A DNA stretch of 64,000 nucleotides from Roseibacillus sp. (GTDB lineage: Bacteria; Verrucomicrobiota; Verrucomicrobiia; Verrucomicrobiales; Akkermansiaceae): assembly GCA_051251855.1 (NCBI GenBank), contig JBPOGI010000007.1:198863-262862 (forward strand). The letters are read 5' to 3'. Positions 1 through 64,000 of this stretch are shown here, one piece after another (positions within the stretch are counted from its first letter, which is position 1; each line of letters begins with the position of its first letter). Position numbers and translations under genes: made by a program. A model generated the notes under the pieces. That model was given only the letters and a program-made list of their open reading frames with translations. It was not told the DNA's origin and did not search any database.

Positions 1-318
1 CCAATCGATGGTGCTCTCGCCATCGGCGTGGGGATCTTGCTCATAATGTTCTATGGCCGCAATAAACCAAGGCCAGCACTTGATGGGATTGAGAATGAAG
101 AGGACGGCTCTTCTCTTGTTAGAGTTGATAGCCCTCCGCCAGAGACACTCCCTCATTCCGAGGAGAAGCAGGAAGCAGTTCGAGAAGAATACATCAGTCT
201 CGAGGAGCAAATTCAGAGAGAACCCGGATTTCAAAGTTGGCTCGAATCTCATCCCGATCTTGTTCACCGGGATGTCGTTGACCAAATCGCTTTATTCCGC
301 GACTTCCAGTCCTGCTAA
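1..318 (+). CDS. 3' end of a CDS entering from upstream of the window (hypothetical; hydrophobic segment then acidic tail)
   Basis: Frame 1 is open from base 1 (PIDGALAIGVGILLIMFYGR...) to TAA at 316-318. No family motif recognised. Confidence 0.35.
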   Translation, partial: PIDGALAIGVGILLIMFYGRNKPRPALDGIENEEDGSSLVRVDSPPPETLPHSEEKQEAVREEYISLEEQIQREPGFQSWLESHPDLVHRDVVDQIALFRDFQSC

Positions 319-355
319 TAGGACAAGTGCCGCGAAGTATCTGCTTCCATAGCAC

Positions 356-2224
356 TTAGGGCAACGCGACCACCACAATGCCATTCATGAGAGGATTGTT
401 CGCTGAAGCGGCAACATCGATGTTGAGAATCCCGTCGCTCACCGAAATGGTGGCACTGTTTGTGTAGGCAACCCACTTCCCCCCTTCCTCAACAAGATCA
501 AGGTCGTCGATCACAAGAGCACCTTCCACCGAGACATCAAAGACCCGAGCCCCCGAGGTCTCCCAGAAAGTTTCCGCGAATTGCAGTTGCACGAGGTAGC
601 TGCCATTGGGCACGGGAACGGAATACCCCGTGAAGGTATTATCTGCCGAGCGAGCCGAATTGTAGAGCAGATCATCGTTCGTTCGGGCAACAGGATTGCC
701 GGGAAAGTTATCCACGCCCCCGCCGTTGAAAGATTGGTCCGCAAAATAGGAAATCCCCGTATCAGCTGCATAGACACCCCCTCCACAATTGATCGCGATT
801 GAGACCGCAGCCGAATCAACAACCTCCACCGTGTGTAGGGCAGTCGCCGAACTCCCCCCACCCGTTGCGGTAAGCTGAAGCTGATAGGTCCCCGTCGCGG
901 AAAAGGTCGCGGTCGTCTGGGCCGAAGAAGCTGAATCAAACATGACGGCCCCGGGACCACTCAGTTGAGTCCAAGTTTGACCAGTCGCATCGGTAACGAC
1001 CCCTTCCAGCCACGCACTCCCCGCTAAAGTAACCAATGCATCACCAGATGCCAGAGCAGTGGGAACCGCTGGAGGAAGACCAGACGACACCTCTAAGCGG
1101 GTAAACCATCGCGAAGAATTTCCATCAGGAAGCACGCGGAGAGTCACTCTTTCACTCTCGTTGTCGCCAAAGGGTACAGAGCCAATCATTTCCACGAGAG
1201 AGGCTTCAGTTCTCCAATCACCTCCCTTCAAACCATCCTGCTGCTGAAGAGCAAAGCGATTATTACGCGCCACATAATCGAAGCCTGCCTGTCCTACTCC
1301 CCCTGACCATTGTCGATAGGAAATCTGAAAGTCTGCCTCCACTGAGAGACACTCAAATTGAAACCACTCCGGCGAGTTCCCATAGTCACGAGCGAGATAG
1401 CGCACAATCCGGCGCAGAATCTCTTCATTATCCCTCTTTGTGATGTCGGAACCATCTCCACCATTCCAAATCGGCTGTCGGTCAAAGAGAGCCATCACAT
1501 TTCCCTCCTCTACCTCTGCCAACCCAATCGCCGCCCAAATCGGATTAACTATCGTGACGCCCACGGGATCGATGGCGAGGTTTCCATTAGAAACACGATT
1601 AGCCGCCCCCAGAGAAATGAGCGCCATCGCTGGGCCATTCGGCTCAATCGCGACAGGTGAAACGCCTTCGCCCTCAAAAACCGGTTGATCCCAGATTATG
1701 GGGTTCGACGAATCCGCGTCCGGCTCATAGGCCCGCGTTCCTCCCGCCTGATCAACGGCAACCTCCATGCCATAGTTTGCCAAAATCGAATTCACCGCTG
1801 CTTGTCCCGTCTGGTTCTTAATTCCCACTCCCGGACTACCGAAAAACCCACCCGCTGCCGAATCTGAATACATCAGAATCCCCCCGCCCGCTTTAATCCA
1901 ATCATCGAGGGCAGCTTGCTCCCCCACCGACCAAATCTTCTGATGAAGTCCAAAAATCACGACATCAAACGAGGCCAGAAAACCCGCGTTTAAAGTCGTA
2001 GCCTGATCATAATGCTGCGAAATCGAATAGCCCTGCGCCTCCACCAGAGACTTGAACTGCGAAAGTCCGGTATCACCCGTATCGGTGAGCAACATCTGGT
2101 CATAAGGAGCATTTTGGCCCGAAGGAACATCTCCATTCCCAGCAACATCACCATAGATGTAAGCGACAGATTTAGCCCCCTGAAGAGTGGAGAGGCCTAG
2201 AAGGAGGAGAAATAGGATTTTCAT
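356..2224 (-). CDS. Secreted multidomain protein with C-terminal malectin-like carbohydrate-binding domain
   Basis: ORF 356-2362 trimmed to the internal ATG at 2224, which gives signal peptide MKILFLLLLGLSTLQGA. The C-terminal ~170 aa follow the malectin pattern (YFADQSFNGG, LYNSAR, YLVQLQFAE, RVFDVSVEG). A PKD/Ig-like segment precedes it (TWTQLSGPG...TFSATGTYQLQLTATGG). The N-terminal half weakly resembles a ThuA/GATase1-like fold. Confidence 0.7.
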   Translation of the reverse strand: MKILFLLLLGLSTLQGAKSVAYIYGDVAGNGDVPSGQNAPYDQMLLTDTGDTGLSQFKSLVEAQGYSISQHYDQATTLNAGFLASFDVVIFGLHQKIWSVGEQAALDDWIKAGGGILMYSDSAAGGFFGSPGVGIKNQTGQAAVNSILANYGMEVAVDQAGGTRAYEPDADSSNPIIWDQPVFEGEGVSPVAIEPNGPAMALISLGAANRVSNGNLAIDPVGVTIVNPIWAAIGLAEVEEGNVMALFDRQPIWNGGDGSDITKRDNEEILRRIVRYLARDYGNSPEWFQFECLSVEADFQISYRQWSGGVGQAGFDYVARNNRFALQQQDGLKGGDWRTEASLVEMIGSVPFGDNESERVTLRVLPDGNSSRWFTRLEVSSGLPPAVPTALASGDALVTLAGSAWLEGVVTDATGQTWTQLSGPGAVMFDSASSAQTTATFSATGTYQLQLTATGGGSSATALHTVEVVDSAAVSIAINCGGGVYAADTGISYFADQSFNGGGVDNFPGNPVARTNDDLLYNSARSADNTFTGYSVPVPNGSYLVQLQFAETFWETSGARVFDVSVEGALVIDDLDLVEEGGKWVAYTNSATISVSDGILNIDVAASANNPLMNGIVVVALP

Positions 2225-2426
2225 AAGACGAAAGGACACTGAATGAGACAGAAGGAGAGCGCTACCTGTGAATTCTACTAGCTCCCGCCAAATAGGCTCA
2301 TTTGCGGCCCTAAAATCCCGAATCCAGCCTCTAAAAACTTCCCCATCAATCTTGACTCCCACGTTCTCTCATGATTAATCCTCTCCCCCGCGGCGTCGGT
2401 AACGTCGCAATCCACCTCGGACTCCC

Positions 2427-2738
2427 ATGAAAAAAGAAATTCATCCCGATTATCATCCGGTCGTCTTCCACGATATGACCACCGGCAAGCGCTTCTTTAC
2501 CCGTTCGACTGTCAAGACGGACAAAACCGAAGAAATCGACGGCGTCGAGTACTTCGTCGTTTCTATGGGTATCACCTCTGACTCCCACCCGTTCTTCACT
2601 GGCAAAGCCCAGTTTGTCGACACCGAGGGTCGTATCGACAAGTTTCAAAAGCGCTTTGGAACCACTCGCCGTGCGTCCAAGCCCAAGCTTGCCGCCAAGG
2701 TCGAGGAAGCTGCACCCGCAGCCACCGAGGAAGCCTAA
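2427..2738 (+). CDS. rpmE: 50S ribosomal protein L31, type B (no Cys zinc motif), with Ala/Glu/Lys-rich C-terminal extension
   Basis: MKKEIHPDYHPVVF...SDSHPFFTGK...DTEGRIDKFQKRFG is the canonical L31 signature. No CxxC pairs are present. Confidence 0.9.
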   Translation: MKKEIHPDYHPVVFHDMTTGKRFFTRSTVKTDKTEEIDGVEYFVVSMGITSDSHPFFTGKAQFVDTEGRIDKFQKRFGTTRRASKPKLAAKVEEAAPAATEEA

Positions 2739-2763
2739 GCTCCCTCCCCCTTATTCTTTTTCT

Positions 2764-2795
2764 AAAAAGCAGAGCCTCAACGCTCTGCTTTTTTT
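2764..2795 (+). terminator. Rho-independent terminator after rpmE
   Basis: Stem AGCAGAGC (2768-2775) pairs with GCTCTGCT (2782-2789) across a 6-nt loop. A T-run follows at 2789-2795. Confidence 0.7.
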
Positions 2796-2961
2796 GTGCC
2801 CAAAATAGAACAGTTCATCCACCGCGGCCTCATTTTCAGAGGTTTCCATTGATCCAAAAAAGGGAGAACTTTTCCACGGATCTGAAACCCGTGTTAAGTT
2901 CTCCCCTCAGGAATAGAACGGTCCGTTCGTTGAGCCCCCTTAGACAGAGCTCACGAAAGAA

Positions 2962-4719
2962 CTAGAACGAAAACCCACCAGTAACACCAACATAGTGGCT
3001 TTGAGCAAGGTCACCGAGACGGGCTTCGTAGTCCACCCCGACACGGAATCCATTGTCGCCATAGAAGAAGACTCCGGCACCGAGCACAGCCAAATCTTCA
3101 TCAACAGTTCCTAGATTGAGACCCGCAATGTCCGAGCCATCGGCCTCGAACTCATGTTCCCAAGCCGCACGCAATTGAGGGACAACCACTCCACCTGCCA
3201 CTGGCATAGGGTAGGAAGCTTGGTAACCCAATTGAGTCGCCACTGACTTGTAATCAACATCAGGGAAAGCAGTTCCCCCATTTTCAGTATAGGCATCAAT
3301 CTCGCCGTCGAGATAGCGGAACTGAACTACCGGGCCATGGACGAGTTGTCCGCTCTGGTAATTGAGGCCGCTGTTCAGCTCCAGCAGATAAGAATTTCCC
3401 TCTGTGTCCCCATTAATTCCACCTGCTCGGGAGGTTTCGTAGTCGTGGAATCCGAAACTGAAGAGCGCATCGGCGTATAAATCAGCAGCACCCAGCGCAT
3501 TGCGCTTATAGTAGGAGAGATACGGAGTGAGAGAAAAACCATCGATATCGATATCACTTACTCCAGACGCATCTGCCTCTGATGTAGCAGCTCCAAAGGC
3601 CAATCCAATGTTGAACTCAGGACTGAGATCATAGTCGATTCCGATACTTCCACCGAAAGTCTGTAGGTTTGTGCCAGGATTAAAGACCACTGGAGTTGTT
3701 CCCACGACGCCCTCCTGCCGATCCTGCTCTTCAGAGAAATAGTAAACCTGACCCCATACTTCCCAAGGACGGGTGTATTCTGTCGTTACAGGAGTAAAGG
3801 CCTGCTTAGCGAGACCTCCTTTGGCTCCAGCAGAATGAGTCGATGGACCCTGCACAACTCGGGTAATAGTCTCGTTGAGCCTGCTAGAACGCATTCTATA
3901 GAGACGAGCGCCCACATCGTTGGTCATGGAACGCGAGAGAGCGATGGAACTCGAGCGCAAAGAAGTCAGGAGCGCGCGCCGATTTACATCCTCCATGATC
4001 ACCGTCAAAATCACCTCGTCAAAGAGTTCGGCCAGAATGGCCGGAATCTCGTCCTCGATACTGGAAAGGTCACTGATGTCTTCAAGAACACCGCCAGGCA
4101 CACTGGTAATGCTTCCTCCCTCTTCGCCGCAACTCAGGGTCGCGGACGTAATGGCAGTCGCCTGTCCTGTGGAATCGAGACTACTCAAATCAAGCGCAAC
4201 CACTTGAACACAATTATCATTTAAAGCCTGGAGAGTAGCGTCGAGGGTTGTTCCGTCGCTGGCAGGATCGAGACCGGGAGCATCTCCAAACCAGAAAATA
4301 AAGCGGCGAGAATCACTACGCCAAGGGGTGTTTTCTGCAACCTCCCTGAGACCAAAAAGGTTATCCTCGGGAAAGTCTCCTCCTCCGTTTGCGGACCAAA
4401 GATCAATCCCGCTACTCACGACACTAGTATCCGAAGTCAAGATAGGACTTCCGGCATCAGTCACGTTATAACGAAAGCCGAAAGCGTCAGAATTACCATC
4501 GCGATACTCCCCAACCCCGAATTCCACTGCACCGCGTTCGGAGAGAGATGAGAGAATAGCATTACTTGAACTCTGAACGCCGCTGATGAGGCCACCCATA
4601 CTTCCCGTAGTATCGGAAAGAAAGACGACATCTAAAGGTTGTTGGCCCATCAATTGACAAACTGAGAGACTGAGACTGCAGAGAGAGGCTGCTTTGAAGC
4701 CTGGAATGGTACTTTTCAT
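2962..4719 (-). CDS. Outer-membrane autotransporter-type protein with vWA passenger domain
   Basis: Signal peptide, then a vWA start with MIDAS-like motif (VVFLSDTTGSMGG). The C-terminal ~280 aa look like an autotransporter beta-domain (LTPYLSYY, LRAAWEHEF, terminal GVTGGFSF). Confidence 0.75.
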   Translation of the reverse strand: MKSTIPGFKAASLCSLSLSVCQLMGQQPLDVVFLSDTTGSMGGLISGVQSSSNAILSSLSERGAVEFGVGEYRDGNSDAFGFRYNVTDAGSPILTSDTSVVSSGIDLWSANGGGDFPEDNLFGLREVAENTPWRSDSRRFIFWFGDAPGLDPASDGTTLDATLQALNDNCVQVVALDLSSLDSTGQATAITSATLSCGEEGGSITSVPGGVLEDISDLSSIEDEIPAILAELFDEVILTVIMEDVNRRALLTSLRSSSIALSRSMTNDVGARLYRMRSSRLNETITRVVQGPSTHSAGAKGGLAKQAFTPVTTEYTRPWEVWGQVYYFSEEQDRQEGVVGTTPVVFNPGTNLQTFGGSIGIDYDLSPEFNIGLAFGAATSEADASGVSDIDIDGFSLTPYLSYYKRNALGAADLYADALFSFGFHDYETSRAGGINGDTEGNSYLLELNSGLNYQSGQLVHGPVVQFRYLDGEIDAYTENGGTAFPDVDYKSVATQLGYQASYPMPVAGGVVVPQLRAAWEHEFEADGSDIAGLNLGTVDEDLAVLGAGVFFYGDNGFRVGVDYEARLGDLAQSHYVGVTGGFSF

Positions 4720-5329
4720 AAGTTGTTGTTGTTGTGTGTTCTTTCTCTCCTTATGGAAAAATCGAGCTCAAGAATGAAACGTATTACACAACCAAAAGTC
4801 AATATATAAACAGATCCCAAAGAACACAAAGCGTCTGCTGTGAACAGGAACCCTCAAAATAAATTAGATGAAATTAACCATCATACTCTTAAAAGTATAT
4901 TTTGAGAACATCGCCCTACCCGATTGAGACTATAAAATAGAAACTCATCACTAAAAGAGAAGGAGCCATCAGGAACTCCAACAAAGATTCCTAACATCCC
5001 CACGACACTTCATCGGTTCAGATGACAGAGAGAGTCATCCCTTCTGTCAGTTCATGCACACTTTAAACTTTCCCTAACAAAATCACGCCCCCAGCTTTGG
5101 CTCCCTTGGAAAGGGAACTTCCAGTCTCAAACATTTGCGAACTCGTCGTCCAACTCATGAGCGATGCCGAGGTAGAGCTGGCTATCCGACACGCGAGCTT
5201 CCCTGACAACCTCGTCACGATCGCCAACACCAACGAGGCAACAGGACTCCCCATCGACCATCCTCCTCGCTAGCCTTTTGGCTAGAACATTTCTCTTTCA
5301 CAGACGGGTAAAGCAACTCAACGTTTGGC

Positions 5330-7870
5330 ATGCGCGCGCTCTTTCTTTGCCTTCTCACCGCCATTCCTGCAGTAGCGGAAAAGACTATCGACCTCGTCGA
5401 ATACGGTCGCGAAGTCTTTCACACCGTCGGATGCGCCGAATGCCACTCCGAGACCAAAGACGACACCTCCATCAAAACCGGGCCAGGCCTCTACGCACTC
5501 TTACAAAAAGACGCACGTAAGCGAGACGTCCTCGCTGGAGGCGAACAACATCGCCAGACCATCAAAGCAGACCTCAAATACCTACAGCAGTCTCTTCGCA
5601 ATCCTAATGCCGACCTCGCCATCGCCGAACAAGGACCCAGAAAAGGAGAAGCCTACCTTCCCGTCATGCCTCCTTATAACAAAGACTTCCTCTCCGACTT
5701 TAAGGTCAATGCTATCTACCAATACCTCCTCACACTCAACGACGAAGAAAACCGAGGACCAGCCAAGCTCATCACCGAAGACAAATCAGGATCGGCCCTC
5801 ACCAACGTCCTCGACGACCCCAACGAAATCCTCGTCACCGACCGCACCCGCATTTATCGCACCCGCATCAAAGGTCAATCTGCCCGCGCCGTCTACGTCG
5901 GCACCCCCAGCGGATTCAACTACGCCTTCGACCCCGTATCCCTCTCCATCGAGCGCATCTGGTGGGGCGGCTTCCTCAACATCGCCGGCAGCCTCGACGG
6001 ACGCGGCCAAAAGCCCTCCCGACTTGGCCACAACGCCCTAGAAATCGAACTCCAAGCTCCCCTCATCGCCCCCATAGATCCTCAGACAGGCAAAGCTCTC
6101 GACCTCTCCTTCAAGTCACCACGCATGGACGACTTCGCCACCATTGGCAAGACCCTCAACAGTAACAAAGACTTTGCCGATCAACTCGCCCAAGCTGGAG
6201 GCTCTTTCCTCGGCTACGAACAAGCCGAAATCCCCACCTTCTTCTTCCGAGTGGGCAAGAACACCTTCCAGCTCCAATTCACCGTCGATGAAAGCGGGCA
6301 AGCCAAATTCAGCCTCAAGGGCAAACTCACCACTCCCCAAACCTTCCGGCTCGCGCCCCTCATTAAGGGAAAAAACCAAGACTGGACCATCTCCTCCCTG
6401 CCAGCCGAGCTCACTTTTCAAGTGCCGGTCAAACCCGCTTGGCAACCCACCGAAGCCCAACAAGCGCCCGCAGAACAACCTGTGCGCCTGACTCCCGCCA
6501 AATCTGTTAATCTCCCCTCAGGCTACCTCGCCGAACAAATTGCCGCCCCCACAGACGTCAACGGGCGCGACCAAATGTTCGAACCCCTCGGAATGGTCAA
6601 CGGAAAAGACGGCTCCCTCATCATCGCCACTCGTACCGCCGGCATCTGGAAACTTCACAACCAAAAGTGGACCCAAATCGCGGAAGGCTTTCAGGACTGC
6701 CTCGGAATTCTCGAAGAAGAAGACGGCTCCCTCATCATCACTCAAAAACCCGAACTCACCCGCCTACGTGACCTTGACGGCGACGGGTGGTTTGACCGCT
6801 ACGAAACCCTCAGCGAAGCCTTCCTCACCAGCTCCAACTACCACGTATACCTCCACGGACCCGCAAAAGGCTCCGACGGCAACTACTACGTGGCCCTCAA
6901 CCTCGCTCATCACAATAAAAAGGAAGCCATCTACAAAGCAGGTGGCAAATACATGGGCGCCGAAGGCGGCTATCGAGGCTGGGCCTTGCAAGTCACTCCA
7001 GATGGAAAGACCAACCCCTTCGCCAGCGGACTGCGTAGCCCCGCCGGACTCGCTACCGGTCCTGACGGCCAACTCTACTACACCGAAAACCAAGGCGAAT
7101 ACGTCGGAACCTCCAAACTCTTCTTGTTAGAGAAGGACAAATTCTACGGCCACCCTTCCGGCCTCGTCGATCTCCCCAGCATGAACCCCGACTCCCGAAA
7201 AATCCGATGGGATCGAGTCAAAGACACCAAAGAAAAAGCCCTCGCCCTCATGCCTCATTCTCGGCTCGCAAACGCCCCCGGCAGCCCTGCTTGGAAGCCC
7301 GAAGCGCCGGCCAACGCAATGTGGGTCGGCGACCAAACCCTCTCCACCCTTTTTCAAATCAAGATTAAACCCAATCACGAGGCAGTCCTTATCCCCTTCG
7401 CCGACGGCTTCCCCTCCGGAGTAATGCGCCTCGCATTCGCCGACGGCAATCAACTCTATGTCGGCCAAACTGGACGCGGCTGGCGCGCCAAAGGAGGAAG
7501 CGAACACGCCCTCGTTATCATCAAACGCACCTCCGACCCTCTTCCCAACGAATTGCAAGACATCACCCGCAAGGGAAGCCAATTCACCCTTCACTTCACC
7601 CAAGCTCTATACAAACAACCCACCCCAGAGCAAATCACCCTCGAATCCTGGACCTACCTCGACTCACCCAACTACGGCTCCCCCGAGAACGACAAGACGA
7701 CTCACAAAGTCACCTCCATTGAGCAAGGCTCAGACACCAAGACTCTCACCCTCACTATCGAGTCCATCCCCGAAGACGACAAAAACCGCGCCTTCCACTT
7801 CCTATCCAAAGACCTTCCCCCCACCAAAGGCGACCTTTGCGAAGCCTTCTTCTCCATCGTAGGTCAATAG
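5330..7870 (+). CDS. Secreted c-type cytochrome domain fused to a sugar-dehydrogenase-like beta-propeller protein
   Basis: Signal peptide MRALFLCLLTAIPAVA. Single heme motif GCAECH followed by MPPY. The central and C-terminal region has propeller-like blades (DGSLIIATR, DGSLIITQ, DLDGDGWFD, GPDGQLYYTENQGEY, FYGHPSG), as in soluble glucose/sorbosone dehydrogenase-like proteins. Confidence 0.65.
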   Translation: MRALFLCLLTAIPAVAEKTIDLVEYGREVFHTVGCAECHSETKDDTSIKTGPGLYALLQKDARKRDVLAGGEQHRQTIKADLKYLQQSLRNPNADLAIAEQGPRKGEAYLPVMPPYNKDFLSDFKVNAIYQYLLTLNDEENRGPAKLITEDKSGSALTNVLDDPNEILVTDRTRIYRTRIKGQSARAVYVGTPSGFNYAFDPVSLSIERIWWGGFLNIAGSLDGRGQKPSRLGHNALEIELQAPLIAPIDPQTGKALDLSFKSPRMDDFATIGKTLNSNKDFADQLAQAGGSFLGYEQAEIPTFFFRVGKNTFQLQFTVDESGQAKFSLKGKLTTPQTFRLAPLIKGKNQDWTISSLPAELTFQVPVKPAWQPTEAQQAPAEQPVRLTPAKSVNLPSGYLAEQIAAPTDVNGRDQMFEPLGMVNGKDGSLIIATRTAGIWKLHNQKWTQIAEGFQDCLGILEEEDGSLIITQKPELTRLRDLDGDGWFDRYETLSEAFLTSSNYHVYLHGPAKGSDGNYYVALNLAHHNKKEAIYKAGGKYMGAEGGYRGWALQVTPDGKTNPFASGLRSPAGLATGPDGQLYYTENQGEYVGTSKLFLLEKDKFYGHPSGLVDLPSMNPDSRKIRWDRVKDTKEKALALMPHSRLANAPGSPAWKPEAPANAMWVGDQTLSTLFQIKIKPNHEAVLIPFADGFPSGVMRLAFADGNQLYVGQTGRGWRAKGGSEHALVIIKRTSDPLPNELQDITRKGSQFTLHFTQALYKQPTPEQITLESWTYLDSPNYGSPENDKTTHKVTSIEQGSDTKTLTLTIESIPEDDKNRAFHFLSKDLPPTKGDLCEAFFSIVGQ

Positions 7871-8144
7871 CAGCCCATCTAGCACACCAACCTCCCTTCT
7901 TATTCAGCTAGGCAGAGAAATGGGTGAGCGGTCTTTTCAAGCCGCCACCCTATCACCCAGAAAGTTAAGGGTAGGCCTGCTCTCCTCAAAATCAGCTATT
8001 TCTGTGGTGATTCGTTCATTTTCCTCGAAACAGAATCCTCACTCTGCGGCTTAAAAAGCCACGCTCCTATTTCAAGGCCCAAGTCTAACGGCTCCTTATC
8101 ATTCTAGCTCTGGCGAACGACACTCACAGTTCGGGACATATCAG

Positions 8145-10562
8145 CTACCAAACCTTCTCGTCCCGCTCGTCGAAGGGCAACCAGATCAATGAGACCGAGA
8201 TGACCTCAATGTCTTTTTTATAAGGCTTCACCGACTCCTTCTCGAACTTCATGTGTAGTGGGTCAAAGTCTTTCTCCAGCTCCTTAACTTCTTCCTTCAG
8301 CTCCGCTTCCAGAAGCTCAACCTCCTCTTCGAGGCCGTCCACTTTACGCTCCGCCACCTTCACATCGGCACGCTGCTGATAGGCCCGAGACGCTGAAGTC
8401 ACCGTACTGCTCCTCGACTTCCTCCCACCAAGCAAGGCTCCTAAAATACCTCCCACAATCTTGGCACCCGTCTGCATGGTCGCGGAGTGCGCTTGCGCTT
8501 TCTCCTTATCCAATGCCAACTCCGCCCGCTCAAGCTGTCCCTCTTTCGTCTTCAACTTCTTCTCATACTTATCACGTAGCTTTTCGACCGCTTCGTCACG
8601 CGCTTCCCGAGCCTTTAGCTGAAGCCGTGCTCGAAAGTCCCCTTCCCCCTCGCCCATCTGGGAATACTCATCGAGCTCATCACAGAAAAACAGCTCCACC
8701 CGCTCATTGCGATAGAGCCAATCCTCGAACTCGTCCTCCACCGGTTTGTAATTATCCGCGTTCATCGCAAAACCAGGGAGATTAGCAAATCCAGCTCCCT
8801 TGCGAGGCTCAGACTTCAAACTCTTCAAGGGCACCGTGCAGCCGCAGTCTTCCTCCCAATCAATTCCCTGCTCCTCGATCGGATTCACAAAGCGAATCAA
8901 GCGCGAGCCCTCCATCTTCGCCTTGCTCGATGAAAAGTGAACCTCCGCCTCCCGCAACAAAGCCGGGCGATACTCCACCCCATCTCCCTCACCGGCAAAG
9001 GGCACAAAGTGCTCCTTCACTCCCTTGCCCACGAGAGGACGCTCGCCCTTGGGAGCTTCTGGTGCCGCCGCTTGACTCATCGCCATCGGATTGGCGCTCG
9101 CAACGACCTTCTGGGTCTTGGCGCCCTCAAAGAGACTTCGCTTGGGGTCCATCAAAGTCTTAATCTGACGGCGCGTGAGCGGCCCTCGCAGATAACTCAT
9201 CACCCAACGCACATGAAACACCGTCGGCGCTCCGTCGTGGACATTGTTCATCAAAAAGACCCTCCCCTTCAGCCCCGAAAGCAACTCACTCACCCTCGAA
9301 CGGTCAAAGTTCCCTCCCCCCTCATTCATAGCCCCCTCCAAACCATCCAATACACGCATCTTATCGCGCTCGGTTTGCAACCGACCCAACCACCATGTTC
9401 CGATGTTAGACAACGCTTTGTAATCGAGGTCCACCGGGTTCTGGGTCGCCACCAAGACTCCCAGACCAAAAGCACGCGCCTGCTTCAGCATGGTCATCAA
9501 AGGCTTCTTACTGGGTGGATTAGAGACCGGCGGCAAGTAGCCATAAATCTCATCAATATAAAGCATCGCCCGCAAGCTCGTCGTTCCACTCTGCGCCCGC
9601 ATCCAACCCAACATCTGATTGAGCAACAACGAGACAAAGAACATCCGCTCTGTATCACTCAAATGTGCAATCGAGAAAATCGAGACCCGCGCCTTGCCCT
9701 CCGGAGTATACATCATGCGCTGAATATCCAACGGAGGCCCCTCCAACCAAGTCGAGAACCCAGGGCTTGCTAACAAGTTATTAAACTTAAGAGCCAACTT
9801 CTGTCGGTCCTTTTCCCCATAAAAACTCTCCACATCAATGACTCCAACTTTCCCAAATTGCGGCCGCTGAATATTCCGAATCAACCCCTCTAACGAGAGG
9901 CTCTCCTCATTCCTCCAACAATGCTGAAAAATCGCGCCCAACAAAACCGCTTCCGGACTCTGAATCGGATCCGCATCCACTCCCACCAGGGACAACAATG
10001 AAGACACCGTGCTCTCGATGCGCTCCCCTAACAACTCACCATCATCCATGACCTCAAAAGGAGGCACGTCCAACGAGCTCAAAATTGAAACAGGAATGCC
10101 CGCCTTACTCCCCGGCGTAAAGACATTGATATCCACCTTATCCCGCATCTGCTGCACCCGCTCCCCGCTCTGCCCCCATTCCGCGATGCCATTCTTCCAC
10201 ATCTCCGCAACCCCGGAAGCAAACTCCGGAACGGTCTTCCCCTTCTTGCGTGCATCATCCTCATTCACCCAAGGCTCGTAGTCCGAACCCTGAAAATTCG
10301 GGAAAGTCAGCATCAAGTTCGGAATATCACCCTTTGGATCAATCACGATGGCCGGAATATTATCCATCGCCGCCTCTTCCAGCAACCCGATGCAAAGCCC
10401 GGTCTTACCCGACCCCGTCATTCCCAGGACCGCCCCGTGAGTCACCAAGTCCTTGGAGTCATAGAGAGTGAGATTGTCCTCCAACTCTCCCTTCGCGAGG
10501 TCATATCCTCGTCCAAGGTAAAACTTCCCCAACTTCTCGTAATCCGAAACAGCAATATCCAT
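8145..10562 (-). CDS. HerA/FtsK-superfamily P-loop ATPase (DUF87-like) with long C-terminal coiled-coil tail
   Basis: Walker A is GMTGSGKTG. Walker B-like is AMLYIDEIYGY. VLVATQNPVDLD is typical of HerA-like ATPases. The last ~200 aa are a heptad-rich Lys/Glu coiled coil with an embedded Gly-rich hydrophobic patch (IVGGILGALLGG). Confidence 0.7.
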   Translation of the reverse strand: MDIAVSDYEKLGKFYLGRGYDLAKGELEDNLTLYDSKDLVTHGAVLGMTGSGKTGLCIGLLEEAAMDNIPAIVIDPKGDIPNLMLTFPNFQGSDYEPWVNEDDARKKGKTVPEFASGVAEMWKNGIAEWGQSGERVQQMRDKVDINVFTPGSKAGIPVSILSSLDVPPFEVMDDGELLGERIESTVSSLLSLVGVDADPIQSPEAVLLGAIFQHCWRNEESLSLEGLIRNIQRPQFGKVGVIDVESFYGEKDRQKLALKFNNLLASPGFSTWLEGPPLDIQRMMYTPEGKARVSIFSIAHLSDTERMFFVSLLLNQMLGWMRAQSGTTSLRAMLYIDEIYGYLPPVSNPPSKKPLMTMLKQARAFGLGVLVATQNPVDLDYKALSNIGTWWLGRLQTERDKMRVLDGLEGAMNEGGGNFDRSRVSELLSGLKGRVFLMNNVHDGAPTVFHVRWVMSYLRGPLTRRQIKTLMDPKRSLFEGAKTQKVVASANPMAMSQAAAPEAPKGERPLVGKGVKEHFVPFAGEGDGVEYRPALLREAEVHFSSSKAKMEGSRLIRFVNPIEEQGIDWEEDCGCTVPLKSLKSEPRKGAGFANLPGFAMNADNYKPVEDEFEDWLYRNERVELFFCDELDEYSQMGEGEGDFRARLQLKAREARDEAVEKLRDKYEKKLKTKEGQLERAELALDKEKAQAHSATMQTGAKIVGGILGALLGGRKSRSSTVTSASRAYQQRADVKVAERKVDGLEEEVELLEAELKEEVKELEKDFDPLHMKFEKESVKPYKKDIEVISVSLIWLPFDERDEKVW

Positions 10563-10722
10563 TCCCTAGGCTGTCGCGAAATCGCCAAAAGAGAAACCAA
10601 AAATCGTGAATGCTTCTGCCCCCCGCCTCCCAGAATTTCGAATAGCCCTTCACTAATCCGAAATACCGCAGCCTTTCAAAAGGACCCTTTTTCTGTTAGT
10701 TTCATTGGAACAACAATCACCT

Positions 10723-13467
10723 ATGAAAGCGCTCTTCTCTCTTCTCGTTGGCCTTTCCAGCCTTCCGCTCATTGCCCAAGAATGCCTCGACTTTGAGGAC
10801 TTCTCTCTAGGGAGCGCCTTAAGCGGCAGCTCAGAAACCATTTCCTTCAGCACCACCTTTCTAGCTCAGCCCGTCTCCCTACCGGGCGGAGGAACGACCA
10901 GCGGAGGAAGTGTTTCGGTCGGCAACGCCATTGCGGCTCTCGGTTCCGGCCAGGCGCTTAATGTGAACAATGCCGCGATCGAAATCTGTCTTCCTGGTCT
11001 CAAGGAGGTTTCCTTCCGCTTCAGCAATCAGGGGGGATACTTCAACTTCTCAATCGATGGCTCTCCCGTTGCGATTCCCGCCAACGAGACTGGCTCCCTC
11101 TCGCTCAATGGCGTCGACATTACCATCACAGGTTCGAAACCTAACAACCGACTCACTGGGGAAATTACCCTCGTCGCACAAAGCGGAACCTTTGGTTGTT
11201 TTTCAGTCGGAGGCCAAGAACTCCAGATCGATGACATCTGCTTCCTCACGTGCGAGAATCCACAAAGTCCCGACAGTGCGGTCCCCGGCATCAGTTGCGT
11301 CGAATTCGAAAGCCTCGACAAACAAGGACCATACCCCTTCGGCAGTAGCTATCTCGAAAACGGAATCCTCTTCAAGGTCAAGGACCACGACGGTCAATTC
11401 AACAGCGCCAAATCCTCCACCCAACACCTCGCCGGTCACCTCGGGTTAGAATGGCAATTTGACCATGCTGGCTTCACGGTCGATTCCGATTGTTGGAGCG
11501 GTATCAAATTCAATTTCTACACCAAGGATCCCGTGATTATGGTCGTGAACGGGGTCATGGTCACCGGAGCTAATCTCACCAGCTTGCACAACACCTTATT
11601 CGGCGACGTTCTCCTCACTATCATTGACGATCCCGATATCTCGGGGGGCGGTATCGCTTGCCTCACTGGCCGCATCGAGTCTCTTGAACTCACCGGTGAA
11701 GACCTCTATCTCGATCACTTTTGTGCCGCCGATTGTTTGCGCGATTGCATCGACTTTGAGGGCGAGAGCAGCGGCCAAAAATACCTCAAAGATGATACCA
11801 TCACCGAAGATGGTTTCGTCCTCGAAATTCTCGATCCCCTCGGCAACGGTGAACCTGCTCAAATCTCTACTCAAAATCTGGCTGGTGGCGGAGGAAAAGA
11901 ATTGGTCCTCGTCGAAGGCGAAATTTCCTTCGGCAAATACTGTTTCCAAGGTCTCACTTTTCAATACGGCCAGTTCGACGACGGCATCCGTCTCATCGTG
12001 GACGAGAGCGAAGTCGAAGTGACCGACATCAGTGATTTGGACGGCCTCACCGTAGGCGGCATGACCATCGAAGTCTTTGTAGTGCAAAGCAATGGAGGCA
12101 ACGAACGTGGCGTCGTTCGGATGACCGGAGCCGCCTCCAAGATTTTCCTACTCGCCAACGGAGTCGCCATTGACCGCGTTTGCATCGACGAGTGCCCTGA
12201 CCCGCTGGTCGTTGCGTTCGACGAAGAGCCTCTCGATGAAGTCTTTGAAGAAGGCGACACTTTCGGAGAGGACGTTCTTGAATTCGAAGTTTGCCCCCTT
12301 CGCATCAATGACGTCGGAACCGCGACCATCACAGGCGACAACCAAACCGGCGGCACAGGCCAAGCAGTGGCCCTCAGTTTTGCCACCCTCAAGTTCGACC
12401 TCCTCTGCGCCTCTCAGCTCAGTTTTCAATTCGCCAACTTTGGAGCCAACGGTGGACCGCAAGGCTTTGGGGTCGACGTCCGCCTCAATATCAACGGCGA
12501 CAGCTCCGGTCTTGTGCAGGGGTTCCCTGAACTTCATGGTGACACCATCGGTGGTGCCTCCATCATTGTGACTGGAACCGCGAGCTCCGGTCGCGTCACC
12601 ATTACCGGAAACATCGAGAGCATTATCGTCGGCGGCTTCAATATCCAGCTCGACAACATTATCCAGACTCCCTTCCAGGGTGGCCCGCAGTGCCACGACT
12701 TTAACACTTGGAACCCGTCTCTCACCTACGGCCTTTTCGAAGAAAACTTCGTCACTTTAACCGATGGCACGGGTGCGTTTTTCAACTCGTTCATCGACTT
12801 GAACAGCAACTTTATAGATGGAACCGCGACCATCACCAATACTCAGACTGCCGGAGGAAGTGGCCGCGAATTGACTCTCAACGGCGCGGTGATGTCAATT
12901 GCCCCCCTCCTCGGCGACTGGGCTGATGTCTCCTTCCGCTTCCGTGAAGCTGGTTCGGCAGCCACCCGCGAAGTCTCGCTCTACGTCAACGGAGAGGAAG
13001 AGATTTTCGCTCGCATTGACGACCTTGATGGACACGTCTTCCGAGCCGGCACCAGCCTCGAGGTCACCGCGCGCGTCTTGAGTGTAGAAGAAAACGGACG
13101 CCTCCTGGGCATCGTCAAACTTGAGGGAATTCTCGACAGCATCTACATCGGTGGCGAAGCCCTCACCATCGACGACCTCTGCGGAACGCAACAACCCGCC
13201 CCCGTTTATATCGATAGCTGGGTGGTCAGTGTGGAAGAAACTTCTCCTAACATCATCACTTATGTCTGGGACATCGAAGCCCTCAATGTTCAGACATCAG
13301 ACTTTCTCATCCGAAGGAACGACGACCTTGGCACCTTTGGCCCCTTTTCCGGTAGCCAGCGAACGGTGACCAGCCACGGTGCCGGAACAAATCTTTACCG
13401 CATCACTGAGACCCAACCCATCGATACCGCGAAGCGATTTTACCGCGTTGCGTTGAGAGCCTTTTAA
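10723..13467 (+). CDS. Secreted protein built from five tandem Cys-bracketed modules of unknown fold
   Basis: The track ORF starts at TTG 10705. ATG 10723 gives signal peptide MKALFSLLVGLSSLPLIAQE. Module starts are CLDFEDF, CVEFESL, CIDFEGE and CHDFNTW. Module ends are IDDIC, LDHFC, IDRVC and IDDLC. The C-terminus is ...RFYRVALRAF. Confidence 0.7.
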   Translation: MKALFSLLVGLSSLPLIAQECLDFEDFSLGSALSGSSETISFSTTFLAQPVSLPGGGTTSGGSVSVGNAIAALGSGQALNVNNAAIEICLPGLKEVSFRFSNQGGYFNFSIDGSPVAIPANETGSLSLNGVDITITGSKPNNRLTGEITLVAQSGTFGCFSVGGQELQIDDICFLTCENPQSPDSAVPGISCVEFESLDKQGPYPFGSSYLENGILFKVKDHDGQFNSAKSSTQHLAGHLGLEWQFDHAGFTVDSDCWSGIKFNFYTKDPVIMVVNGVMVTGANLTSLHNTLFGDVLLTIIDDPDISGGGIACLTGRIESLELTGEDLYLDHFCAADCLRDCIDFEGESSGQKYLKDDTITEDGFVLEILDPLGNGEPAQISTQNLAGGGGKELVLVEGEISFGKYCFQGLTFQYGQFDDGIRLIVDESEVEVTDISDLDGLTVGGMTIEVFVVQSNGGNERGVVRMTGAASKIFLLANGVAIDRVCIDECPDPLVVAFDEEPLDEVFEEGDTFGEDVLEFEVCPLRINDVGTATITGDNQTGGTGQAVALSFATLKFDLLCASQLSFQFANFGANGGPQGFGVDVRLNINGDSSGLVQGFPELHGDTIGGASIIVTGTASSGRVTITGNIESIIVGGFNIQLDNIIQTPFQGGPQCHDFNTWNPSLTYGLFEENFVTLTDGTGAFFNSFIDLNSNFIDGTATITNTQTAGGSGRELTLNGAVMSIAPLLGDWADVSFRFREAGSAATREVSLYVNGEEEIFARIDDLDGHVFRAGTSLEVTARVLSVEENGRLLGIVKLEGILDSIYIGGEALTIDDLCGTQQPAPVYIDSWVVSVEETSPNIITYVWDIEALNVQTSDFLIRRNDDLGTFGPFSGSQRTVTSHGAGTNLYRITETQPIDTAKRFYRVALRAF

Positions 13468-13493
13468 GGAAAAACACTCCTCCAGCCCTGAAT

Positions 13494-14168
13494 TCAATCA
13501 GCCTCCGAGGCCTCGCCCTCACCCATGAGTGAACCCGCTTTGTCTTGGAGGCGTTGGAACAGATCGCTCGATTTCTGAGCCGCCTTTTCCTTCAGTTCCT
13601 CCTTCATCTTCTCTAGGCGACGAGATTTGAGAGCAATCTTCTGATCCTTTTTCGTCAACTCAACCTGTATGGGCTCATACCGTTCGTCAGTCACGACCAA
13701 TTCGTCCCATCGATAGGTCAGGTAATTCTCCGGGCCCACCATGGCTTTACTACGGCCAGAGTCCGACCGGAGCTCATACTTAACCGACCATGCTGGAATC
13801 AACGAATCCGAGAGAAAACGGAGACGAGCCTTGAAGAAGGTTTCATGAACAATGAACCCTCCAACAACCACAGCCATCAGTCCATAACCTATCAACCGCG
13901 CTGCAAAGTTTTCACGATGAAACTTCTTATGAGCTGCCCTTAAAGTTGGGCGCTCCCTTTTCTTACCGAACAAGGTCAAAAGCCCCCAGACCAACATCTC
14001 TACTAAAAGAACAACGAACTCTATCGCTACAATCAGGAGTTCCAAAATGACCGCAACAAAGTCGACTAAGAGAATAGGGAGCGCTTCGATTCCGTCCACG
14101 GTCTGAATTTGCTTCTCCAAACGACTCAAGTGAAGTCTCAAATTCGCATCAGACGAGGAAGGAAACAA
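13494..14168 (-). CDS. Hypothetical membrane protein
   Basis: 224-aa ORF with a TTG start and two long hydrophobic helices (LPILLVDFVAVILELLIVAIEFVVLLVEMLVWGLLTLF; LIGYGLMAVVVGGFIV). No family motif recognised. Confidence 0.45.
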   Translation of the reverse strand: MFPSSSDANLRLHLSRLEKQIQTVDGIEALPILLVDFVAVILELLIVAIEFVVLLVEMLVWGLLTLFGKKRERPTLRAAHKKFHRENFAARLIGYGLMAVVVGGFIVHETFFKARLRFLSDSLIPAWSVKYELRSDSGRSKAMVGPENYLTYRWDELVVTDERYEPIQVELTKKDQKIALKSRRLEKMKEELKEKAAQKSSDLFQRLQDKAGSLMGEGEASEAD

Positions 14169-14233
14169 AGCTCATGGCTAAGGAAGCGCTCACATCAGGA
14201 CCGTCAACCTTCACGTGAGTGCACCACCAGCTT

Positions 14234-15718
14234 CTAGAGACCCAACTGCAGCTGATAGAAGAGTCGAGGCTCGCTGGGGTCAAAGGCACCCAACTCTCTC
14301 CGAGTGATCCCGTATCGAGGATAACTATACGGTCCATATTCGTTATCCGAGGAAGTCATCGGTAAGGAAGCCTTCTCGCGCACTCGGAACTGAGTCACGC
14401 TTCCTTTCAGGGCATAAAGCACCACCATACCGTCCTCAATGCGCAGCTCAGGAATATCAGGAAGCGAGGGAATCACGGTCAATTCGGCATCCTCATCCCA
14501 TATCGCCACATCATTCGAAATCCCCTTAGATAGCTCCCATCCTCGCGAAAACCCACCGCCGACGAAAACTCGATCATTACCATCGATTCCGATACAATTG
14601 ACGATTTGCGAACCAGTGGAGCCCAGTCCCGATCCCATCGACTTCCAAGAACCGCTATCATTCCAATACGCAACATGATTCGCATCGCCCACTGCTCCGC
14701 CAACGGTCGTCTGAATATCGCCCCCGACATAAACCTTCCCCGTAGAATCAATTTCTAAATCATAGACGCCATCCGCCACGAAAGTGAGACCATTCGATTG
14801 CTCGTAGTCTGGTCCAAAACCGCCGTCCAACCCATCCCATGTCCCTGTCAAAGGGTCGTAAGCCGCCACATCCCCAGCAGCCAGATTCGATGCTCCCACG
14901 GTGCTGAAACTGCCTCCCACAAAAATCCGTCCATCAGGATGTCTTGCCATCGTGCGAATGACTCCCGATCCCCCGATATCCACCCCTCCCGCATAGGTGC
15001 TCCAAGCTGAACCATCCCAACGCTTAAAGCCATCCGCAGTCCGAGTCGCTGCCAATAAGTCCCCGTTGGGAAGAATCAACAAGTCATCCACAATCCCGCC
15101 AGTGCCAGTTCCGATGGCCTCCCAGGTCCCGGTGCTCACACTATTCCCCGCCCCCAATTCGTAGCGCAAAATGTAGCGCTCATTCGTGGGGTTCGCTCCA
15201 TTGGTGAAATTGCCTCCGACATAAATGTAATTGGCATCGCTCGCGATAGCCAACACTCGGCCATCCACAGGACCATTGTCCCAATCGTCATTCGCTAGAT
15301 TCGAGCTCGGATCAAAGAGAGCTTCCCAAGTATTGTTCGTGGGATTGAATCTTACAATTCGCCGCGCCTCCGTTTCAGCAGGGAAAGCAAAGTTCCCCCC
15401 AAAGAAAATGAAGCCATTCGCATCTTCATAAATCTCATCAACCCGACCACCAATATCCTGAAAGACATTGGGCACATCGAGTCCCGGCACATTCTCCCAC
15501 TGCTCGGTCGCATAATTGTAGCGAGTCAAATCCTCTTCATTCGCATTTCCCCCGGCCGAAATCAAAAGCCCTCCCATATAGAGATGAGTATCGGTGCTCA
15601 GCATCGCAAAAGGCTCTCCTCGATGATCGGTTTCATCATAGAACCAATGCTGGTCATCAGCAACTTGGGCAGACAGAGAAGTCACAAGCGAGGCCGTGAA
15701 GATAAGAGACAATTTCAT
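14234..15718 (-). CDS. Secreted beta-propeller repeat protein (DUF5122/delta-60-like repeats)
   Basis: ORF trimmed to ATG 15718, giving signal peptide MKLSLIFTASLVTSLSAQ. A repeat motif recurs every ~50-60 aa (IFFGGNF, IYVGGNF, IFVGGSF, VYVGGDI, VFVGGGF). Confidence 0.6.
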   Translation of the reverse strand: MKLSLIFTASLVTSLSAQVADDQHWFYDETDHRGEPFAMLSTDTHLYMGGLLISAGGNANEEDLTRYNYATEQWENVPGLDVPNVFQDIGGRVDEIYEDANGFIFFGGNFAFPAETEARRIVRFNPTNNTWEALFDPSSNLANDDWDNGPVDGRVLAIASDANYIYVGGNFTNGANPTNERYILRYELGAGNSVSTGTWEAIGTGTGGIVDDLLILPNGDLLAATRTADGFKRWDGSAWSTYAGGVDIGGSGVIRTMARHPDGRIFVGGSFSTVGASNLAAGDVAAYDPLTGTWDGLDGGFGPDYEQSNGLTFVADGVYDLEIDSTGKVYVGGDIQTTVGGAVGDANHVAYWNDSGSWKSMGSGLGSTGSQIVNCIGIDGNDRVFVGGGFSRGWELSKGISNDVAIWDEDAELTVIPSLPDIPELRIEDGMVVLYALKGSVTQFRVREKASLPMTSSDNEYGPYSYPRYGITRRELGAFDPSEPRLFYQLQLGL

Positions 15719-15902
15719 AAAATAGAGCGGTTGTTGTAAAAAGAAGCTGCAAAAGACAGCTTCCTCATCCTCTACTAGCGAAGTTTCCACCCTAAAATTA
15801 CAGAAAAAGTTCGGATTTTTTCCTAACCATCCGCGAACGAAGTCGAAATGAACAAACAAAACCTTTGCGCTCGTCGCACTCTTTGAGGTGAATAAACACT
15901 CG

Positions 15903-17003
15903 ATGCCCTCCCCGCCACGCGCTTGCGCCGAGATTGACCTCTCAGCCCTCGACCATAATCTCGCCTTCGCTCGTCGTCATTCCGGCCAGCAAGTCATGGC
16001 TGTATTGAAGGCTGGAGCCTACGGACACGGCCTCTCCAAACTCGCCAAACACCTCGACAACCAAAGCCTCCCCTACTTTGGCGTCGCCAATGTTCATGAA
16101 GCCCGCCTCCTGGCTGACGACGGAATTCAGACTCCCATCTACCTCCTTGGAGCCTCCTTCCCGGAAGAACGCGAAGAGATCGTGCAACGTGGCTGGACCC
16201 CTTGCCTCTCCTCCCTCGCAGAAATTGACGACTTCTCACAGCTCTGCACCAAACAGGAAAAAGTCCTCTCAGCACACCTCGCTATCGATACTGGCATGGG
16301 TCGCGGTGGTTTCCTCCCCGGAAAAGTCGCCAGCGCCCTCGACCACCTCGCCCTTCCTCAAAACAAGTCAATCCAGCTAAAAGGAGTCGGCTCTCACCTT
16401 CCCTCCGCTGACGAAGACGAAACCTTCACCAAAGCACAATTCGACACCTTCGACCAACTCGTCACCGAACACTTTTCCCAAGAGCGGAACTTTCACATCC
16501 ACCTCTCTAACAGCGCCGGACTCCTCGACTACCAATCTAGGACTACCAATCTCATACGCCCCGGCCTCATGCTCTACGGAGTCTCCCCGCTACCCGATTG
16601 GCAAAAGGAGTTACGCCCCGTCATGTCGCTGAAGTCCCGCGTCTCCCTCGTCCGTAGTCTCCCCGCTGGCCACGGCGTCAGCTACGGTCGCACCAGCATT
16701 CTCGAAAGAGACACCGCTGTCGCCACCATCGGCGTTGGCTATGGCGACGGCTATCCCCGCAACGTCTCCGGTCAAGGAGCCCACATCCTCATCAACGGCC
16801 AAAAAGCCCCCCTCCTCGGTCGCGTCACTATGGACCAAATCATGGCCGACGTCTCCCACCTCCCCAGCTGCCAGCCAGGTGACGAAGTCGAGCTCTTCGG
16901 CCCCAACCTCCCCGTTGCCCAAGTGGCCGACTGGGCCAACACCATCCCCTGGGAAGTCCTCACCCGCATCACCCCTAGGGTCTCACGCCAGTATTCGTCC
17001 TAA
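15903..17003 (+). CDS. alr: Alanine racemase
   Basis: PLP-lysine motif AVLKAGAYGHG with colinear alr-like sequence through the C-terminal domain (VSYG...GYGDGYPR...GRVTMDQ). GTG 15888 is an alternative start. Confidence 0.88.
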   Translation: MPSPPRACAEIDLSALDHNLAFARRHSGQQVMAVLKAGAYGHGLSKLAKHLDNQSLPYFGVANVHEARLLADDGIQTPIYLLGASFPEEREEIVQRGWTPCLSSLAEIDDFSQLCTKQEKVLSAHLAIDTGMGRGGFLPGKVASALDHLALPQNKSIQLKGVGSHLPSADEDETFTKAQFDTFDQLVTEHFSQERNFHIHLSNSAGLLDYQSRTTNLIRPGLMLYGVSPLPDWQKELRPVMSLKSRVSLVRSLPAGHGVSYGRTSILERDTAVATIGVGYGDGYPRNVSGQGAHILINGQKAPLLGRVTMDQIMADVSHLPSCQPGDEVELFGPNLPVAQVADWANTIPWEVLTRITPRVSRQYSS

Positions 17004-17081
17004 GCAACCCTGCTCCAATTTCCTCCATAGATTTTTCGTTTTTCGTTTTTCGTTCTCCCGTTCCCAGCCTAGAACCCCCTC

Positions 17082-17816
17082 ATGAATTTAACAGTCACCG
17101 GACGCACCGGACGCATGGGCCAATCCGTTATCGCCGCCATCGAGGCCGAGCCCAACGCCAGCCTTCACTCCACTCACGACAAAGGCGAAGACCTTCCTGC
17201 CGCCCTCGCAGGCTCCCAAGGGGTCATCGACTTCACCCTACCCAGCCTCACCGACGACCTTCTCGAAAAAGCCCTCGCCGCCGGCACCCCACTCATCATC
17301 GGCACCACAGGCCACACCGACGAGCAACGCGCCGCAATTGCCAAGGCCGCCGAAACCCTCCCCATCGTCTTCGCCTCCAACTACTCAGTCGGCGTCAACA
17401 CCCTCTTCTGGCTCACCCGCCATGCCGCCCGTATTCTCGGCAACGAGACCTTCGACATCGAGGTCACCGAGATGCATCACCGCCACAAAGTGGATGCCCC
17501 CTCCGGCACCGCTCGCACTCTGCTGGAAGTCCTCAACGAAGAGACCAACACTTCCTACAAAGACGACATCGACCACGGCCGCTTCGGCGACACCGGTCCT
17601 CGTCCCCAAGGCCGTATCGGCATGCACACCCTTCGCGGTGGCGACGTGGTCGGCGACCACACCGTCATGTTTGCTGCCGACGGCGAGCGCGTAGAACTCA
17701 CCCACAAAGCCTCCTCGCGCATGACCTTCGCCAGCGGAGCCGTCCGCGCCGCCCTCTGGCTCGAAGGCAAGCCTCCCGGCCTCTACTCCATGCAGGACGT
17801 TCTCGGTTTGGCTTAA
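17082..17816 (+). CDS. dapB: 4-hydroxy-tetrahydrodipicolinate reductase
   Basis: The DapB signature EVTEMHHRHKVDAPSGTA is present, as is a C-terminal HKA.SR..FA.GA pattern. Confidence 0.9.
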   Translation: MNLTVTGRTGRMGQSVIAAIEAEPNASLHSTHDKGEDLPAALAGSQGVIDFTLPSLTDDLLEKALAAGTPLIIGTTGHTDEQRAAIAKAAETLPIVFASNYSVGVNTLFWLTRHAARILGNETFDIEVTEMHHRHKVDAPSGTARTLLEVLNEETNTSYKDDIDHGRFGDTGPRPQGRIGMHTLRGGDVVGDHTVMFAADGERVELTHKASSRMTFASGAVRAALWLEGKPPGLYSMQDVLGLA

Positions 17817-17828
17817 AGAACTCTCCTC

Positions 17829-18332
17829 ATGAAAGTGTTCCTGGCGCTCGGCTCGAATCTCGGTAATCGCCTTGGTAACCTTCAACGTGCGCGCCAGCTT
17901 CTGTCAGCCCTGTCTGTTGGCGACATGCAATCGGCCGCTCTCTACGAAACCGATCCCCTCGACTGCCCACCAGATTCGCCCGCCTTTCTTAATAGCGCGA
18001 TCTCCTTCCAAACTGAACTCTCCCCCGAAGAACTCCTCGCCAAAACCCAAGCCATCGAGAGCCACCTCGGTCGGGAAGCCAAAGAGACTCGCGCTACCAA
18101 CGCCCCCCGCCCCGTCGATATCGATCTTCTCTGCTGTGGCGAAGAGGTACGTCTGACGGACGACCTAACCCTCCCCCACCCACGCCTCCACGAACGCCTC
18201 TTTGTTCTCTACCCCTTACGCGACTTGGCCCCGACCCTCATTCCTCCCACCCACGCCAACCCCATCTCCATTCTGCTAGAACTTTGCGAATCAACCGAAC
18301 TCCCGCCGCTCCTGCTTCAGGCCGCGTGGTAG
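17829..18332 (+). CDS. folK: 2-amino-4-hydroxy-6-hydroxymethyldihydropteridine diphosphokinase
   Basis: VFLALGSNLGNR, RPVDIDLL and LTLPHPRLHERLFVLYPL are HPPK motifs. Confidence 0.88.
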   Translation: MKVFLALGSNLGNRLGNLQRARQLLSALSVGDMQSAALYETDPLDCPPDSPAFLNSAISFQTELSPEELLAKTQAIESHLGREAKETRATNAPRPVDIDLLCCGEEVRLTDDLTLPHPRLHERLFVLYPLRDLAPTLIPPTHANPISILLELCESTELPPLLLQAAW

Positions 18333-18368
18333 TCTTTGCATTTCTCTCTATCTGGAGGACACTCCGCC

Positions 18369-18851
18369 ATGGAGCACATCATCCAAGAGCAATTCCTCCC
18401 CATCTCTCGCGAAGAAGCATGGGAATTCTTCTCACACCCCCTTAATCTCGATAAAATCACCCCCGACGACCTCGGCTTCTCGACCACAAGCTGCCCCGAG
18501 GGCCCCGTCTATCCAGGTGCCATCATCATTCACAAAATCAAGCTCGCTCCAGGCCTCTCCATCCCTTGGGTCACCGAGATCAAAGCAGTCGAGAAAGGCT
18601 ACTCTTTCGTTGACGAACAACGCTTCGGACCCTACCGCTTCTGGCATCACCGCCACTCTTTCGAAGACGCGGAGGGGGGCGTCCTCATCCGAGACGAAGT
18701 TCATTGGAAAGTTCCCTTTGAGCCCTTCAGCGCTCCCATCAAAGCCCTTTTCGTAAAGCCCAAAACCTTGGGCATCTTTGAGCATCGCAAAAAAATCCTC
18801 GCCGATTACTTCGCTAAAAACGCTAGCGAGAATGAACCGGAGTCGGTTTGA
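18369..18851 (+). CDS. SRPBCC-superfamily ligand-binding protein
   Basis: ~160 aa with FVDEQRFGPYRFWHHRHSFE, typical of the COG4276-type SRPBCC family. Start taken at ATG 18369 rather than TTG 18336. Confidence 0.65.
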   Translation: MEHIIQEQFLPISREEAWEFFSHPLNLDKITPDDLGFSTTSCPEGPVYPGAIIIHKIKLAPGLSIPWVTEIKAVEKGYSFVDEQRFGPYRFWHHRHSFEDAEGGVLIRDEVHWKVPFEPFSAPIKALFVKPKTLGIFEHRKKILADYFAKNASENEPESV

Positions 18852-19164
18852 GCTGCTCCTTCTGTTGTCGAGCAGCAACCATAAACAACCCGAGCGTCAG
18901 AAAGACAAATCCAAGCGTCAACGACATCGTCGGCGTCATCGTCAACAGCGTAATCACTTCACGGCTAAAGGTGAGATGAATGGGATTCACAAGCATTGCC
19001 GCGATATAGGCCGGGTAAATCATCGAAAAGGCCACCAAGATTGCGCCCGAAGACAAGAGCCATCCGCCACGATGACCAGAGCGGACAAGACGAATGCCAA
19101 CCCACACAAGAAGAGTGAGCCCGATGTAACCTACAAAATTCCCTGAATGTAAAAGTGAGGCCAT
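18823..19164 (-). CDS. Small integral membrane protein
   Basis: 113 aa with 3-4 hydrophobic helices. Its start overlaps the stop of the upstream ORF (TAATG at 19162-19166). Its 3' end overlaps the convergent SRPBCC gene by 29 nt. Confidence 0.45.
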   Translation of the reverse strand: MASLLHSGNFVGYIGLTLLVWVGIRLVRSGHRGGWLLSSGAILVAFSMIYPAYIAAMLVNPIHLTFSREVITLLTMTPTMSLTLGFVFLTLGLFMVAARQQKEQLKPTPVHSR

Positions 19165-19508
19165 TAGTCTTCTTTGTTGATGATTTTAGCTTTTTTCCCC
19201 GAAGGGAGATTGCGAAACTTTAAGAACATCCCCGCTCCCAACGCGAGGAATCCAAAGTTGAAATTGAGAGATACCGGATTAACGCTCGCCGTGGGCGTCA
19301 CCTCGGAAATTGCGGTCAGGGGAGCCAGCACCACAAATGAGAACACCATTAAGAATGCCGCGCTTAATAGAAGCATCCGAGTGGTACGCCCTGCACCGGA
19401 AAGGAAGAACATCACTGCCACCGCAAGAACGATTGAGGATGAAGCAAAAACAAGAAAGCGCTCGTCAGAGGCAAAGACATCCAGATAATCTGCAAAATCA
19501 GGTAACAT
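19164..19508 (-). CDS. Small integral membrane protein
   Basis: 114 aa with three hydrophobic helices, apparently translationally coupled to the downstream small membrane ORF. Confidence 0.45.
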   Translation of the reverse strand: MLPDFADYLDVFASDERFLVFASSSIVLAVAVMFFLSGAGRTTRMLLLSAAFLMVFSFVVLAPLTAISEVTPTASVNPVSLNFNFGFLALGAGMFLKFRNLPSGKKAKIINKED

Positions 19509-19672
19509 TGCATGACACTAAATCGGGAAAGGTCGGTCATCACAATAAGATTGAACCACGGATGTTCAGACCATGAAGCCACTAAAACTATAAGCTTTTC
19601 CTTAAGTTTTAGCGGCAGCGTAACTCAGTGCACTCTTGACAGCCACGCGCTCGTGAGGCGATACCGCGCGTG

Positions 19673-20872
19673 ATGAACAAGCTCTCGATTCGCGATTTAG
19701 ACGCAGCAGGAAAGGAAGTTTTGATGCGTGCGGACTTCAACGTCCCCCTCAATGATGCCGGCGAAATCACCGACGACACCCGTATTCAGGCAGCCCTCCC
19801 CTCTATCGAACACCTCAAAAAAGCAGGCGCAAAGCTTGTTCTTTGCTCACACATGGGTCGCCCGAAAGGCGAGCGGAACAGCAAGTATTCTCTTCAACCT
19901 GTCGCTACCCGCCTCAGCGAACTCCTCGGTTGCGAGGTCACATTTGCCAATGACTGTATCGGCGAAGAAGCCGCAGCAGCGCGCGCAGCCCTCACCGACG
20001 GCTCAATTCTTCTTCTCGAAAACACCCGCTTCCACGCCGCCGAAACTGCCAACGAAGCACCCTTTGCTGAAGCACTCGCTGGCACCGCCGAAATCTTCGT
20101 CAACGACGCCTTTGGCACTGCCCACCGCGCCCACGGCTCCACCGAAGGAGTCACTCACCACGTCACCCAAAGTGCCATGGGACTCCTCATGGAGCGCGAA
20201 CTGGAATACCTCGTCGGCAAGGTCGGCAACCCAGACCGCCCTCTTCTCGTCATCATGGGTGGAGCTAAAGTAAGCGACAAAATTCAAGTCATCACCGCCC
20301 TTCTCGACAAAGCCGACACCATCCTCATCGGTGGCGCAATGGCCTACACTTTCCGCAAAGCCCAAGGCTACAAGGTTGGCATGAGCCTCGTAGAGAACGA
20401 TAAGCTCGACCTCGCCCTCGAAATCCTCAAAAAGGCCGAGGAAAAGGGCGTTAAATTCCTTCTTCCTGCCGACACTCTTATTACTCAGGAATTCAAGGAC
20501 GGAGCTGAGACCCAAAACACCGCCCCTTACGCTGATGGAGGAACCATCCCAGACGATTGGGAAGGTATCGACATCGGCTCAGTTGCTATCGGCGAATTCA
20601 AAAGTGTCGTTGCCGAGGCCAAGACCATTCTCTGGAACGGTCCCATGGGCGTCTTCGAAATCGACACCTTCGCTACCGGCACTAAGGAACTCGCTGAAGC
20701 TGTCGCCGCTAGCGACGCCGTCAGCATCGTGGGTGGAGGCGACTCCGTCACCGCTGCCAACAAGTTCGGTGTCGCTGACCGCATGACATTCATCTCCACT
20801 GGAGGAGGAGCCAGCCTCGAGCTTCTCGAAGGCAAGGACCTCCCTGGAGTCGCCGCCCTTAGCGAAGCCTAA
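19673..20872 (+). CDS. pgk: Phosphoglycerate kinase
   Basis: MNKLSIRDLD..GK.VLMRADFNVPL, SHMGRPKG, FVNDAFGTAHRAH and STGGGASLE are canonical PGK motifs. Confidence 0.95.
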   Translation: MNKLSIRDLDAAGKEVLMRADFNVPLNDAGEITDDTRIQAALPSIEHLKKAGAKLVLCSHMGRPKGERNSKYSLQPVATRLSELLGCEVTFANDCIGEEAAAARAALTDGSILLLENTRFHAAETANEAPFAEALAGTAEIFVNDAFGTAHRAHGSTEGVTHHVTQSAMGLLMERELEYLVGKVGNPDRPLLVIMGGAKVSDKIQVITALLDKADTILIGGAMAYTFRKAQGYKVGMSLVENDKLDLALEILKKAEEKGVKFLLPADTLITQEFKDGAETQNTAPYADGGTIPDDWEGIDIGSVAIGEFKSVVAEAKTILWNGPMGVFEIDTFATGTKELAEAVAASDAVSIVGGGDSVTAANKFGVADRMTFISTGGGASLELLEGKDLPGVAALSEA

Positions 20873-20890
20873 AAAGCGCTCTCTTTTTAA

Positions 20891-20928
20891 AAAGCCGCCC
20901 TTCGAACCATTCGTCGGGCGGCTTTTTT
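20891..20928 (+). terminator. Rho-independent terminator after pgk
   Basis: AGCCGCCC (20893-20900) pairs with GGGCGGCT (20916-20923). A T-run follows. Confidence 0.7.
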
Positions 20929-20987
20929 GTATAACATGGCAAAGAACGAACTACCCCACACCGCTCAATCCCAATAGAATCCGCCCT

Positions 20988-21356
20988 GTGAGCAGTCTCA
21001 ATGTAGCCGTCGTGCTAACCCTCATCACCGGATTCGGTGGAGCCGTCGCTGGTGGCTACGTCTTCCGCGCCCCTTGGTGGTCTTGGCCGCTCATGGGAAT
21101 CGCTGGTCTTTTTATCGGACTGATCGGAGCCATCATTCAGAACCAGATACGCATTCGCTTTCTGGAAAAAGGCGATGAAAACGAAAAAGGATTCCTCGGA
21201 GGCCTCCGCTTCGCAGCCAAGCTTGTCCTTCCCTTCGTTGCGGTAATTCTTGTTACCATTGTCACCGTCACAGGTTCCGTCTTTCTCACCAAAGCGATCT
21301 GGCCCGAACTCGCAGCGAATCCCCGCGACCTCGGTCGTCTCGAAGGTTCCCTCTAA
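20988..21356 (+). CDS. Small hypothetical membrane protein
   Basis: 122 aa with a GTG start and three predicted helices. No family motif. Confidence 0.4.
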   Translation: MSSLNVAVVLTLITGFGGAVAGGYVFRAPWWSWPLMGIAGLFIGLIGAIIQNQIRIRFLEKGDENEKGFLGGLRFAAKLVLPFVAVILVTIVTVTGSVFLTKAIWPELAANPRDLGRLEGSL

Positions 21357-21370
21357 GGAGAGAGGAGAGG

Positions 21371-22117
21371 CTAACGCCCTACCTCATACCAAAACTGATT
21401 CGCTGCCTCTCGATCTGTCCCTCGAAAGACGCGCCAGACGAAGCGTGGGTTGAGAAACAGATACCAATCCCCAAACTGGTCGAACTTACGACACGACGTC
21501 GTTAAAGGAGCCTGCACATTCGTCCCAAAACGCCGTCTCGTCGCTTTGCCGTGAGCCTTAAGCCTCTTCGCAAAATCCAAGTCCTCAATAGATACCAGCT
21601 CTTCATTGAAGCCTCCGATCGCTCGAAAGTCCCTCGTCTGGCACCAGAAAAGCCCGAATGAAACCCCGTGCCAAATCAGATACGGCATCACCGACCCCAC
21701 ACTAAAGAAGATGCCCAACGACCAGCGCTCCGGAAGGGTGAAGCTTCCCCCTCCTACAAACTTCCCTGTCGCTAGCTTCTCCTGAATCACTTCAAAAGTC
21801 CATTTATGCGGAACACTATCGGCATCGCAGGTCACCAGAATCGGTGCCGTCGCCACTGCAGCGCCTGCATTGCGAATCTTCGAAAGGTTGGCCTCATCTT
21901 CCCTCACGATTTTCGCGCCCGCCTCGCATGCAATCGCCTCCGTGCCATCAGAACATCGATTCAGCACCACAATCACCTCCACCTCAATCTTCGAAAAAGC
22001 CTCTGCCTGCTTCACCCCTACGAGACACTTGGGCAAAAACTGTTCCTCATTATGAGCAGGAATAACGATGGAGATGTCAGCGATGGCGGAAGCTACTCCA
22101 TCAACGGAGCTGGTCAA
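21371..22117 (-). CDS. Family 2 glycosyltransferase
   Basis: ISIVIPAHNEEQFLPKCL and TCDADS (DxD-like) match GT2 N-terminal domain organisation. The start codon is TTG. Confidence 0.75.
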   Translation of the reverse strand: MTSSVDGVASAIADISIVIPAHNEEQFLPKCLVGVKQAEAFSKIEVEVIVVLNRCSDGTEAIACEAGAKIVREDEANLSKIRNAGAAVATAPILVTCDADSVPHKWTFEVIQEKLATGKFVGGGSFTLPERWSLGIFFSVGSVMPYLIWHGVSFGLFWCQTRDFRAIGGFNEELVSIEDLDFAKRLKAHGKATRRRFGTNVQAPLTTSCRKFDQFGDWYLFLNPRFVWRVFRGTDREAANQFWYEVGR

Positions 22118-22159
22118 TCGTCGGTCAATGAGAAAGAGGAGACCTCTTTTCTCTGCAAC

Positions 22160-24979
22160 TTATTTCCAATTCACCCTGACCCGTTGCTTCTCTGCCGAGA
22201 ACTCAAGAGACCTCCCCCTTGAACCGTTTGATCTCAGCCGAGTCTCTCTAATTCTTCTCCAATTGCCTCCCTGTTTTTCCTCAACTATAAAGTCCAGAAA
22301 AGCTTCAGGTTCATTTTGCGGCTCCCCGTCCAAGGCCACAAAAACCTGAGAGTGGGGGTCCAGAATGACCTTCATCGAACCTAGTAAGAATCGAATGGGG
22401 TTGTCCGTTTGATTATGAGCAAAAAATCCTCCCTCTACATCCCCGACAACTTCTGCCACCAATTTCCGTAATTCAACCCGCTCTTCATTCTTGCTCTCCT
22501 TCTGTCCCAATAGCCGAAGCACCAGCTGAGAATCTTCACCCAAGGCTCCACGCAGTCCCATCCCCCAAAGAGCCACCCCACTCGCGAACTGAAAGTCCCC
22601 ATCCGCCTTCGTCCAAGACTTCGCGTCCCCCTGCAAAACAAACTGCTGCAACTTACTGACCTCCCCATCCGGCGCTTTGTGCCGCAACTTCACAGTCATC
22701 CAGTCCGGAGAATCATCCTTAGGGCGCACCTCTACTTGCTCTTGATATTTCAAATCATCCACTTCAGGCCGAACCGTATCCTTCACTTCCACCGGAACAA
22801 CCTCATAGAAAGCCGTCACCTGATGGCCTGAGCCAACATCCCCCGCATCCACCATATCATTATTGAAGTCCTCTTTCTTTAAAACCCGGTTGGCATATCC
22901 AATCAAACGATACTGGCCCACCTTGGCAGGATTGAACTCTACTTGAATTTTCACATCCTTCGCAATCGTCACCAGAGTTCCCGTCAACTTCTCCAAGAAT
23001 ACTCGACGCCCCTCGGCCAAACTATCGACGTAGTAGTAGACTCCATTACCGTCGTTGGTAATCGCCTCCAACATCGAATCATTCAGATTCCCGCGACCAA
23101 AGCCACACACGCTCAAGAAAACACCATCCTGCGCCTCCTTCTTCACCAACTCTACCAAAGCCTCGCGACTGGTCGTTCCTACATTAAAGTCCCCATCCGT
23201 GGCTAAAATCACGCGATTGATTCCCCCCGTCACAAAGTTCTCCTTCGCCAAGCGATAGGCCAACTCAATCCCTGCTCCGCCATTCGTCGAACCTCCAGCG
23301 GAAAGTCTCCCGAGCGCTGCCGCCACCTTCTCACGACCACCCTGGCCCATTTTCGTTGGCTCCAACGCCACCCCTTCACTGCCAGCGTAGACCACAATCG
23401 CCACCCGGTCCTCTTCTTGCAACTCTTCTACTAACAATCCTAAAGACTCAACAAGAAGAGGGAGCTTGTCCGAATCCTGCATCGAACCCGAGACATCAAT
23501 CAAAAAAACGAGATTAGCCGCTCCCCGCTCATCCTTCTTGATATCCTTTCCCTGCAAAGCCACCCGCACCAGATTGTGCTTTGGCTCCCAAGGACAAGTC
23601 GCCATCTCCAATCCCACGCCGAAGGCCTCACCGTTGTCAGGCTGGGGATAATTGTAATCAAAATAGTTCACCAACTCCTCGATCCGCACCGCATCTTTGG
23701 GCACCGCCACACCATCTCTCAACATGCGACGAATGTTGGTGTAGCTCGCGGTATCAACATCGACTGAGAAAGTCGAGAGAGCCTCCTTCAAAGGATTCTT
23801 CCACGGCTGGTCGGTCAACTCCGCATATTTCGAGCCAGGCTCGCTATCTAGAATCATTGCTCGGTTTGCATAAGCTTGACCTCGTATGTTCAAGTTGCGC
23901 ATCTTCGCTCTCTCCTCTGCACCTCGCCCCCAACCATCCCCAAAGTCAGACGGCTTTCCAAAGCTTGGCAACTTTGCCAGAACCTTTGGCGCGGGAGAGC
24001 TTGGTTGAGCGGGACGCCTACTCGCATTCATAGCTATCGCCTCCATCTTTTCCGCTGGTGCTGCCTCAGCAATCGCTCCAAATCTCCTCAAAGCCACTTT
24101 CTCCGAGGAATGCTTCAACTTGGCCTCCTGGAGCTGCGCAAGCGCCGACTCATACTCTCTTTCCGCTTCCTTATAGTCGTGCATCTCTGTGGCCAATTCA
24201 ACCAACTCCGCATCCTTCTCTTCCCTCGTTCCTTCCATCACAAGCAACTGCTCCGAAATCATTTCATAGTTAGTACGAAGACCTTCCCTCAACGTTCCAA
24301 CCGAACTCTCCAGCTCTTCTTTCAAACCATTGAGCCTATTCTCTTGAACCACTATCGACGGGTGCCTTTCACCAAGCCCTGAAGCCTTCAACTGCTCCAA
24401 TTCACCTTCCGTCTTCTCATACTTCTGGTGCAAACCTCGAACCGAATTATTATCCACTGGCAACTCCGCCGCGTAACGAAGGACTTGTTCGTCATCAAGC
24501 GTCTCCATTCTGTTGAGGTAAATTCCATACTGATCGCGATTCTTCTTCATCTCGAAGGCGTTCTTCTCAGCCATCATCTTTAACTGAGTCTTAGTTAACT
24601 GGGAACTATTGCTGGAACTATGAAAATGGGGCCTCCCCGTGATTCTCACGATGGTATCGAGCACCTTCCTCTTCGCCTCCACCTTTTCCTCCTGCGCCCT
24701 AATCAGCGCGTCCAACTCTGCAAGGCGCGCCTCTGCTTCTGCCATCGACTCCACAGCCAGAGTGGGTGGCTCGCTCGGCACATCCTGTCCTTTCTTGGAA
24801 TACAAAACCGCTATTGCGGCAAACAAGACCATCGCCGCAACGGCGAGCACAGTCCTCACAAAATTACCCCTTCTGACTTTGGATTTGGCATTCGTGTCAA
24901 CTCCCTCAGCCAAGTTTACATCACTCTCCCCGCGCAGCAGCGCATCCATCAAACGGTCATCGATCTCTTCTTTTTTCAT
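22160..24979 (-). CDS. Membrane-anchored anti-sigma-like protein with coiled coil, vWA domain and DUF3520-type C-terminal region (YfbK-like)
   Basis: A short cytoplasmic N-terminus and one TM helix (TVLAVAAMVLFAAIAVL) lie 48 bp downstream of an ECF sigma gene. LSTFSVDVDTASYTNIRRML..., NLVFLIDVSGSM (vWA MIDAS) and ILATDGDFNVG are characteristic of the YfbK vWA/DUF3520 family. Confidence 0.75.
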   Translation of the reverse strand: MKKEEIDDRLMDALLRGESDVNLAEGVDTNAKSKVRRGNFVRTVLAVAAMVLFAAIAVLYSKKGQDVPSEPPTLAVESMAEAEARLAELDALIRAQEEKVEAKRKVLDTIVRITGRPHFHSSSNSSQLTKTQLKMMAEKNAFEMKKNRDQYGIYLNRMETLDDEQVLRYAAELPVDNNSVRGLHQKYEKTEGELEQLKASGLGERHPSIVVQENRLNGLKEELESSVGTLREGLRTNYEMISEQLLVMEGTREEKDAELVELATEMHDYKEAEREYESALAQLQEAKLKHSSEKVALRRFGAIAEAAPAEKMEAIAMNASRRPAQPSSPAPKVLAKLPSFGKPSDFGDGWGRGAEERAKMRNLNIRGQAYANRAMILDSEPGSKYAELTDQPWKNPLKEALSTFSVDVDTASYTNIRRMLRDGVAVPKDAVRIEELVNYFDYNYPQPDNGEAFGVGLEMATCPWEPKHNLVRVALQGKDIKKDERGAANLVFLIDVSGSMQDSDKLPLLVESLGLLVEELQEEDRVAIVVYAGSEGVALEPTKMGQGGREKVAAALGRLSAGGSTNGGAGIELAYRLAKENFVTGGINRVILATDGDFNVGTTSREALVELVKKEAQDGVFLSVCGFGRGNLNDSMLEAITNDGNGVYYYVDSLAEGRRVFLEKLTGTLVTIAKDVKIQVEFNPAKVGQYRLIGYANRVLKKEDFNNDMVDAGDVGSGHQVTAFYEVVPVEVKDTVRPEVDDLKYQEQVEVRPKDDSPDWMTVKLRHKAPDGEVSKLQQFVLQGDAKSWTKADGDFQFASGVALWGMGLRGALGEDSQLVLRLLGQKESKNEERVELRKLVAEVVGDVEGGFFAHNQTDNPIRFLLGSMKVILDPHSQVFVALDGEPQNEPEAFLDFIVEEKQGGNWRRIRETRLRSNGSRGRSLEFSAEKQRVRVNWK

Positions 24980-25027
24980 CGTCTTCTCCTCTTAAAAATT
25001 ACTTTGCGTCCTTGCGGTTCAAAAATT

Positions 25028-25555
25028 CTATCTCGCTAACTGCAAACACTCCTTCAAAAGCGCCCTCGCCCTCTCCAGCCTCTTTCTCACTGTCGCCGCC
25101 GCTATCCCCAGCCTGTCCCCCACCGCCTCACTCTTCATCCCCTCGTCATAACTCAGATTGATCACCTCCCCCATTTCCTCGGGTAACTTCTCGCGGCACT
25201 CTGCCAATTCATCAAAGACCGCAGGTCGCTCCACCAAAGCTTCCATCTTCGCTTCCAAGTATTCCAAATCCTCGTTCGCAAACTCCAGCTTCCGCCCCTG
25301 CTTGCGGCAAACGTCCTTCCACTTATTCCGAACAATCCCCCGTAACCAAGAACCGACATCACGAGTAACATCGAACCTCTCCATCCCTTTCCAAGCCGCC
25401 ACCAACGACTCCTGCACGACTTCCCGCGCCACTGACTCGTCCCGCAAGAGCGTGCGGGCATACACCAGCATCATATCCTGGTGCTCACGTGCCACTTGCC
25501 CAAATACCGGGCGACTCAATGCTACCTCTTCTTTCATTACTACTACGCCACTCAT
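25028..25555 (-). CDS. ECF-type RNA polymerase sigma factor
   Basis: Region 2 (ARTLLRDESVAREVVQESLVAAWKGMERFD...SWLRGIVRNK) and region 4 (GMKSEAVGDRLGIAAATVRKRLERAR) are present. Start set to the internal ATG 25555; the longer ORF to 25693 adds an implausible hydrophobic leader. Confidence 0.75.
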   Translation of the reverse strand: MSGVVVMKEEVALSRPVFGQVAREHQDMMLVYARTLLRDESVAREVVQESLVAAWKGMERFDVTRDVGSWLRGIVRNKWKDVCRKQGRKLEFANEDLEYLEAKMEALVERPAVFDELAECREKLPEEMGEVINLSYDEGMKSEAVGDRLGIAAATVRKRLERARALLKECLQLAR

Positions 25556-25774
25556 AACGTCACCCCCTATTCGCCGCAGCCTCACAAACTGTGACAAAAG
25601 AATGAGAAAAATCTCCGAAAACGACAAACCAAGGCCCACCAATGAAAAAAAACTTAAGAAATCATGACTTCTTAAAAACTCGAACGATGTCAAAAAGAAG
25701 ACAAGACTACCCTTGTTCCTTTGTTAATCCCAGTTGTAACGCCTATCGACTAACTAACGACTTCTATACCCACC

Positions 25775-26794
25775 GTGCCCCTCGAGAACACTCTCCCGGC
25801 CCTATCAGCGCTCGACAACCCCTCGAGCGACTCCTTTGCGTCCCCCAGCAACAGCCCACTCGAGCCTCAAGCTCCCGAGAATTGGGATGGTAATATTCTA
25901 TCTGCAATTTCAGAAGTCACCACTCGATACCGCCCTCTCAACAAAATTGGCACTGGAGCTTCCGCCGAAGTCTTCCGGGCCCTCGACAGCCGCTTCGATC
26001 GCCACGTCGCCCTCAAGCGCTTCAATCAAGCCACCCTCGACAGCTCTCCAGCCGAGTCTGACTACCTCTCAGAAGTCGCTGCTGTATCTAAAATCTGTCA
26101 TCCCAATGTCGTCCGTGCCTATGACCTCGACGACGATGAAGACGGTACCTTTATCATCTTCGAACTCATTGAGGGCATTGACCTTGAGGAAAAACTCAAA
26201 GAGCGCCCGCTCAACGCAGACGAAGTACGCCACTTCCTCGTCCAAGCCCTCGAAGCTCTCGTCGCGGTTCACCAGCAAGGCATCGCTCACCTCGATCTGA
26301 AGCCAGCTAACTTCATGGAGACCTCCTCTGCCAACGGTATTCCTCACTTCACCCTCATCGACTTTGGCCGCGCCTGCGATGCGGCCCGCGAAAAAGAACG
26401 CCGTGAGAATAAGGACAAAAAGAGTTTACGTGGCTCCATTCACTACATGGCCCCCGAGCAGTTCACCAATGGCGTCCTCGATGCACGCACGGACCTCTAC
26501 GCCCTCGGTGCCATGGCTTACGAATTTCTCACCGGAGAAAAGCCTTTCGACGGCGACAACACCATTCAGGTCATGTCCGCCCACCTCACCAGCCGCGTCA
26601 AGCCCATTGGAGAAATTCTGCCCGACCTCCCGGCCGGCATGGCCCCTTGGATCATGGCTCTCATCGCGAACACTCCCGAGGCCCGCCCCCAGACCGCCAA
26701 AGAAGCCCTCCGCAGCTTCCTCAGCCTTTCCACCCTTCAGTTCAGCTCCCTCGAAGTCACCGAGCCCTTCCCCGTTTTAGACAAGACCGCGTAA
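25775..26794 (+). CDS. Ser/Thr protein kinase (Hanks type), soluble
   Basis: VALK, HLDLKPANF, DFGRA and GSIHYMAPEQ are the catalytic motifs. GTG start; no TM segment. Confidence 0.8.
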   Translation: MPLENTLPALSALDNPSSDSFASPSNSPLEPQAPENWDGNILSAISEVTTRYRPLNKIGTGASAEVFRALDSRFDRHVALKRFNQATLDSSPAESDYLSEVAAVSKICHPNVVRAYDLDDDEDGTFIIFELIEGIDLEEKLKERPLNADEVRHFLVQALEALVAVHQQGIAHLDLKPANFMETSSANGIPHFTLIDFGRACDAAREKERRENKDKKSLRGSIHYMAPEQFTNGVLDARTDLYALGAMAYEFLTGEKPFDGDNTIQVMSAHLTSRVKPIGEILPDLPAGMAPWIMALIANTPEARPQTAKEALRSFLSLSTLQFSSLEVTEPFPVLDKTA

Positions 26795-26850
26795 CGAACG
26801 CAGACAAATCTCCTTTCCCGACTCAAGGAAAGCGACTAACACTCGGGGCT

Positions 26851-28041
26851 GTGAAAACGGCCTATTTCGACCTCGTCTCCGGAGCCTCGGGAGACATGAT
26901 TCTTGGCGCTCTTGTTGATGCGGGACTCCCTGCCGAAACACTCTCCTCCGAACTCGCCAAACTCCATCTCGACGACTTTCAACTCGCAACTAAGAAGGTC
27001 CTCAAGAACTGCTTCTCCGCCACCAAGGTCGACGTCAATGTTTCCGATCACGCGCCAGAGCGACACCTCGCCGACTTACAGAAAGTAGTCAATGACTCTC
27101 ATCTCTCCAACGCCGTCAAAGAAAAAGCCAATCGCATCTTCTATCGTATCTGTGAAGCCGAAGCCGCCATCCACAACTCCGAAGTTGATAAGGTGCACCT
27201 CCACGAAGTCGGCGGCGTCGATGCCATCGTCGACGTCTGCGGAGCCCTCGCAGGCATGGAAGCCCTCGGCATCGAGCGCGTTATCGTCTCGCCCTTCCCT
27301 CTCGGGCGCGGATTTGTCTTTGGTGCTCATGGCCAAATCCCCCTCCCTGCTCCCGCCGCACTCTCACTCCTCAAAGGCTGTCCTGTTACGGGAAGCCCCA
27401 TTGAAAAAGAATTAGTCACCCCCACCGGCGCCGCCATCCTCTCCGAAGTCGCCGATGGCTACGGCCCCATCCCTCCCATGACCCTCGACTCCATTGGCTA
27501 CGGGGCCGGCACTGCTGACTTCAAATACCCTAACGTAATGCGCCTTATCCTTGGCGACTCCGAACAAACCGGAGGACTCATCACCGAAACCCTTGTCCAA
27601 CTCGAAAGTAATCTCGACGATGAATCCCCCGAAGTGATGGGCCACGTCTCTCGCCTCCTCATGGACCAAGGCGCCCTCGACGTCGCTCTCATACCCGCTC
27701 AAATGAAAAAGGACCGGCCCGGCGTCCTCATTCAAGTTCTCGCCAAACCTTCTCACGCCGACAGCCTTCAAAACACCCTGCTCGCTCAAACGTCTACCTT
27801 AGGCGTCCGACGCAGCGAAGTTCGGCGCGACTCCCTCCCCCGCCGTATTGAAACCATCGAGACTGAAAACGGTCCCATCCGCGTGAAAATCGCCGAAGTC
27901 CCAGGGTTCGCCGCCAAAGTCATCCCCGAATACGAAGACTGTCGCCTCGCCGCCGAAGAATCAGGGCTCCCGCTCAGCGAAATCTTCCAAACCGTCAGGC
28001 ACGACGCCGCCCACAAGCTCAATCTGCCTCACGACCACTAG
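26851..28041 (+). CDS. larC: Nickel-pincer cofactor nickel insertion protein LarC (DUF111 family)
   Basis: AYFDLVSGASGDMILGALVDAGL and VHLHEVGGVDAIVD are LarC motifs. Start placed at the in-frame GTG 26851 so that it does not overlap the kinase gene. Confidence 0.8.
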   Translation: MKTAYFDLVSGASGDMILGALVDAGLPAETLSSELAKLHLDDFQLATKKVLKNCFSATKVDVNVSDHAPERHLADLQKVVNDSHLSNAVKEKANRIFYRICEAEAAIHNSEVDKVHLHEVGGVDAIVDVCGALAGMEALGIERVIVSPFPLGRGFVFGAHGQIPLPAPAALSLLKGCPVTGSPIEKELVTPTGAAILSEVADGYGPIPPMTLDSIGYGAGTADFKYPNVMRLILGDSEQTGGLITETLVQLESNLDDESPEVMGHVSRLLMDQGALDVALIPAQMKKDRPGVLIQVLAKPSHADSLQNTLLAQTSTLGVRRSEVRRDSLPRRIETIETENGPIRVKIAEVPGFAAKVIPEYEDCRLAAEESGLPLSEIFQTVRHDAAHKLNLPHDH

Positions 28042-28159
28042 AGGGAGCAAGAGCCACTCGGACGTGATGTTGGATATTGGATGTTGGATGTTAGGGATAA
28101 CTTTCGAACACACGACCCAACACCCAAAATCCAAAACCTAACACCGCCTTCCCCAAACC

Positions 28160-29038
28160 CTACTGCCGCCCTTTGAAGGTCAACTCCGCGATTCCACTCT
28201 TATCAAGGTCACCCAGCCCTTTCGCCACCATGGCATCATACTGAGCGCGTGTCGCCTCGTTCACCGGCAAAGACAACCCAGCCGCCGCCGCTAGATCAGC
28301 CGCAATGCCCGAATCCTTTGCTGCGTGTTCCGAGGAAAACCAACAATCATGATCCCGATCCACCATATCTTCGGCATCGGTCTCTAGAACCCTCGAGTTC
28401 GCCCCCGTCTGCGAGAACACCTCCCGCACCATTCCGAGGTCGAGTCCCAACGCATCAGCCAAGCCCAGCCCCTCAGCGAGGGCAGCGGTGTTAATATTCA
28501 TCACCATGTTCACGAGAGCTTTCACCTCGGCCGCCTTTCCGATCTCGCCGCAGTAGCGAAGGTTCACCGAAAGGTCCTCCAGCAGCTTCTTGTGAGTCTC
28601 AAAAACGGACTCCTCTCCCCCAATCATCAAGTAGAGACTTCCCTCCCGCGCCTGACTGATACTCGAAGCCATCGCTGCCTCCAGCACCTCAGCGCCAGCC
28701 GCTTTCCCGGCCTCAGAAACCTCCCGATGAATTCCAGGCGAAAGGGTGGCACAGTTCACGAAAGCCTTCCCCCTTGCTCCTTCTAACAACCCTTCCGCTC
28801 CCAAAAAGATGCCTCGCATCGCTTCGTCATTAGTGACCACCGTAAAGATCACATCGGCCAATGCGGTCACCTCACTAAGTCTCTCCACGACCTTGGCTCC
28901 CAACTCCTCCGCCAATTCTGAGGCAGCATCTCGGTTCAAATCGAAAACTGCAGTCACCTCGTAACCGCAATCCAACTTCAAATGCCGCGCCATATTCGCG
29001 CCCATTCGACCCACTCCTACAAATCCTACTTTCTTCAT
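28160..29038 (-). CDS. NAD(P)-dependent beta-hydroxyacid dehydrogenase (3-hydroxyisobutyrate / 6-phosphogluconate dehydrogenase-like)
   Basis: N-terminal Rossmann motif VGFVGVGRMGANMARHL, typical ~290 aa length, and a C-terminal all-helical domain pattern (KD..IA.). Confidence 0.8.
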   Translation of the reverse strand: MKKVGFVGVGRMGANMARHLKLDCGYEVTAVFDLNRDAASELAEELGAKVVERLSEVTALADVIFTVVTNDEAMRGIFLGAEGLLEGARGKAFVNCATLSPGIHREVSEAGKAAGAEVLEAAMASSISQAREGSLYLMIGGEESVFETHKKLLEDLSVNLRYCGEIGKAAEVKALVNMVMNINTAALAEGLGLADALGLDLGMVREVFSQTGANSRVLETDAEDMVDRDHDCWFSSEHAAKDSGIAADLAAAAGLSLPVNEATRAQYDAMVAKGLGDLDKSGIAELTFKGRQ

Positions 29039-29050
29039 CTTATTCTAACT

Positions 29051-29872
29051 CTACTTGAACTCTGGGAAAAAAGGATTGTGCTTCTTCTCCTCGATCACCG
29101 ACGTCATCGGTCCATGTCCCGGGCAGAGAATTGTCTCATCCGCGAGGGTGAAAATCTCCTTCCGATTCGTTTCGAGAGCGGCCTGATAGGAGATCACTCC
29201 TCCGCCCATCGACTGCGCAAAGACCGCATCACCCACAATAGCTACAGGGCGATCCAGCCCCTCAATCGCATAAGTGACCCCACCGGGCGAATGCCCCCAG
29301 GTCAGGCGAGTCGAAACCTTCAAACGACCAATGCGAAATTCTTGCCCTTCAGGAAACTGCTCCGCTTTCGGAGCCGGCTCTTTGTCTAAGGTGTGTGCGG
29401 TCACTCCACCCCACCGCCTGACCTTTGACATCGCAGCGATATGATCAGGATGAGTATGAGTTAAAAACAGCTGAGTCACATTGAGCCCGAGAGCCTGCAC
29501 CAGCGAATAGGCATCATCAACATTGGTGCCGGTGTCGAACATCGCCGCTTCCATCGAGTCTGGGTCCCAGACCAAAAAGGAATTCACCGTGTAATCCTCA
29601 AAGGGAGTCACGAACTGGCGCAAGCCCTCCATCTCGATCGACTCAGGCTGCCAACTCCCATTCGCCTGCTCCACGAGACTATTGCCATCGAGTCCCAACG
29701 GAACCGCCACTCGACGCAAGGGAGCTTCCAAAAACTCGCCTCCTGCTAACTTCGAAATCTCTTCAACGGCCACTTCAGATTGCGCAGAAAGAGCCTCCCG
29801 AGACATTCCCGTGCCTCTCATTGCCTTACCAAGCACATCCTCAAAATTATCTTCCAATGGTATTGTTGCCAT
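29051..29872 (-). CDS. MBL-fold metallo-hydrolase (glyoxalase II-like)
   Basis: The LTHTHPDHIAA (HxHxDH) motif and a downstream CPGHGP histidine are present. There is an N-terminal ~60-aa extra segment. Confidence 0.75.
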   Translation of the reverse strand: MATIPLEDNFEDVLGKAMRGTGMSREALSAQSEVAVEEISKLAGGEFLEAPLRRVAVPLGLDGNSLVEQANGSWQPESIEMEGLRQFVTPFEDYTVNSFLVWDPDSMEAAMFDTGTNVDDAYSLVQALGLNVTQLFLTHTHPDHIAAMSKVRRWGGVTAHTLDKEPAPKAEQFPEGQEFRIGRLKVSTRLTWGHSPGGVTYAIEGLDRPVAIVGDAVFAQSMGGGVISYQAALETNRKEIFTLADETILCPGHGPMTSVIEEKKHNPFFPEFK

Positions 29873-30000
29873 AAGCAGGGAAAGGCTAGCGCGCAGGTGA
29901 CATTTGTCTAGAAGGAGCTTATTTTGCGACCCTCTCGGTTAGATTCCTTTCATAAGCTTGGCGGGGCAATACCGACGCCAGCTCCACTCTTGCAAGGATA

Positions 30001-30372
30001 TCATTCCTGCGATGGTAAGGGAGTTCTTGGAGCGCGAGGCGCTTGAACCATCTTCTTAAAGAAGAAAGCATTGTTCTGCATAAACATGAGCTCCCAGCCT
30101 TCTTTGTGCTTACGATTAATAAAGTATTCGATCGCCAGCACTTCGAATTGGCCACTTTTCTCCAACCCATCTTTTCCACCGATTTGAGCCCACCTCTCAG
30201 GATCCACTTTCTGAAACCAAGCCAGCACTTTGCCTTTTGCCTCCTCTTCACCTAGTCTCTCCATCACATCCGGACCGGAGTATACCTGATAAGCCCTCTC
30301 ATCCTCAGCAGCGGAAGGCGTTATCATCGTGAGGAAAGGAAGAACGGCAGCTAGAAATGTCGGTATTCTCAT
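30001..30372 (-). CDS. Small secreted hypothetical protein
   Basis: The internal ATG 30372 gives signal peptide MRIPTFLAAVLPFLTMITPSAA. No family motif. Confidence 0.45.
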   Translation of the reverse strand: MRIPTFLAAVLPFLTMITPSAAEDERAYQVYSGPDVMERLGEEEAKGKVLAWFQKVDPERWAQIGGKDGLEKSGQFEVLAIEYFINRKHKEGWELMFMQNNAFFFKKMVQAPRAPRTPLPSQE

Positions 30373-30653
30373 ATCAGAATTCGTTAGCAAACAAGACATC
30401 CACTGAGAAGAAAAATGGGGCTATCTGTGATTCAGATAGCAAAAACGGAATCAGGTGCGTTCTGGTTTATCCTTGCAAATCTCCTCATCCCCCCTATCAG
30501 CCCCATGCGCCTCGTGCGCATTTTGACTCGTTTTGTTGAGTCAACCGCAGCCCTTCGTCTTCGATGATAGTTGGTTTTCGGATTTCACCCAACCCATCAT
30601 CGAACCTCGCCCACCTCTGCCATGCAGAGAGAAGACCGGGCCAAATCGATACT

Positions 30654-31964
30654 ATGTCTACCTTTAAAGAGCTGCCCTTGGCCGCGCCTATTCAACAAGC
30701 CCTCACCGAACGCGAGTACACCGTCCCCTCGCCCATTCAAGCCCAGTCCATCCCCATCCTTTTGGAAGGCCGCGACCTCTTGGGTTGCGCGCAAACAGGC
30801 ACTGGCAAAACTGCTGCATTCTCCCTACCCATCCTTCACTTGCTCCATAGCAAACCCAAGCCCCTTCGTCGTAAGGCGCCACGCGTATTAGTTCTCACCC
30901 CCACCCGCGAGTTGGCTACCCAAGTCGGCAAAAGCATGGAGACCTATGGTCAGCACCTCAACTTTAAGCACACCCTCATCTACGGCGGAGTGGGCCAAAA
31001 TCCGCAGGTCCGCGCCATGCGCGACGGCGTCGATATTCTCGTCGCTTGTCCAGGACGCCTGTTAGACCTCATCAACCAGAACTATATTGACCTTTCCCAC
31101 GTGGAATTTTTCGTCCTGGATGAAGTCGACCGCATGCTCGATATGGGCTTCCTACGCGATGTCCAAAAGATTATCGATGAACTCCCCCGCAAGCGACAGT
31201 CCCTCTTTTTCTCCGCGACCTTGGCACCGAACATCGTCAAACTCGCTCACAAGATTCTACACAATCCCGCCACCGTCAGCATTGAGGCCAAGACCGCTAC
31301 TGCCGAGACCGTAGACCATTCCGTCTGCTTCCTCTCCAGCGAAAACAAGCGCAAGCTGTTGCTCTCTCTCCTTGAGGAGCAGGGCGAAGGAGACCTCACC
31401 ATTGTTTTCTCCAAAACCAAGCATGGTGCCAACAAACTCGCCAAGATGATCGCCCAAACAGGTATCGATGCCGAAGCCATTCACGGTAACCGCTCCCAAG
31501 CACAACGGGATCGAACTTTGGACAAATTTCGTGCTGGCAAACTTCCCGTGCTCGTGGCGACCGACGTGGCCGCCCGAGGGGTCGACGTCAAGGCCGTCAC
31601 CCTCGTCATCAACTTCGACATCCCTCAGGAACCCGAAGCTTATGTCCATCGTATTGGAAGAACAGGACGTGCGGAAGCCACCGGGCGCGCCGTCACATTT
31701 TGCGCCGAGGACGACTGCGCTCTCCTCACCGACGTCGAGAAACTCATCAAACAACGCATCCCCGTCGACAAGGACCATGAGTGGCACTGGGATAGCCTCG
31801 CTGGCAAGCATGCCATCGGCAAAGGCGGCGGCACCCGCGCCAATGGAGGAGGCGGCGGCGGTGGAGGTGGTCGCGGCCGTGGTCGCCAAGGTGGTGGTGG
31901 TGGTGGTGGCGGCGGACGGCGTAACACCCGATCGACCTCTTCGAGCAACCGTCGTCGACGGTAG
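30654..31964 (+). CDS. rhlE: DEAD-box ATP-dependent RNA helicase with Gly/Arg-rich C-terminal tail
   Basis: Q-motif region, AQTGTGKTAAF, PTRELA, the DEAD-box variant VLDEVDRMLDMGF, SAT and HRIGRTGRA are all present. The tail reads GGGGGGGGGRGRGRQGGGGGGGGGRR. Confidence 0.9.
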   Translation: MSTFKELPLAAPIQQALTEREYTVPSPIQAQSIPILLEGRDLLGCAQTGTGKTAAFSLPILHLLHSKPKPLRRKAPRVLVLTPTRELATQVGKSMETYGQHLNFKHTLIYGGVGQNPQVRAMRDGVDILVACPGRLLDLINQNYIDLSHVEFFVLDEVDRMLDMGFLRDVQKIIDELPRKRQSLFFSATLAPNIVKLAHKILHNPATVSIEAKTATAETVDHSVCFLSSENKRKLLLSLLEEQGEGDLTIVFSKTKHGANKLAKMIAQTGIDAEAIHGNRSQAQRDRTLDKFRAGKLPVLVATDVAARGVDVKAVTLVINFDIPQEPEAYVHRIGRTGRAEATGRAVTFCAEDDCALLTDVEKLIKQRIPVDKDHEWHWDSLAGKHAIGKGGGTRANGGGGGGGGGRGRGRQGGGGGGGGGRRNTRSTSSSNRRRR

Positions 31965-32016
31965 AATACTCGGAAACGAGACACAAACCACCGAACGTCC
32001 CGCTACCTGAGTTCAA

Positions 32017-32955
32017 TCACTCAACCGTGGGCTCCTCTTCGGCATCAGCTTCTATAGTAGCTTCGGGGTCGAGCACCTCCAAGAAATCCTTGGTCCACTT
32101 TACCTCACTTTGGTGACCTGCAAACTGCTCCAAATGCTTGAGCATGGAAAGAGCCGCACCCTTCTGGTCTCCCATCTCGAAGATCTTTTTCTCCAGGTCC
32201 CAGAGCATTTGAGGCCGCTTTTCCACGAGGAATCGCTCGAAGGCTGCCGAGCGCTCTCCTTTGTCGGGAGCCTTTGATTTGGCCTCTTGCAAATTCGCCT
32301 CTTGCAGGATCCACTTGCCCCAAGCGGTGCGGAAGGAAGCGACATCCTTCTTTTTTGCGAGTGGTGGTAAAATATGCTTCTTGTAGACATCATCCAGCTT
32401 CACCGGAGAAACAGGCCACTTTTCGTCCGAGCTGATTCCGTAGGCCAGCGCAAAGACGGTCTTGGTGACATCTTCCTCCAAGGCCTTGAACTGTTTGGCC
32501 TCCAGAGCCTCATCACCAATAATGGCATCTAAGCACGAAATCGCTCGCGCAGAAAGCTCACCCTCACTGCCTGCTCCCATCGCATTGGCTTCAACAGTCA
32601 AAAGAAGCCAATTAAGCTGATGCCGGAGAACCCGCCGAAACCCCTCACCGTCCTCCTTCTCCTTGTGACGACGTTTCCATTCCCGAAAGTCCTGAGCACT
32701 CTTCTTCTCATCTTCGAAGCGCACTTTCTCGACGCATTTAAGATAGAGCTCATGAGCACGGTCATCACTGCCGATGGCAGCACGGAAGGCTGACAAAGCA
32801 CTCCCCGCCCTTTTTTCGGCGCGCCCCCCTGCTCCTTCTTGCACTTCCTTCAACTTCTCTAGCAGAGCCTGTCGATCCGCTTCCGATAAGAAATCGTCCT
32901 GCCCCAAAACACCACTCATCATTGCTGCAGATAAAAGAAGAACTCGTAATCTCAT
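32017..32955 (-). CDS. Secreted alpha-helical hypothetical protein
   Basis: ATG 32955 gives signal peptide MRLRVLLLSAAMMSGVLGQ. The protein is charged and helix-rich with no recognised motif. Confidence 0.5.
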   Translation of the reverse strand: MRLRVLLLSAAMMSGVLGQDDFLSEADRQALLEKLKEVQEGAGGRAEKRAGSALSAFRAAIGSDDRAHELYLKCVEKVRFEDEKKSAQDFREWKRRHKEKEDGEGFRRVLRHQLNWLLLTVEANAMGAGSEGELSARAISCLDAIIGDEALEAKQFKALEEDVTKTVFALAYGISSDEKWPVSPVKLDDVYKKHILPPLAKKKDVASFRTAWGKWILQEANLQEAKSKAPDKGERSAAFERFLVEKRPQMLWDLEKKIFEMGDQKGAALSMLKHLEQFAGHQSEVKWTKDFLEVLDPEATIEADAEEEPTVE

Positions 32956-33084
32956 AAGAGAGAGAACGTGCCAGCTCTTTGCTTTCTTTGCCAGAAAGGA
33001 AAAAATATCCGCTGCTCGAAAAATCAACGTCTACCACCACTCTTGAGGCTTGGCTCGAACCCGACATGTGGCAAAGCTGGCCCC

Positions 33085-34122
33085 ATGCCTCGCCTATCTA
33101 TTACCGAACTCAGCCAACAAGCTTCGGAAACACCCTTGAGCGCAACCTTTCACGCCCAATTAGCCAACCTTAGTGAAAAGGAGACCAAATCTGGCAAACC
33201 GTATTTGGAAGCAGGGATGGCGGATTCCACCGGGGCCTTCACCCTGAAGGCTTGGGCAGACCATCCTCTTTTTAAAGAACTTCAGACCCTCCCAATCGGC
33301 ACTGGTCTTGAAATCAGCGGTAAATTCACCCGCAACCAGTGGGGCATGGACGGATCCCCTTGGAAATTCAGTCTCTTGGACGAGTCCGCCAACCAAGAAC
33401 TCCTCGCCGGAGATCCCGCAACCTTGGAGCGACAGAACAAGGACTATGCAGATATCGACTCATTCGTGTCTTCCCTCAAAGACCCCCGTCTCGCCGCCCT
33501 CTCTCGCCGCTTTCTCAACGTCTTTGGAGAACGATTTCGCCGCACCGCAGCCGCTCGCCGCAACCACCATGCGCGTCGAGGTGGTCTAGTCGAACACGTG
33601 GCACAGATGATGCGGTCAGCCAATGCTATTGTGGGAGTTTACCCAGCACTCAATCGAGACCTCATACTCACAGGCGTTCTTTTCCACGATTGCGGAAAGC
33701 TCTGGGAAAACTCATACCCCGAAAGCGGCTTTACTCAACTTCACCAACTTTCCGGCGAGATGATGGGCCACATTCCTCTCGGGATTGAGCTCGCTAACAA
33801 GCTCTGGCGCGACCTGCTGCTCTCTCCTGAGGCCGAAGCTTGGACCGATCTTTCTCCCAGTTCCGAAACCGTGCGCATTCACCTCCTTCATCTCATCGCC
33901 TCCCACCACGGCACTCACGAATTCGGCTCCCCCACGCTGCCACGCACACCCGAGGCCTTCGCGTTGCACTATATCGACAACCTTGATGCAAAATACGAAA
34001 TGCTCAAAGACGCCTACGCGGAAGCCAATGAAGTAGTCCCAGGAATCCTCGAACGCCGCTTTCCCCTTCCCTCGAATCTGGTCGTTCCTCTGCCTTCTTT
34101 TAAAGGCCAAGACTCGACCTAA
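33085..34122 (+). CDS. OB-fold plus HD-domain protein (YhaM-like 3'-5' exoribonuclease family)
   Basis: The N-terminal OB-fold-like region (KPYLEAGMADSTGAFTLKAW) is followed by HD-domain motifs (HHARRGGLVEHV, LFHDCGKL, IASHHG). Start at ATG 33085. Confidence 0.7.
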   Translation: MPRLSITELSQQASETPLSATFHAQLANLSEKETKSGKPYLEAGMADSTGAFTLKAWADHPLFKELQTLPIGTGLEISGKFTRNQWGMDGSPWKFSLLDESANQELLAGDPATLERQNKDYADIDSFVSSLKDPRLAALSRRFLNVFGERFRRTAAARRNHHARRGGLVEHVAQMMRSANAIVGVYPALNRDLILTGVLFHDCGKLWENSYPESGFTQLHQLSGEMMGHIPLGIELANKLWRDLLLSPEAEAWTDLSPSSETVRIHLLHLIASHHGTHEFGSPTLPRTPEAFALHYIDNLDAKYEMLKDAYAEANEVVPGILERRFPLPSNLVVPLPSFKGQDST

Positions 34123-34296
34123 TACGGAAACCTCAGAATTTGAACTGCAATTTCTGCTCCTTTTTATAATGGAGCCACCCCAAAATTCGACACATTGTAA
34201 ATACAAAGGATATTTAATCAAGGTCTTGCAAACGGCTCGTAGATAGTTATAAGCTCCCGCAAATTCCTTTCTCTCACTCAAAAAGCCCCCTCTGAC

Positions 34297-34938
34297 GTGG
34301 TAAAACTCAAAATAGCTCCAGAATTCGCACCAGAAACTTCAGATTTATCTGAGCTTGATGACGCGACCCTCGTAGCTCAGTGCCAAGCTGAACTGCCCGA
34401 TAACCTTACCGCTTATCGGGAGCTCGTAAAACGGTATGAGGGACTGATATTCAATACGTGCCGACGAGTGATCGGCTCTCAGGAAGACGCCGAAGAAGTT
34501 ACTCAGGACACCCTTCTTCAGATCTTTCACAAGATACATCAGTTCCAAGGACGCTCATCTTTTAAGACATGGCTGTATAAAATTGTGCACAATTACTGCC
34601 GTAACCGCATCTCTAAACTTGCAAGGAAACGTGAGGGCCAAAATTCTTACGAAGAACATGCCGCAAATGATGAGGACGATCGCGAGGCTAACAACCGACG
34701 CGCTGCGCTCTCTCAAGCCGTCGAGGAAGCCCTCGGCAAACTAAAAAAATCAGAGCGTGAGGTCATTGTGCTGAAGTTTATGTCCGGACTCACTCTGCAG
34801 GAAACTGCAGATGTTTTAGGCGTGAAGCTCAGTGCGGCCAAAATGCGACTTTATCGGTCTCTCGAGTCCTTTAAAGAAGCCTACTCACGAATTGATAACG
34901 CCCCCCCCGTCCCCAACTTCCATACCACAGATGACTGA
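34297..34938 (+). CDS. ECF-type RNA polymerase sigma factor
   Basis: Region 2 (DAEEVTQDTLLQIFHKIHQFQGRSSFKTWLYKIVHNYCRNR) and region 4 (LTLQETADVLGVKLSAAKMRLYRS) are present. GTG start. Confidence 0.85.
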   Translation: MVKLKIAPEFAPETSDLSELDDATLVAQCQAELPDNLTAYRELVKRYEGLIFNTCRRVIGSQEDAEEVTQDTLLQIFHKIHQFQGRSSFKTWLYKIVHNYCRNRISKLARKREGQNSYEEHAANDEDDREANNRRAALSQAVEEALGKLKKSEREVIVLKFMSGLTLQETADVLGVKLSAAKMRLYRSLESFKEAYSRIDNAPPVPNFHTTDD

Positions 34939-35182
34939 AGAAACATTCAACCCCGACGACTCCGTCTTCAACGACCTCTTTGCTGAGGCCGGCTGGAATG
35001 ACGTTGCTAAGGCTCCCCCCAATGAGCGCAGAGTCGAAGAGATCACTCAACGTGCCATCTCCGAGACAATCGTCAAAGAGTCGAGCTCTTTCCTATTCCT
35101 AGGCTTCAGTTCTGCCCTTTCAGGGATTTTTGCAGCCTTCTTTGGCTGTATCAGCGACAACGACGAAGACTACAAACCTTGA
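34931..35182 (+). CDS. Putative cognate anti-sigma factor (small single-pass membrane protein)
   Basis: ATG 34931 overlaps the sigma stop codon (ATGACTGA). The product is 83 aa with a C-terminal TM helix (FLFLGFSSALSGIFAAFFGCI). There is no zf-HC2 motif, so the assignment rests on position only. Confidence 0.45.
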   Translation: MTEETFNPDDSVFNDLFAEAGWNDVAKAPPNERRVEEITQRAISETIVKESSSFLFLGFSSALSGIFAAFFGCISDNDEDYKP

Positions 35183-35221
35183 TTTTCGCTGGCGACTCTC
35201 TCATTGTCGCCACGGAATATC

Positions 35222-36169
35222 ATGATCTTCGCGCAAACTCCTCCGCCAACGAACCCTGCTGCCACTGAGTTGGTAGCGAAAACTGCCCAGACAATCCAAG
35301 GATCGGGTGAGCAAATCACCGACCCCCCCCCTGGATTTTCACTGAACTACATCTTTGAAAAACTCCGAGAAGCCTTTATTGAAATGGCTGACGGAGCGAT
35401 CAGCGCCCTGCCCAATCTTGTCATTGCAGGCGTTCTCTTATTCGTCGGTCTCATTGCCGCCAAGGTCATCCGCGCCGTCCTCACCAGCACCTTCAAGAAA
35501 ATCAATCTAGATAGTGCATTCGATAAGATGGGGCTCACCGAGATTTTCTCCAAAATCGGTCTCAAGGCCGGCCCCAGCTCAGCAATCCCCAAGCTTCTCT
35601 ACTGGCTCATCCTCCTCGCTTTCATTAAGGTAGCCGCCGACAAGGCCGGAATCGAAGACATCTCCACTCTCCTTGATCAAATCATGGCCTTCTTGCCCAA
35701 GGTGCTGACCGCCTCGATCATTCTTTTGGTAGGCTTCATTGTTGCCGACTTGATTCAGAATGCAGCCTTCCGCTCGCTCGATAATATTGGGCTCGAATAC
35801 GCAGGCAGCCTCTCTCGCATCCTTTTTGGCTTCATCTTCATTCTCGTTCTCACCGTTGCCTTTGCCCAATTAGGCATTGAGACCGAACTTCTCAACTCCT
35901 CTGTAAAGATCGTTCTAGCAGGTTTGGCCCTCGCACTTGCGATTGCGCTCGGCTTGGGATTGAAGACCCTTGCCGGTCACATCGTCGCAGGGGTCTATGC
36001 ACGCGACCTCTACAAAATTGGAACCGAGATTCACTACGACGACCTTCCGGCCAAGGTCTCTGGGGTAGGCCCCCTCACAACCAAGCTGACTCGGGACGAT
36101 GGCACATTCGTGATTATTCCTAACACCATTATGGTCAACGAAGTCATCCGCGGTCGCACCGAAAACTAA
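35222..36169 (+). CDS. MscS-family / conserved-TM-helix mechanosensitive channel-like membrane protein
   Basis: Repeated TM-helix units (LPNLVIAGVLLFVGLIAAKVI; LPKVLTASIILLVGFIVADLI) are followed by a C-terminal beta-domain motif (GTFVIIPNTIMVNEVIRG). ATG 35222 is preferred over TTG 35204. Confidence 0.65.
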   Translation: MIFAQTPPPTNPAATELVAKTAQTIQGSGEQITDPPPGFSLNYIFEKLREAFIEMADGAISALPNLVIAGVLLFVGLIAAKVIRAVLTSTFKKINLDSAFDKMGLTEIFSKIGLKAGPSSAIPKLLYWLILLAFIKVAADKAGIEDISTLLDQIMAFLPKVLTASIILLVGFIVADLIQNAAFRSLDNIGLEYAGSLSRILFGFIFILVLTVAFAQLGIETELLNSSVKIVLAGLALALAIALGLGLKTLAGHIVAGVYARDLYKIGTEIHYDDLPAKVSGVGPLTTKLTRDDGTFVIIPNTIMVNEVIRGRTEN

Positions 36170-36196
36170 CGTTTTCAGACAAAGAAAAAAACCGTG

Positions 36197-36222
36197 TGAC
36201 TTATTCGCAGATCTGCGCGTCT
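36197..36222 (+). promoter_or_regulatory. ECF-sigma-like promoter motif, copy 1 (TGACTT-N15-CGTCT)
   Basis: TGACTT at 36197-36202, a 15-nt spacer, and CGTCT at 36218-36222. The first RNA hairpin begins exactly 8 nt further on, at 36231. Confidence 0.45.
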
Positions 36223-36230
36223 GTATGAGT

Positions 36231-36304
36231 GTCCCAGCAATGGGACGTGCGTTGTTGTTCCCACGAGCGGGGGTTGGTTTCGACCAGCCCTCGCTCACTT
36301 TTTT
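36231..36304 (+). ncRNA. Putative small RNA, copy 1
   Basis: Hairpin GUCCCA-GCAA-UGGGAC (36231-36246). Invariant linker GUGCGUUGUUGUUCCCAC (36247-36264). A 14-bp terminator stem with a UUCG loop (36265-36296), then ACUUUUUU. Confidence 0.6.
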
Positions 36305-36343
36305 AAGACACGTGCTCTAGACGAAAGTTTCTTAGAAACGCTG

Positions 36344-36369
36344 TGACTTTTTACCAGGGCCGTGTGTCT
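36344..36369 (+). promoter_or_regulatory. ECF-sigma-like promoter motif, copy 2 (TGACTT-N15-TGTCT)
   Basis: TGACTT at 36344-36349, a 15-nt spacer, and TGTCT at 36365-36369. A hairpin begins 8 nt further on, at 36378. Confidence 0.45.
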
Positions 36370-36377
36370 ACATTCAC

Positions 36378-36474
36378 GTCCCAGAGATGGGGCATGTTAT
36401 ATCCCAGCAATGGGATGTGCGTTGTTGTTCCCACGAGCGGGGGTTGGTTTCGACCAGCCCTCGCTCACTTTTTT
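36378..36474 (+). ncRNA. Putative small RNA, copy 2 (extra 5' hairpin)
   Basis: An extra hairpin GUCCCA-GAGA-UGGGGC (36378-36393) comes first. Then AUCCCA-GCAA-UGGGAU (36401-16), the same 18-nt linker (36417-34), the same terminator (36435-66) and a U-run. Confidence 0.6.
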
Positions 36475-36514
36475 CAAGATGCTTCCTTTTTACGCCGGCT
36501 GTCTAAAAACGGTG

Positions 36515-36540
36515 TGACTTATCCCAAGGTCTTCGTGTCT
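36515..36540 (+). promoter_or_regulatory. ECF-sigma-like promoter motif, copy 3 (TGACTT-N15-TGTCT)
   Basis: TGACTT at 36515-36520, a 15-nt spacer, and TGTCT at 36536-36540. A hairpin begins 8 nt further on, at 36549. Confidence 0.45.
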
Positions 36541-36548
36541 CTAGTTAT

Positions 36549-36622
36549 GTCCCAGCAATGGGATGTGCGTTGTTGTTCCCACGAGCGGGAGTTGGTTTCG
36601 ACCAGCTCTCGCTCATTTTTTT
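36549..36622 (+). ncRNA. Putative small RNA, copy 3
   Basis: Hairpin GUCCCA-GCAA-UGGGAU (36549-64) and an identical linker (36565-82). The terminator stem carries a compensatory G:C to A:U pair (GGGAG...CUCUC). It ends in seven U. Confidence 0.6.
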
Positions 36623-36921
36623 CAAGGGAGAGAGATAAATTGAAGGACTTCCAGTGGACGGATGCTCCTGCTTCTTATCCTTACTAAAGCAATCAGAACG
36701 AGGCATGACGAGGTCAATGCCCTCCGCCCCTCGCTATTAGACCTTTGACGACTAGACCTTTAAGGACTGGAACTGGTCGGTGCATTCCTGAGGCTCACCC
36801 CTTGCTTCGTCACTCGGATTTACCGTTCTTCTCCACTCTTGCTGGACGGCTAGAATGGAGAAGATGGAACGAGTTTATCGATTGAAAAGAGGCCGGCTTT
36901 GAACGCACTTCTTTTCCCCCA

Positions 36922-39900
36922 CTAGAATTGCGGCAAGGGATAGATGTGAGACCTCTTGTCATCTCCCGGCAAGACTTTCACCATCACTGCTCGATGTGAT
37001 TCAATCAAGAGGTCCGCGTCACGGTTCAAGAGTTGCGAGTCGTTCAAATCCAACCAGTAGTTGTAGGGTCCAGCGTCGGCCAACATGTATCCTAAATACC
37101 CCGTCTTATATTCGGTGACACCCACCTCATCAACAACACGGTCGCCTTTCCAGAACAGAAGCTCGGAACTCTTCGTTGGAGAAGCTCCGCCATCAAAACC
37201 AGCAGCCAAGGTAAGATCCCGGCCATTAGCTCCCGCCGGCGATTGGTCCAAAGGCCACATCGCCCCTGTGAGGTTGAAGCCTTCGTTCATGGGAGCCGCT
37301 TGGTCATAATCAGCAACCATTCCGAAAGTGAACTGCTCCACTGGAGGAATCGTCGCGGGAGCAAGCGCATCCCCAGAGCTCTTGGGATGAATCCAATTTC
37401 CCATCGAAGGATCCAGACGGAGGCCTCCCTGGTCAACTTGAGCGAAAGGATCAGTCACCCGAATCCATTTTGTATCGGGAGCCGTGCCAACCAACATCAA
37501 GGTTTCGAATCCAGGATCACTCTTTCGAACATCATAGAAGAGCAGTCGGGTCGCATCCGCTGGATTTGAGTCCTCTTCGCCGGCAAATGTCGTCGTCTTA
37601 TCGAACACTTCATCGATGGTGCGATAGCGAATCACTTCGTAGCTTGCTCCATTAAGTCCACTATCGGTGGGCAAACCATCGAGAGTATTCAGGGAGGCCA
37701 CTGCGGTGTCAAAAATATCACTATCGTTGAGAAGAGAGATCGTTCCAATACCACCGCCCAGAATATCGAAGCGGTGTCCTTCAAAAAGACCGCTCGTAAT
37801 CTGGAGATACTTTTCACCATTGCTTCCGACAACGGATGACAAGTCCACGTTCCCTACTGAGTCGCTAACATCTAAGATGATGTCTCCGGTTTCAGAGTCT
37901 GTCGCAAGGGTGAGAACCCCACTACCGAAGGTACCACTCAACTCAGGCTTCTCTTTAAAGGGAGAACTAAAGCTGAGGCACTGATAGTCGCCAAACAGAT
38001 TGCACTGCCAACCAAAGGTCCTACTGTAGAAGACTTCATCTGGAGTAATGGTCTCACTGCCGTCGACATCGATCTCCACCTTCATTCGAACAACTCCATT
38101 CTGAGGAGTCACCGGTCCGGTGGAATTTTGAATATCGCTATAGATAACTTTCTCGGCCTCCACTGGAACATCAGCGTCCGTGATGTTCACAGTAGGCGTG
38201 ATGTCAGACAAGTCACTCCACACAGTCGGGGTATCCAAGGTCGCAGCCCCTTGCAGGGTGTAAGTCACATCATTGAGACCACCACGACGACGCATGAACT
38301 GGGCAGTGACGCTTCCATCAGGAGCCTTGGTGAGACAGAACTCGCCGTGTCCGGGAAGTCCATCACCAGGGTTTAGGCAGAAGGCATACTCCAGAGCATT
38401 CGGATAGATATCTCCATCAGGATTGTCAGCCAAGCCATCGTTGGTTCCGGGGTTTGAGGTGTGGTCCAGCGCACTATCGTTCGTGTCTTGGAACTCGGTA
38501 TAAGTGCCGGACTTTGGAGAAGTGAAGCCAAAGTCATAACTCGCGTTGGCTCCTTCTCCTGATGGATCGGCCTGCTGGTCGGTGGCGGTTTGACCCTGGA
38601 TGGCAATAGCCGGCGCTCCCGCAGGGTCGTTGCTATCGGTCAAACTGGTGGCCGTTCCACTTTCGATCACAGTAGGCTCGGTTCCTGTCGGAGTTTGCAC
38701 GGAGAGAACATAAGTCGGCTCTGCGCCTGCCCCGTCTCCATTGTAGTCCTCGTCCATGAGCAGATTGCCAAAGTCATAGTGACCTGTTGTGTCTGTTACA
38801 TCAGTGAGAGAGACAACCGTTCCGTCCGGATAAGTGATGGTCAAGGTGACCACCGCACCTTCGATGGCAGGTTCGCCACTCTCTTGCACACCATCATTGT
38901 TGCTGTCGAACCAGACGTAGTTTCCAATCGCAGCAGGATCCTTGTAGTAGCCAAAGTCGGCGGTGTCATCGTCGGGATTTCCTGAGTCGATGGTCACAGG
39001 ATAGCCGCCGTCCTCCTGACTGTTGCCATCGGTGCCAGGATTCGGTCCCACGCTATGCCAGTAACCGTCGAGTTCATTGCCGTCGTCCGTCACCACCACG
39101 ATGTAGTCATCGAATGGAAGGCCATCGAAGAGATACTCCCCATTCGCGTCCGTAGTGGTTGTTCCAACCGCCGGATCACCTGAGTCCACAATCCCGTCGC
39201 CATCGATATCGCGATAGAGCACCACGGTGACGCCTTCGATTCCAGCTTCGCCACCGTCGAGAACTCCGTCACCATCGACATCATTCCAAATGGTCGTTCC
39301 AATGCTTCCTCCGTCAGTCGAAACATAACCGAAGTCTTGGTCCACATTATCCGGTGCTCCACTGGTCAAAGTGACCTCGCTCTCTGAATCAAGTCCCCCA
39401 TCGTTGTCGAAGGTATTATCAAGGGCTTCCAAGACGCCACCCGGGTCAAAGTTGCTGTCAGCAATCTTCACCGTGTAGTCGGCGCCGGCAGCACCGCTGC
39501 CATCATCAAGAGGTAAACCTCCGAAGTAGTAGCTACCGTCAGGACCGGTCTCGGTCACTGCGATGAGCTCACCTTGTTCATCGTAGAGTTCGACCAACAC
39601 CCCGGGGAGACCCGTATCGGACTCGTTCTGGTCAGCGCCCCCATCGGCATCCAGCCAGACGTAGTTGCCAATCGAACCGGTCTCGGCCGCAGGCTGGAAT
39701 CCGAAGTCTTGAGCATCGTCATTCCGCGTCGTGGCATCGGTGGTGTCTAAGCTCAAGGTTGAGGAGTCATCCGTTCCACCATCGCTTCCGCTCTCAGTTG
39801 GAACCGGACTAAACTCTGGAGGCAAGGTCGAGGTATCGACCTGCACCGTGTAGGAGATGCCCGAGTCAGGATCGAGGTTCGGGAAATTGTAGTTTCCATT

Positions 39901-42900
39901 CTCGTCCGTAACGGTGGTCCAAGTCTCGGTTCCATCGGTCAAAGTAACCGTCACTCCAGCCAAGCCAGGCTCATTCGCATCTTGGGTGCCGTCACCATCA
40001 AGATCAGCATAGATGGTGTCGCCAATGCTACCGACAGGTTCACCAACAGTCGCGGGAGGATAGCCGAAGTCTTGGTCGAGGTCGACCGGTGTTCCGCTGC
40101 TCACAGTCACCGAGCTGCTACTGTCTCCATCATTCTCTGGGTCTCCAGTTGGAGCCGCATCATAGCCATCTGGCAAGGTCGTGGTATCGACTTCTACGGT
40201 GTAATCTCCTAGAGGTAACTCTGGGAAGAGGTAGTTTCCGTTCGAATCCGTAACCGTGGTCGCAATCAGAATCGTGCCAGTCACATCGTAGAGATTGACC
40301 GTGATACCGGGAAGCCCCTGCTCGCCGGCGTTCTGGCTACCATTGGAATCGTCGTCCGCCCAAATGGTATCGCCAATCGCGCCCAAGGTTCCATCAGCTG
40401 GGTAGCTAAAGTCTTGCGCTCGGTTATCCGGAGCGACATCCGTGAGAAGCACCGGACTCGAGGAGTCGTTATTGCCATCACTATCGTGTGTCGCAGCGGT
40501 CTGATAACCAGCGGGAAGAGTCGCGGTATCGACTTCGACTACGTAACCACCGAGTGGCAGCCCGTCAAAGAGGTAGTTCCCGTTCGAGTCGGTCACTGTA
40601 GTTGCGATGATGTCGTTAGCATCGACAGAACCGTCGCCATTCACATCATCCGCGAGGCCATCACCATCGTCATCGGCATAAAGATTGACCACCACATCGG
40701 CGAGCCCAGGCTCGTTCCCTTGAGTGGACTGGTCGCCTCCGCTGCTATCGAGGTCTCCCCAAACGGTATCGCCAATGGAACCGAGGGCTTCACCTGAAGT
40801 GTAGCCAAAGTCCTGATCGTCTACGTCGGGAGTTCCCGCATCAATCGTAGTCGCGCTCAAGTTCGGAGTGCCTGCGACGCCATCGGCATCATAGGTTTGC
40901 TCAAGGCCACTTAAGACTCCATCAGTATCGTTCACCCAGACGATGTAGTCATCATAAGGCAAGTTATCGAAGATGTAGCTTCCATCGCTGGCAGTAGTGG
41001 TCGTGTTGATGATGGGCTCTCCCACATCCCAAACTCCGTCTCCATCGAGGTCATCGATCAAGCTCACCGTCACTCCGCCGATCCCTGGCTCACCCGCATC
41101 TTCTACCCCGTCTCCATTGAGGTCATTCCAAACGGTGTCGCCAATGCTTCCGAGAGGAGCAGTCACTTCCGGCTGATAGCCAAAGTCCCCATTGAGGAAG
41201 ACATCTCCTGGAGCCAGCACGATAGGCTCGCTCTTACCATCATTGGCAGAGAAAGCGGTATCCGTTTCTGCAAAGTGATCCGGATCTCCCGTCTGAAGGT
41301 AGTCGCTTCCCAGAATATCATGACTCGCAGTCGCGCTATCGGTCACCTCAACGACATAGGCATCAGGAACCAAACCATCGAAGTAGTAGCGACCATTGCT
41401 ATCGGTCGTCGTCGTGCCAACAAGGTTATCATAGACGCCATCACCATCATGATCATTGTAGAGGCTCACCTCAACACCCGCGACGGGCGCTTCGCCATCA
41501 TCTTGAATGCCATCACCATCGGCATCGATCCAGATGAAGTCTCCCAGAGCCGCGACCTCCGCACCGGCAGTCGCCGTCGGGTCATTCACCTCACCCGCAG
41601 GATTGATGTTGTAACCAAAGTCCGCCGTAGAGTTGTCCATCGGCTCAGTTCCACCCAGAAGCACTGGGTAGCCATAATCACCTGCACCGGGGTCATCGGA
41701 ATCATCCTGATTGCCAAAGTCGCCACCCGAATTGGTGAAAGGGCTTTGGGTAAAGCCAGTGGGTAAGGTCGTCTCATCGACGTTCACATAATACTCCCCC
41801 GCAGGAAGGTCAGTGAAGAGGTATCCCCCATCGGCATCCGTGTAGGTAGTAGCCACCACGTTGCCGTCGCCGTCATAGAGGTCGACTTTCACATTCGCGA
41901 GACCCGGCTCACCATCATCCTGATAGCCGTTGCTGTCCTCATCATGCCAAATGTAGTTACCAATCGTTCCAACCGGAGGACCAATGAGTCCAAGGTCAAG
42001 GTCGGTATCGCTATCACCCGCTGCCAAAGTGACCGTCTGGGTACGACCCGTCATCACATCCGCATCACTGTCGGTGTTGGTATCGGCAACCGTATCATCG
42101 CCATCGGCGTTCTGCTCGGTAGGCCCGTATCCGTAAGGCAAGGTGCTGTAGTCAAATTCCACATAGTAGTCACCGGCCAAGAGGTCATCGAAGAGGTAGT
42201 TTCCTTGGGCATCGGTCGAAGTCACGCCAACCACCGTGTCGGTGGCCGCATCATAGACCCGCACAGTGACACCCGGAACTCCGGACTCGCCGGGATCCTG
42301 AAGGCCATTGCCGTTGCCATCAATCCAGACAAAGTCACCTAGGGAGGCCAAGTCTTCACCAAAGTTGAAGTCCACTCCGCGCTCACCACCCGCAAGGGTG
42401 ATTCCGGTAATGGTATCCGAACCTGCCGTCCCTTGGTCAGCAGTAGTGCTGCTGGGAGAAGCAGTGGTATCAACAAGGTCCCCTGCGTCCGTCGTGGTCG
42501 AGAACCATCCTTCAGGTTGCGTCTCGGTGACATCGTAAGTTCCAGGATTGATTCCCGCGAAGCTGTAGTTGCCATCGTCATCGGTGACGGTGGTCAGCTC
42601 AACAGCGTTCCCGAAGATATCGGTTCCAGTCAAAGTGATGGTCACGCCAGGAATACCCGCCTCGGTGAGGTCGAGGTTTCCAAGATTGTCCGCACCGGCG
42701 TCGCCATCGGCACGGTCGTCATCGTGATAGACCGTTCCGCTCAAGCTCGCGAGTTGCTCTAGAATCACATCAACCTCTGCTGGGTCGCTGTTGTCGCCTA
42801 AGTCGGTCTCCGCACTAGTCGTTGCAATGTTCGCAATATTGACCTGAGTCTTCTGCCAATTGGAAGTCATGTAGGCCTGGTCAACCGTGAAGGTCACGGT

Positions 42901-45900
42901 GACGGAACCAGTAGCTCCCGGCGTTAAGATTCCTGCGTTGTAACTAAAGTCATTGGCTGAGCCAAGTGTGCCCGGCGTTGCCGACTGAATCACCAGACCA
43001 TCGGGCAAGGTATCCGAGATGACCACGTCCGCGGCATCGCCGTTACCATTGTTGCCATAAGTGATGGTGAAGGACCCACCTCCGTATAAGTCGACCACGG
43101 CGGTATCAGCCACCTTCTCAATCCAGACGTTAGCCAAGCCATTGGCATCGGTAATAACGGTCAGCGCGCTGTCATCGTTATTATCGTAATCGCTCTCCTG
43201 TCGATCGTTCGCAATCGTAACCACGTTGTTGAGGCTGTCGCCGGCCACGCCACCAGTTTCGGTGACCTGCACAGTAAAGCTTCCACTCGCTCCGGTCGCT
43301 TGGTCGCCGAGATTCCAAATCAAGGCCGTCAAACCACTGCCCTCGTAATCCGCATCTACAGTTGGTGAGCCACTCGAGCTCACGTAAGTCGTATTAGCGG
43401 GTAGAATATCGGTCACCACTGCGTTTAGCGCTCCCTGTGGTCCGAGGACCTCCCAAGCAATATCATAGTTGATGGTCTCGCTTGCTCCCTCTTTAACCGC
43501 TCCGGTGTCTACCAGCTTGCTCACAGCCAAGTCTGTTAGGCGCAGGTTGATGGAATCTTCCGCCGTATTATTGGCGGTGTTGTCATCGATCTCTGGGGTG
43601 CTCGTCGCAATTGAAATGGTGTTATCAATAGTGCTCTGACCAACGGGCGCAGGATCGTCCACCATCACCTGGAAGGTGAAGCTAGGCACTTCTTCCACCA
43701 CATAAGTCGCACGCCAAGAATTGAAGCAAGCCATCGCTGACTCATCGGTGCTGGTCATGGTCACCCGCAAAATCATTTCCGAATTTGCAATATCGATAGA
43801 TGAGATATCAGCAAAACCGTCTTCGAGTTCGGCCGGACCAAAGAGAGTCGTGGTGTCGGCTGCGTTTCTCAACTCAAACGTCGTCGTTACCGCATCGTCT
43901 GCTTCGACGCTGACAAGAAGTCGGTCCCATTTCGTCAACGTTCCTGCGGCAACGACCGGATAGTCTTCAGTGACAATCGTCTCGTATGCTTCGAAACCTG
44001 AACGCAATTTCGCAACAATGACTCCTGGGCGAGTGGCATCACTTCCTTGGCTCACTATTCCGAAAGTGGCAGTCGCGCCCCCCATACCATCGTAGACATA
44101 AGTTGGATTTGTGATTCCAGGTGAATAGTTCACCCCTGCGTTGAGCTGACTTCCGTAGAAGAGCTCCAGAATGCCGTCTCCATCGATGTCGTAGCTATTC
44201 ATTCGCTGCCCACCATTTTGACCTTGGCGGAAGATGTATCCATTTCCTTCGATGGGACTCAGCTTACAATACTCCCTCAGAGTGCCATCGGCATTGGGGT
44301 AGAAAATGTAGGTGGCTCCACGGTTGCTGGCATTTCCTGATGTGTTGACTGAAGAGGTAATATCATCATCGTTCGCCGCCGAGACCGCAAACTCACTCAG
44401 TCCATCGCCATCCAAATCGCCGACAGCCGCAACTCCGTATCCGAAGTTATCATTGGCATCCAAAGCCAGAGCGGGAGTGGTTAGATTCGAAATCTTACTC
44501 ACCTTTTTAAGTTCACCCGTAGTCTCGAGAAGAACGATATATGCCGCCCCTGTCGCAGTATATCCATCATCGTCACTCGAAGCTCCAACCACCAGGTCCT
44601 CCGCTCCGTTGCCATCCAAATCTCCAACAAAACTCAAATCGAATCCGAACAAGTCGCCGGAATCCAAATAACCACTCAGTTCCGCACTACGAGCCGTCTG
44701 CATCTTGATAAAACTCGTAACATCTCCTGTCATGTGGCCATTGATGTCTCTTTCCAGCCAGAAGAAGTAGTATCCTCCCCGCGAAGAATCCAGGCTCACA
44801 TCTCCTGCAACCAAGACGGAATCACCGCTACCGGCAAAGTCCTCAATGTAAGTGAGTCCTCGTCCAATTCCCACGGAACCCTGATCGTCAGCTCCGGTCA
44901 CACCACTGGCGGTAACGAAGCCACCAGTTCCAGAAACTATCTTCTTCAAGTCCTTCAACGATCCATCCGTATCTAGGAACAAGAGATAGACCGCGCCACG
45001 GCCCACGTTTCCAACATTCGTTCCATAGGCTCCAACCGCGAGATCAGGGATTCCATCGCCGTTCACATCGCCGATTGGCTCCAAGGAATATCCAAAATAG
45101 TCAAAGGCTGAGAGACCGGCCAAAAGACCACTCGCGGCAGCCGTTCCCTCCGCAATTTCAACGCTAGATTTCACGGAGCCATCAGCATTCATGAAGTTGA
45201 TCAGAACGGCTCCTTGATTCACATTGACCAAGTCCATCTCATTGGATTCATCCAAATCACGGAACGGAGAACCGACTGCGTAATCAATCACGCCATCATT
45301 GTCGATATCACCCACGGCATGATAGGTGACTTGATGGGAGCGTGTGTGCGCTCGATCATCGGTAACATTGGGGATATCATTATCAACGTTTGTGTCAAAG
45401 GCGACGTGTTGATCGTAACCAGCATCGAGTGCGCTCACTTCAGACAAAAATGACTCAACCTCCACTTTAGGCAGTGGTTCGAGACAAAGAACAGCGCCAG
45501 GGCTTCCTGCCGGCTCTTTTCTAACAAAGACCCGATGGATGGTGTCCGCAGAATCATCACCCAATACATTGTCCAGTTCCCAGTCATCACCATTGGCACG
45601 AATGGCCCAGTTGGCTACACCATCCTGATAGAAAGGAAGTTCGGTGAGCGCATAGTCCCCCTCATCATCATTCTCCTCTGTCGCAAGGGCCGGAATATTC
45701 GCGGTATGGCCAGGCACACCAACCCAGTTTCCATCGTAATGAAAGTGATTGAAGTCGCCTGTGCCAGTCTTCACATAATCATTGCCCCTCATGAAGTCAT
45801 CGGTCGTCCGAATGTTTACCACTCGCTCATGATCGGAAGTCCGTCCTTGGAACAGCATCGTGTCAAAACCAAGGGCGGCAGCCAACCCATTGCCAGCATG

Positions 45901-48900
45901 ACCCCAGTTCTCTGACGCGCTCTCGTCATCACCCAAGGCGTTGGAAGCAAAGAGCGGCAAGTCGTTCGTGCGCACTGCGAGTTCGGGATTGGTTCCTCCC
46001 GCATGCACGTAGTTGAGAATCATCAACCATCCACCACCATCGGTATCACCATCGACGTATCCCTGGAAGGACTTACCATCAATATTGAACCAATAGACTC
46101 CGGTAGCCACCCCTCCGAGACCAGCAATGTCAGTGAAGGGATCATACTCAGTGCCCGTGCCAAATCCATTGCTACCAGCAAAGGTCGCGGGAGCGGGAAG
46201 ATTGTCGAAGAGGATTTCGAACCCAGTGGGGTCAGAAGGATTGGGGCTCCAAATAGCAGTAGCACCATCAGGAACCATAAGAGAACCCGGAACGTAGCTG
46301 GTGCCCGCTGGAATGACTTCTGAAATCACCACATCGTCAGCGGCCGCTTTACCGGTGTTATTATACTCAATGGAGTAAGTGAGAACTTCTCCCGCTTCGG
46401 TCCAAGTCTCGTCTTGATCGGACTCATTGACCACGCTCTTGCCAATACTGATCTCAGGGCGATAGATGCGGGTGGAGACTTCGTCGGCATTGTTCGCAAG
46501 GAAATCTTCGGCGGGGTCGGCATCGGTTTGGTTATCGACAACCAATGTCGTATTGTTCGTCACGGTATCACCATCAGCAGCAGCGTCAGAGACATAGCCC
46601 TGGAGGGTGAAGGTGACAATCGCTCCTACCGGCACTCCGATATTGCGATAGTAATCAGTATCAACGGCGTTAGCAGTGGTGCCGAGATACCAGGTCACGG
46701 TATCTCCTCCAGCGGGAGAGAGATTGTCCAAGGTCGCACTAATCGGGAAAGTCACGGGAGATCCGGTTCCATCTTCCAGAGTCACACTCGCGCCATCATC
46801 ATCGGTCGCCTCAACTGTTGCGAAACCATTGAAGGCAGTCGGATGCGGAACAAAATTGGCCGGCAGAACATCTTCCACCTTCACCCCGTAGGCAGTCTGA
46901 GTTCCAGTATTGGTCAGCTCAATGGTGTAGGTAATCGGGTCGCCAGGACGCAAACCGGGAACACTCCCCTCGGCACTAGCTGACTTCGCAATCGCCATAT
47001 CCACTCCGGGAATTTGGGTCATCGCGGTGGCTGCATTGTTGTTTGGTCCATCGGTTGGATCCTCAGGGTCGTCACTCTCTTGAGCACTGGTGGAAATCGT
47101 AGCGGTATTGGTGTAAGCCGTTCCAGGAGCGGTGCCCCCCGGAATCGAAGTGCTCACCAGAATATCAGAATCACCGGCATTGGCAGGAACAGTTCCCACC
47201 TCAAAGGCAATGAAAGTGACAGTCGCTGTCGGGGTAGAACTCCAACCGAGGCCAGAAGTCCCGGGCGTGAAGACCGGCGCGGCGGGGGCATCGGAATAGT
47301 AGGCTACCACTCCAGAAGGAAGAAGCACGCTATTGAAAGTCAGACCCGACGGAATGGCATCAATGATGTAAACATCAGGAGCTTCGTTATTCGTTCCATT
47401 GCTGTAAGAGATCGTCCAAACGACAGTCTCTCCAGCTTGGGCAACGCTCACTGCAGACTTGGTGATTTTAGGATCGGGGAATGGAAGCACCACTTCTTGC
47501 TCATCGGTGTTTCCATACTCGTTATCCTCCACATCAGAGGTTGTCACCTCTGCCACGTTCGTCAGAGTATCGCCTGCGGCACCTGAGACATCGACCTGAT
47601 AACTGATGAAAACATCGGCAGACTGCCCAGGGAGAACTCCCATGGCACCGCCATCTTGGGTCAAAGAGGTCCAATTGAGAACACTATCACCCCCAGTAGG
47701 GTCATCTAAAATAGCATAGCCCGGTGTGAGCATCTGGGTGCTCCCTTCCACGAAGGTCATTCCCGCAGGCAAAGTGTCGGTGATGACCACGTCGTTGGCC
47801 TCATTCAGACCACGGTTAGCCACCAACAGAGTAAAGGTGATGCGATCTCCATTCTTGGGCTCGGTCGTGCTGGCAATTTTACTGAGGGTCAGGTCCGGGT
47901 TGGCCACGGTAACCGGATCACTATCGCTCACAACGACAGCAGAGCGTGCGTTCGAAGCAAATCCCTGCACGGTATTGAGAACCTCAGTGCCTGAAGCGGT
48001 GGTGGAAAGCGGAACCACAACGAAGCTAACACGCCCTCCCTCACCGGTGAGCAAATCGCTCTTCAGCCCAGGAGAACCAGCAATAAGAACTTCAACGATC
48101 GATGAGCCATCTGCGTTCGTAGTGATGGTAACATTAGGATCAGCCTTGATATCAAGCTCACCGGCGGTCTGACCATTCGCAATCGCAACGTCATTCCACT
48201 CATGCCGAACTCGGCGAAGAGTAACATCCTTAGGAAGATAGTCGGTAATGGTGACAATATCATCGGTGAAGCCCGAGTTGTTAATATAGTCCACATTCCA
48301 AATGAAGCGCTCACCCGCAGTAACGAGTTCCTTGTTGCTAGACTTGGAAATTTGAAGACCAGGGAAAGATTCAACCGTGGTGCGCACCTCATTGCCGACA
48401 GCCTGCAAGTTGGTGTCGGAGAAGATGACGAGCTCGTTGAAAATCACGGTGCCCTCAGGAGAGCCATCGGTTCCCACCGTTGTGCCGTTGTCATCATTGA
48501 CCACGGTGAAAGTCACGGTCTTGTAGGCAGCCGAGACATCAAGCTGAGGAGGCGAAAGAGTCGGGTCGTCTACCTTATAGGCAATCCAAGTTGTTTGGTC
48601 GCCGAAGGGACTTGTCCAAGTATCGTCAGATGGATCACTTGGCGTGCCATTGTCATCCTGAACACCAGGAGTGAAGTTTGCACTAATCACGCTGAAATCG
48701 ACCGGATTGAGAACACTGATTTGGTTAGCCGGCATCGAAGGTGGCAACTTATCAGTGAACCAGATTTCCTCGCCATTAGGCGCAGTCGCTTCTGAGAAAG
48801 TCGTGCGGAAGGGAATGCGATCCACCACCCAAGAATTGACAGAAGTCGCGGTGCCAACGTTGCGGTAGTTGACCTCGTAGGTCACTTCGTCACCAGTGCC

Positions 48901-51612
48901 AATGACGTTCAGGACATCGTCCTTGTTCGCTTGGAGGAGTGGAGTTCCCGAAACAATACCACTGGTCTGAATACTTGCTTCAAAGGGAGAACAAAGGTCA
49001 TCGAAGCCAGTCAGGTTCGCAGCCACAGAGTAAACCGAAAGGTTTTCAGTTCCGTTCGGGAAACCAAGCTCCATCGTAATGGTCGCTTCCTCACCCGGTG
49101 ACAACTGACGACCCAACTGAAGAGTCACGTTTCCGTTGATGGGATTGAAGTTCGTAATCGTTCCCCCGTCCACCCCTTGAATAGAGGGATATGTGGCAAC
49201 TCCATTCACGCTCACAGTCGTGAGCTGGAGGTCGACGTTCACATCACTGAACGCCTCCAAACCAACCAATCCCGAATCCACTGACTCGTTTCTAACAGTC
49301 AAAGAATACTCCGCGACCCCTGGAATCACAGTGACTGGAGTCACGCTCGCCGCTTCAGAGTCGATGTAGAATTCACCCTGAGGAGGCTTCACCCGGGTAA
49401 GGTCATCATTCTTGTAAGTAAAAGGATTAGTGAGAACCTGCAGGGTTCCGTCCGTCTTCCGGTAGACGTCAACCAAGCCCCAGTTCTCGATCCAATACTC
49501 CGAACAAGGATCGGTCGGAGCGGTCACGATGGTGTTGAAAGCTGCGTAAACACGCGAACCCGGGTCGCTTGCAAAATCAATAAAGGAAGGCATCGAAGGA
49601 TGATGCACTGCCACCCAAGTTACTGTTGCGGGCTGAGTTTGGCTCCAATCGGCAGGTGTGCCGCTTGGCAGAGCCGAATAATCGAAGACAGGGTGAATCT
49701 CAGGGTCGTCATAGGTCGGATCAGTGCCCACATAGAACCAAACCGTCGCCCCTTCCGCAGCTGTAATGTCTTCCTTACTACGGCGATTATGAAGAGAGGC
49801 CGAGACGAACTCGACTTCAGCGGGAATGCGGTCGAAATAGACGACATCATTGAGCTCAATGACTCCGCAGTTCGTATTATAAAGACGATACTCAACCGGG
49901 TCCCCTGCGACAACGGGAACCACACCATCAATGTCCAAACCACAGGGAACGTCCTGCTCCTTGGGCAAATAGTGTGGGAAATAACCAAACTTACAAAAAC
50001 AACCACCGATAGGCACATCGACAATCATGGGGAGTTCGTCGGTCAGCAGCTCAGTCTGATCGGAATCAAGTCCCGCGGTATTGGTGAACTCAGTGAGCTG
50101 GGGAATATCAGAAGCCAGGTCGACCTTGAATTCAATTTGGTAACCATCCCCCACTTCCAAGGTCCCAAAGTCCCAGTAAACACTCTGCGCCGGAACTTCT
50201 GTGGTATGAACCGTCGTGGCTGTCGAGGTGAAGACCGCAGGGATGACCGTTGTGGTGCCATCAGCATTGAACTTAGTCGCGGAGAACGTGTGACCAGGGT
50301 TGGTTGGATTGAGCAAATACGAATCGCTCGTGTCGCCATCTCCATTAGGATCGATGAGACCGGAGAGGTCATCGTAAATGACGGTGTTATACATGCGGGA
50401 GCGGTTTTGCTCATCGTAGTCGTTGCCATCAACAGGGCCAAAGGGATCGCGGATGCGGAAGGTCAAAGTGTCACTCACACCCGGGCTATCCCGAGCAATC
50501 ACGTAGTTTTCACCATTGAGTCCAAAGACGCGGGTAACCCCGGGAGCCGCAAGCGTCGCGCCTGCCTTGGTCATGTTCGGAGCAGGCTCAGAAGTAATGA
50601 TCGTCTCGACGGGAGCCGCCACTTTATCATCACCATTGTCCACATGGACGTTGGCATTGTTCTCATAAACGGTGCCATTCAAGGTTCCGTTAGGAGCCTC
50701 GACAAACAACTGAAGAACGAGAGAATTTCCAGCCTCAACCTCATCAAAATACCAAACCACCGAATTGTCCGGGAACTCGGTCATTCCATCTGGGTAAGAA
50801 GGAAGCGGATCACCCGTGGCGGCATCAGTTGTTCCATCCGCGGTAAAGATTCCCCCATCTGAAATCTGGCCAATGATGGGCTCGTCCGCTTGACCGTAGT
50901 CGGTGGGATAATCAATCCCCCGTCCATTCATAGGCAGCGTGTCCCAAACGATCACATTCTGTGCATCGACAAAGTTAGCCGAAAGGCGAACCTGATAAGG
51001 AAACTGAACCCCAGCCGGAATGGTCTCCACCGTCTTCTTATCGAAGAGAAGCACCGTCTGAGGGTTCCAAGTCACCATCATCTCACGCACCACTGGCGCC
51101 GTCGCCCCCCGCGTGTGGTCTACTCGCACCTGAATCTCTGGATAAGCCACTGCATCCAAACCACTGATATCCAAACACCCCTCGGAGTCAAAGTTAGACA
51201 TATCAAGGTCAATGAACCCCGTGATGGGAGAACCCGTGCTCACGTCCAGGAGAGTGACGTCCAAGGCATCATTTGTGCCATAGCTCGCATCCAGACAAAG
51301 CTTGTCCCAAGCATCGAAACTCGGCGGCGTGATAATTACCGAAGTCTGCGAACCTGCCGCCTGACCGGAAACCAAACTCGCGGTGCCCGCAAAGACATCC
51401 ACGGCCACATTACTCAGCACATTCGTGCCGAGCTCATCATTAAAGGTATTCGTCCAAGTTCCTTCGTTGTTGTCAACGGTTGGAGCAGCCTGCAACTGTA
51501 ATGCGGAGGTCCCCAAGCACATCACCAGCGAAAGGGCACTGAGAAACTTTTTTTTGAAGGGGGCTATTGGGGACAGATTGGGTGAGCTCAAGATCGGTTT
51601 CGTAAAGGGCAT
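36922..51612 (-). CDS. Giant secreted adhesin-like protein (4896 aa): DUF11 repeats, FG-GAP/integrin-alpha-like repeats, SdrD-B/Cna-B-type repeats, conserved C-terminal module
   Basis: The ATG start gives signal peptide ...[19 protein letters not shown]. There are many DUF11-type repeats (e.g. [48 protein letters not shown]). FG-GAP motifs include [32 protein letters not shown] and [15 protein letters not shown]. About 11-12 Cna-B-like units are present ([30 protein letters not shown]...[21 protein letters not shown]). The single uninterrupted ORF has consistent codon bias. Confidence 0.85.
   Translation of the reverse strand: [4896 protein letters not shown]
38520..42756 (-). repeat. Array of about 11-12 divergent SdrD-B/Cna-B-type domain repeats inside the 4896-aa gene (approximate bounds)
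   Basis: A recurrent pattern: G(D/N)x(V/I)WxDxxxDGxQDxxExGxxGVxVxLYD...TDxxGxYxFxxLxxGxYxV...DFG(Y/F). Confidence 0.7.
44150..45330 (-). repeat. FG-GAP / integrin-alpha-like calcium-binding repeat region inside the 4896-aa gene (approximate bounds)
   Basis: Six to seven D-x-(D/N)-x-D-G-x-x-(D/E) loops, each followed by (A/V)VG(A/S) and spaced ~60 aa apart. Confidence 0.65.
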
Positions 51613-52054
51613 ACTAAATCTTATATGATTACTTATTTATCTTAACTAAAAGGAACCCCGCAATGAAGCCCAATCACCTCTCGAGCAACCCGATGACACA
51701 ACTAACTCCAAACTGACGTAAAGTCTTAGCGACCAAGCCTTCCAGAAAAGGCAGCCCACATCCCTGTAAGGGCCTAGAAAACTCGTGCCTTGTTAGAGCA
51801 GAATGGCGAGGATTTGGTCACCCCCAGTATACCTACACCTTTAAGTTAACTTTCAATCCTCTCTACTGAAGCGAGAGAAGGTTGAGCTCATCTTGAATGC
51901 CGGTTGAAGTCATCACTTTAAAGTGAGCGATCATCTCACAACCAGCTCAAGCCAAACTCACAGGCCTCGTTAGAACCTGTTAGTCTTCTTTTGACTCCAT
52001 AAGCAAAGACGGCCTAAACCACGCCTTCTGAAATGCAACTGGGAACTCAAGGCC

Positions 52055-52792
52055 TCAGTAGCTACAACGCGAGAAACTTTTTCTCTTACGCCGAATGATG
52101 AGGAGGCTACCCACGGATACGAAGTATAGAACTGAACTGGGTTCAGGGACACTCTCAAAACTGTGAGTTTGAAGGTAAAACTCTTCTGCGCCACCGGTGG
52201 AGTTACCTCCACCAATCATATTGTTATTGATAGCTCCCCAAACAACCGTTTCCGCGTCTGGTAAATACCATTGTAACTCTTCCGCAAAACTCCCAGGGAA
52301 TCCCCAATCAGGCACACTCTCGCTCGTGTAAAGTAGCCACTCAGCATCACCTTCTGGTAAATCACCACTCCTCACGAAGACGTAGGCCTGCTCCCCAGCG
52401 GAAAAGGTATCGGTTGGGTCGGCATCTTCCGAATTGCTGGTTCGAGCACTAGATAAATCGGCCCGACCTCCAAAGATGGCCGTGCTCCCTTCCCCCGCGA
52501 TAAAGGCATCATTGTCGGGAGTGTCGTCAACGGTGATTGCATCGAAAATTTTCCAGTGCATCAACCAATCATCAGTATTATCAGTCGTAGGGACAAAACC
52601 TCCGAAACTACCAAGTTCGAACTTGTATTCATCAAGCGTAATTGCCCCTCCATCACTCGTCAGAACATTTCCAAACTTCAATTCACTCCCCCAGACAATC
52701 ACCTGAGTCGATTGACCTAAAACGGTAGGATGCACGAATAGCGCCCAACAGACAGCCACTTTGAGTGAAGATAAACAAGTCTTAGGAACCAT
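52055..52792 (-). CDS. PEP-CTERM sorting-domain secreted protein, paralog 1 of a local three-member family
   Basis: ATG 52792 gives signal peptide MVPKTCLSSLKVAVCWALFVHPTVLGQ. The C-terminus VPEPSSVLYFVSVGSLLIIRRKRK is a PEP-CTERM motif followed by a TM helix and a basic cluster. Confidence 0.75.
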   Translation of the reverse strand: MVPKTCLSSLKVAVCWALFVHPTVLGQSTQVIVWGSELKFGNVLTSDGGAITLDEYKFELGSFGGFVPTTDNTDDWLMHWKIFDAITVDDTPDNDAFIAGEGSTAIFGGRADLSSARTSNSEDADPTDTFSAGEQAYVFVRSGDLPEGDAEWLLYTSESVPDWGFPGSFAEELQWYLPDAETVVWGAINNNMIGGGNSTGGAEEFYLQTHSFESVPEPSSVLYFVSVGSLLIIRRKRKSFSRCSY

Positions 52793-52872
52793 CTGAGAAT
52801 CGTCACATAAGTTGACAATCAAAGCAAGTTTATCAATCGGGTGGCAGCTACCATTTTTGGCCTAAGCCAAGT

Positions 52873-53763
52873 CTATGGCATCAGTTCCACCCTGACTCGC
52901 CCAAAGCGGGTTGACCCTGCAGAAGACACCGAAGTGAGGTCCCGGTAGATGAGCTCCTCAGGATTGGAGCTCTGCAAAAAAACGAAAGCGTCCCCTTCAT
53001 CCCAATCCAAGACATTCGAGCTGACCTGACCAAAGTAAAGGGCCTGAACTGCACGAGCCCTTTGGCAGCTAAACTGAAAGAATCCCGCAACTACCTTCCC
53101 TTCTAAACAGACTAGATTGGGTTGAGAAGGATTCCCTCCAAACGCAAATTCCTCAAGATTGGTCGAACCATCAGCATCCGGATCCGCATCCCATCCCGCA
53201 ATCAGAGGATCCGATAGATCAGCATCGTCAAAGTTGAGTTGTAACCAGTGTTCACCAGTCAAAAGCGGTGGCTCACCGACAACAGCGGCCGTCTGTAACT
53301 CTGCCTCTTCGATGGCACCGACCACGATCAAATCAGCGTCGGAGGTGAACCAATTGACGTCAGGATTCAAGGGATTGTTGAACGGCACTACCCAGCTGTT
53401 AGCAGAAAAAAGAACCCACTCATTAGAAGGTAAGCTTCGGTTGAGTCCCCAGACGTAACCTTGCCGCCCCGTCGAAAGACCATCGTTGTCCCAGACCTTC
53501 CCAAAAAGTTGGGAGGAAGGTGAGTAGCCACTCACATCCAAAGTCGTCCATCGTCCTGACCACTCACTGCTATTGGAAGAGGTCGGAGTAAACCCATTAT
53601 CGAAATATCCCAAGAAGAATGTCCATGACGAGTCCAAACTCCCCCCCTGGCTATCAATTGCCGACGAGCCCAATTCGTTGCCCCATCGAACACCTCCAGC
53701 AAACAAAGGATTGACAAGAAGACAAACGACCAGAACGAGGATACGATGACTCCCTTGATTCAT
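52873..53763 (-). CDS. Secreted protein, paralog 2 of the family (no PEP-CTERM; has a calcium-binding DxDxDG...EF motif and Ig-like tail)
   Basis: Signal peptide ILVLVVCLLVNPLFAGG. The N-terminal domain aligns with the two neighbours (WG.ELG...GYFDNGFTPTSSNSSEWSGRW). DADPDADGSTNLEEFAFGGNP is followed by a tail ending RFGRVRVELMP. Confidence 0.7.
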   Translation of the reverse strand: MNQGSHRILVLVVCLLVNPLFAGGVRWGNELGSSAIDSQGGSLDSSWTFFLGYFDNGFTPTSSNSSEWSGRWTTLDVSGYSPSSQLFGKVWDNDGLSTGRQGYVWGLNRSLPSNEWVLFSANSWVVPFNNPLNPDVNWFTSDADLIVVGAIEEAELQTAAVVGEPPLLTGEHWLQLNFDDADLSDPLIAGWDADPDADGSTNLEEFAFGGNPSQPNLVCLEGKVVAGFFQFSCQRARAVQALYFGQVSSNVLDWDEGDAFVFLQSSNPEELIYRDLTSVSSAGSTRFGRVRVELMP

Positions 53764-53805
53764 ACTGGGTTGTTAGCGAGAAGAACTCGTTAGCTTTACG
53801 GTTTA

Positions 53806-54549
53806 CTACTGCCCACGTTGACGGCGCAAGAGCATGAGAGAACTCAGGCTTACCAACAACGCGGTGGTAGGCTCGGGAACAAAAGTAAAAGTCTGCACCA
53901 GATAATCTTTCCCTGTGAAACTATGAACGCCGCCACCTTCGGTCGCACCTTGGTTAATCCCACCCCACACCACATTCTCGGCGTCTTGCACCCGCCAATC
54001 CAAGTCATCGGCTGGGTTATGGCTCTCTGGAGAGACGAAGGGAAATTGCCAACTGTCTCCGCCACCCGAACTGCGCGTGTATAGCAACCATTCTGATCCT
54101 GGAGCAGTAGCGTTACTATTTCGAATAAAGACGTAGGCTTGCTTCCCTTGCGCAAACTCATAGGACGAATTGACCATGGAGTCTCCTGAAAGAGAGTTGT
54201 TATCAGAAGTCAGAATATCACGTCCTCCAAATCGAGTAGGATCGCCAGGATTCAAAAAGTCAGCGCTATCTTCGTCGCTATCAACGATGGCATCAAAGAC
54301 CCGCCATTCTCCAACCCAACTGGAAGTATTCGAGCTCGTTGGAGAGAAAGAGCCGTCGAAAGTACCCAACTCGATCGAGTATCCCCCATCGGTGAAGCTA
54401 CCGTCACCCAAGGTTATGGGAGTACCATTGCTATCAATGACCGAGCCCGGAGGAAAAATGTTAGAGCCCCAATCGATGGTCAACTCTTGACCAAGAGCAG
54501 AACCAGCTGAAAGCGCACTAATGAGACAAAAAATCTGAGGGAGTCGCAT
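53806..54549 (-). CDS. PEP-CTERM sorting-domain secreted protein, paralog 3 of the family
   Basis: Signal peptide MRLPQIFCLISALSAGSALGQ. The C-terminus is FVPEPTTALLVSLSSLMLLRRQRGQ. The body is colinear with 52055-52792 (ELGTFDGSFSPTSSNTSSW..W.VFDAI, GKQAYVFIR, SEWLLYT, ENVVWGGIN). Confidence 0.78.
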   Translation of the reverse strand: MRLPQIFCLISALSAGSALGQELTIDWGSNIFPPGSVIDSNGTPITLGDGSFTDGGYSIELGTFDGSFSPTSSNTSSWVGEWRVFDAIVDSDEDSADFLNPGDPTRFGGRDILTSDNNSLSGDSMVNSSYEFAQGKQAYVFIRNSNATAPGSEWLLYTRSSGGGDSWQFPFVSPESHNPADDLDWRVQDAENVVWGGINQGATEGGGVHSFTGKDYLVQTFTFVPEPTTALLVSLSSLMLLRRQRGQ

Positions 54550-54663
54550 AATCTCCCCAAAGAATAGACAAGACTGATATTATGGGAAGGTTAATCTTTG
54601 TCCGTATTTCGCTCATTCTAACTCCCTGCAGGAGGAGGTCTTGAGCCCCTCCCCCCTTCCTAG

Positions 54664-57600
54664 TTAGAATTGGGGCAGTGGATAGATGTGAGACCTCTTT
54701 TCATCACCTTCCAAGACTTTGACCATCACTGCTCGATGAGACTCGATAGTCAAATCGGCATTGCGGTTCAACAGCTGCGAGTCATTCAAGTCCAACCAAT
54801 AATCGAAGGGACCTGCATCCGCTAGCATGTAGCCAACATATCCTGTTTTGTATTCAGTAACAGTAGCGTCATCAACAACGAGGTCCCCTTTCCAAAAGAG
54901 GAGTTCCGTGCTCTTGCTTGGGGAAGTGCCCCCATCGAAACCCGCTACCAGTGTCAAATCGCGCCCATTAGGTCCGGCAGGTGACTGGTCAATCGGCCAC
55001 ATCGCACCTGTAAAGTTGAACCCTTCATTCATCGGTGCCGCCTGAGCGTAATCAACAACCATTCCGAAGGTGAACTGCTCCACTGGAGGAGTCGTCGCAG
55101 GAGCGAGGGCATTGCCAGAGCTCTTAGGATGAATCCAATTTCCCATCGAAGGATCAAGACGGCGGCCACCTTGGTCGACCTGGGCAAAGGGATCCGTGAC
55201 GCGAATCCACTTTGTGTCAGGAGCGGTGCCAACCAACATCAGGGTATCAAATCCAGGGGAACTCTTACGGGTATCATAGAAGAGCAAACGCGTCGCATCG
55301 GCAGGATTGGAGTCCTCTTCACCCAAAAAGGTGGTCGTCTTATCAAAGGCTTCATCCACCGTGCGATAGCGAATCACTTCGAAACTCGCTCCATTGAGCC
55401 CGCTATCTGTGGGCAATCCATCGAGCGTATTGAGAGAGGCTACCGCTTCGTCAAAGATGTCATCATCATTGAGCAAGGTGATAGACCCCATCCCACCGGC
55501 AAGAATATCGAAACGATGTCCTTCGAAAAGACCACTCGTCACTTGCAGGTAATATTCTCCATCAACGCCAACGAATGAGGACAAGTCGAGGTTACCCACT
55601 GAATCGCTGACATCCAAAGTGATATCTCCAGTCCCAGCGTCTTCAGCCAGAGTCAAAACTCCACTTCCAAAGGTTCCGCTCAAACTTGGCTTCTCCTTGA
55701 AGGGCGAACTAAAGCTCGCACACTCGTAGTCGTTATAGGCGTTGCACTGCCAACCAAAGATGCGGGTGTAGAAAACCTCACTGGCTTCGTAAGTGCCACT
55801 CGCATCCGCATCAACCTCAACTTTGACTCGCACCACACCACTCACAGGAGAGGTCGGAGCTGCGCTCTGGATATTGAAGTAAGTCACCTTCTCTGCTTCG
55901 AGGGGCACATCGGCATCCGTGGTATTAACGGTCGGAGTCACGTTAAGAGTGCTCCAAGTGGTCGGAGTGCCAAGAGTCGACGCCCCTTCGAGGGTGTATC
56001 TCACATCACCAAGTCCTCCACGACGGCGCATGAATTGCGCGGCAACCGTGCCATCTGCCGCTTTTTCAAGACAGAATTCACCGTGCCCGGGAACTCCGTT
56101 GGCGGCATTCAGACAGAAGGCATACTCGAGGGCATTCGGATAGATGTCTCCGTCAGGGTTGTCCCCGAGTGCGGTCTCTCCATTGAGGGTCGAACCGTAA
56201 CTTGCAAGATAGGCCCCATAAGTATCACTCTTTCGAATCTCGACAAAGTCGTTACCGCTGTCGGTTTCACCCGCATCCAATGTAACGGGAATGAGGTCGT
56301 CAGTCGTCGAAGCATTCGACTGGTCTGCCGTGGTTCCAGTATCAGTTGTGCTGTCGAGGTCGGTGACCGTAACGAAGTTGTTTGGCTGAGTCTCTTTCAC
56401 CGTATAGCTGCCAGGAGCGAGGCCTGTGAACGCATAACTTCCATCAGTCGTGGTCACGACGTAATCCTGAGTGCCTGCAAGATTTGGATTATCCGCAGGA
56501 CCTTCTCCGGCATCATCGCTGTCTCCGTCACCATTGAGGTCGGTGCAAAGGGTGAGGGTGACCACGTTAATCACAACATCGCCGCCACCATCTCCATCGG
56601 TGTCTTCGTAGATCGTTCCCGCAATCGCAGCGGCCTGAACGAAGCCAAAGTCCACCGTGAGATTGGTGTTGTTATCATCAGCAGTGTTGACCGCATTGGC
56701 TGCGTCTTTTCCTGCTTCGCCCGTAGGCTCCGCATTGTTCGCAAGGTCAATCACGGTCGAAGTGACACCATCACTGGTGACGTCATCCCCGTTCTCATCG
56801 ACGTTGTCATCACTTCCAATGTCGCCACCTTGACCAATCACGGGAAGATAGCCCACGAGGTCTCCCCCAGTGGTGAATTCGCTCGCTGGAATCACGATGT
56901 AATATTTTCCGGAAGGTAAGTTACTAAAGAGGTAGCAACCGCCGCTTGCGGTAACCATCCCTCCTGCCGCATCATCAGCACTGCCAAGAATTCCGTCGGG
57001 GCCAACGTTGATTTCGACATCATCGCCACCGCCAATTTGGTCGTCTCCTCCAGCGCTGAAAATCTGAACGCTGATGCCATCAAACCCTTCCCCAGCATCG
57101 TAGACACCGTTGTTGTTGAGGTCAGTAAAGACGAGGTTACCCACCGCCACAGGAACTTCTTCAACGAAGTCGTTGCCGCCATCGGTTTCACCTGCATCCA
57201 CAGAAACAGGGATGAGGTTGTCGCTCGTCGAAGCATTCGATTGGTCCACGGTCGCGCCCGTGTCAGTCGCGCTATCAAAGTCGGTGACGGTCACATAGCC
57301 ATTTGGCTGAGTCTCTTTTACCACGTAGCTCCCTGGAGTGAGTCCAGTGAAGGCATAAGTGCCGTCGGTGGTGGTAAGGATGTAATCCTGAGTGCCCGCA
57401 AGATTTGGATTATCCGCAGGACCTTCTCCCGCATCATCACTGTCTCCGTCGCCATTGAGATCGGTGCAGAGTGTGAGGGTGACCACGTTAATCACAACAT
57501 CGCCGTTTCCATCTCCATCGGCGTCCTCGTAAATCGTTCCCGCAATCACTGCAGGTGCGACGAAGCCAAAGTCGACGGTCAGGTCGGTGTTATTATCGTC

Positions 57601-60600
57601 GGCAGCATTGACCGCATTGGCTGCGTCTTTTCCTGCCTCCTTGGTTACCTCCGCATTGTTGGCAAGGTCAATGACGGTTGAAGTGACGCCATCACTAGTA
57701 ATGTCATCCCCGTTCTCATCGACGTTGTCATCACTCGCAATGTCTCCACCTTGACCAATCACGGGAAGATAGCCCACGAGGTCTCCCCCAGTAGTGAATT
57801 CGCTCGCAGGAATCAGGATATAGTATTTGCCTGAAGGTAGATTGCTAAAGAGGTAGCAACCGCCACTTGCGGTCACCATGCCGCCTGCAGCGTCATCAGC
57901 AGTGCCTAGGATTCCGTCAGGACCCACGTTGATTTCGACATCATCACCACCGCCAATCTGGTCGTCTCCTCCAGCGCTGAAAATCTGAACGCTGACGCCA
58001 TCAACCCCTTCGCCAGCATCGTAAGCACCGTTATTATTGAGGTCGCTAAAGACGAGGTTACCGACGGCAACAGGAACTTCTTCAACAAAATCGTTACCGC
58101 TATCGGTCTCTCCTGCATCCACAGTCGCCGAGATGAGATTGTCGCTCGACGAGACATTCGATTGGTCTGCCGTCGCACCCGTATCAACCACACTATCGAG
58201 GTCTGTGACTGTCAGAAAGCCGTTTGGCTGAGTCTCTTTCACGACATAGCTCCCTGGAGTGAGACCAGTGAAGGAATAAGTGCCGTCAGTGGTGGTAACG
58301 ATGTAATCCTGAGTGCCCGCAAGATTTGGATTATCCGCAGGACCTTCTCCAGCATCATCACTATCTCCGTCGCCATTGAGGTCGGTGCAGAGTGTAAGAG
58401 TAACCACGCTGATGACCACATCGCCGTTTTCATCTCCATCGGTGTCCTCGAAGACAGTTCCTGCAATCGCAGCTGGCAGTTCTTCAACGAAGTCGTTGCC
58501 GCCATCGGTTTCACCCGCATCAACCGTCACTGGGATGAGGTTATCACTCGTCGAAGCATTCGATTGGTCCACAGTCGTGCCTGTGTCTGAAGAACTGTCG
58601 AGGTCGGTGACCGTCAAATAGTCGTTTGGTTGAGTCTCTTTCACGACATAGCTTCCGGGAGTCAATCCGGTGAAAGCATAAGTACCGTTGGTCGTTGTGA
58701 TGGTGTAATCCTGAGTGCCCGCAAGGTTCGGATTATCGGCAGGGCCTTCACCAGCATCATCGCTATCTCCGTCTCCATTGAGATCGGTGCAGAGTGTAAG
58801 AGTAACCACGCTGATGACAACATCGCCGTTTTCATCTCCATCGGTGTCCTCGAAGATCGTTCCTGCAATCGCAGCTGGCAGTTCTTCAACGAAGTCGTTG
58901 CCACTATCAGTCTCCCCCGCATCAACGGTAACAGGAATGAGGTTGTCGCTGTTCGAGGTATTGGTTTGATCCACGGTAGCACCCGTGTCCGCTGAGCTAT
59001 CGAGGTCAGTGACCGTCAGGAAGCCGTTTGGCTGAGTCTCTTTCACGACATAGCTTCCCGGAGTGAGTCCGGTAAAGGCGTAAGTTCCATCGGTCGTGGT
59101 AATGGTATAATCCTGAGTGCTCGCGAGGTTCGGATTATCCGCAGGACCTTCTCCAGCATCATCACTATCTCCGTCGCCATTGAGGTCGGTGCAGAGCGTA
59201 AGAGTAACCACGCTGATGACAACATCGCCGTTTTCATCTCCATCGGTGTCCTCGAAGACAGTTCCCGCAATCGCCGCCGGCTCCACGAAGCCGAAGTCGA
59301 CGGTGAGGTCTGTATTATCATCGTCGGCAGCGTTGACTGCATTCGCCGCATCTTTTCCATTCTCTTTGGTGGGCTCTGCATTGTTCGCAAGGTCAATCAC
59401 AGTGGAAGTAACGCCATCACTGGTAGTATCGTCTCCATTTTCATCAACGCTATCATCGTTGCCGAGGTCTCCACCTTGCCCAATCACGGGAAGATAGCCC
59501 ACGAGGTCTCCGCCAGCAGTGAATTCGCTCGACGGAATAAGAATATAGTATTTACCGGAAGGTAGATTGCTAAAGAGGTAGCAACCACCACTTGCGGTCA
59601 CCATGCCGCCAACAGCATCATCTGCAGTGCCAAGGATTCCGTCGGGACCCACGTTGATCTCCACGTCGTCACCACCGCCAATCTGGTCGTCTCCGCCAGC
59701 ACTATAAATCTGAACACTGACGCCATCAACTCCTTCACCAGCGTCGTAGACACCGTTGTTGTTAAGGTCGCTGAAGACGAGGTTACCCACCGCGACAGGA
59801 ACTTCTTCAACGAAGTCGTTGCCGCCATCAGTTTCACCCGCATCAACTGTCACTGGGATGAGGTTATCACCGGTCGAAGCATTCGATTGGTCCGCGGTCG
59901 TGCCTGTGTCAGTAGAGCTATCGAGGTCGGTGACCGTCAGATAGTCGTTTGGCTGAGTTTCCTTCACGACATAGCTCCCCGGAGTCAGTCCGGTGAACGC
60001 GTAGGTGCCGTTGGTAGTAGTAACAGTGTAATCCTGCGAGCCAACGAGATTCGGATTATCAGCAGGACCTTCTCCGGCGTCATCGCTGTCTCCGTCACCA
60101 TTGAGGTCGGTGCAGAGCGTAAGAGTGACCACATTGATAGCGACATCGCCGTTTCCATCTCCATCGGTGTCTTCGTAGATCGTTCCTGCAATCGCTGCTG
60201 GCAACTCTTCAACAAAGTCATTGCCGCTATCGGTCTCCCCCGCATCCACAGTAGCAGGAATAAGATTGTCGCTCGTCGAGGCGTTAGATTGGTCCACGGT
60301 AGTTCCAGTATCAGCCGCACTGTCGAAATCGGTGACCGTGAGATAGCCGTTTGGCTGGGTCTCCTTCACGACATAACTTCCAGGAGCCAGTCCCGTGAAC
60401 GCATACGTGCCATTGGTAGTGGTGATTGTGTAATCCTGAGCGCCTGCGAGGTTAGGATTATCAGCAGGACCTTCTCCGGCATCGTCACTATCTCCATCAC
60501 CATTGAGGTCGGTGCAGAGGGTAAGAGTGACCACGTTAATCACAACATCGCCTCCCCCATCTCCATCGGTGTCTTGGTAGATTGCTCCCGCAATCGCAGC

Positions 60601-63528
60601 AGGTCGCTCCTCAACAAAATCGTTGCCGCTATCCGTCTCATCCGCAACGACGCTTACAGGAATACTATTATCCGTTGTGCTCGTGTTCGTGCCATCGTCT
60701 CCGGGAATGGTGGTGTCACCATCAGTCACGGTGAGAAAACCACTCGGCTGGTCTTGCACAACCACGTAATCCTCGGGGGCAAGATTGGTGAAGGCATAAG
60801 TCCCGTCGGTGGTGGTGACGACATAGTCCTGTGTTCCGGCAATATTGGGATTATCGATTGCAGTGGTACCGTCGCTCGCGAACAAACGAATGGTCGTCAC
60901 ATTAATGACAACATCGCCATCATCGTCATTGTCTGTGTCCTCAAAGGTCGTTCCGGTGATACTTGCAATCGGAATCTCCAGCGAAAGGTTCACGCTACCC
61001 ACACAACCAGCGGTGTCAGAAGCGGTCACCGCAAAATTGAAAGAGTTCCCCTCTGTCGGAGTTCCAGAGAGCACGCCAACATTGCCACTATCGACAAAGG
61101 ACATTCCCGCCGGTAAAGAACCAGACGAAAGAGTCCACGTCACCGCGCCGTTGGCTCCAGGTGCGGTGAAATTAACCGGTCCATAACTCTGACCGAACTG
61201 TCCGTCAGCAAGCGTGGAAGGAGTGATTACGAGAGCATCGCAACTCACAGAAATCGTAAAGGTTGCCGTTCCAACACACCCCTCATCATCGGTCGAAGTG
61301 ATCGTGAAAGTTTGTGATTCAACAGTTGTAGGAGTTCCTTGAATCTTGTCGCCAACAATCGACAACCCATCTGGCAGAACCCCAGAGGTAACCACATAAC
61401 TATAGGGTGCAACTCCACCGAAAGTGGCGAGAGTTTCACTATAAGGCACTCCCACCTCTCCAGCGCTCAAACTCGGAGGCCCCACGGTGAGAACCGGACA
61501 GGTAAACCCGAAGTCGTAACTGTAATTTTCATCACTCGCAGGACTTGTGACAAAAATTAGAGCTTCGCCACCAACGGGAGAGGCATCAGAATCCAAGTCA
61601 TCCCCCGTTGGGCTGTTGTTTGTCACTCCCCCAGCATTGGTGGGGCTCAAAACAAGACCATTTAGAGGAGCTTGACTGACATCGATACAGACGCGGTAAG
61701 ACGTCGAAGCTTCAAGTCCATCCGCATTCCCAAAGTAGTAAAATCCAGATGAATCCGTTGTCGTTGTAAGAGGAACAGGTGGACTGCAATCGATGTTAAA
61801 GTTATTCAATCTCACTCGCTTCGTTGCCAAGTCAGCATCACTCCTGACCCGGATTCGATTGGCGGTGTTCGGAAGAGGAAGAGCACCGCTTGATTGAACG
61901 GCACCATCCAAGCCAGCACCATCGATAATCGCCAAGGCAGTCCAATCAACCCCACCATTTTCAGAATACTCGAAAAAGAGTTGGTCCGTCGACTCCCATG
62001 CTAAATTGTAGCGCTCATAGTCAAAGCTCAAGAAAGCAGAACGACAACCACTCAAGTCGAGCGCACGAGAAACGTCTGCCGTAGACCGTATCGTAATCAT
62101 CTGGTCGCCACCAAAGTCCTCAATCTGCACGAGACCTTCATTCGTGCCATCACTCGCAGCCGCTGTCTCACTATCGAGCCAAGGTCCTTCAGAAGGCCAC
62201 CCCCCCAAGCCACCCCCACTCCAAGAACCTAAATTGCCATCGAGAGAATAGCCTGAAATCGCATCGGCATGGCTCGAGGCTGGAACGCCATCCACCATCA
62301 CCGGATCACCATTGCTGTCTTGAAGACAAACGACCACCCCCTCAATTCCTGGCTCACCAGCATCCCGGTCGCCATCTCCATTGAGGTCTTCCCAAACAAG
62401 GTTCCCGATCGCTACAGTATCAATATCAGCAGTCACCTTGAGGACAGGAGCCAAAGCGTCACCATCATTGCGACAACCTTCCACCCAGCGCAGACCAATC
62501 AAATCACCGGACGATGGGTTGCTCGCACCAAAGAGTGCCCGCGGAATCACAGCTTCGATAATATAGGTCGGAGCATCGTTTTCCTCGTTCCCACTCGGAA
62601 ACTCATAACGATAATAGTCCACATAAGTCGCATTACCCAGCAACGTCGCGGTCGCTTGAGGGTGACTTGGGTCAAAGTTCGTGTGCTCATAATCTGCCTG
62701 AACGTGACCCACTCGTGAACCAGTATACCAGTCGCCCACGGTAGGATAAACGATATCACTCGCTGTCGCCGGCAAATCTGAAGTGGTCTCATAGAACCCG
62801 CTTCCCAAGTTAAAAGAGTTCATGAACGAAGTGGAGAACGTTCCCGTACCCACCGTCACAACATCCTCGTTGGTATTATCGTTATTCGGGCGGACATCGT
62901 CGGTGATGTCTAATCCATAGTTGTAGCTCCAAGTGGTGGCATTATTCTCATTCCGCTCAGTGCCAGCCTTGAACAAGCTAATGGAGACGTCTCCCGGACG
63001 AATAAATGCTCGGGTTGCATCGATGCGAGGATCCACGATACCAATATCATCCACATCTTCGTCTCCATCCAAGTCGATGTTCGCGAATGGAACCGAAGTC
63101 ACAATCGCCAGGTAGATATAATCCTCATCGTTGTCGAGATAGAGGGCCTCAACATCATACCACTCACCGCCCGATGGATAGTTGTCAGCGTCCGGCGTCC
63201 CTGGGGCCGGGGTGTGATCAATCGAGGTTTGTCCAAAGGCATTGTCCCATGTTCCGAACCAATCCCCTTCCGTCCAATCTACCGTGCCTACATTTTTTGT
63301 AGGAACAAAGCTGGTGTGATCAAACATATAACCCCCATTAGGGCCCGTACCATCGTTATAACCCGCTGCCGCATTTAATGTCGCCTCCAACTCGAGCGTC
63401 ACACCAAATCTGGATTGTAAAAGCTTCTCACCCGCGGGAGGCGCTGGTGCGGCGTACAAATTGAAAGTTTGCGCGCACAATAGGGTGGCCAAGGGCAATT
63501 GTAATAATTTCGGCAATGTCGAATTCAT
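54664..63528 (-). CDS. Giant secreted adhesin-like protein (about 2954 aa from ATG 63528; 2966 aa from GTG 63564): jelly-roll-like and He_PIG-type Ig domains, 11-unit Cna-B-type tandem array, conserved C-terminal module
   Basis: Signal peptide MNSTLPKLLQLPLATLLCAQTFNLYA. Two putative Ig (He_PIG-like) units are present (GVPYSETLATFGGVAPYSYVVTSGVLPDGLSIVGDKIQGTP; GQSYGPVNFTAPGANGAVTWTLSSGSLPAGMSF). A long near-identical repeat array follows. The last 500 aa are homologous to the end of the 4896-aa protein. Confidence 0.85.
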   Translation of the reverse strand: MNSTLPKLLQLPLATLLCAQTFNLYAAPAPPAGEKLLQSRFGVTLELEATLNAAAGYNDGTGPNGGYMFDHTSFVPTKNVGTVDWTEGDWFGTWDNAFGQTSIDHTPAPGTPDADNYPSGGEWYDVEALYLDNDEDYIYLAIVTSVPFANIDLDGDEDVDDIGIVDPRIDATRAFIRPGDVSISLFKAGTERNENNATTWSYNYGLDITDDVRPNNDNTNEDVVTVGTGTFSTSFMNSFNLGSGFYETTSDLPATASDIVYPTVGDWYTGSRVGHVQADYEHTNFDPSHPQATATLLGNATYVDYYRYEFPSGNEENDAPTYIIEAVIPRALFGASNPSSGDLIGLRWVEGCRNDGDALAPVLKVTADIDTVAIGNLVWEDLNGDGDRDAGEPGIEGVVVCLQDSNGDPVMVDGVPASSHADAISGYSLDGNLGSWSGGGLGGWPSEGPWLDSETAAASDGTNEGLVQIEDFGGDQMITIRSTADVSRALDLSGCRSAFLSFDYERYNLAWESTDQLFFEYSENGGVDWTALAIIDGAGLDGAVQSSGALPLPNTANRIRVRSDADLATKRVRLNNFNIDCSPPVPLTTTTDSSGFYYFGNADGLEASTSYRVCIDVSQAPLNGLVLSPTNAGGVTNNSPTGDDLDSDASPVGGEALIFVTSPASDENYSYDFGFTCPVLTVGPPSLSAGEVGVPYSETLATFGGVAPYSYVVTSGVLPDGLSIVGDKIQGTPTTVESQTFTITSTDDEGCVGTATFTISVSCDALVITPSTLADGQFGQSYGPVNFTAPGANGAVTWTLSSGSLPAGMSFVDSGNVGVLSGTPTEGNSFNFAVTASDTAGCVGSVNLSLEIPIASITGTTFEDTDNDDDGDVVINVTTIRLFASDGTTAIDNPNIAGTQDYVVTTTDGTYAFTNLAPEDYVVVQDQPSGFLTVTDGDTTIPGDDGTNTSTTDNSIPVSVVADETDSGNDFVEERPAAIAGAIYQDTDGDGGGDVVINVVTLTLCTDLNGDGDSDDAGEGPADNPNLAGAQDYTITTTNGTYAFTGLAPGSYVVKETQPNGYLTVTDFDSAADTGTTVDQSNASTSDNLIPATVDAGETDSGNDFVEELPAAIAGTIYEDTDGDGNGDVAINVVTLTLCTDLNGDGDSDDAGEGPADNPNLVGSQDYTVTTTNGTYAFTGLTPGSYVVKETQPNDYLTVTDLDSSTDTGTTADQSNASTGDNLIPVTVDAGETDGGNDFVEEVPVAVGNLVFSDLNNNGVYDAGEGVDGVSVQIYSAGGDDQIGGGDDVEINVGPDGILGTADDAVGGMVTASGGCYLFSNLPSGKYYILIPSSEFTAGGDLVGYLPVIGQGGDLGNDDSVDENGDDTTSDGVTSTVIDLANNAEPTKENGKDAANAVNAADDDNTDLTVDFGFVEPAAIAGTVFEDTDGDENGDVVISVVTLTLCTDLNGDGDSDDAGEGPADNPNLASTQDYTITTTDGTYAFTGLTPGSYVVKETQPNGFLTVTDLDSSADTGATVDQTNTSNSDNLIPVTVDAGETDSGNDFVEELPAAIAGTIFEDTDGDENGDVVISVVTLTLCTDLNGDGDSDDAGEGPADNPNLAGTQDYTITTTNGTYAFTGLTPGSYVVKETQPNDYLTVTDLDSSSDTGTTVDQSNASTSDNLIPVTVDAGETDGGNDFVEELPAAIAGTVFEDTDGDENGDVVISVVTLTLCTDLNGDGDSDDAGEGPADNPNLAGTQDYIVTTTDGTYSFTGLTPGSYVVKETQPNGFLTVTDLDSVVDTGATADQSNVSSSDNLISATVDAGETDSGNDFVEEVPVAVGNLVFSDLNNNGAYDAGEGVDGVSVQIFSAGGDDQIGGGDDVEINVGPDGILGTADDAAGGMVTASGGCYLFSNLPSGKYYILIPASEFTTGGDLVGYLPVIGQGGDIASDDNVDENGDDITSDGVTSTVIDLANNAEVTKEAGKDAANAVNAADDNNTDLTVDFGFVAPAVIAGTIYEDADGDGNGDVVINVVTLTLCTDLNGDGDSDDAGEGPADNPNLAGTQDYILTTTDGTYAFTGLTPGSYVVKETQPNGYVTVTDFDSATDTGATVDQSNASTSDNLIPVSVDAGETDGGNDFVEEVPVAVGNLVFTDLNNNGVYDAGEGFDGISVQIFSAGGDDQIGGGDDVEINVGPDGILGSADDAAGGMVTASGGCYLFSNLPSGKYYIVIPASEFTTGGDLVGYLPVIGQGGDIGSDDNVDENGDDVTSDGVTSTVIDLANNAEPTGEAGKDAANAVNTADDNNTNLTVDFGFVQAAAIAGTIYEDTDGDGGGDVVINVVTLTLCTDLNGDGDSDDAGEGPADNPNLAGTQDYVVTTTDGSYAFTGLAPGSYTVKETQPNNFVTVTDLDSTTDTGTTADQSNASTTDDLIPVTLDAGETDSGNDFVEIRKSDTYGAYLASYGSTLNGETALGDNPDGDIYPNALEYAFCLNAANGVPGHGEFCLEKAADGTVAAQFMRRRGGLGDVRYTLEGASTLGTPTTWSTLNVTPTVNTTDADVPLEAEKVTYFNIQSAAPTSPVSGVVRVKVEVDADASGTYEASEVFYTRIFGWQCNAYNDYECASFSSPFKEKPSLSGTFGSGVLTLAEDAGTGDITLDVSDSVGNLDLSSFVGVDGEYYLQVTSGLFEGHRFDILAGGMGSITLLNDDDIFDEAVASLNTLDGLPTDSGLNGASFEVIRYRTVDEAFDKTTTFLGEEDSNPADATRLLFYDTRKSSPGFDTLMLVGTAPDTKWIRVTDPFAQVDQGGRRLDPSMGNWIHPKSSGNALAPATTPPVEQFTFGMVVDYAQAAPMNEGFNFTGAMWPIDQSPAGPNGRDLTLVAGFDGGTSPSKSTELLFWKGDLVVDDATVTEYKTGYVGYMLADAGPFDYWLDLNDSQLLNRNADLTIESHRAVMVKVLEGDEKRSHIYPLPQF
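56239..60951 (-). repeat. Tandem in-frame array A1-A2-A3-B1-A4-A5-A6-B2-A7-B3-A8 (A = 402 bp/134 aa, B = 519 bp/173 aa) inside the 2966-aa gene
   Basis: Antisense shadow ORFs at 58313, 58715 and 59117 start with identical peptides exactly 402 bp apart. ORFs at 57110, 58037 and 59756 give a 921-bp A+B period. The protein units are nearly identical (TIYEDTDGDGNGDVVINVVTLTLCTDLNGDGDSDDAGEGPADNPNLAGTQDY...). Confidence 0.9.
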
Positions 63529-64000
63529 AAGGAAGGGGGGACTTGGGGGATTTGAATGAAACACCTCGACATCACATCAGCTTCCCGAAGGCGGGAATTT
63601 GCTGCGCAGCTCGAAGCATGACACTATTTTATTTAATTTTAAAAAATAGTCAACGTTGATGTATTTTTTTAAACTCCGAACTTTTCTCACAAGAGAACAG
63701 GATTTAACGTAACCAGCTAAAAAAGAGTGCTTTACCTGGAAAACCAAAAGAAAGAAAAAAAGAGCGGAAACAAAGAACGCGTCAACCCTAAGTATTTTTA
63801 TATAGAAAAAAAGGATCGCTCCGACAAAACATCCGAATTTAAAATGAATTTACATATAAAATATAATATCTAATTCAGCCGGAATGAAGAAACGGCAGGG
63901 AGAAAGCCGCATACCAACAGCCCCCATCAACCCTTGTGTCCAACATCAAAGCAGATAGCCCTGCGAGAAATATCAGCTCAGCAGGCCCTAGTTCAATCCT

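Follow-up and report, generated by a model that had tools for sequence, protein, structure and literature searches.

Candidate sibling small RNAs of a previously undescribed family in tandem behind a SigX-like ECF sigma factor operon in Roseibacillus and related Verrucomicrobiota

Oceans, soils, and guts all harbor abundant Verrucomicrobiota, yet our literature searches found no regulatory small RNA (sRNA) described for the phylum. In other bacteria, sibling sRNAs are well known, including LhrC1–4 of Listeria, CcsR1–4 of Rhodobacter, PrrF1/2 of Pseudomonas, OmrA/B of E. coli, and Qrr1–5 of Vibrio. The seed of LhrC contains UCCC, and this sRNA responds to envelope stress; CcsR1–4 follow a small ORF, depend on an alternative sigma factor, and are co-transcribed and processed. 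MicL, one of the sRNAs transcribed by an ECF sigma factor in enterobacteria, overlaps the 3′ region of a protein-coding transcription unit. A close known counterpart of the protein-coding part of the present locus is the SigX module of P. aeruginosa (cfrX-cmpX-sigX-oprF; ECF102), in which the ECF sigma factor is encoded together with a mechanosensitive-channel-like protein and a small protein regarded as a putative anti-sigma factor (PMC7826278, PMC7641640). In Pseudomonas, oprF, the gene located just 3′ of this module, is a SigX target. A mechanosensitive channel is included in ECF102/SigX modules, and ECF sigma factors are usually co-encoded with genes under their control (PMC7826278).

The window, i.e., the whole 64-kb stretch of Roseibacillus sp. 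DNA analyzed here, contains at 36187–36622 of the + strand three direct repeat units spaced by 170 and 148 nt, which follow an operon of three genes (Table 1). The original prediction had described three tandem + strand units, each composed of a 6-bp hairpin with a GCAA (GNRA) loop (hairpin 1), an invariant linker, GUGCGUUGUUGUUCCCAC, common to copies 1–3, and a terminator with a 14-bp stem, a TTCG (UUCG) loop, and a T-run. All of these elements were located in the sequence, together with the closing pairs of hairpin 1 (G:C in copy 1, A:U in copy 2, and G:U in copy 3), the coordinated change of G:C to A:U in the terminator stem of copy 3, and the extra GAGA-loop hairpin of copy 2. Each copy has the attributes of an intrinsic (Rho-independent) terminator, its stem containing 8–9 G-C pairs and being capped by a 4-nt loop and followed by 6–7 T residues. 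Exact occurrences of the linker GTGCGTTGTTGTTCCCAC in the 64-kb window number three, all on the + strand, against a chance expectation of 0.1. In the folding check proposed with the original prediction, every unit was far more stable than its shuffled sequences (z-scores, −5.2 to −6.2; 0/200 shuffles as good); copy 1, which was also positive in the terminator scan, folds with −39.1 kcal/mol (z-score, −5.2), and copy 3 has a z-score of −5.9. With a covariance model, copies 1, 2, and 3 score 106.7, 106.5, and 103.9 bits, respectively, and a scan of the full window with filters off detected these three copies alone.

Table 1. Positions of the operon, the promoter-like boxes, and the candidate sRNA genes in the window
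Feature	Position	Strand	Details
Candidate sigma-70-type promoter of the ECF operon	34226–34253	+	TTGCAA-N16-TATAAG
ECF sigma factor, SigX-like	34297–34938	+	Pfam Sigma70_r2, Sigma70_r4_2, Sigma70_ECF
83-aa single-pass membrane protein, putative anti-sigma factor	34931–35182	+	Translation
MscS-like (CmpX-like) mechanosensitive channel, last gene of the operon	35204–36169	+	Pfam PF05552 and PF00924
Direct repeat unit 1	36187–36304	+	
Box, copy 1	36195–36222	+	tGTGAC (36196–36200), N18, GTCT (36219–36222)
Candidate sRNA copy 1	36229–36304	+	~76 nt; hairpin 1 36231–36246, linker/putative seed 36247–36264, terminator 36265–36296, U-run to 36304
Box, copy 2	36342–36369	+	GTGAC 36343–36347, GTCT 36366–36369
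Direct repeat unit 2	36357–36474	+	
Extra 5′ GNRA (GAGA) hairpin, copy 2	36378–36393	+	Inserted 3′ of the box, predicted within the transcript
Candidate sRNA copy 2, core	36399–36474	+	Hairpin 1 36401–36416, linker 36417–36434, terminator 36435–36466
Direct repeat unit 3	36505–36622	+	
Box, copy 3	36513–36540	+	GTGAC 36514–36518, GTCT 36537–36540
Candidate sRNA copy 3	36547–36622	+	Hairpin 1 36549–36564, linker 36565–36582, terminator 36583–36614, U-run to 36622

A search for homologs with the covariance model, another check suggested at the outset, yielded 27 copies in 13 loci (35–107 bits) from Roseibacillus persicicus, R. ishigakijimensis, Verrucomicrobiota MAGs, and metagenome contigs, most of the additional members having come from protein-anchored look-ups. 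Throughout the family the stems are kept with abundant compensatory change, and the linker is nearly invariant. Among 512 stem cells, 99.2% pair when the + strand is taken as RNA, compared with 87.3% for the opposite strand, and 62 cells are G-U; this asymmetry and the G-U pairs identify the + strand as the RNA strand. Double (compensatory) changes are seen in 15 of the 20 pairs. None of 500 shuffles reached the observed values, slid controls paired at 33–51%, and RNAalifold recovered both helices independently. The loop of hairpin 1 is of the GNRA type in 24 of the 27 copies, with five different GNRA sequences, and a clear U-run is missing from several distant copies (those of L017 and L018, and copy 2 of L101). 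The linker core GCGUUGUUGUUCCC, predicted to be unpaired, shows 96.8% identity between loci, as compared with 78% for the stems, and in L018 the core GUGCGUUGUUGUU is kept though both stems have been rewritten. Paralogous copies sharing this conserved unpaired segment number three in the window and one to five in related loci, with uniform orientation within each array, and the 27 copies without exception point in the direction of the operon.

The original prediction had not recognized a known RNA family in the units. Rfam 15 (4227 models), searched over the whole window at gathering thresholds, likewise gave no match, and a permissive scan of 36000–36950 returned terminator-level noise only. 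The best sub-threshold match, ctRNA_pGA1 (RF00236; 24.5 and 23.3 bits; gathering score, 45), was rejected, only the terminator being aligned. The likeness lies in the terminator, a long GC-rich hairpin with a U-run after it, whereas the 5′ part is aligned as a 24-nt to 8-nt mismatch, and ctRNA_pGA1 is a plasmid antisense RNA from an unrelated context.

That the units are a mobile or recombinogenic repeat of the REP/MITE type, or else a gene for a small protein, is highly improbable. Tandem repetition with inverted repeats would suit a mobile element, but the three copies in 64 kb lie on one strand, and each related genome has one locus in a single orientation at a fixed syntenic position, so that the concern about a dispersed repeat raised in the original prediction was not borne out. 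In a scan of GTDB genomes for the exact 18-mer linker, three of the 11 matches were true members, all from Verrucomicrobiota and each the one exact-linker locus of its representative genome, and the remaining eight were chance matches rejected by the covariance model. A scan of JGI metagenomes with the pattern CGTTGTTGTTCCCN{3,4}GCGGG gave 78 loci, of which L095 was the one true match; the family is rare in this collection. With regard to a small protein, mechanically called ORFs do overlap the units, and in copy 1 a frame of 26 codons begins with an ATG located in the loop of hairpin 1. This ATG is, however, absent from L005, L017, and L101, and frames are broken by paired single-base deletions in the stems of L014 and L099 and by linker indels of 3 nt and 1 nt, which are not consistently multiples of three. 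The substitutions track base-pairing rather than codons. Coding potential was therefore rejected, neither the start codon nor the reading frame being conserved across the family.

The assignment of the upstream genes in the original prediction agrees with the Pfam matches, which indicate an ECF sigma factor and an MscS-like channel flanking a small membrane protein. The ECF sigma factor, 87% identical to its R. persicicus ortholog, has the SigX model PRK09640 as its top NCBIfam match over the full length, at 146 bits against a cut-off of 194 bits, with the next model at 108 bits. The 83-aa membrane protein has no match in Pfam or NCBIfam, and a gene of 82–84 aa (mostly 83) is found at the same position in every operon-bearing locus; it is regarded as a putative anti-sigma factor from its position alone. 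The orthologs of the MscS-like channel form a graded series across Verrucomicrobiota. On the other side of the array, the giant surface-protein gene noted before is convergent and encodes an SdrD_B/DUF11 repeat protein of 4896 aa. The array is located directly 3′ of the MscS-like gene of this operon in all but two of the 13 loci (11 of 13); the exceptions are L008, which locally lacks the operon, and L095, a contig of 2.1 kb on which genes were not called.

No terminator was detected by the scan between the stop codon of the MscS-like gene and the copy 1 unit, and the sole terminator after the operon is that of copy 1. This finding, together with the position of the window array between convergent genes, might suggest that the units are mere duplicated operon terminators or 3′-UTR structures that insulate the convergent genes of the MscS-like channel and the giant adhesin but do not act in trans. 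Such a role would, however, require neither a 97%-conserved unpaired 14-mer, nor a covarying GNRA-capped hairpin, nor a box before each copy, and the downstream genes are co-directional in other loci; we thus regard this explanation as improbable.

Every copy is preceded by a box of the form tGTGAC-N18-tGTCTnTA. Its GTGAC is placed 33 nt ahead of the model start, exactly so in 21 of the 27 copies and to within 1 nt in 25. The spacer sequence varies between orthologs, and in the two copies with an extra hairpin the insertion is located downstream of GTCT. A related locus, L100, has an extra GCAA hairpin analogous to that of window copy 2. A palindrome (operator) in the spacer was significant in window copy 1 and copy 1 of L101 only, and was rejected as a family feature. 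A PWM scan did not find the box elsewhere in the window. The box has an ECF-like two-block architecture with fixed spacing, although its −35 element, GTGAC, contains GAC and not the canonical ECF AAC; its −10 element resembles the TGTC of sigmaE-type promoters. Judged by its sequence, the box is clearly not sigma-70-like and differs from the TTGCAA-N16-TATAAG element upstream of the operon, which is kept in the window, L007, L012, and L102 although the surrounding upstream sequence has diverged; conservation of that element indicates that the sRNA boxes are another promoter class. Within 200 nt upstream of the ECF gene, a GTGAC/GTCT-like box was absent in 12 of 12 loci examined, as it was in the PWM scan of the window, so that the usual signature of ECF autoregulation is missing; some ECF groups have no autoregulation (PMC7826278).

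These features bear on a further possibility, to which we give appreciable weight though we consider it rather unlikely, that the units are real sibling sRNAs whose box is read by another sigma factor or needs an activator, adjacency to the operon being historical or a matter of 3′-end sharing, or whose linker is a protein-binding or sponge site. The missing box upstream of the ECF gene is in favor of this reading. Also, R. ishigakijimensis has retained the sRNA together with its box immediately 3′ of an HD-domain gene, with no ECF operon within the 8 kb examined; L013, L019, and L020 have the operon and no sRNA, a more sensitive model (R2) likewise detecting no diverged copies; and in L018 a second, unrelated sRNA-like unit stands behind the same box, far from the operon. 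The synteny in 11 of the 13 loci and the ECF-like layout of the box, on the other hand, argue for the adjacent sigma factor. A protein-binding or sponge role would agree with the outcome of the target search, in which the best non-self site found by RNAduplex on both window strands (−25.0 kcal/mol, within the giant ORF) was matched by shuffles (−24.5 to −26.0 kcal/mol), and a search for the 14-mer complement with ≤2 mismatches in ~180 kb of family loci gave the sRNA antisense and two weak sites only, none above the shuffle background. The 64-kb window and the ~180 kb of related loci amount, however, to less than a genome, and seeds classically have the layout seen here, with a nearly invariant unpaired segment flanked by a 5′ hairpin and a terminator.

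Altogether, the main interpretation of the original prediction, an undescribed sRNA family, is supported, since all of its refutation tests amenable to in silico analysis were carried out and none spoke against it. We judge it probable that the units are sibling sRNAs that act in trans and form a new family in marine Verrucomicrobiales (Roseibacillus and related bacteria), with an alternative-sigma promoter that is probably read by the adjacent ECF sigma factor. As a working model, each unit would be an autonomous gene consisting of an A-rich tract, the box, the RNA, and its own terminator. Transcription is predicted to start ~6–8 nt after GTCT and to give an RNA of ~76 nt, or of ~99 nt for copy 2 with its extra hairpin. 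The 5′ GNRA-capped hairpin would presumably serve as a stabilizing 5′ structure, and the strong intrinsic terminator would close each RNA. The unpaired segment of 14–18 nt, GCGUUGUUGUUCCC(AC), would be the functional core, most likely a seed that pairs with mRNAs carrying GGGAACAACAACGC-like (GGGAACAAC-type) sites. The ECF-like box with its TGTC-type −10 element and the position directly 3′ of the SigX-like operon lead us to propose that the SigX-like ECF drives the sRNA genes, which would occur under membrane or osmotic stress; the link to envelope stress and the ECF sigma factor is plausible on indirect evidence, namely the adjacency, the non-sigma-70 box, and a sigma factor that is SigX-like. 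Owing to the lack of a terminator between the operon and copy 1, this copy may also arise by operon read-through, and its terminator would double as the operon terminator. The copy number would vary through lineage-specific tandem duplication.

More tentatively, the array could be the main direct output of the SigX-like membrane-stress ECF module, with a non-autoregulated ECF sigma factor acting chiefly via dosage-variable sibling sRNAs. In that case, small RNAs would predominate in the regulon defined by the tGTGAC-N18-tGTCTnTA box, a direction to which the second, unrelated sRNA-like unit found in L018 behind this box also points. To our knowledge, the array, if correctly read, would represent the first family of regulatory sRNAs to be defined in Verrucomicrobiota. 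The comparative support provides a concrete circuit that is testable in the culturable strains R. persicicus KCTC 12988 and R. ishigakijimensis KCTC 12986, the box is a candidate promoter motif of an alternative, perhaps SigX-type, sigma factor, and the arrays of 1–5 copies form a natural dosage series for how sibling sRNA arrays expand. An sRNA array is no new kind of mechanism.

In comparison with the RpoE (sigmaE)-dependent MicA, RybB, and MicL of enterobacteria and the SigAb-dependent SabS of Acinetobacter, the window units are likewise predicted short RNAs with an intrinsic terminator, and copy 1 has the same kind of overlap as MicL with the 3′ region of a unit transcribed for protein-coding genes. 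The role proposed here for the ECF sigma factor is drawn by analogy with these RpoE and SigAb systems. In contrast to those sRNAs, with which there is no homology in sequence or structure (no Rfam match), the window genes form a tandem series that is physically joined to the ECF operon; their −35 element is GTGAC instead of GGAAC, and the sigma factor on which they may depend is SigX-like, not RpoE-like. With the known sibling arrays the family shares near-identical head-to-tail genes, a single common (here putative) seed, and a copy number varying among relatives, whereas sequence, phylum, and fold differ, the window RNAs being composed of a GNRA hairpin, a single-stranded putative seed, and a terminator, and the Rfam models of the known siblings do not match. 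Unlike CcsR1–4, each window copy has its own promoter-like box. In comparison with the P. aeruginosa SigX module, the gene order differs, the SigX score of the window protein is below the equivalog cut-off, and no sRNA array has been described for SigX, whose promoter consensus is imprecisely defined even in Pseudomonas (PMC7641640). The window operon nevertheless co-encodes, as the SigX module does, a PF05552/PF00924 protein and a small (83-aa) transmembrane protein with the ECF sigma factor, in an arrangement kept in all operon loci, and the slot just 3′ of the module is occupied by oprF in Pseudomonas, by the sRNA array in the window, and by an OmpA-family gene in L020.

The three tandem units of the original prediction lie on the + strand as direct repeats (positions in the table), successive units being 170 and 148 nt apart, and alignment of the copies agreed with the sequence reading on each detail. 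Briefly, each unit consists of a hairpin (hairpin 1) with a GCAA loop on a 6-bp stem, closed by G:C, A:U, and G:U in copies 1, 2, and 3, respectively, an 18-nt linker (GTGCGTTGTTGTTCCCAC) that is identical in all three copies, and a terminator with a UUCG-type (TTCG) loop on a 14-bp stem followed by a T-run. In the terminator stem of copy 3, G:C is replaced with A:U by a coordinated change, and copy 2 carries the additional GAGA-loop hairpin. All three terminators were detected by a terminator scan, and every unit was predicted to fold as proposed (z, −5.2 to −6.2 versus dinucleotide shuffles). The linker occurs three times in the 64 kb, each time on the + strand (chance expectation, 0.1), and a covariance-model scan of the entire window with filters off found the three copies and no others.

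Positions of the sRNA-like units and associated features in the window and in related loci
Locus	Feature	Position	Strand	Remark
Window	HD-domain protein	32968-34122	+	best NCBIfam model YhaM 3'-5' exoribonuclease, 130 bits, far below cut-off
Window	Candidate promoter of ECF operon	34226-34253	+	TTGCAA-N16-TATAAG
Window	ECF sigma factor	34297-34938	+	best NCBIfam model SigX, 146 bits; cut-off 194; next model 108
Window	83-aa single-pass membrane protein	34931-35182	+	no family match
Window	MscS-like protein	35204-36169	+	Pfam PF05552 and PF00924
Window	Repeat unit copy 1	36187-36304	+	direct repeat, unit ~118 nt
Window	Palindrome in box spacer of copy 1	36206-36217	+	12 nt
Window	Repeat unit copy 2	36357-36474	+	direct repeat, unit ~118 nt
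Window	GAGA-loop hairpin of copy 2	36378-36393
Window	Repeat unit copy 3	36505-36622	+	direct repeat, unit ~118 nt
Window	Repeat protein gene, 4896 aa, SdrD_B/DUF11/CarboxypepD_reg	36922-51612	-	convergent, downstream of array
L008	PF20472 gene	3058-3648	-
L012	PF20472 gene	6380-6892
L015	PF20472 gene	5704-6285		called start overlapped by last sRNA copy (5693-5769)
L102	PF20472 gene	5326-5838
L018	Box and second sRNA-like unit	7987-8125	+
L020	OmpA-family gene	4913-6310	+	directly after ECF/83-aa/MscS-like operon

Homologs keep the stems. Standard pairs occupy 99.2% of the 512 stem cells in an alignment of 27 copies, with changes on both sides in 15 of the 20 pairs, the alignment being fitted to the covariance model and thereby biased toward the structure. 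None of 500 column shuffles equalled any observed pairing measure, pairing fell to 33–51% when the 3′ partners were slid by 1–3 columns, and RNAalifold independently gave two helices identical to those of the model. At the related locus L018, hairpin 1 is rewritten to GUCCAA/UUGGAC and the terminator is wholly different, with the core GUGCGUUGUUGUU still intact. The loop of hairpin 1 is of the GNRA type in 24 of the 27 copies and comprises five distinct GNRA sequences, which speaks for selection on the type of loop. The functional strand is the + strand, since G–U pairs fill 62 cells (pairing would be 87.3% if the RNA were the opposite strand) and the reverse strand of the units folds less well. 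Identity between loci is 96.8% in the linker core (GCGTTGTTGTTCCC), 78–79% in the stems, and 71% in the terminator loop, and linker conservation of this kind is what a single-stranded recognition element should show. A peptide-coding unit was rejected, because neither the hairpin-loop ATG nor the short reading frame is conserved, and the indels, not being multiples of three, break the triplet phase.

As the original prediction had supposed, no known RNA family was recognized: Rfam 15 gave no match in the window at gathering thresholds, and the best one at permissive thresholds was ctRNA_pGA1 (24.5 bits versus a gathering threshold of 45), with only the terminator aligned. A full-text literature search gave nothing relevant on Verrucomicrobia sRNAs, Roseibacillus, or the seed sequence. 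When one genome per GTDB species was scanned for the exact linker, 11 matches were obtained, about the chance number for an 18-mer, of which three were true members: Roseibacillus persicicus (L007), in which the sRNA follows the MscS-like gene as in the window, R. ishigakijimensis (L008), and a Verrucomicrobiota MAG (L005). Identity of the window ECF factor to its orthologs is 87% for R. persicicus and 81% for the Verrucomicrobiota MAG, which places the window in a Roseibacillus-like member of the Verrucomicrobiales. With a covariance model built from six sequences (the window copies and these three members) and syntenic contigs fetched through orthologs of the MscS-like protein, the total came to 27 copies in 13 loci, with three copies in the window, five in L012, four each in L102 and L015, two in L101, and a single copy each in L005, L007, L008, L014, L017, L018, L095, L099, and L100; L095 was the only true member that a scan of the JGI metagenome collection with a degenerate pattern contributed to this total. 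At 11 of the 13 loci, the MscS-like gene is followed immediately by the array. The exceptions are L008, in which the HD-domain gene precedes the sRNA and the 8 kb covered contain no ECF operon, and L095, a 2.1-kb contig without gene calls. Three loci, L013, L019, and L020 (MscS-like proteins 77%, 49%, and 54% identical to the window protein), carry the operon but no sRNA copy, even with a larger model and filters off. The family is confined to a subclade of marine Verrucomicrobiales. A dispersed repeat was rejected, as no genome showed more than a single locus and every copy has the orientation of the operon; that the units are REP/MITE elements or a small ORF is highly improbable in view of their distribution, orientation, and substitution pattern. 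Mean identity is 88% within arrays versus 79% between loci, and the copies within an array also share lineage-specific features, which indicates lineage-specific duplication or concerted evolution.

Domain searches agreed with the position originally assigned to the units, behind an operon of ECF sigma factor, small membrane protein, and MscS-like genes, which is preceded on the + strand by DEAD-box helicase and HD-domain protein genes in this order. SigX is the best model for the ECF factor with a score below the cut-off, so that the operon is best described as a SigX-like module, not a proven SigX equivalog. In most related loci, the HD-domain gene immediately precedes the ECF operon, and in R. 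ishigakijimensis it immediately precedes the sRNA; a link of its product to RNA processing is possible. The neighboring giant surface-protein locus, also part of the original prediction, was found as the convergent 4896-aa ORF, which contains 11 SdrD_B, five DUF11, seven CarboxypepD_reg, and three SpaA domains plus an FG-GAP repeat; sites complementary to the seed were not found at its start. L014, L017, and L099 also have similar giant SdrD_B proteins encoded convergently with the sRNA locus, with two small genes in between. Four loci have a PD-(D/E)XK nuclease-family gene (PF20472), missing in the window, downstream of the array and in the same orientation.

Every copy is preceded by a promoter-like box, tGTGAC-N18-tGTCTnTA, with an A-rich tract in front. 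In 21 of the 27 copies, the distance from GTGAC to the model start is exactly 33 nt, and in 25 it deviates from this by 1 nt at most; the 18-nt spacer sequence is unconserved among orthologs. Where an extra 5′ hairpin is present, in window copy 2 and in L100, the added sequence sits downstream of GTCT, which leaves the distance between GTGAC and GTCT unchanged, as is typical of promoter elements. It is improbable that the units are merely duplicated terminators or a 3′-UTR, which would leave the invariant linker, the GNRA hairpin, and the boxes of the individual copies unexplained. In the window, the box occurs at the three copies only (0.04 expected), and a PWM scan found nothing beyond them; a search of ~180 kb of family loci for GTGAC-N17-19-GTCT gave 19 sRNA copies and two further sites (chance, ~4). 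One of these two sites (L018, position 7988) has the full extended motif (A-rich tract, tGTGAC-N18-tGTCTaTA), followed by an unrelated sRNA-like unit of ~110 nt between a PAD_porph gene and rpmB, with ~60 nt of C-rich, mostly unpaired sequence (CCCCC/CCCCCUCC motifs) and a strong terminator (fold z, −7.0; no Rfam match), which hints at a regulon of the box that includes other small RNAs. The box spacer of copy 1 contains a perfect palindrome (CGCAGATCTGCG), probably incidental; palindromes do not characterize the 27 spacers in general, and only those in window copy 1 and L101 copy 1 beat shuffles.

The sRNA box resembles ECF promoters in its two short blocks, fixed spacing, and TGTC-type −10, similar to sigmaE-type −10 elements, but differs in the −35, with GAC instead of AAC. 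The candidate promoter of the ECF operon is sigma-70-like and is kept in L007, L012, and L102 despite diverged surrounding intergenic sequence; the sRNA box is therefore of another promoter class, and there seems to be no autoregulation of the ECF gene through an ECF-type promoter. Because the box is missing upstream of the ECF gene in all 12 loci examined, the standard autoregulation argument tying a motif to its sigma factor fails. The missing autoregulatory box, the R. ishigakijimensis sRNA without an adjacent operon, and the operons without sRNA support the main alternative, in which the same RNA has a different regulator or a protein-binding role, and which we regard as possible though rather unlikely. 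Certain ECF groups are known to be without autoregulation, and ECFs are often co-encoded with genes they control (PMC7826278). Our inference that the adjacent SigX-like ECF factor controls the sRNAs rests on their position next to its operon at 11 of 13 loci, on the class of the promoter box, and on precedent, namely RpoE with MicA, RybB, and MicL, SigAb with SabS (PMC12153292), and SigX with oprF in Pseudomonas.

Altogether, to judge from sequence comparison, the units are a real, conserved, structured RNA gene family, missing in Rfam and in the literature searched, and their interpretation as ECF-linked sRNAs is supported. In the best-supported model, they would be sibling trans-acting sRNAs of ~76 nt, or ~99 nt in the case of copy 2, every copy having an alternative-sigma promoter and a terminator of its own and the unpaired GCGUUGUUGUUCCC segment as the seed; no complementary target sites above background were found in the window or related loci. 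Copy 1 may also be produced through operon read-through, because its terminator is the only one of the operon, the scan having found none between the MscS-like stop codon and copy 1. The family would provide a first well-supported sRNA circuit in Verrucomicrobiota and a possible handle on SigX-type promoters. In Pseudomonas, oprF, located just downstream of the SigX module, is a SigX target, and the OmpA-family gene after the operon of L020, an Akkermansiaceae MAG without sRNA, is similar in position. The proposed mechanism is not unprecedented, and the predicted family falls into a familiar class, that of sibling sRNAs coupled to a stress module of the ECF type.

Follow-up and report, generated by a model that had tools for sequence, protein, structure and literature searches.

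Downstream of a sigma factor operon in the window (the whole Roseibacillus sp. stretch of 64 kb), we found three short units, each with an identically spaced two-box motif, a conserved RNA structure, and an intrinsic terminator. Our reading, to which we assign a probability of about 0.7, is that these are three separate small RNA (sRNA) genes transcribed by an ECF sigma factor, most likely the adjacent SigX-like one. The motif fits an ECF-type promoter, as predicted from the bases of its boxes, their spacing, and its conserved position.

The pattern TGACTT-N15-YGTCT was searched for exactly on both strands of the 64-kb window. Three copies were found, all on the plus strand (36197-36222, 36344-36369, and 36515-36540), with no further copy on either strand. 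Chance expectation from 100 dinucleotide shuffles was 0.09 copies, and 0/100 shuffles reached three or more. TGACTT was preceded by G in all three units. The first base of a hairpin followed YGTCT after exactly 8 nt in 3/3 units (hairpin starts 36231, 36378, and 36549); in unit 2 this distance counts to an extra hairpin (36378-36393), and the family hairpin comes only later (36400-36415). These results confirmed to the base the claim of the sequence-only reading that an identically spaced TGACTT-N15-YGTCT-N8 element precedes each of the three units. The copies were annotated as candidate promoters on the plus strand: P1 (36196-36222; GTGACTT as -35 box, a 15-nt spacer, and CGTCT as -10 box; predicted start G36231), P2 (36343-36369; GTGACTT-N15-TGTCT; predicted start G36378), and P3 (36514-36540; GTGACTT-N15-TGTCT; predicted start G36549). 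When one mismatch was allowed, the window gave six matches versus 2.2 expected, which is background level.

The region 36196-36622 consists of three head-to-tail units. Each unit contains the two boxes, 8 nt, the 5′ hairpin GTCCCAGCAATGGGAC, a single-stranded stretch, and a G+C-rich hairpin (14-bp stem) ahead of a T-run, i.e., a strong intrinsic terminator of its own. The single-stranded stretch between the hairpins is invariant (GTGCGTTGTTGTTCCCAC). Predicted sRNA unit 1 (36231-36304, plus strand, ~74 nt) comprises hairpin GTCCCAGCAATGGGAC, the invariant single-stranded GUGCGUUGUUGUUCCCAC, and a terminator at 36265-36296 with a U-run; its folding z was -5.1, and it scored 101 bits with the covariance model. 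Unit 2 (36378-36474, plus strand, ~97 nt) has the extra hairpin, the family hairpin, the putative seed, and a terminator at 36435-36466 (z -5.9), and unit 3 (36549-36622, plus strand, ~74 nt) has its terminator at 36583-36614 (z -5.3); both were also matched by the covariance model. Compensatory changes were observed in both stems across homologues, which supports the RNA fold. No Rfam 15 covariance model matched the units at gathering score. The best sub-threshold match, ctRNA_pGA1 (24.5 bits; threshold 45), covered the terminator only.

Four open reading frames overlap the units (36343-36687 and 36362-36517 on the plus strand; 35915-36298 and 36545-36706 on the minus strand). All were rejected as coding: the unit lengths (148 and 170 nt) are not divisible by 3, genomes differ in copy number and in indels, and the frames contain strong terminators. 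The invariant single-stranded GUGCGUUGUUGUUCCC is presumably a seed for pairing with target mRNAs. In relatives, the invariant stretch GUUGUUGUUCCC is lengthened to CCCUCCC. A search for seed targets within the 64-kb window gave nothing convincing except the antisense strand of the sRNA genes themselves.

Homologues were searched for with the conserved RNA core and a covariance model built from 13 units; the promoter boxes were not used in this search. Together with the 3 units of the window, the search gave 19 units in 13 genomes or contigs; the others came from R. persicicus, R. ishigakijimensis, Oceaniferula spumae, and nine MAGs or metagenome contigs, one of which carries four sRNA copies and one two. 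Copy number thus varied from 1 to 4 between genomes, with amplification to 3-4 copies in some species, and each copy had its own motif. Proteins neighbouring the window units shared 79-87% amino-acid identity with those of R. persicicus, which assigns the window to a Roseibacillus-like verrucomicrobial genome. Seven of eight matches from a metagenome scan with the sRNA core were coding sequence and were discarded (the true homologue was L021), as was a covariance-model match in L024 that covered the terminator only.

GTGAC was present at the same distance from the hairpin in 16/19 units, and TCT at positions 25-27 in 14/19. The consensus was tGTGAC(W)-N18-(G)TCT-wwA-N4-T/G(+1), and the hairpin begins with its last G. 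In an alignment of 21 sites, which included those of non-homologous transcripts, GTGAC was followed by 18 nt and GTC in 20/21, and by 19 nt in the fourth unit of L004. Counts in the -10 box were 13/21 for G24, 19/21 for T25, 20/21 for C26, and 20/21 for T27; at the predicted start, T35 was found in 17/21 and G36 in 20/21. Information content was 1.35-1.73 bits at T25/C26/T27 and GTGAC, and only 0.04-0.4 bits per position in the spacer (0.04-0.45 bits in the first 12 aligned units). The statement in the sequence-only reading that spacers are not conserved therefore holds across other genomes; it holds only in part within the window, where pairwise spacer identity was ~50-67% by eye, as recent duplicates would lead one to expect. 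Exceptions to the consensus were the distant homologues L108 and L118, with TTGAC and a poor -10 box, and the L023 homologue, which lacks GTGAC. Since the boxes persist over 13 genomes or contigs while the spacer is randomised, the alignment indicates that the motif is more than the shared descent of three duplicates.

The motif was also found before transcripts of other kinds. A strict match (GTGAC-N18/19-GTCT) precedes a 190-nt structured RNA in the Luteolibacter MAG L027 (z -5.0), a 150-nt structured RNA in L026 (z -6.1), and an RNA with five CCUCC-like stretches in the Rubritalea MAG L116; none of the three is an sRNA homologue. In four Opitutae genomes (L104, L120, L112, and L114), the relaxed form GTGAC-N18/19-A(A/T)CT precedes a gene for a small signal-peptide protein, and the pyrimidine-purine pair at positions 35/36 tends to recur. 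Its occurrence before non-homologous transcripts indicates that the motif is part of the promoter and not of the RNA.

Three genes on the plus strand lie immediately upstream of the units. The first encodes an ECF sigma factor with Sigma70_r2 and r4_2 domains (34297-34938; termed ECF34), a SigX-like protein and our candidate for the cognate sigma factor. Its best NCBIfam match was SigX (NF007222; 146 bits, cut-off 194), and the next family scored 108. The second gene (34931-35182), identified by gene call and conserved placement, encodes an 83-aa protein with one C-terminal transmembrane helix. No family model matches this protein; it occupies the position of CfrX and is a candidate anti-sigma factor. 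The last operon gene (35222-36169) encodes an MscS/CmpX-like membrane protein of 315 aa (PF05552 twice, E 5e-19). A candidate sigma-70-type promoter of the operon, TTGCAA-N16-TATAAG, is located at 34226-34253 on the plus strand; it is conserved in L001 and L113, with a near-match in L003. The order sigma, small protein, channel was conserved in most of some two dozen verrucomicrobial loci. A small-protein or channel match was undetected in a few of them, e.g., L026, L027, L108, L118, and L121. Among ECF groups, it is ECF102/SigX that has been associated with a mechanosensitive channel (PMC7826278). Judged by its predicted gene products, the window operon resembles the SigX/CfrX/CmpX cluster (ECF102) in composition, with the small protein as candidate anti-sigma factor.

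The motif occurs directly downstream of this three-gene operon in most of the two dozen loci, whatever gene follows. To quantify the association we used 170 kb of distant loci with ECF34 orthologues, which had contributed none of the 12 units from whose alignment the motif was initially defined. In these loci, 6/6 strict matches were intergenic and in sense orientation, all within ~300 nt of the sigma/channel module. Shuffled versions of the 170 kb gave 1.9 strict matches, scattered anywhere. A control set of 673 kb around unrelated ECF genes contained a single strict match, and none of the control loci had a channel gene. Because the motif co-localises with the sigma operon in this way, the adjacent SigX-like sigma factor is the most likely reader of the motif, a predicted assignment to which we give even odds.

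The sequence-only reading had suggested ECF control and pointed to two sigma genes in the window. The motif adjoins orthologues of the gene at 34297-34938, and this candidate was retained. Nothing supports the other (25028-25555), which lies on the minus strand, belongs to a TIGR02989-like family, and pairs with a VWA/YfbK protein. A one-mismatch motif match near it, at 24874, was rejected because it is on the wrong strand and within the VWA gene.

A different reader is conceivable: the motif may be an ECF-type or other alternative-sigma promoter recognised by a sigma factor encoded elsewhere, e.g., an RpoE/AlgU-like one, in which case adjacency would reflect inherited gene order. We consider this unlikely, and several observations bear on it. 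The 450 nt upstream of the adjacent sigma gene lacked the motif in 23/24 orthologous loci, so the usual ECF autoregulation was not seen, as a different reader would lead one to expect. Certain ECF groups are not autoregulated (PMC7826278). The only exception was L026, with one motif copy ~200 nt ahead of its sigma orthologue and a second after a paralogue; this arrangement favours the sigma factor of the module. Neither ECF34 nor the HD-domain gene had a motif copy upstream. A strict match between the HD-domain and sigma genes in L003/L107 was rejected: it is antisense, absent from the window, and within chance expectation.

In R. ishigakijimensis (L013), the sRNA and its perfect motif come right behind the HD-domain gene, and the sigma/channel operon is absent there, which again suits a sigma factor encoded elsewhere. 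No match to the ECF34 signature IVHNYCRNR was found in this assembly; however, the scan was for the exact pattern, and a copy that differs at one residue would go undetected. No sigma gene adjoins the channel gene and four sRNAs of L004. Resemblance to a known consensus points in the same direction. AlgU recognises GAACTT-N16/17-TCTNN (PMC7641640), which GTGACTT-N17-TCTnn closely parallels, with a difference at the start of the -35 box and a spacer that is equal or about one base longer. Against a remote reader, adjacency of motif and operon spans two Verrucomicrobiota classes although the downstream gene changes (sRNA, other RNAs, or protein).

Comparison with general ECF promoter traits was largely favourable. 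The -10 box (T)GTCT contains the GTC core, and the sigma-70 TAnnnT is absent. The two boxes are held at a fixed distance by a spacer of unconserved sequence, and the motif shows conserved co-localisation with an ECF sigma gene. At the predicted start, whose distance from the -10 box is constant, a pyrimidine-purine pair is found, in keeping with the pyrimidine-purine rule for ECF start sites (bioRxiv 10.1101/2020.06.23.168245). The GTGAC-to-GTC spacer of 18 nt is at the upper edge of, or about one base beyond, the 16-18 bp range of ECF promoters (bioRxiv 10.1101/2020.06.23.168245). The -35 box is the trait that departs: it is GTGAC (GAC), invariant in the aligned sites, and not AAC as in the GGAAC type. 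-35 boxes other than the AAC type are used by some ECF groups, so GAC does not rule out the class. The sequence-only reading had noted a resemblance to ECF promoters; in our comparison this is carried by the GTC-type -10 box, the ~18-nt spacer, and the pyrimidine-purine start, and the -35 box departs from it.

A housekeeping sigma-70-type promoter, with a variant of TTGACA as -35 box and an unusual -10 box, is very improbable in our view. GTGACA equals TTGACA at 5/6 positions, two distant homologues have TTGAC, and A/T-rich tracts upstream of the motif resemble UP elements. However, a scan with the sigma-70 consensus (TTGACA, 16-18 nt, TATAAT) found no match at the units. The hexamer at 17-nt spacing is GTCTnn, with an invariant T in place of the essential A(-11), and on these bases the motif cannot be a sigma-70-type promoter. 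The sole TAnnn-like stretch is too distant from the -35 box (~22 nt), and 2 kb away the same DNA carries the canonical TTGCAA-N16-TATAAG. A CRP/FNR-type palindrome (TGTGA-N6-TCACA) was also considered and rejected: the second half-site is absent, and T27 is conserved where the palindrome needs A.

It is slightly less probable still that there is no promoter at all, that the sRNAs are cut from read-through of the channel operon, and that the boxes are a processing or protein-binding signal. Between the channel-gene stop codon (36169) and P1 with unit 1 we found no terminator, so read-through from the MscS-like gene may add to transcription of unit 1. Units 2 and 3, in contrast, sit behind strong terminators with 14-bp stems. 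A terminator lies between the channel gene and the motif in L111 and L112, and neither L013 nor L009 has a channel gene ahead of its sRNA and motif. The conserved RNA structure does not include the boxes, and the spacer shows no covariation. With a motif and a 14-bp-stem terminator in each unit, three independent sRNA genes are the best reading, and the earlier prediction of three independently transcribed genes in place of one processed precursor was supported at the level of sequence. Finally, that the identical spacing is a functionless trace of recent tandem duplication has a negligible probability: the three units are paralogous and their spacers in the window still alike, but across the 13 genomes or contigs the boxes persist amid randomised spacers and flanks, and the motif recurs before unrelated transcripts.

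We propose the following mechanism for three separate sRNA genes under ECF control. Two products of its own operon, the 83-aa membrane protein and the CmpX/MscS-like channel, would restrain the SigX-like sigma factor. Membrane or envelope stress, sensed via the channel-type protein and the 83-aa protein, would release it. The ECF holoenzyme would then read GTGAC(T/A) as -35 and (T)GTCT as -10, 18 nt apart, and initiate at the G that lies 8 nt past GTCT, which in each unit would be the first base of a protective 5′ hairpin. Transcription would end at the intrinsic terminator of each unit and yield an RNA of 74-97 nt. In target mRNAs, the invariant GUUGUUGUUCCC would pair with purine-rich segments, which are probably ribosome-binding sites. 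Tandem amplification to 1-4 copies, all with promoters of their own, would increase the dose. In this scheme, the sRNAs would be the output of a membrane/envelope-stress sensing module.

With somewhat less than even confidence, we further suggest that a SigX-like (ECF102-like) sigma factor recognises GTGAC(W)-N18-GTCT, and that the Verrucomicrobiota module may signal via a dedicated gene directly downstream, usually one for a hitherto undescribed sRNA with a C/U-rich seed. If true, this would be the first envelope/membrane-stress sRNA regulon described in the PVC superphylum, and it would give a handle on SigX-type promoter specificity. SigX promoter choice in Pseudomonas is still unresolved (PMC7641640); a SigX-like sigma factor coupled to a mechanosensitive-channel-type protein could shed light on promoter selection by SigX-type modules. 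The locus provides a promoter consensus, a candidate sigma factor with candidate regulators, and a new sRNA family with a clear putative seed, and cultured strains exist (R. persicicus KCTC 12988 and O. spumae NT6N).

The closest known gene arrangement is the cmaX-cfrX-cmpX-sigX-oprF cluster of Pseudomonas aeruginosa, which is ECF102 (PMC7826278, PMC7641640, PMC8871633). Both have a sigma factor whose best match is SigX, a small putative anti-sigma factor, and a CmpX/MscS-type protein, and in both the gene just downstream is a sigma target (oprF there; an sRNA, as predicted, here). The window differs in its order of sigma, small protein, and channel, and in having an sRNA as the predicted downstream target; no OprF-like gene was seen, and the plus strand of the window downstream of the cluster holds only sRNAs. 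The window sigma factor falls below the SigX equivalog cut-off (146 vs. 194 bits). The Pseudomonas SigX consensus has not been precisely defined (PMC7641640), and others did not find one (PMC3875570), so no comparison with the window motif is possible.

The motif resembles RpoE/AlgU promoters in its xxACTT, ~17 nt, TCTnn arrangement and in a start fixed a short distance downstream; its -35 box is GTGAC in place of GGAAC, and the adjacent SigX-like sigma factor shows no particular closeness to RpoE/AlgU. ECF sigma factors acting through small RNAs are well known in Proteobacteria, and MicA, RybB, and MicL are sigma-E-dependent sRNAs of Enterobacteria. As in those systems, a short, terminator-ended, trans-acting sRNA would here be the output of an envelope-stress sigma factor, as predicted from sequence. 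Unlike the sigma-E sRNAs, the window sRNA has no Rfam match, occurs in 1-4 tandem copies, and belongs to the phylum Verrucomicrobiota, for which no described sRNA or mapped promoter was found in Rfam or the literature searched.

Tandem multi-copy sRNA loci are represented by CcsR1-4 (the 'cuckoo' RNAs) of Rhodobacter and PrrF1/2 of Pseudomonas. The window units share with them near-identical head-to-tail copies, variable copy number, and a link to a stress sigma factor (predicted here), and have no sequence similarity to either. The CcsR RNAs arise by processing of one transcript, whereas each window copy has its own predicted promoter and terminator. ECF-dependent sRNA genes are thus known as a kind; what is new here is the phylum, the RNA family, and the link to a SigX/CmpX-type module.

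The ECF operon, which consists of the SigX-like ECF sigma factor gene (ECF34; 34297-34938, plus strand), an 83-aa candidate anti-sigma gene and an MscS/CmpX-like channel gene, is preceded by a canonical sigma-70-type promoter, TTGCAA-N16-TATAAG, at window positions 34226-34253. This promoter is kept in R. persicicus (L001) and in L113, and L003 has a near-match. The candidate ECF-type motif (GTGAC-N18-GTCT) that precedes the three sRNA units is also present at a locus of different composition. In R. ishigakijimensis (L013, 3586-3700), the sRNA and an intact motif immediately follow an HD-domain gene, and the sigma/anti-sigma/channel operon is absent at that position. Two short-read Logan contigs, L123 and L124, both encode identical ECF34; L124 stops within the MscS-like gene, and L123 stops just past it, consistent with an assembly break at the tandem sRNA repeats.

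Other transcripts were found behind the motif in Verrucomicrobiota. RNAs of other kinds, strongly structured and bearing C-rich (CCUCC-type) stretches, follow the same motif and adjoin the same sigma/channel module in a Rubritalea MAG (L116, 5265-5430), in a Luteolibacter MAG (L027, 6855-7042) and in L026 (3590-3746, minus strand). In four Opitutae loci with a relaxed form of the motif (L104, L120, L112 and L114), the region downstream of the MscS-like gene shows the order channel-gene terminator, GTGAC box and gene for a small signal-peptide protein, whose start codon lies just ~10-12 nt past the second box.

Within the sRNA cluster, unit 2 has an additional 5′ hairpin (GTCCCAGAGATGGGGC, 36378-36393) ahead of the family hairpin. 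It looks like an internal duplication of ~22 nt, and the promoter-to-hairpin spacing of the unit is maintained relative to this additional hairpin. A 15-nt direct repeat occurs in tandem (TAGACCTTTGACGAC / TAGACCTTTAAGGAC, 36738-36767) in the interval that separates the sRNA cluster from the end of the neighboring giant gene.

Two giant genes with internally repeated segments are located on the minus strand of the window: one of 4896 aa (36922-51612), which converges on the sRNA cluster, and one of 2966 aa (54664-63564). In both L001 and L005, the C-terminal part of the 4896-aa gene shows synteny with the sRNA locus. A relaxed motif copy, GTGAC-N18-CTCT (51795-51821, minus strand), lies 209 nt 5′ of the start of this gene (51612). 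It could mark an additional regulon member or be a chance match; ~4 matches to the relaxed motif are expected by chance in the window. Repeated motif-like matches at 59601 and 57876 fall inside the giant genes.

In the region 22160-25693 (minus strand), the second ECF sigma gene of the window, whose ATG is at 25555, has a gene for a 939-aa VWA/YfbK_C protein next downstream. Immediately 5′ of the sigma gene's ATG is TGTCACA-N16-CGAAT (25596-25569), which is unrelated to the sRNA motif and resembles a different ECF promoter class.

Follow-up and report, generated by a model that had tools for sequence, protein, structure and literature searches.

Giant fibrillar-adhesin-like proteins with a common C-terminal module are encoded next to small, partly PEP-CTERM-bearing proteins in Roseibacillus and other Verrucomicrobiales: a candidate two-component display system

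The present analysis of a 64,000-nucleotide stretch of the genome of a marine Roseibacillus sp., phylum Verrucomicrobiota (hereafter the window), and of related loci shows that a gene encoding a giant protein, followed by one or several genes encoding small proteins, is a conserved unit. The C-terminal module carried by the giants and the domain common to the small proteins (the p-domain) are two new, unannotated protein families, whose genes display conserved adjacency and co-divergence. We tentatively advance, as a possibility rather than a probability, a two-component display system of Verrucomicrobiales, in which giants devoid of sorting signals would be docked through the last part of their module (subdomain B) to PEP-CTERM-sorted p proteins, with specificities exchangeable by recombination. 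Literature searches turned up no earlier description of the giant/p-gene pairing.

ORF calling recovered the five minus-strand genes of the preliminary description, all as described:

54664-63564, minus strand: G1, giant fibrillar-adhesin-like protein of 2966 aa (ORF and Pfam)
53806-54549, minus strand: p1, type A small protein of 247 aa (ORF)
52873-53763, minus strand: p2, type B small protein of 296 aa (ORF)
52055-52822, minus strand: p3, type A small protein of 255 aa, with an alternative ATG start at 52792 (ORF)
51613-52054: spacer of 442 bp between the G1-p1-p2-p3 cassette and G2, including G2's own upstream region
36922-51612, minus strand: G2, giant of 4896 aa (ORF and Pfam)

In this order, the intergenic distances are 114, 42, 50 and 442 bp. 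The third, initially given as about 80 bp beside the same three other values, is 50 bp for the p3 ORF as called and becomes 80 bp with the alternative ATG (52792) as start. The true start of G1 is likely the ATG at 63528. In 51400-54800, predicted promoters and terminators are no more numerous than in shuffled sequence; one weak terminator-like site lies in the 442-bp spacer (51671-51653). A repeat element located downstream of G2 gave only sub-threshold ctRNA matches in an Rfam scan.

In G1, a signal peptide precedes some 380 N-terminal aa without known relative, a stalk of SdrD_B, SpaA and He_PIG domains and the C-terminal module. In G2, the signal peptide and some 1200 N-terminal aa are followed by seven DUF11/CLIPPER domains, a DUF7619 domain, an integrin-alpha-like FG-GAP propeller, a stalk of SdrD_B domains and the module. 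The domain mix previously ascribed to both giants holds for SdrD_B (11 matched stretches in each) and for the CnaB-like SpaA (seven in G1, four in G2) but not for the other Pfam domains, since He_PIG is restricted to G1 and DUF11/CLIPPER (seven CLIPPER stretches) and FG-GAP, like DUF7507 and DUF7619, to G2. No adhesive head domain was recognised in the N-terminal region of either giant: residues 1-400 of G1 have no relative in a PDB sequence search, and the first 1200 aa or so of G2 are without known relative.

CLIPPER/DUF11 and CnaB-like repeats are known as the stalks of fibrillar adhesins, such as staphylococcal SdrC and SdrD or B9T28_05395 of Acinetobacter silvestris, in which a separate anchoring domain is normal (10.1101/2025.04.25.650565). 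G1 and G2 have the tandem stalk domains of these adhesins and also resemble them in their signal peptide, in Ig-like repeats of the isopeptide type, in their great length and in the expectation of a terminal anchor. They are not SdrD or SdrC proteins as such, their B-repeats alone matching the corresponding models (NF012181, 351 bits for a cutoff of 2500; NF000535, 285 bits for a cutoff of 1700). Furthermore, in place of an LPXTG or OmpA-like anchor, G1 and G2 end in the unannotated module of about 500 aa.

The giants were initially reported to be devoid of known C-terminal signals, and this is confirmed: neither matches a PEP-CTERM, autotransporter, T9SS or RTX model, and their C-termini (…HIYPLPQF) show no LPXTG followed by a transmembrane tail. 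The autotransporter result is meaningful since the same model (PF03797) does match a separate gene of the window (2962-4719). Unlike RTX/T1SS adhesins, G1 and G2 have Sec-like N-terminal segments, no RTX match and no adjacent ABC/MFP genes.

As previously proposed, the two giants end in the same module (residues 2468-2966 of G1 and 4396-4896 of G2, 82% identical). Profile and structure searches assigned it to no described secretion or anchoring domain, and it has no match in Pfam, NCBIfam or PDB. An exhaustive profile search revealed 671 cluster representatives at E<=1e-3 (clusters at 50% identity), including 314 at E<=1e-30; a word-indexed homologue search had recovered only 7-10 relatives, falsely implying that the module is rare. 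The family signature consists of a DxDxDG/LEYAF motif with an Ig-like subdomain A, followed at the protein C-terminus by subdomain B, which is about 375 aa long and terminates in PxP[WF]; G1 and G2 are full-length members. The proteins that carry the module range from about 500 to 7,691 aa with differing passenger domains, and the module ends at most 20 aa from the protein C-terminus in 126 of the 128 complete cases. A few have about 120-143 additional residues beyond it. One apparent carrier, an Acidobacteriota locus (L013), was rejected as spurious, since its match covers just 66 residues and falls in no long ORF.

A constant C-terminal handle combined with changing passengers is the usual mark of an anchoring or sorting domain, and we liken the module to such domains because of its conserved position on variable passengers. 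The same position would also suit a secretion or translocation determinant, recognised by or belonging to a novel outer-membrane route, comparable to the T9SS CTD or to autotransporters, the p proteins then being co-exported accessory or chaperone factors. The conservation of the extreme terminus, kept as PxPW(T/N)P or PLPxF, and the presence in the giants of Sec signal peptides (by eye) with no match to a known outer-membrane route are in keeping with this explanation, which we nevertheless find unlikely. Indeed, the module is much bigger than known sorting tags, genes for T1SS ABC/MFP, TpsB or T9SS are not conserved beside the cassette, and the predicted structure described below is compact, acidic and short-stranded, with no barrel.

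The module was divided as follows:

55792-56163, minus strand: subdomain A of G1, residues 2468-2591 (AlphaFold2 model, Foldseek and hhalign)
54667-55791, minus strand: subdomain B of G1, residues 2592-2966 (AlphaFold2 model, hhalign and family profile)
36925-38049, minus strand: subdomain B of G2, residues 4522-4896 (G1 type by identity)

The AlphaFold2 model of the G1 module, built from a 52-sequence alignment, is confident (pLDDT 93.8, pTM 0.92) and has no significant Foldseek neighbour; a model from a 9-sequence alignment was unusable (pLDDT 50.6) and its Foldseek matches meaningless. Subdomain A of G1 combines a calcium-loop-like DNPDGD motif, LEYAF and an Ig-like beta sandwich in the model, and its Foldseek matches are Ig/CBM-like sandwiches alone, over about 110-130 columns. 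Subdomain B (about 375 aa) is acidic (15% Asp+Glu), all-beta with strands of 3-9 residues, and internally duplicated (hhalign Prob 98.2); it has no structural neighbour in PDB or BFVD and is predicted to be a compact soluble beta domain rather than a membrane barrel.

The features of subdomain A raise another alternative, according to which the module is a self-sufficient anchor, for instance through calcium-aided lectin-like binding to the cell's own exopolysaccharide, LPS or peptidoglycan, and the p proteins are merely co-expressed. The calcium-loop-like DxDxDG motif and the weak Foldseek likeness of subdomain A to CBM/Ig-like sandwiches (alpha-amylase N-domain, CBM21) fit such an anchor, as does the association of PEP-CTERM systems with exopolysaccharide and floc formation (PMC9850573). 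However, neither sequence nor Foldseek searches detected any lectin or CBM relative of subdomain B, and we consider this alternative improbable.

p1, p2 and p3, initially described as paralogs, are indeed 34-42% identical to each other. Each begins with a signal-peptide-like segment (by eye), followed by the unannotated p-domain of about 180-190 aa, whose family numbers at least 185 clusters (90% identity). The p-domain is not a diverged copy of subdomain A or B (hhalign Prob <1%). The tails distinguish two types:

53809-53883, minus strand: PEP-CTERM of p1 (FVPEP…LLRRQRGQ)
52058-52153, minus strand: PEP-CTERM of p3 (TIGR02595)
52876-53187, minus strand: copy of subdomain A in p2 (hhalign)

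Type A proteins (p1 and p3) thus consist of a signal peptide, the p-domain and a PEP-CTERM, whereas type B (p2) has a copy of subdomain A and no PEP-CTERM. The PEP-CTERM attributed earlier to the small paralogs was therefore found in p1 (17.4 bits) and p3 (21.1 bits, for a TIGR02595 cutoff of 16) but not in p2. In p1, p3 and their orthologs, these tails pass the model cutoff and show VPEP, a hydrophobic helix and an Arg/Lys cluster; the p1 ortholog of R. persicicus (75% identical) is already named 'PEP-CTERM sorting domain-containing protein'. The p2 tail contains a DPDADG..NLEEFAFG motif and a beta domain of about 80 aa, and is homologous to subdomain A (hhalign Prob 98.2). An hhalign match of this tail to subdomain B was set aside as probably an artefact of the few proteins with about 120-143 residues past the module.

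A p-family gene is located at most two genes downstream of the module gene, on the same strand, in 17 of the 19 informative loci, which supports the earlier suggestion that giant and small paralogs form a functional unit. This association persists in relatives whose modules are only 27-30% identical. Cassettes contain one to four small genes, and spacing is often tight: a 9-bp gap at L010, a stop codon overlapping the next start at L015 and 4-bp overlaps at L016 and L017. In Luteolibacter-type loci, a VKOR gene is fused to the cassette. The p1-p2-p3 order is retained one-to-one at L003 (47-49% identity), and L011 has only a type B partner, devoid of PEP-CTERM. On the other hand, the two giants bracketing a trio, which had been presented as the architecture of the locus, are not conserved: the orthologous locus of R. 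persicicus is G1-p1-p2-p3-p2', without a second giant, followed by the same MscS/ECF-sigma/HD neighbours as in the window. This last point is what a chance juxtaposition of unrelated surface-protein genes would predict. However, such an explanation is effectively refuted by synteny, the pairing being found in 17 loci of 19 despite deep divergence and with genes that often overlap, and we grant it only a vanishing probability.

The distances between subdomains B are correlated with those between the adjacent type A p-domains (14 pairs, Mantel r 0.82, p=1e-4), and the correlation also holds inside the Roseibacillus clade, paralogous cassettes of the same genome included (Mantel r 0.70, p=5e-4). 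Between G1 and its positional ortholog at L004, the modules are 78% and the p1 proteins 75% identical, and the passengers are almost wholly different, their sole alignment (34.6% identity) lying within repeats. It should be emphasized that adjacency and co-divergence would be equally expected from plain co-inheritance of the cassette. If the module were a secretion determinant, its co-divergence with a PEP-CTERM partner would be left unaccounted for, and a self-sufficient anchor does not predict that the pairing is retained across paralogous cassettes. The combinatorial use of domains (p-domain with PEP-CTERM, p-domain with subdomain A, passenger with A and B) and the copy number of one to four small genes would also suit fibre subunits (tip, base or connector) assembling with the giants through common domains. 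We give this only a slim chance, as pilin-like, sortase or usher machinery is absent nearby and no evidence of polymerisation was found; moreover, it overlaps with docking, since a base subunit would be an anchor.

The second giant has a composite origin. G2 is 77.6% identical over 3842 aa to a giant of R. persicicus (L006) that is encoded on a separate contig without a small gene after it. Identity between them reaches 80-94% over much of the aligned body, with 61-78% at residues ~1660-2660, and a sliding window shows a drop to 54-60% beyond residue ~4470. For subdomain B, G2 is 85.2% identical to G1, 81.2% to L004 and only 55.7% to L006. The nearest relative of G2 is thus L006 upstream, and G1 and L004 downstream, of the following point:

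38113-38205, minus strand: approximate recombination breakpoint of G2, residues ~4470-4500 (sliding-window identities)

These data show that subdomain B of G2 was replaced by the G1 type. G2 itself is an insertion beside the G1 cassette. Since the p genes of L004 and L005 directly precede MscS/ECF sigma/HD, the 442-bp spacer (51613-52054) is likely the junction of this insertion. A search of the window, including the part after G2, found no p gene of G2's own, even degraded. The lack of an own p gene at L006 and for G2 would suit a self-sufficient anchor; for L006, either some giants do without a partner or the pairing can operate in trans. However, mere co-expression would not predict the acquisition of a G1-type subdomain B by a giant located beside the G1 partners.

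We propose that the giant is docked, through its subdomain B, to p-domain partners sorted to the cell surface by an exosortase, and we give this just short of an even chance. G1 and G2 would be exported through Sec, each as a variable head on a stalk of isopeptide-type Ig-like repeats, with the module as the cell-proximal end. The type A proteins p1 and p3 would be processed by an exosortase and sorted to the cell exterior, where subdomain B would bind the p-domain. Since the giant itself lacks a sorting signal, its PEP-CTERM partner would tether it at the surface and might also bring it there. G2 would have landed beside the G1 cassette and, having acquired a G1-type subdomain B, could share p1-p3. 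Physical binding, surface location and exosortase involvement are all points that we infer here. It is known that exosortases direct PEP-CTERM proteins to the outside of the cell (PMC12188702; 10.1101/2023.06.07.544157). Neither the window nor the flanking sequences retrieved contain an exosortase gene, and further PEP-CTERM-like tails in the flanks of L004, L005 and L007 suggest that an exosortase system is present.

Among known systems, p1 and p3 have the C-terminal tail of PEP-CTERM/exosortase substrates (Haft; TIGR02595), unlike G1, G2 and p2, and we found no description in the literature of a PEP-CTERM protein acting as the dedicated partner of a separate giant. The closest parallel in the proposed working is the cohesin-dockerin interaction. 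Cellulosomal scaffoldins are anchored by it onto SLH- or sortase-anchored proteins. In both cases, a large anchorless extracellular protein would be docked non-covalently by a terminal module to a small cell-bound partner, with specificity types swapped by recombination. However, the two systems have no kinship in sequence or fold, the host is here a diderm, and the interaction is here a proposed one. In type V secretion, too, a terminal module is conserved while the giant passenger is hypervariable, and a partner is encoded next to it. Yet the giants have no 12-stranded autotransporter beta-domain (PF03797), the predicted module is not a barrel, and the p partner combines a PEP-CTERM with a domain of soluble type (about 190 aa), whereas TpsB consists of POTRA and a barrel. 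Cargo proteins of T9SS, a system known from Bacteroidota/FCB, resemble the giants by a C-terminal Ig-like sandwich (here subdomain A) on varied large surface proteins, but the last 500 aa of the giants have no CTD/Por_Secre_tail match and the module is five times the size of a CTD.

The roles of PEP-CTERM proteins and the retention of giant adhesins in diderms other than Proteobacteria have been poorly understood so far. This work reveals that the module and p-domain families are genetically coupled across Verrucomicrobiales, and a culturable carrier of the cassette exists, Roseibacillus persicicus KCTC 12988. If docking holds, both families merit new Pfam/NCBIfam entries. It would provide a concrete adaptor function for PEP-CTERM proteins, their first defined client-adaptor role, and would explain how very large, fast-changing surface fibres are displayed by these bacteria, which abound in the sea and in soil.

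Five open reading frames (ORFs) on the minus strand make up the locus, at exactly the coordinates of the preliminary description:

54664-63564, minus strand: G1, giant adhesin-like gene, 2966-aa ORF
53806-54549, minus strand: p1, small secreted paralog, 247-aa ORF
52873-53763, minus strand: p2, small secreted paralog, 296-aa ORF
52055-52822, minus strand: p3, small secreted paralog, 255-aa ORF (245 aa from the ATG at 52792)
36922-51612, minus strand: G2, giant adhesin-like gene, 4896-aa ORF

The GTG start listed for G1 (63528-63564) puts 12 extra residues (MFHSNPPSPPFL) before an ATG at 63528 that opens a typical signal peptide (MNSTLPKLLQLPLATLLCAQTFNLYA/AP), and this ATG is more likely the true start. 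According to Pfam, G1 carries SdrD_B (11 stretches), SpaA and He_PIG domains, and G2 carries SdrD_B, DUF11 (seven stretches; now named CLIPPER), DUF7507, DUF7619 and FG-GAP domains, the FG-GAP region being matched by integrin-alpha propeller blades in a PDB sequence search. Sequence searches found no known relative of the N-terminal 380 aa of G1 or 1200 aa of G2. CnaB-like and CLIPPER repeats build up the stalks of fibrillar adhesins, proteins that have domains for sorting or anchoring as well (10.1101/2025.04.25.650565); the giants are fibrillar-adhesin-like. As initially claimed, they have no recognizable C-terminal sorting signal: autotransporter, RTX, T9SS and PEP-CTERM models (Pfam, NCBIfam) gave no match and inspection of both C-termini revealed no LPXTG signal, which sets them apart from autotransporters, MSCRAMM/LPXTG proteins, RTX/T1SS and T9SS cargo. 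The autotransporter model did pick up an unrelated gene of the window (2962-4719, minus strand), which is a classical autotransporter in its own right with a VWA_4 passenger and a PF03797 beta-domain, so in this organism type V secretion serves other surface proteins as well.

Both giants end, as had been noticed, in one and the same module of about 500 aa (G1 2468-2966 and G2 4396-4896, 82% identity). The profile searches proposed in the preliminary description assigned it to no known domain: sequence and profile comparisons with Pfam, NCBIfam and PDB returned nothing, divergent members included. While a word-indexed protein search retrieved only 7-10 relatives, exhaustive profile searching across 1.84 billion cluster representatives yielded 671 at E<=1e-3 (314 at E<=1e-30); the module is a large, unannotated family. 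Scanning one genome per species revealed three copies in Roseibacillus persicicus KCTC 12988 (best, 78% identity), others in Roseibacillus MAGs and Verrucomicrobiota bacterium JB023, and distant ones (27-29% identity) in one Verrucomicrobiales MAG and one Luteolibacter MAG, all of them Verrucomicrobiota; this identifies the source of the window as a Roseibacillus-like bacterium. Host proteins reach 7,691 aa and their passengers vary (SdrD_B, CLIPPER, Malectin, GEVED and CBM-like domains among them). Among the complete cases within the 150 best matches and those found earlier, the module ends at most 20 residues from the protein C-terminus in 126 of 128 (median distance, 1 residue), and its extreme terminus is conserved, reading PLPxF in the Roseibacillus group and PxPW(T/N)P otherwise. 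That this terminal module is a secretion determinant is an alternative that we consider unlikely.

The AlphaFold2 model of the module (52-sequence alignment) is confident (pLDDT 93.8, pTM 0.92). Foldseek found no match to it at E<=1e-3 in PDB and BFVD, the best query-normalized TM-scores being about 0.16-0.17, and judged against these two databases the module would provisionally be a new fold. Compact matches, to Ig/CBM-like sandwiches, are confined to a stretch of about 110-130 residues that presumably corresponds to subdomain A. For this first subdomain (about 125 aa, a DxDxDG/LEYAF motif and a sandwich), hhalign shows homology with the C-terminal tail found in p2-type proteins (Prob 98.2%, E=4.5e-14). 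The following subdomain B (about 375 aa) is acidic (15% Asp+Glu versus 6.5% Lys+Arg), has predicted strands of 3-9 residues and does not look like a membrane barrel. It contains an ancient internal duplication (module residues ~265-350 versus ~400-490; profile-to-profile Prob 98.2%), whose unit in G1 (subdomain B, 54667-55791) spans about 90-110 aa with the motif F.G..[ST]AD..[FW]…Y..Y.L…W…D.

The small genes form a second unannotated family. Their products are 34-42% identical to each other and all have a signal-peptide-like N-terminus, as expected from their description as three secreted PEP-CTERM paralogs; the PEP-CTERM part of this description holds for p1 and p3 only. These two exceed the TIGR02595 cutoff, in agreement with a motif scan, and by model score are bona fide PEP-CTERM proteins, whereas p2 ends in DPDADG-NLEEFAFG and a beta domain of about 80 aa. 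A profile built from 22 p-proteins retrieved at least 185 clusters devoid of Pfam domains, named only "hypothetical protein" or "PEP-CTERM sorting domain-containing protein" and coming, where the source is named, nearly throughout from Verrucomicrobiota; no PDB relative was found. Two architectures recur: signal peptide, p-domain and PEP-CTERM (type A), and signal peptide, p-domain and a subdomain-A-like tail ending in RFxRVxVxLxP (type B). A role of the p proteins as fiber subunits seems to us quite improbable.

Among 19 informative loci, 17 carry p-family gene(s) downstream of the module gene, on the same strand and within two genes:

Genes found downstream of module-bearing giants (L002-L019, loci of relatives)
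Window G1: p1, p2, p3
L003: p1-p2-p3, one-to-one order kept (47-49% identity)
L004 (R. persicicus): p1, p2, p3, p2'
L005 (JB023): type A, type B
L002, L007, L008, L009, L010: type A
L011: type B only
L012: type A, type B
L014, L016, L017: type A, type B, VKOR gene (4-bp overlaps in L016 and L017)
L015: 572-aa p-domain and PEP-CTERM protein, its start overlapping the giant's stop
L018: type A
L019: one unrelated gene, then type A

The only exceptions are window G2 and its R. persicicus ortholog (L006). Therefore, of the unit first proposed (giant, trio, giant), the succession of a giant and its p-gene(s) is conserved but the flanking by two giants is not. With such linkage, chance juxtaposition becomes extremely improbable. 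The VKOR-family gene closes Luteolibacter-type cassettes (L014 19636-20754; L016 10900-12078, with an additional weak Thioredoxin_4 match; L017 8411-9493), overlapping the type-B gene by 4 bp in the last two, and Cys residues occur as vicinal pairs (PDCC, GCCS) in the type-A proteins of these cassettes, which may therefore include a dedicated disulfide-forming enzyme; the window has no VKOR gene.

In R. persicicus, JB023 and the window, the cassette adjoins the same MscS-like, ECF-sigma and HD genes, alike in order and orientation (window 32968-36169, L004 15249-18323, L005 13531-16480), indicating that G2 is an insertion between p3 and these neighbors. The sigma factor could regulate the cassette. 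G2 is also a chimera. Over 3842 aa it is 77.6% identical to the giant of L006, with 80-94% across much of the aligned body, 61-78% in a central stretch (residues ~1660-2660) and 54-60% past residue ~4470, beyond which it matches G1 and L004. Its subdomain B is 85.2% identical to that of G1, 81.2% to that of L004 and 55.7% to that of L006; subdomain-B types differ between orthologous giants, whichever lineage changed, and the copy located beside the G1 partners has the G1 type. No p gene belonging to G2 was found in the window. The converse is seen for G1 and the positional ortholog of L004, whose passengers are almost unrelated although the module (78%) and p1 (75%) are shared. The C-terminal handle moves together with its partners, whereas passengers turn over.

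An element of about 118 nt is present in three direct copies (36187-36622; spacing 170 and 148 bp) within the 752 bp that separate the MscS-like gene from the 3' end of G2. On the plus strand, every copy shows a GC-rich hairpin and then a T-run (…GAGCGGGGGTTGGTTTCGACCAGCCCTCGCTCACTTTTTT). The 40-nt core of the element has no further occurrence in the window or the fetched loci, and Rfam gave only sub-threshold ctRNA matches; possible identities for these copies are stacked terminators and a small repeat element located at the insertion junction. Plus-strand GC skew is strongly negative (-0.12 to -0.36) over 1-36000 whatever the gene orientation, and far weaker over most of the giant-gene region (36001-64000), where the majority of 2-kb windows lie at about -0.003 to -0.08 and three at -0.13 to -0.15. 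Elsewhere, a 939-aa vWF_A/VWA/YfbK_C protein (22160-24979, minus strand) preceded by a second ECF-type sigma factor (25028-25693, minus strand) resembles an anti-sigma-like pairing with no relation to the cassette, and a HerA-like ATPase gene (8145-10562, minus strand) adjoining a divergent 920-aa ORF without Pfam match (10705-13467, plus strand) may be a defense or DNA-translocation module.

Pairwise distances among subdomain-B copies and among their neighboring type-A p-domains are correlated (Mantel r 0.82, p=1e-4, 14 pairs), including within the Roseibacillus clade, where paralogous cassettes from single genomes are represented (r 0.70, p=5e-4). This co-divergence shows that both domains are inherited as a pair and is compatible with specific binding, short of proof. 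We tentatively propose, at slightly less than an even chance, that the giants are surface fibers exported via Sec, that their subdomain B docks on the p-domain of co-encoded partners, and that the PEP-CTERM partner, in an exosortase-dependent manner, would be their tether to the surface and possibly their route as well. Gene anatomy, both families, their linkage, the subdomain-B swap and the fold prediction are results of the analysis, whereas binding, localization and dependence on exosortase are inferred. Alternatively, the module could by itself suffice as an anchor to glycans or the cell wall, with the p proteins only co-expressed, which we regard as rather improbable. The closest analogy to the docking proposal, in working principle and without homology, is the cohesin-dockerin tethering of scaffoldins. 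Our literature search found no description of the module, the p-domain or their pairing. Giant surface adhesins are already known; what would be new here is an anchoring module with a dedicated PEP-CTERM partner.
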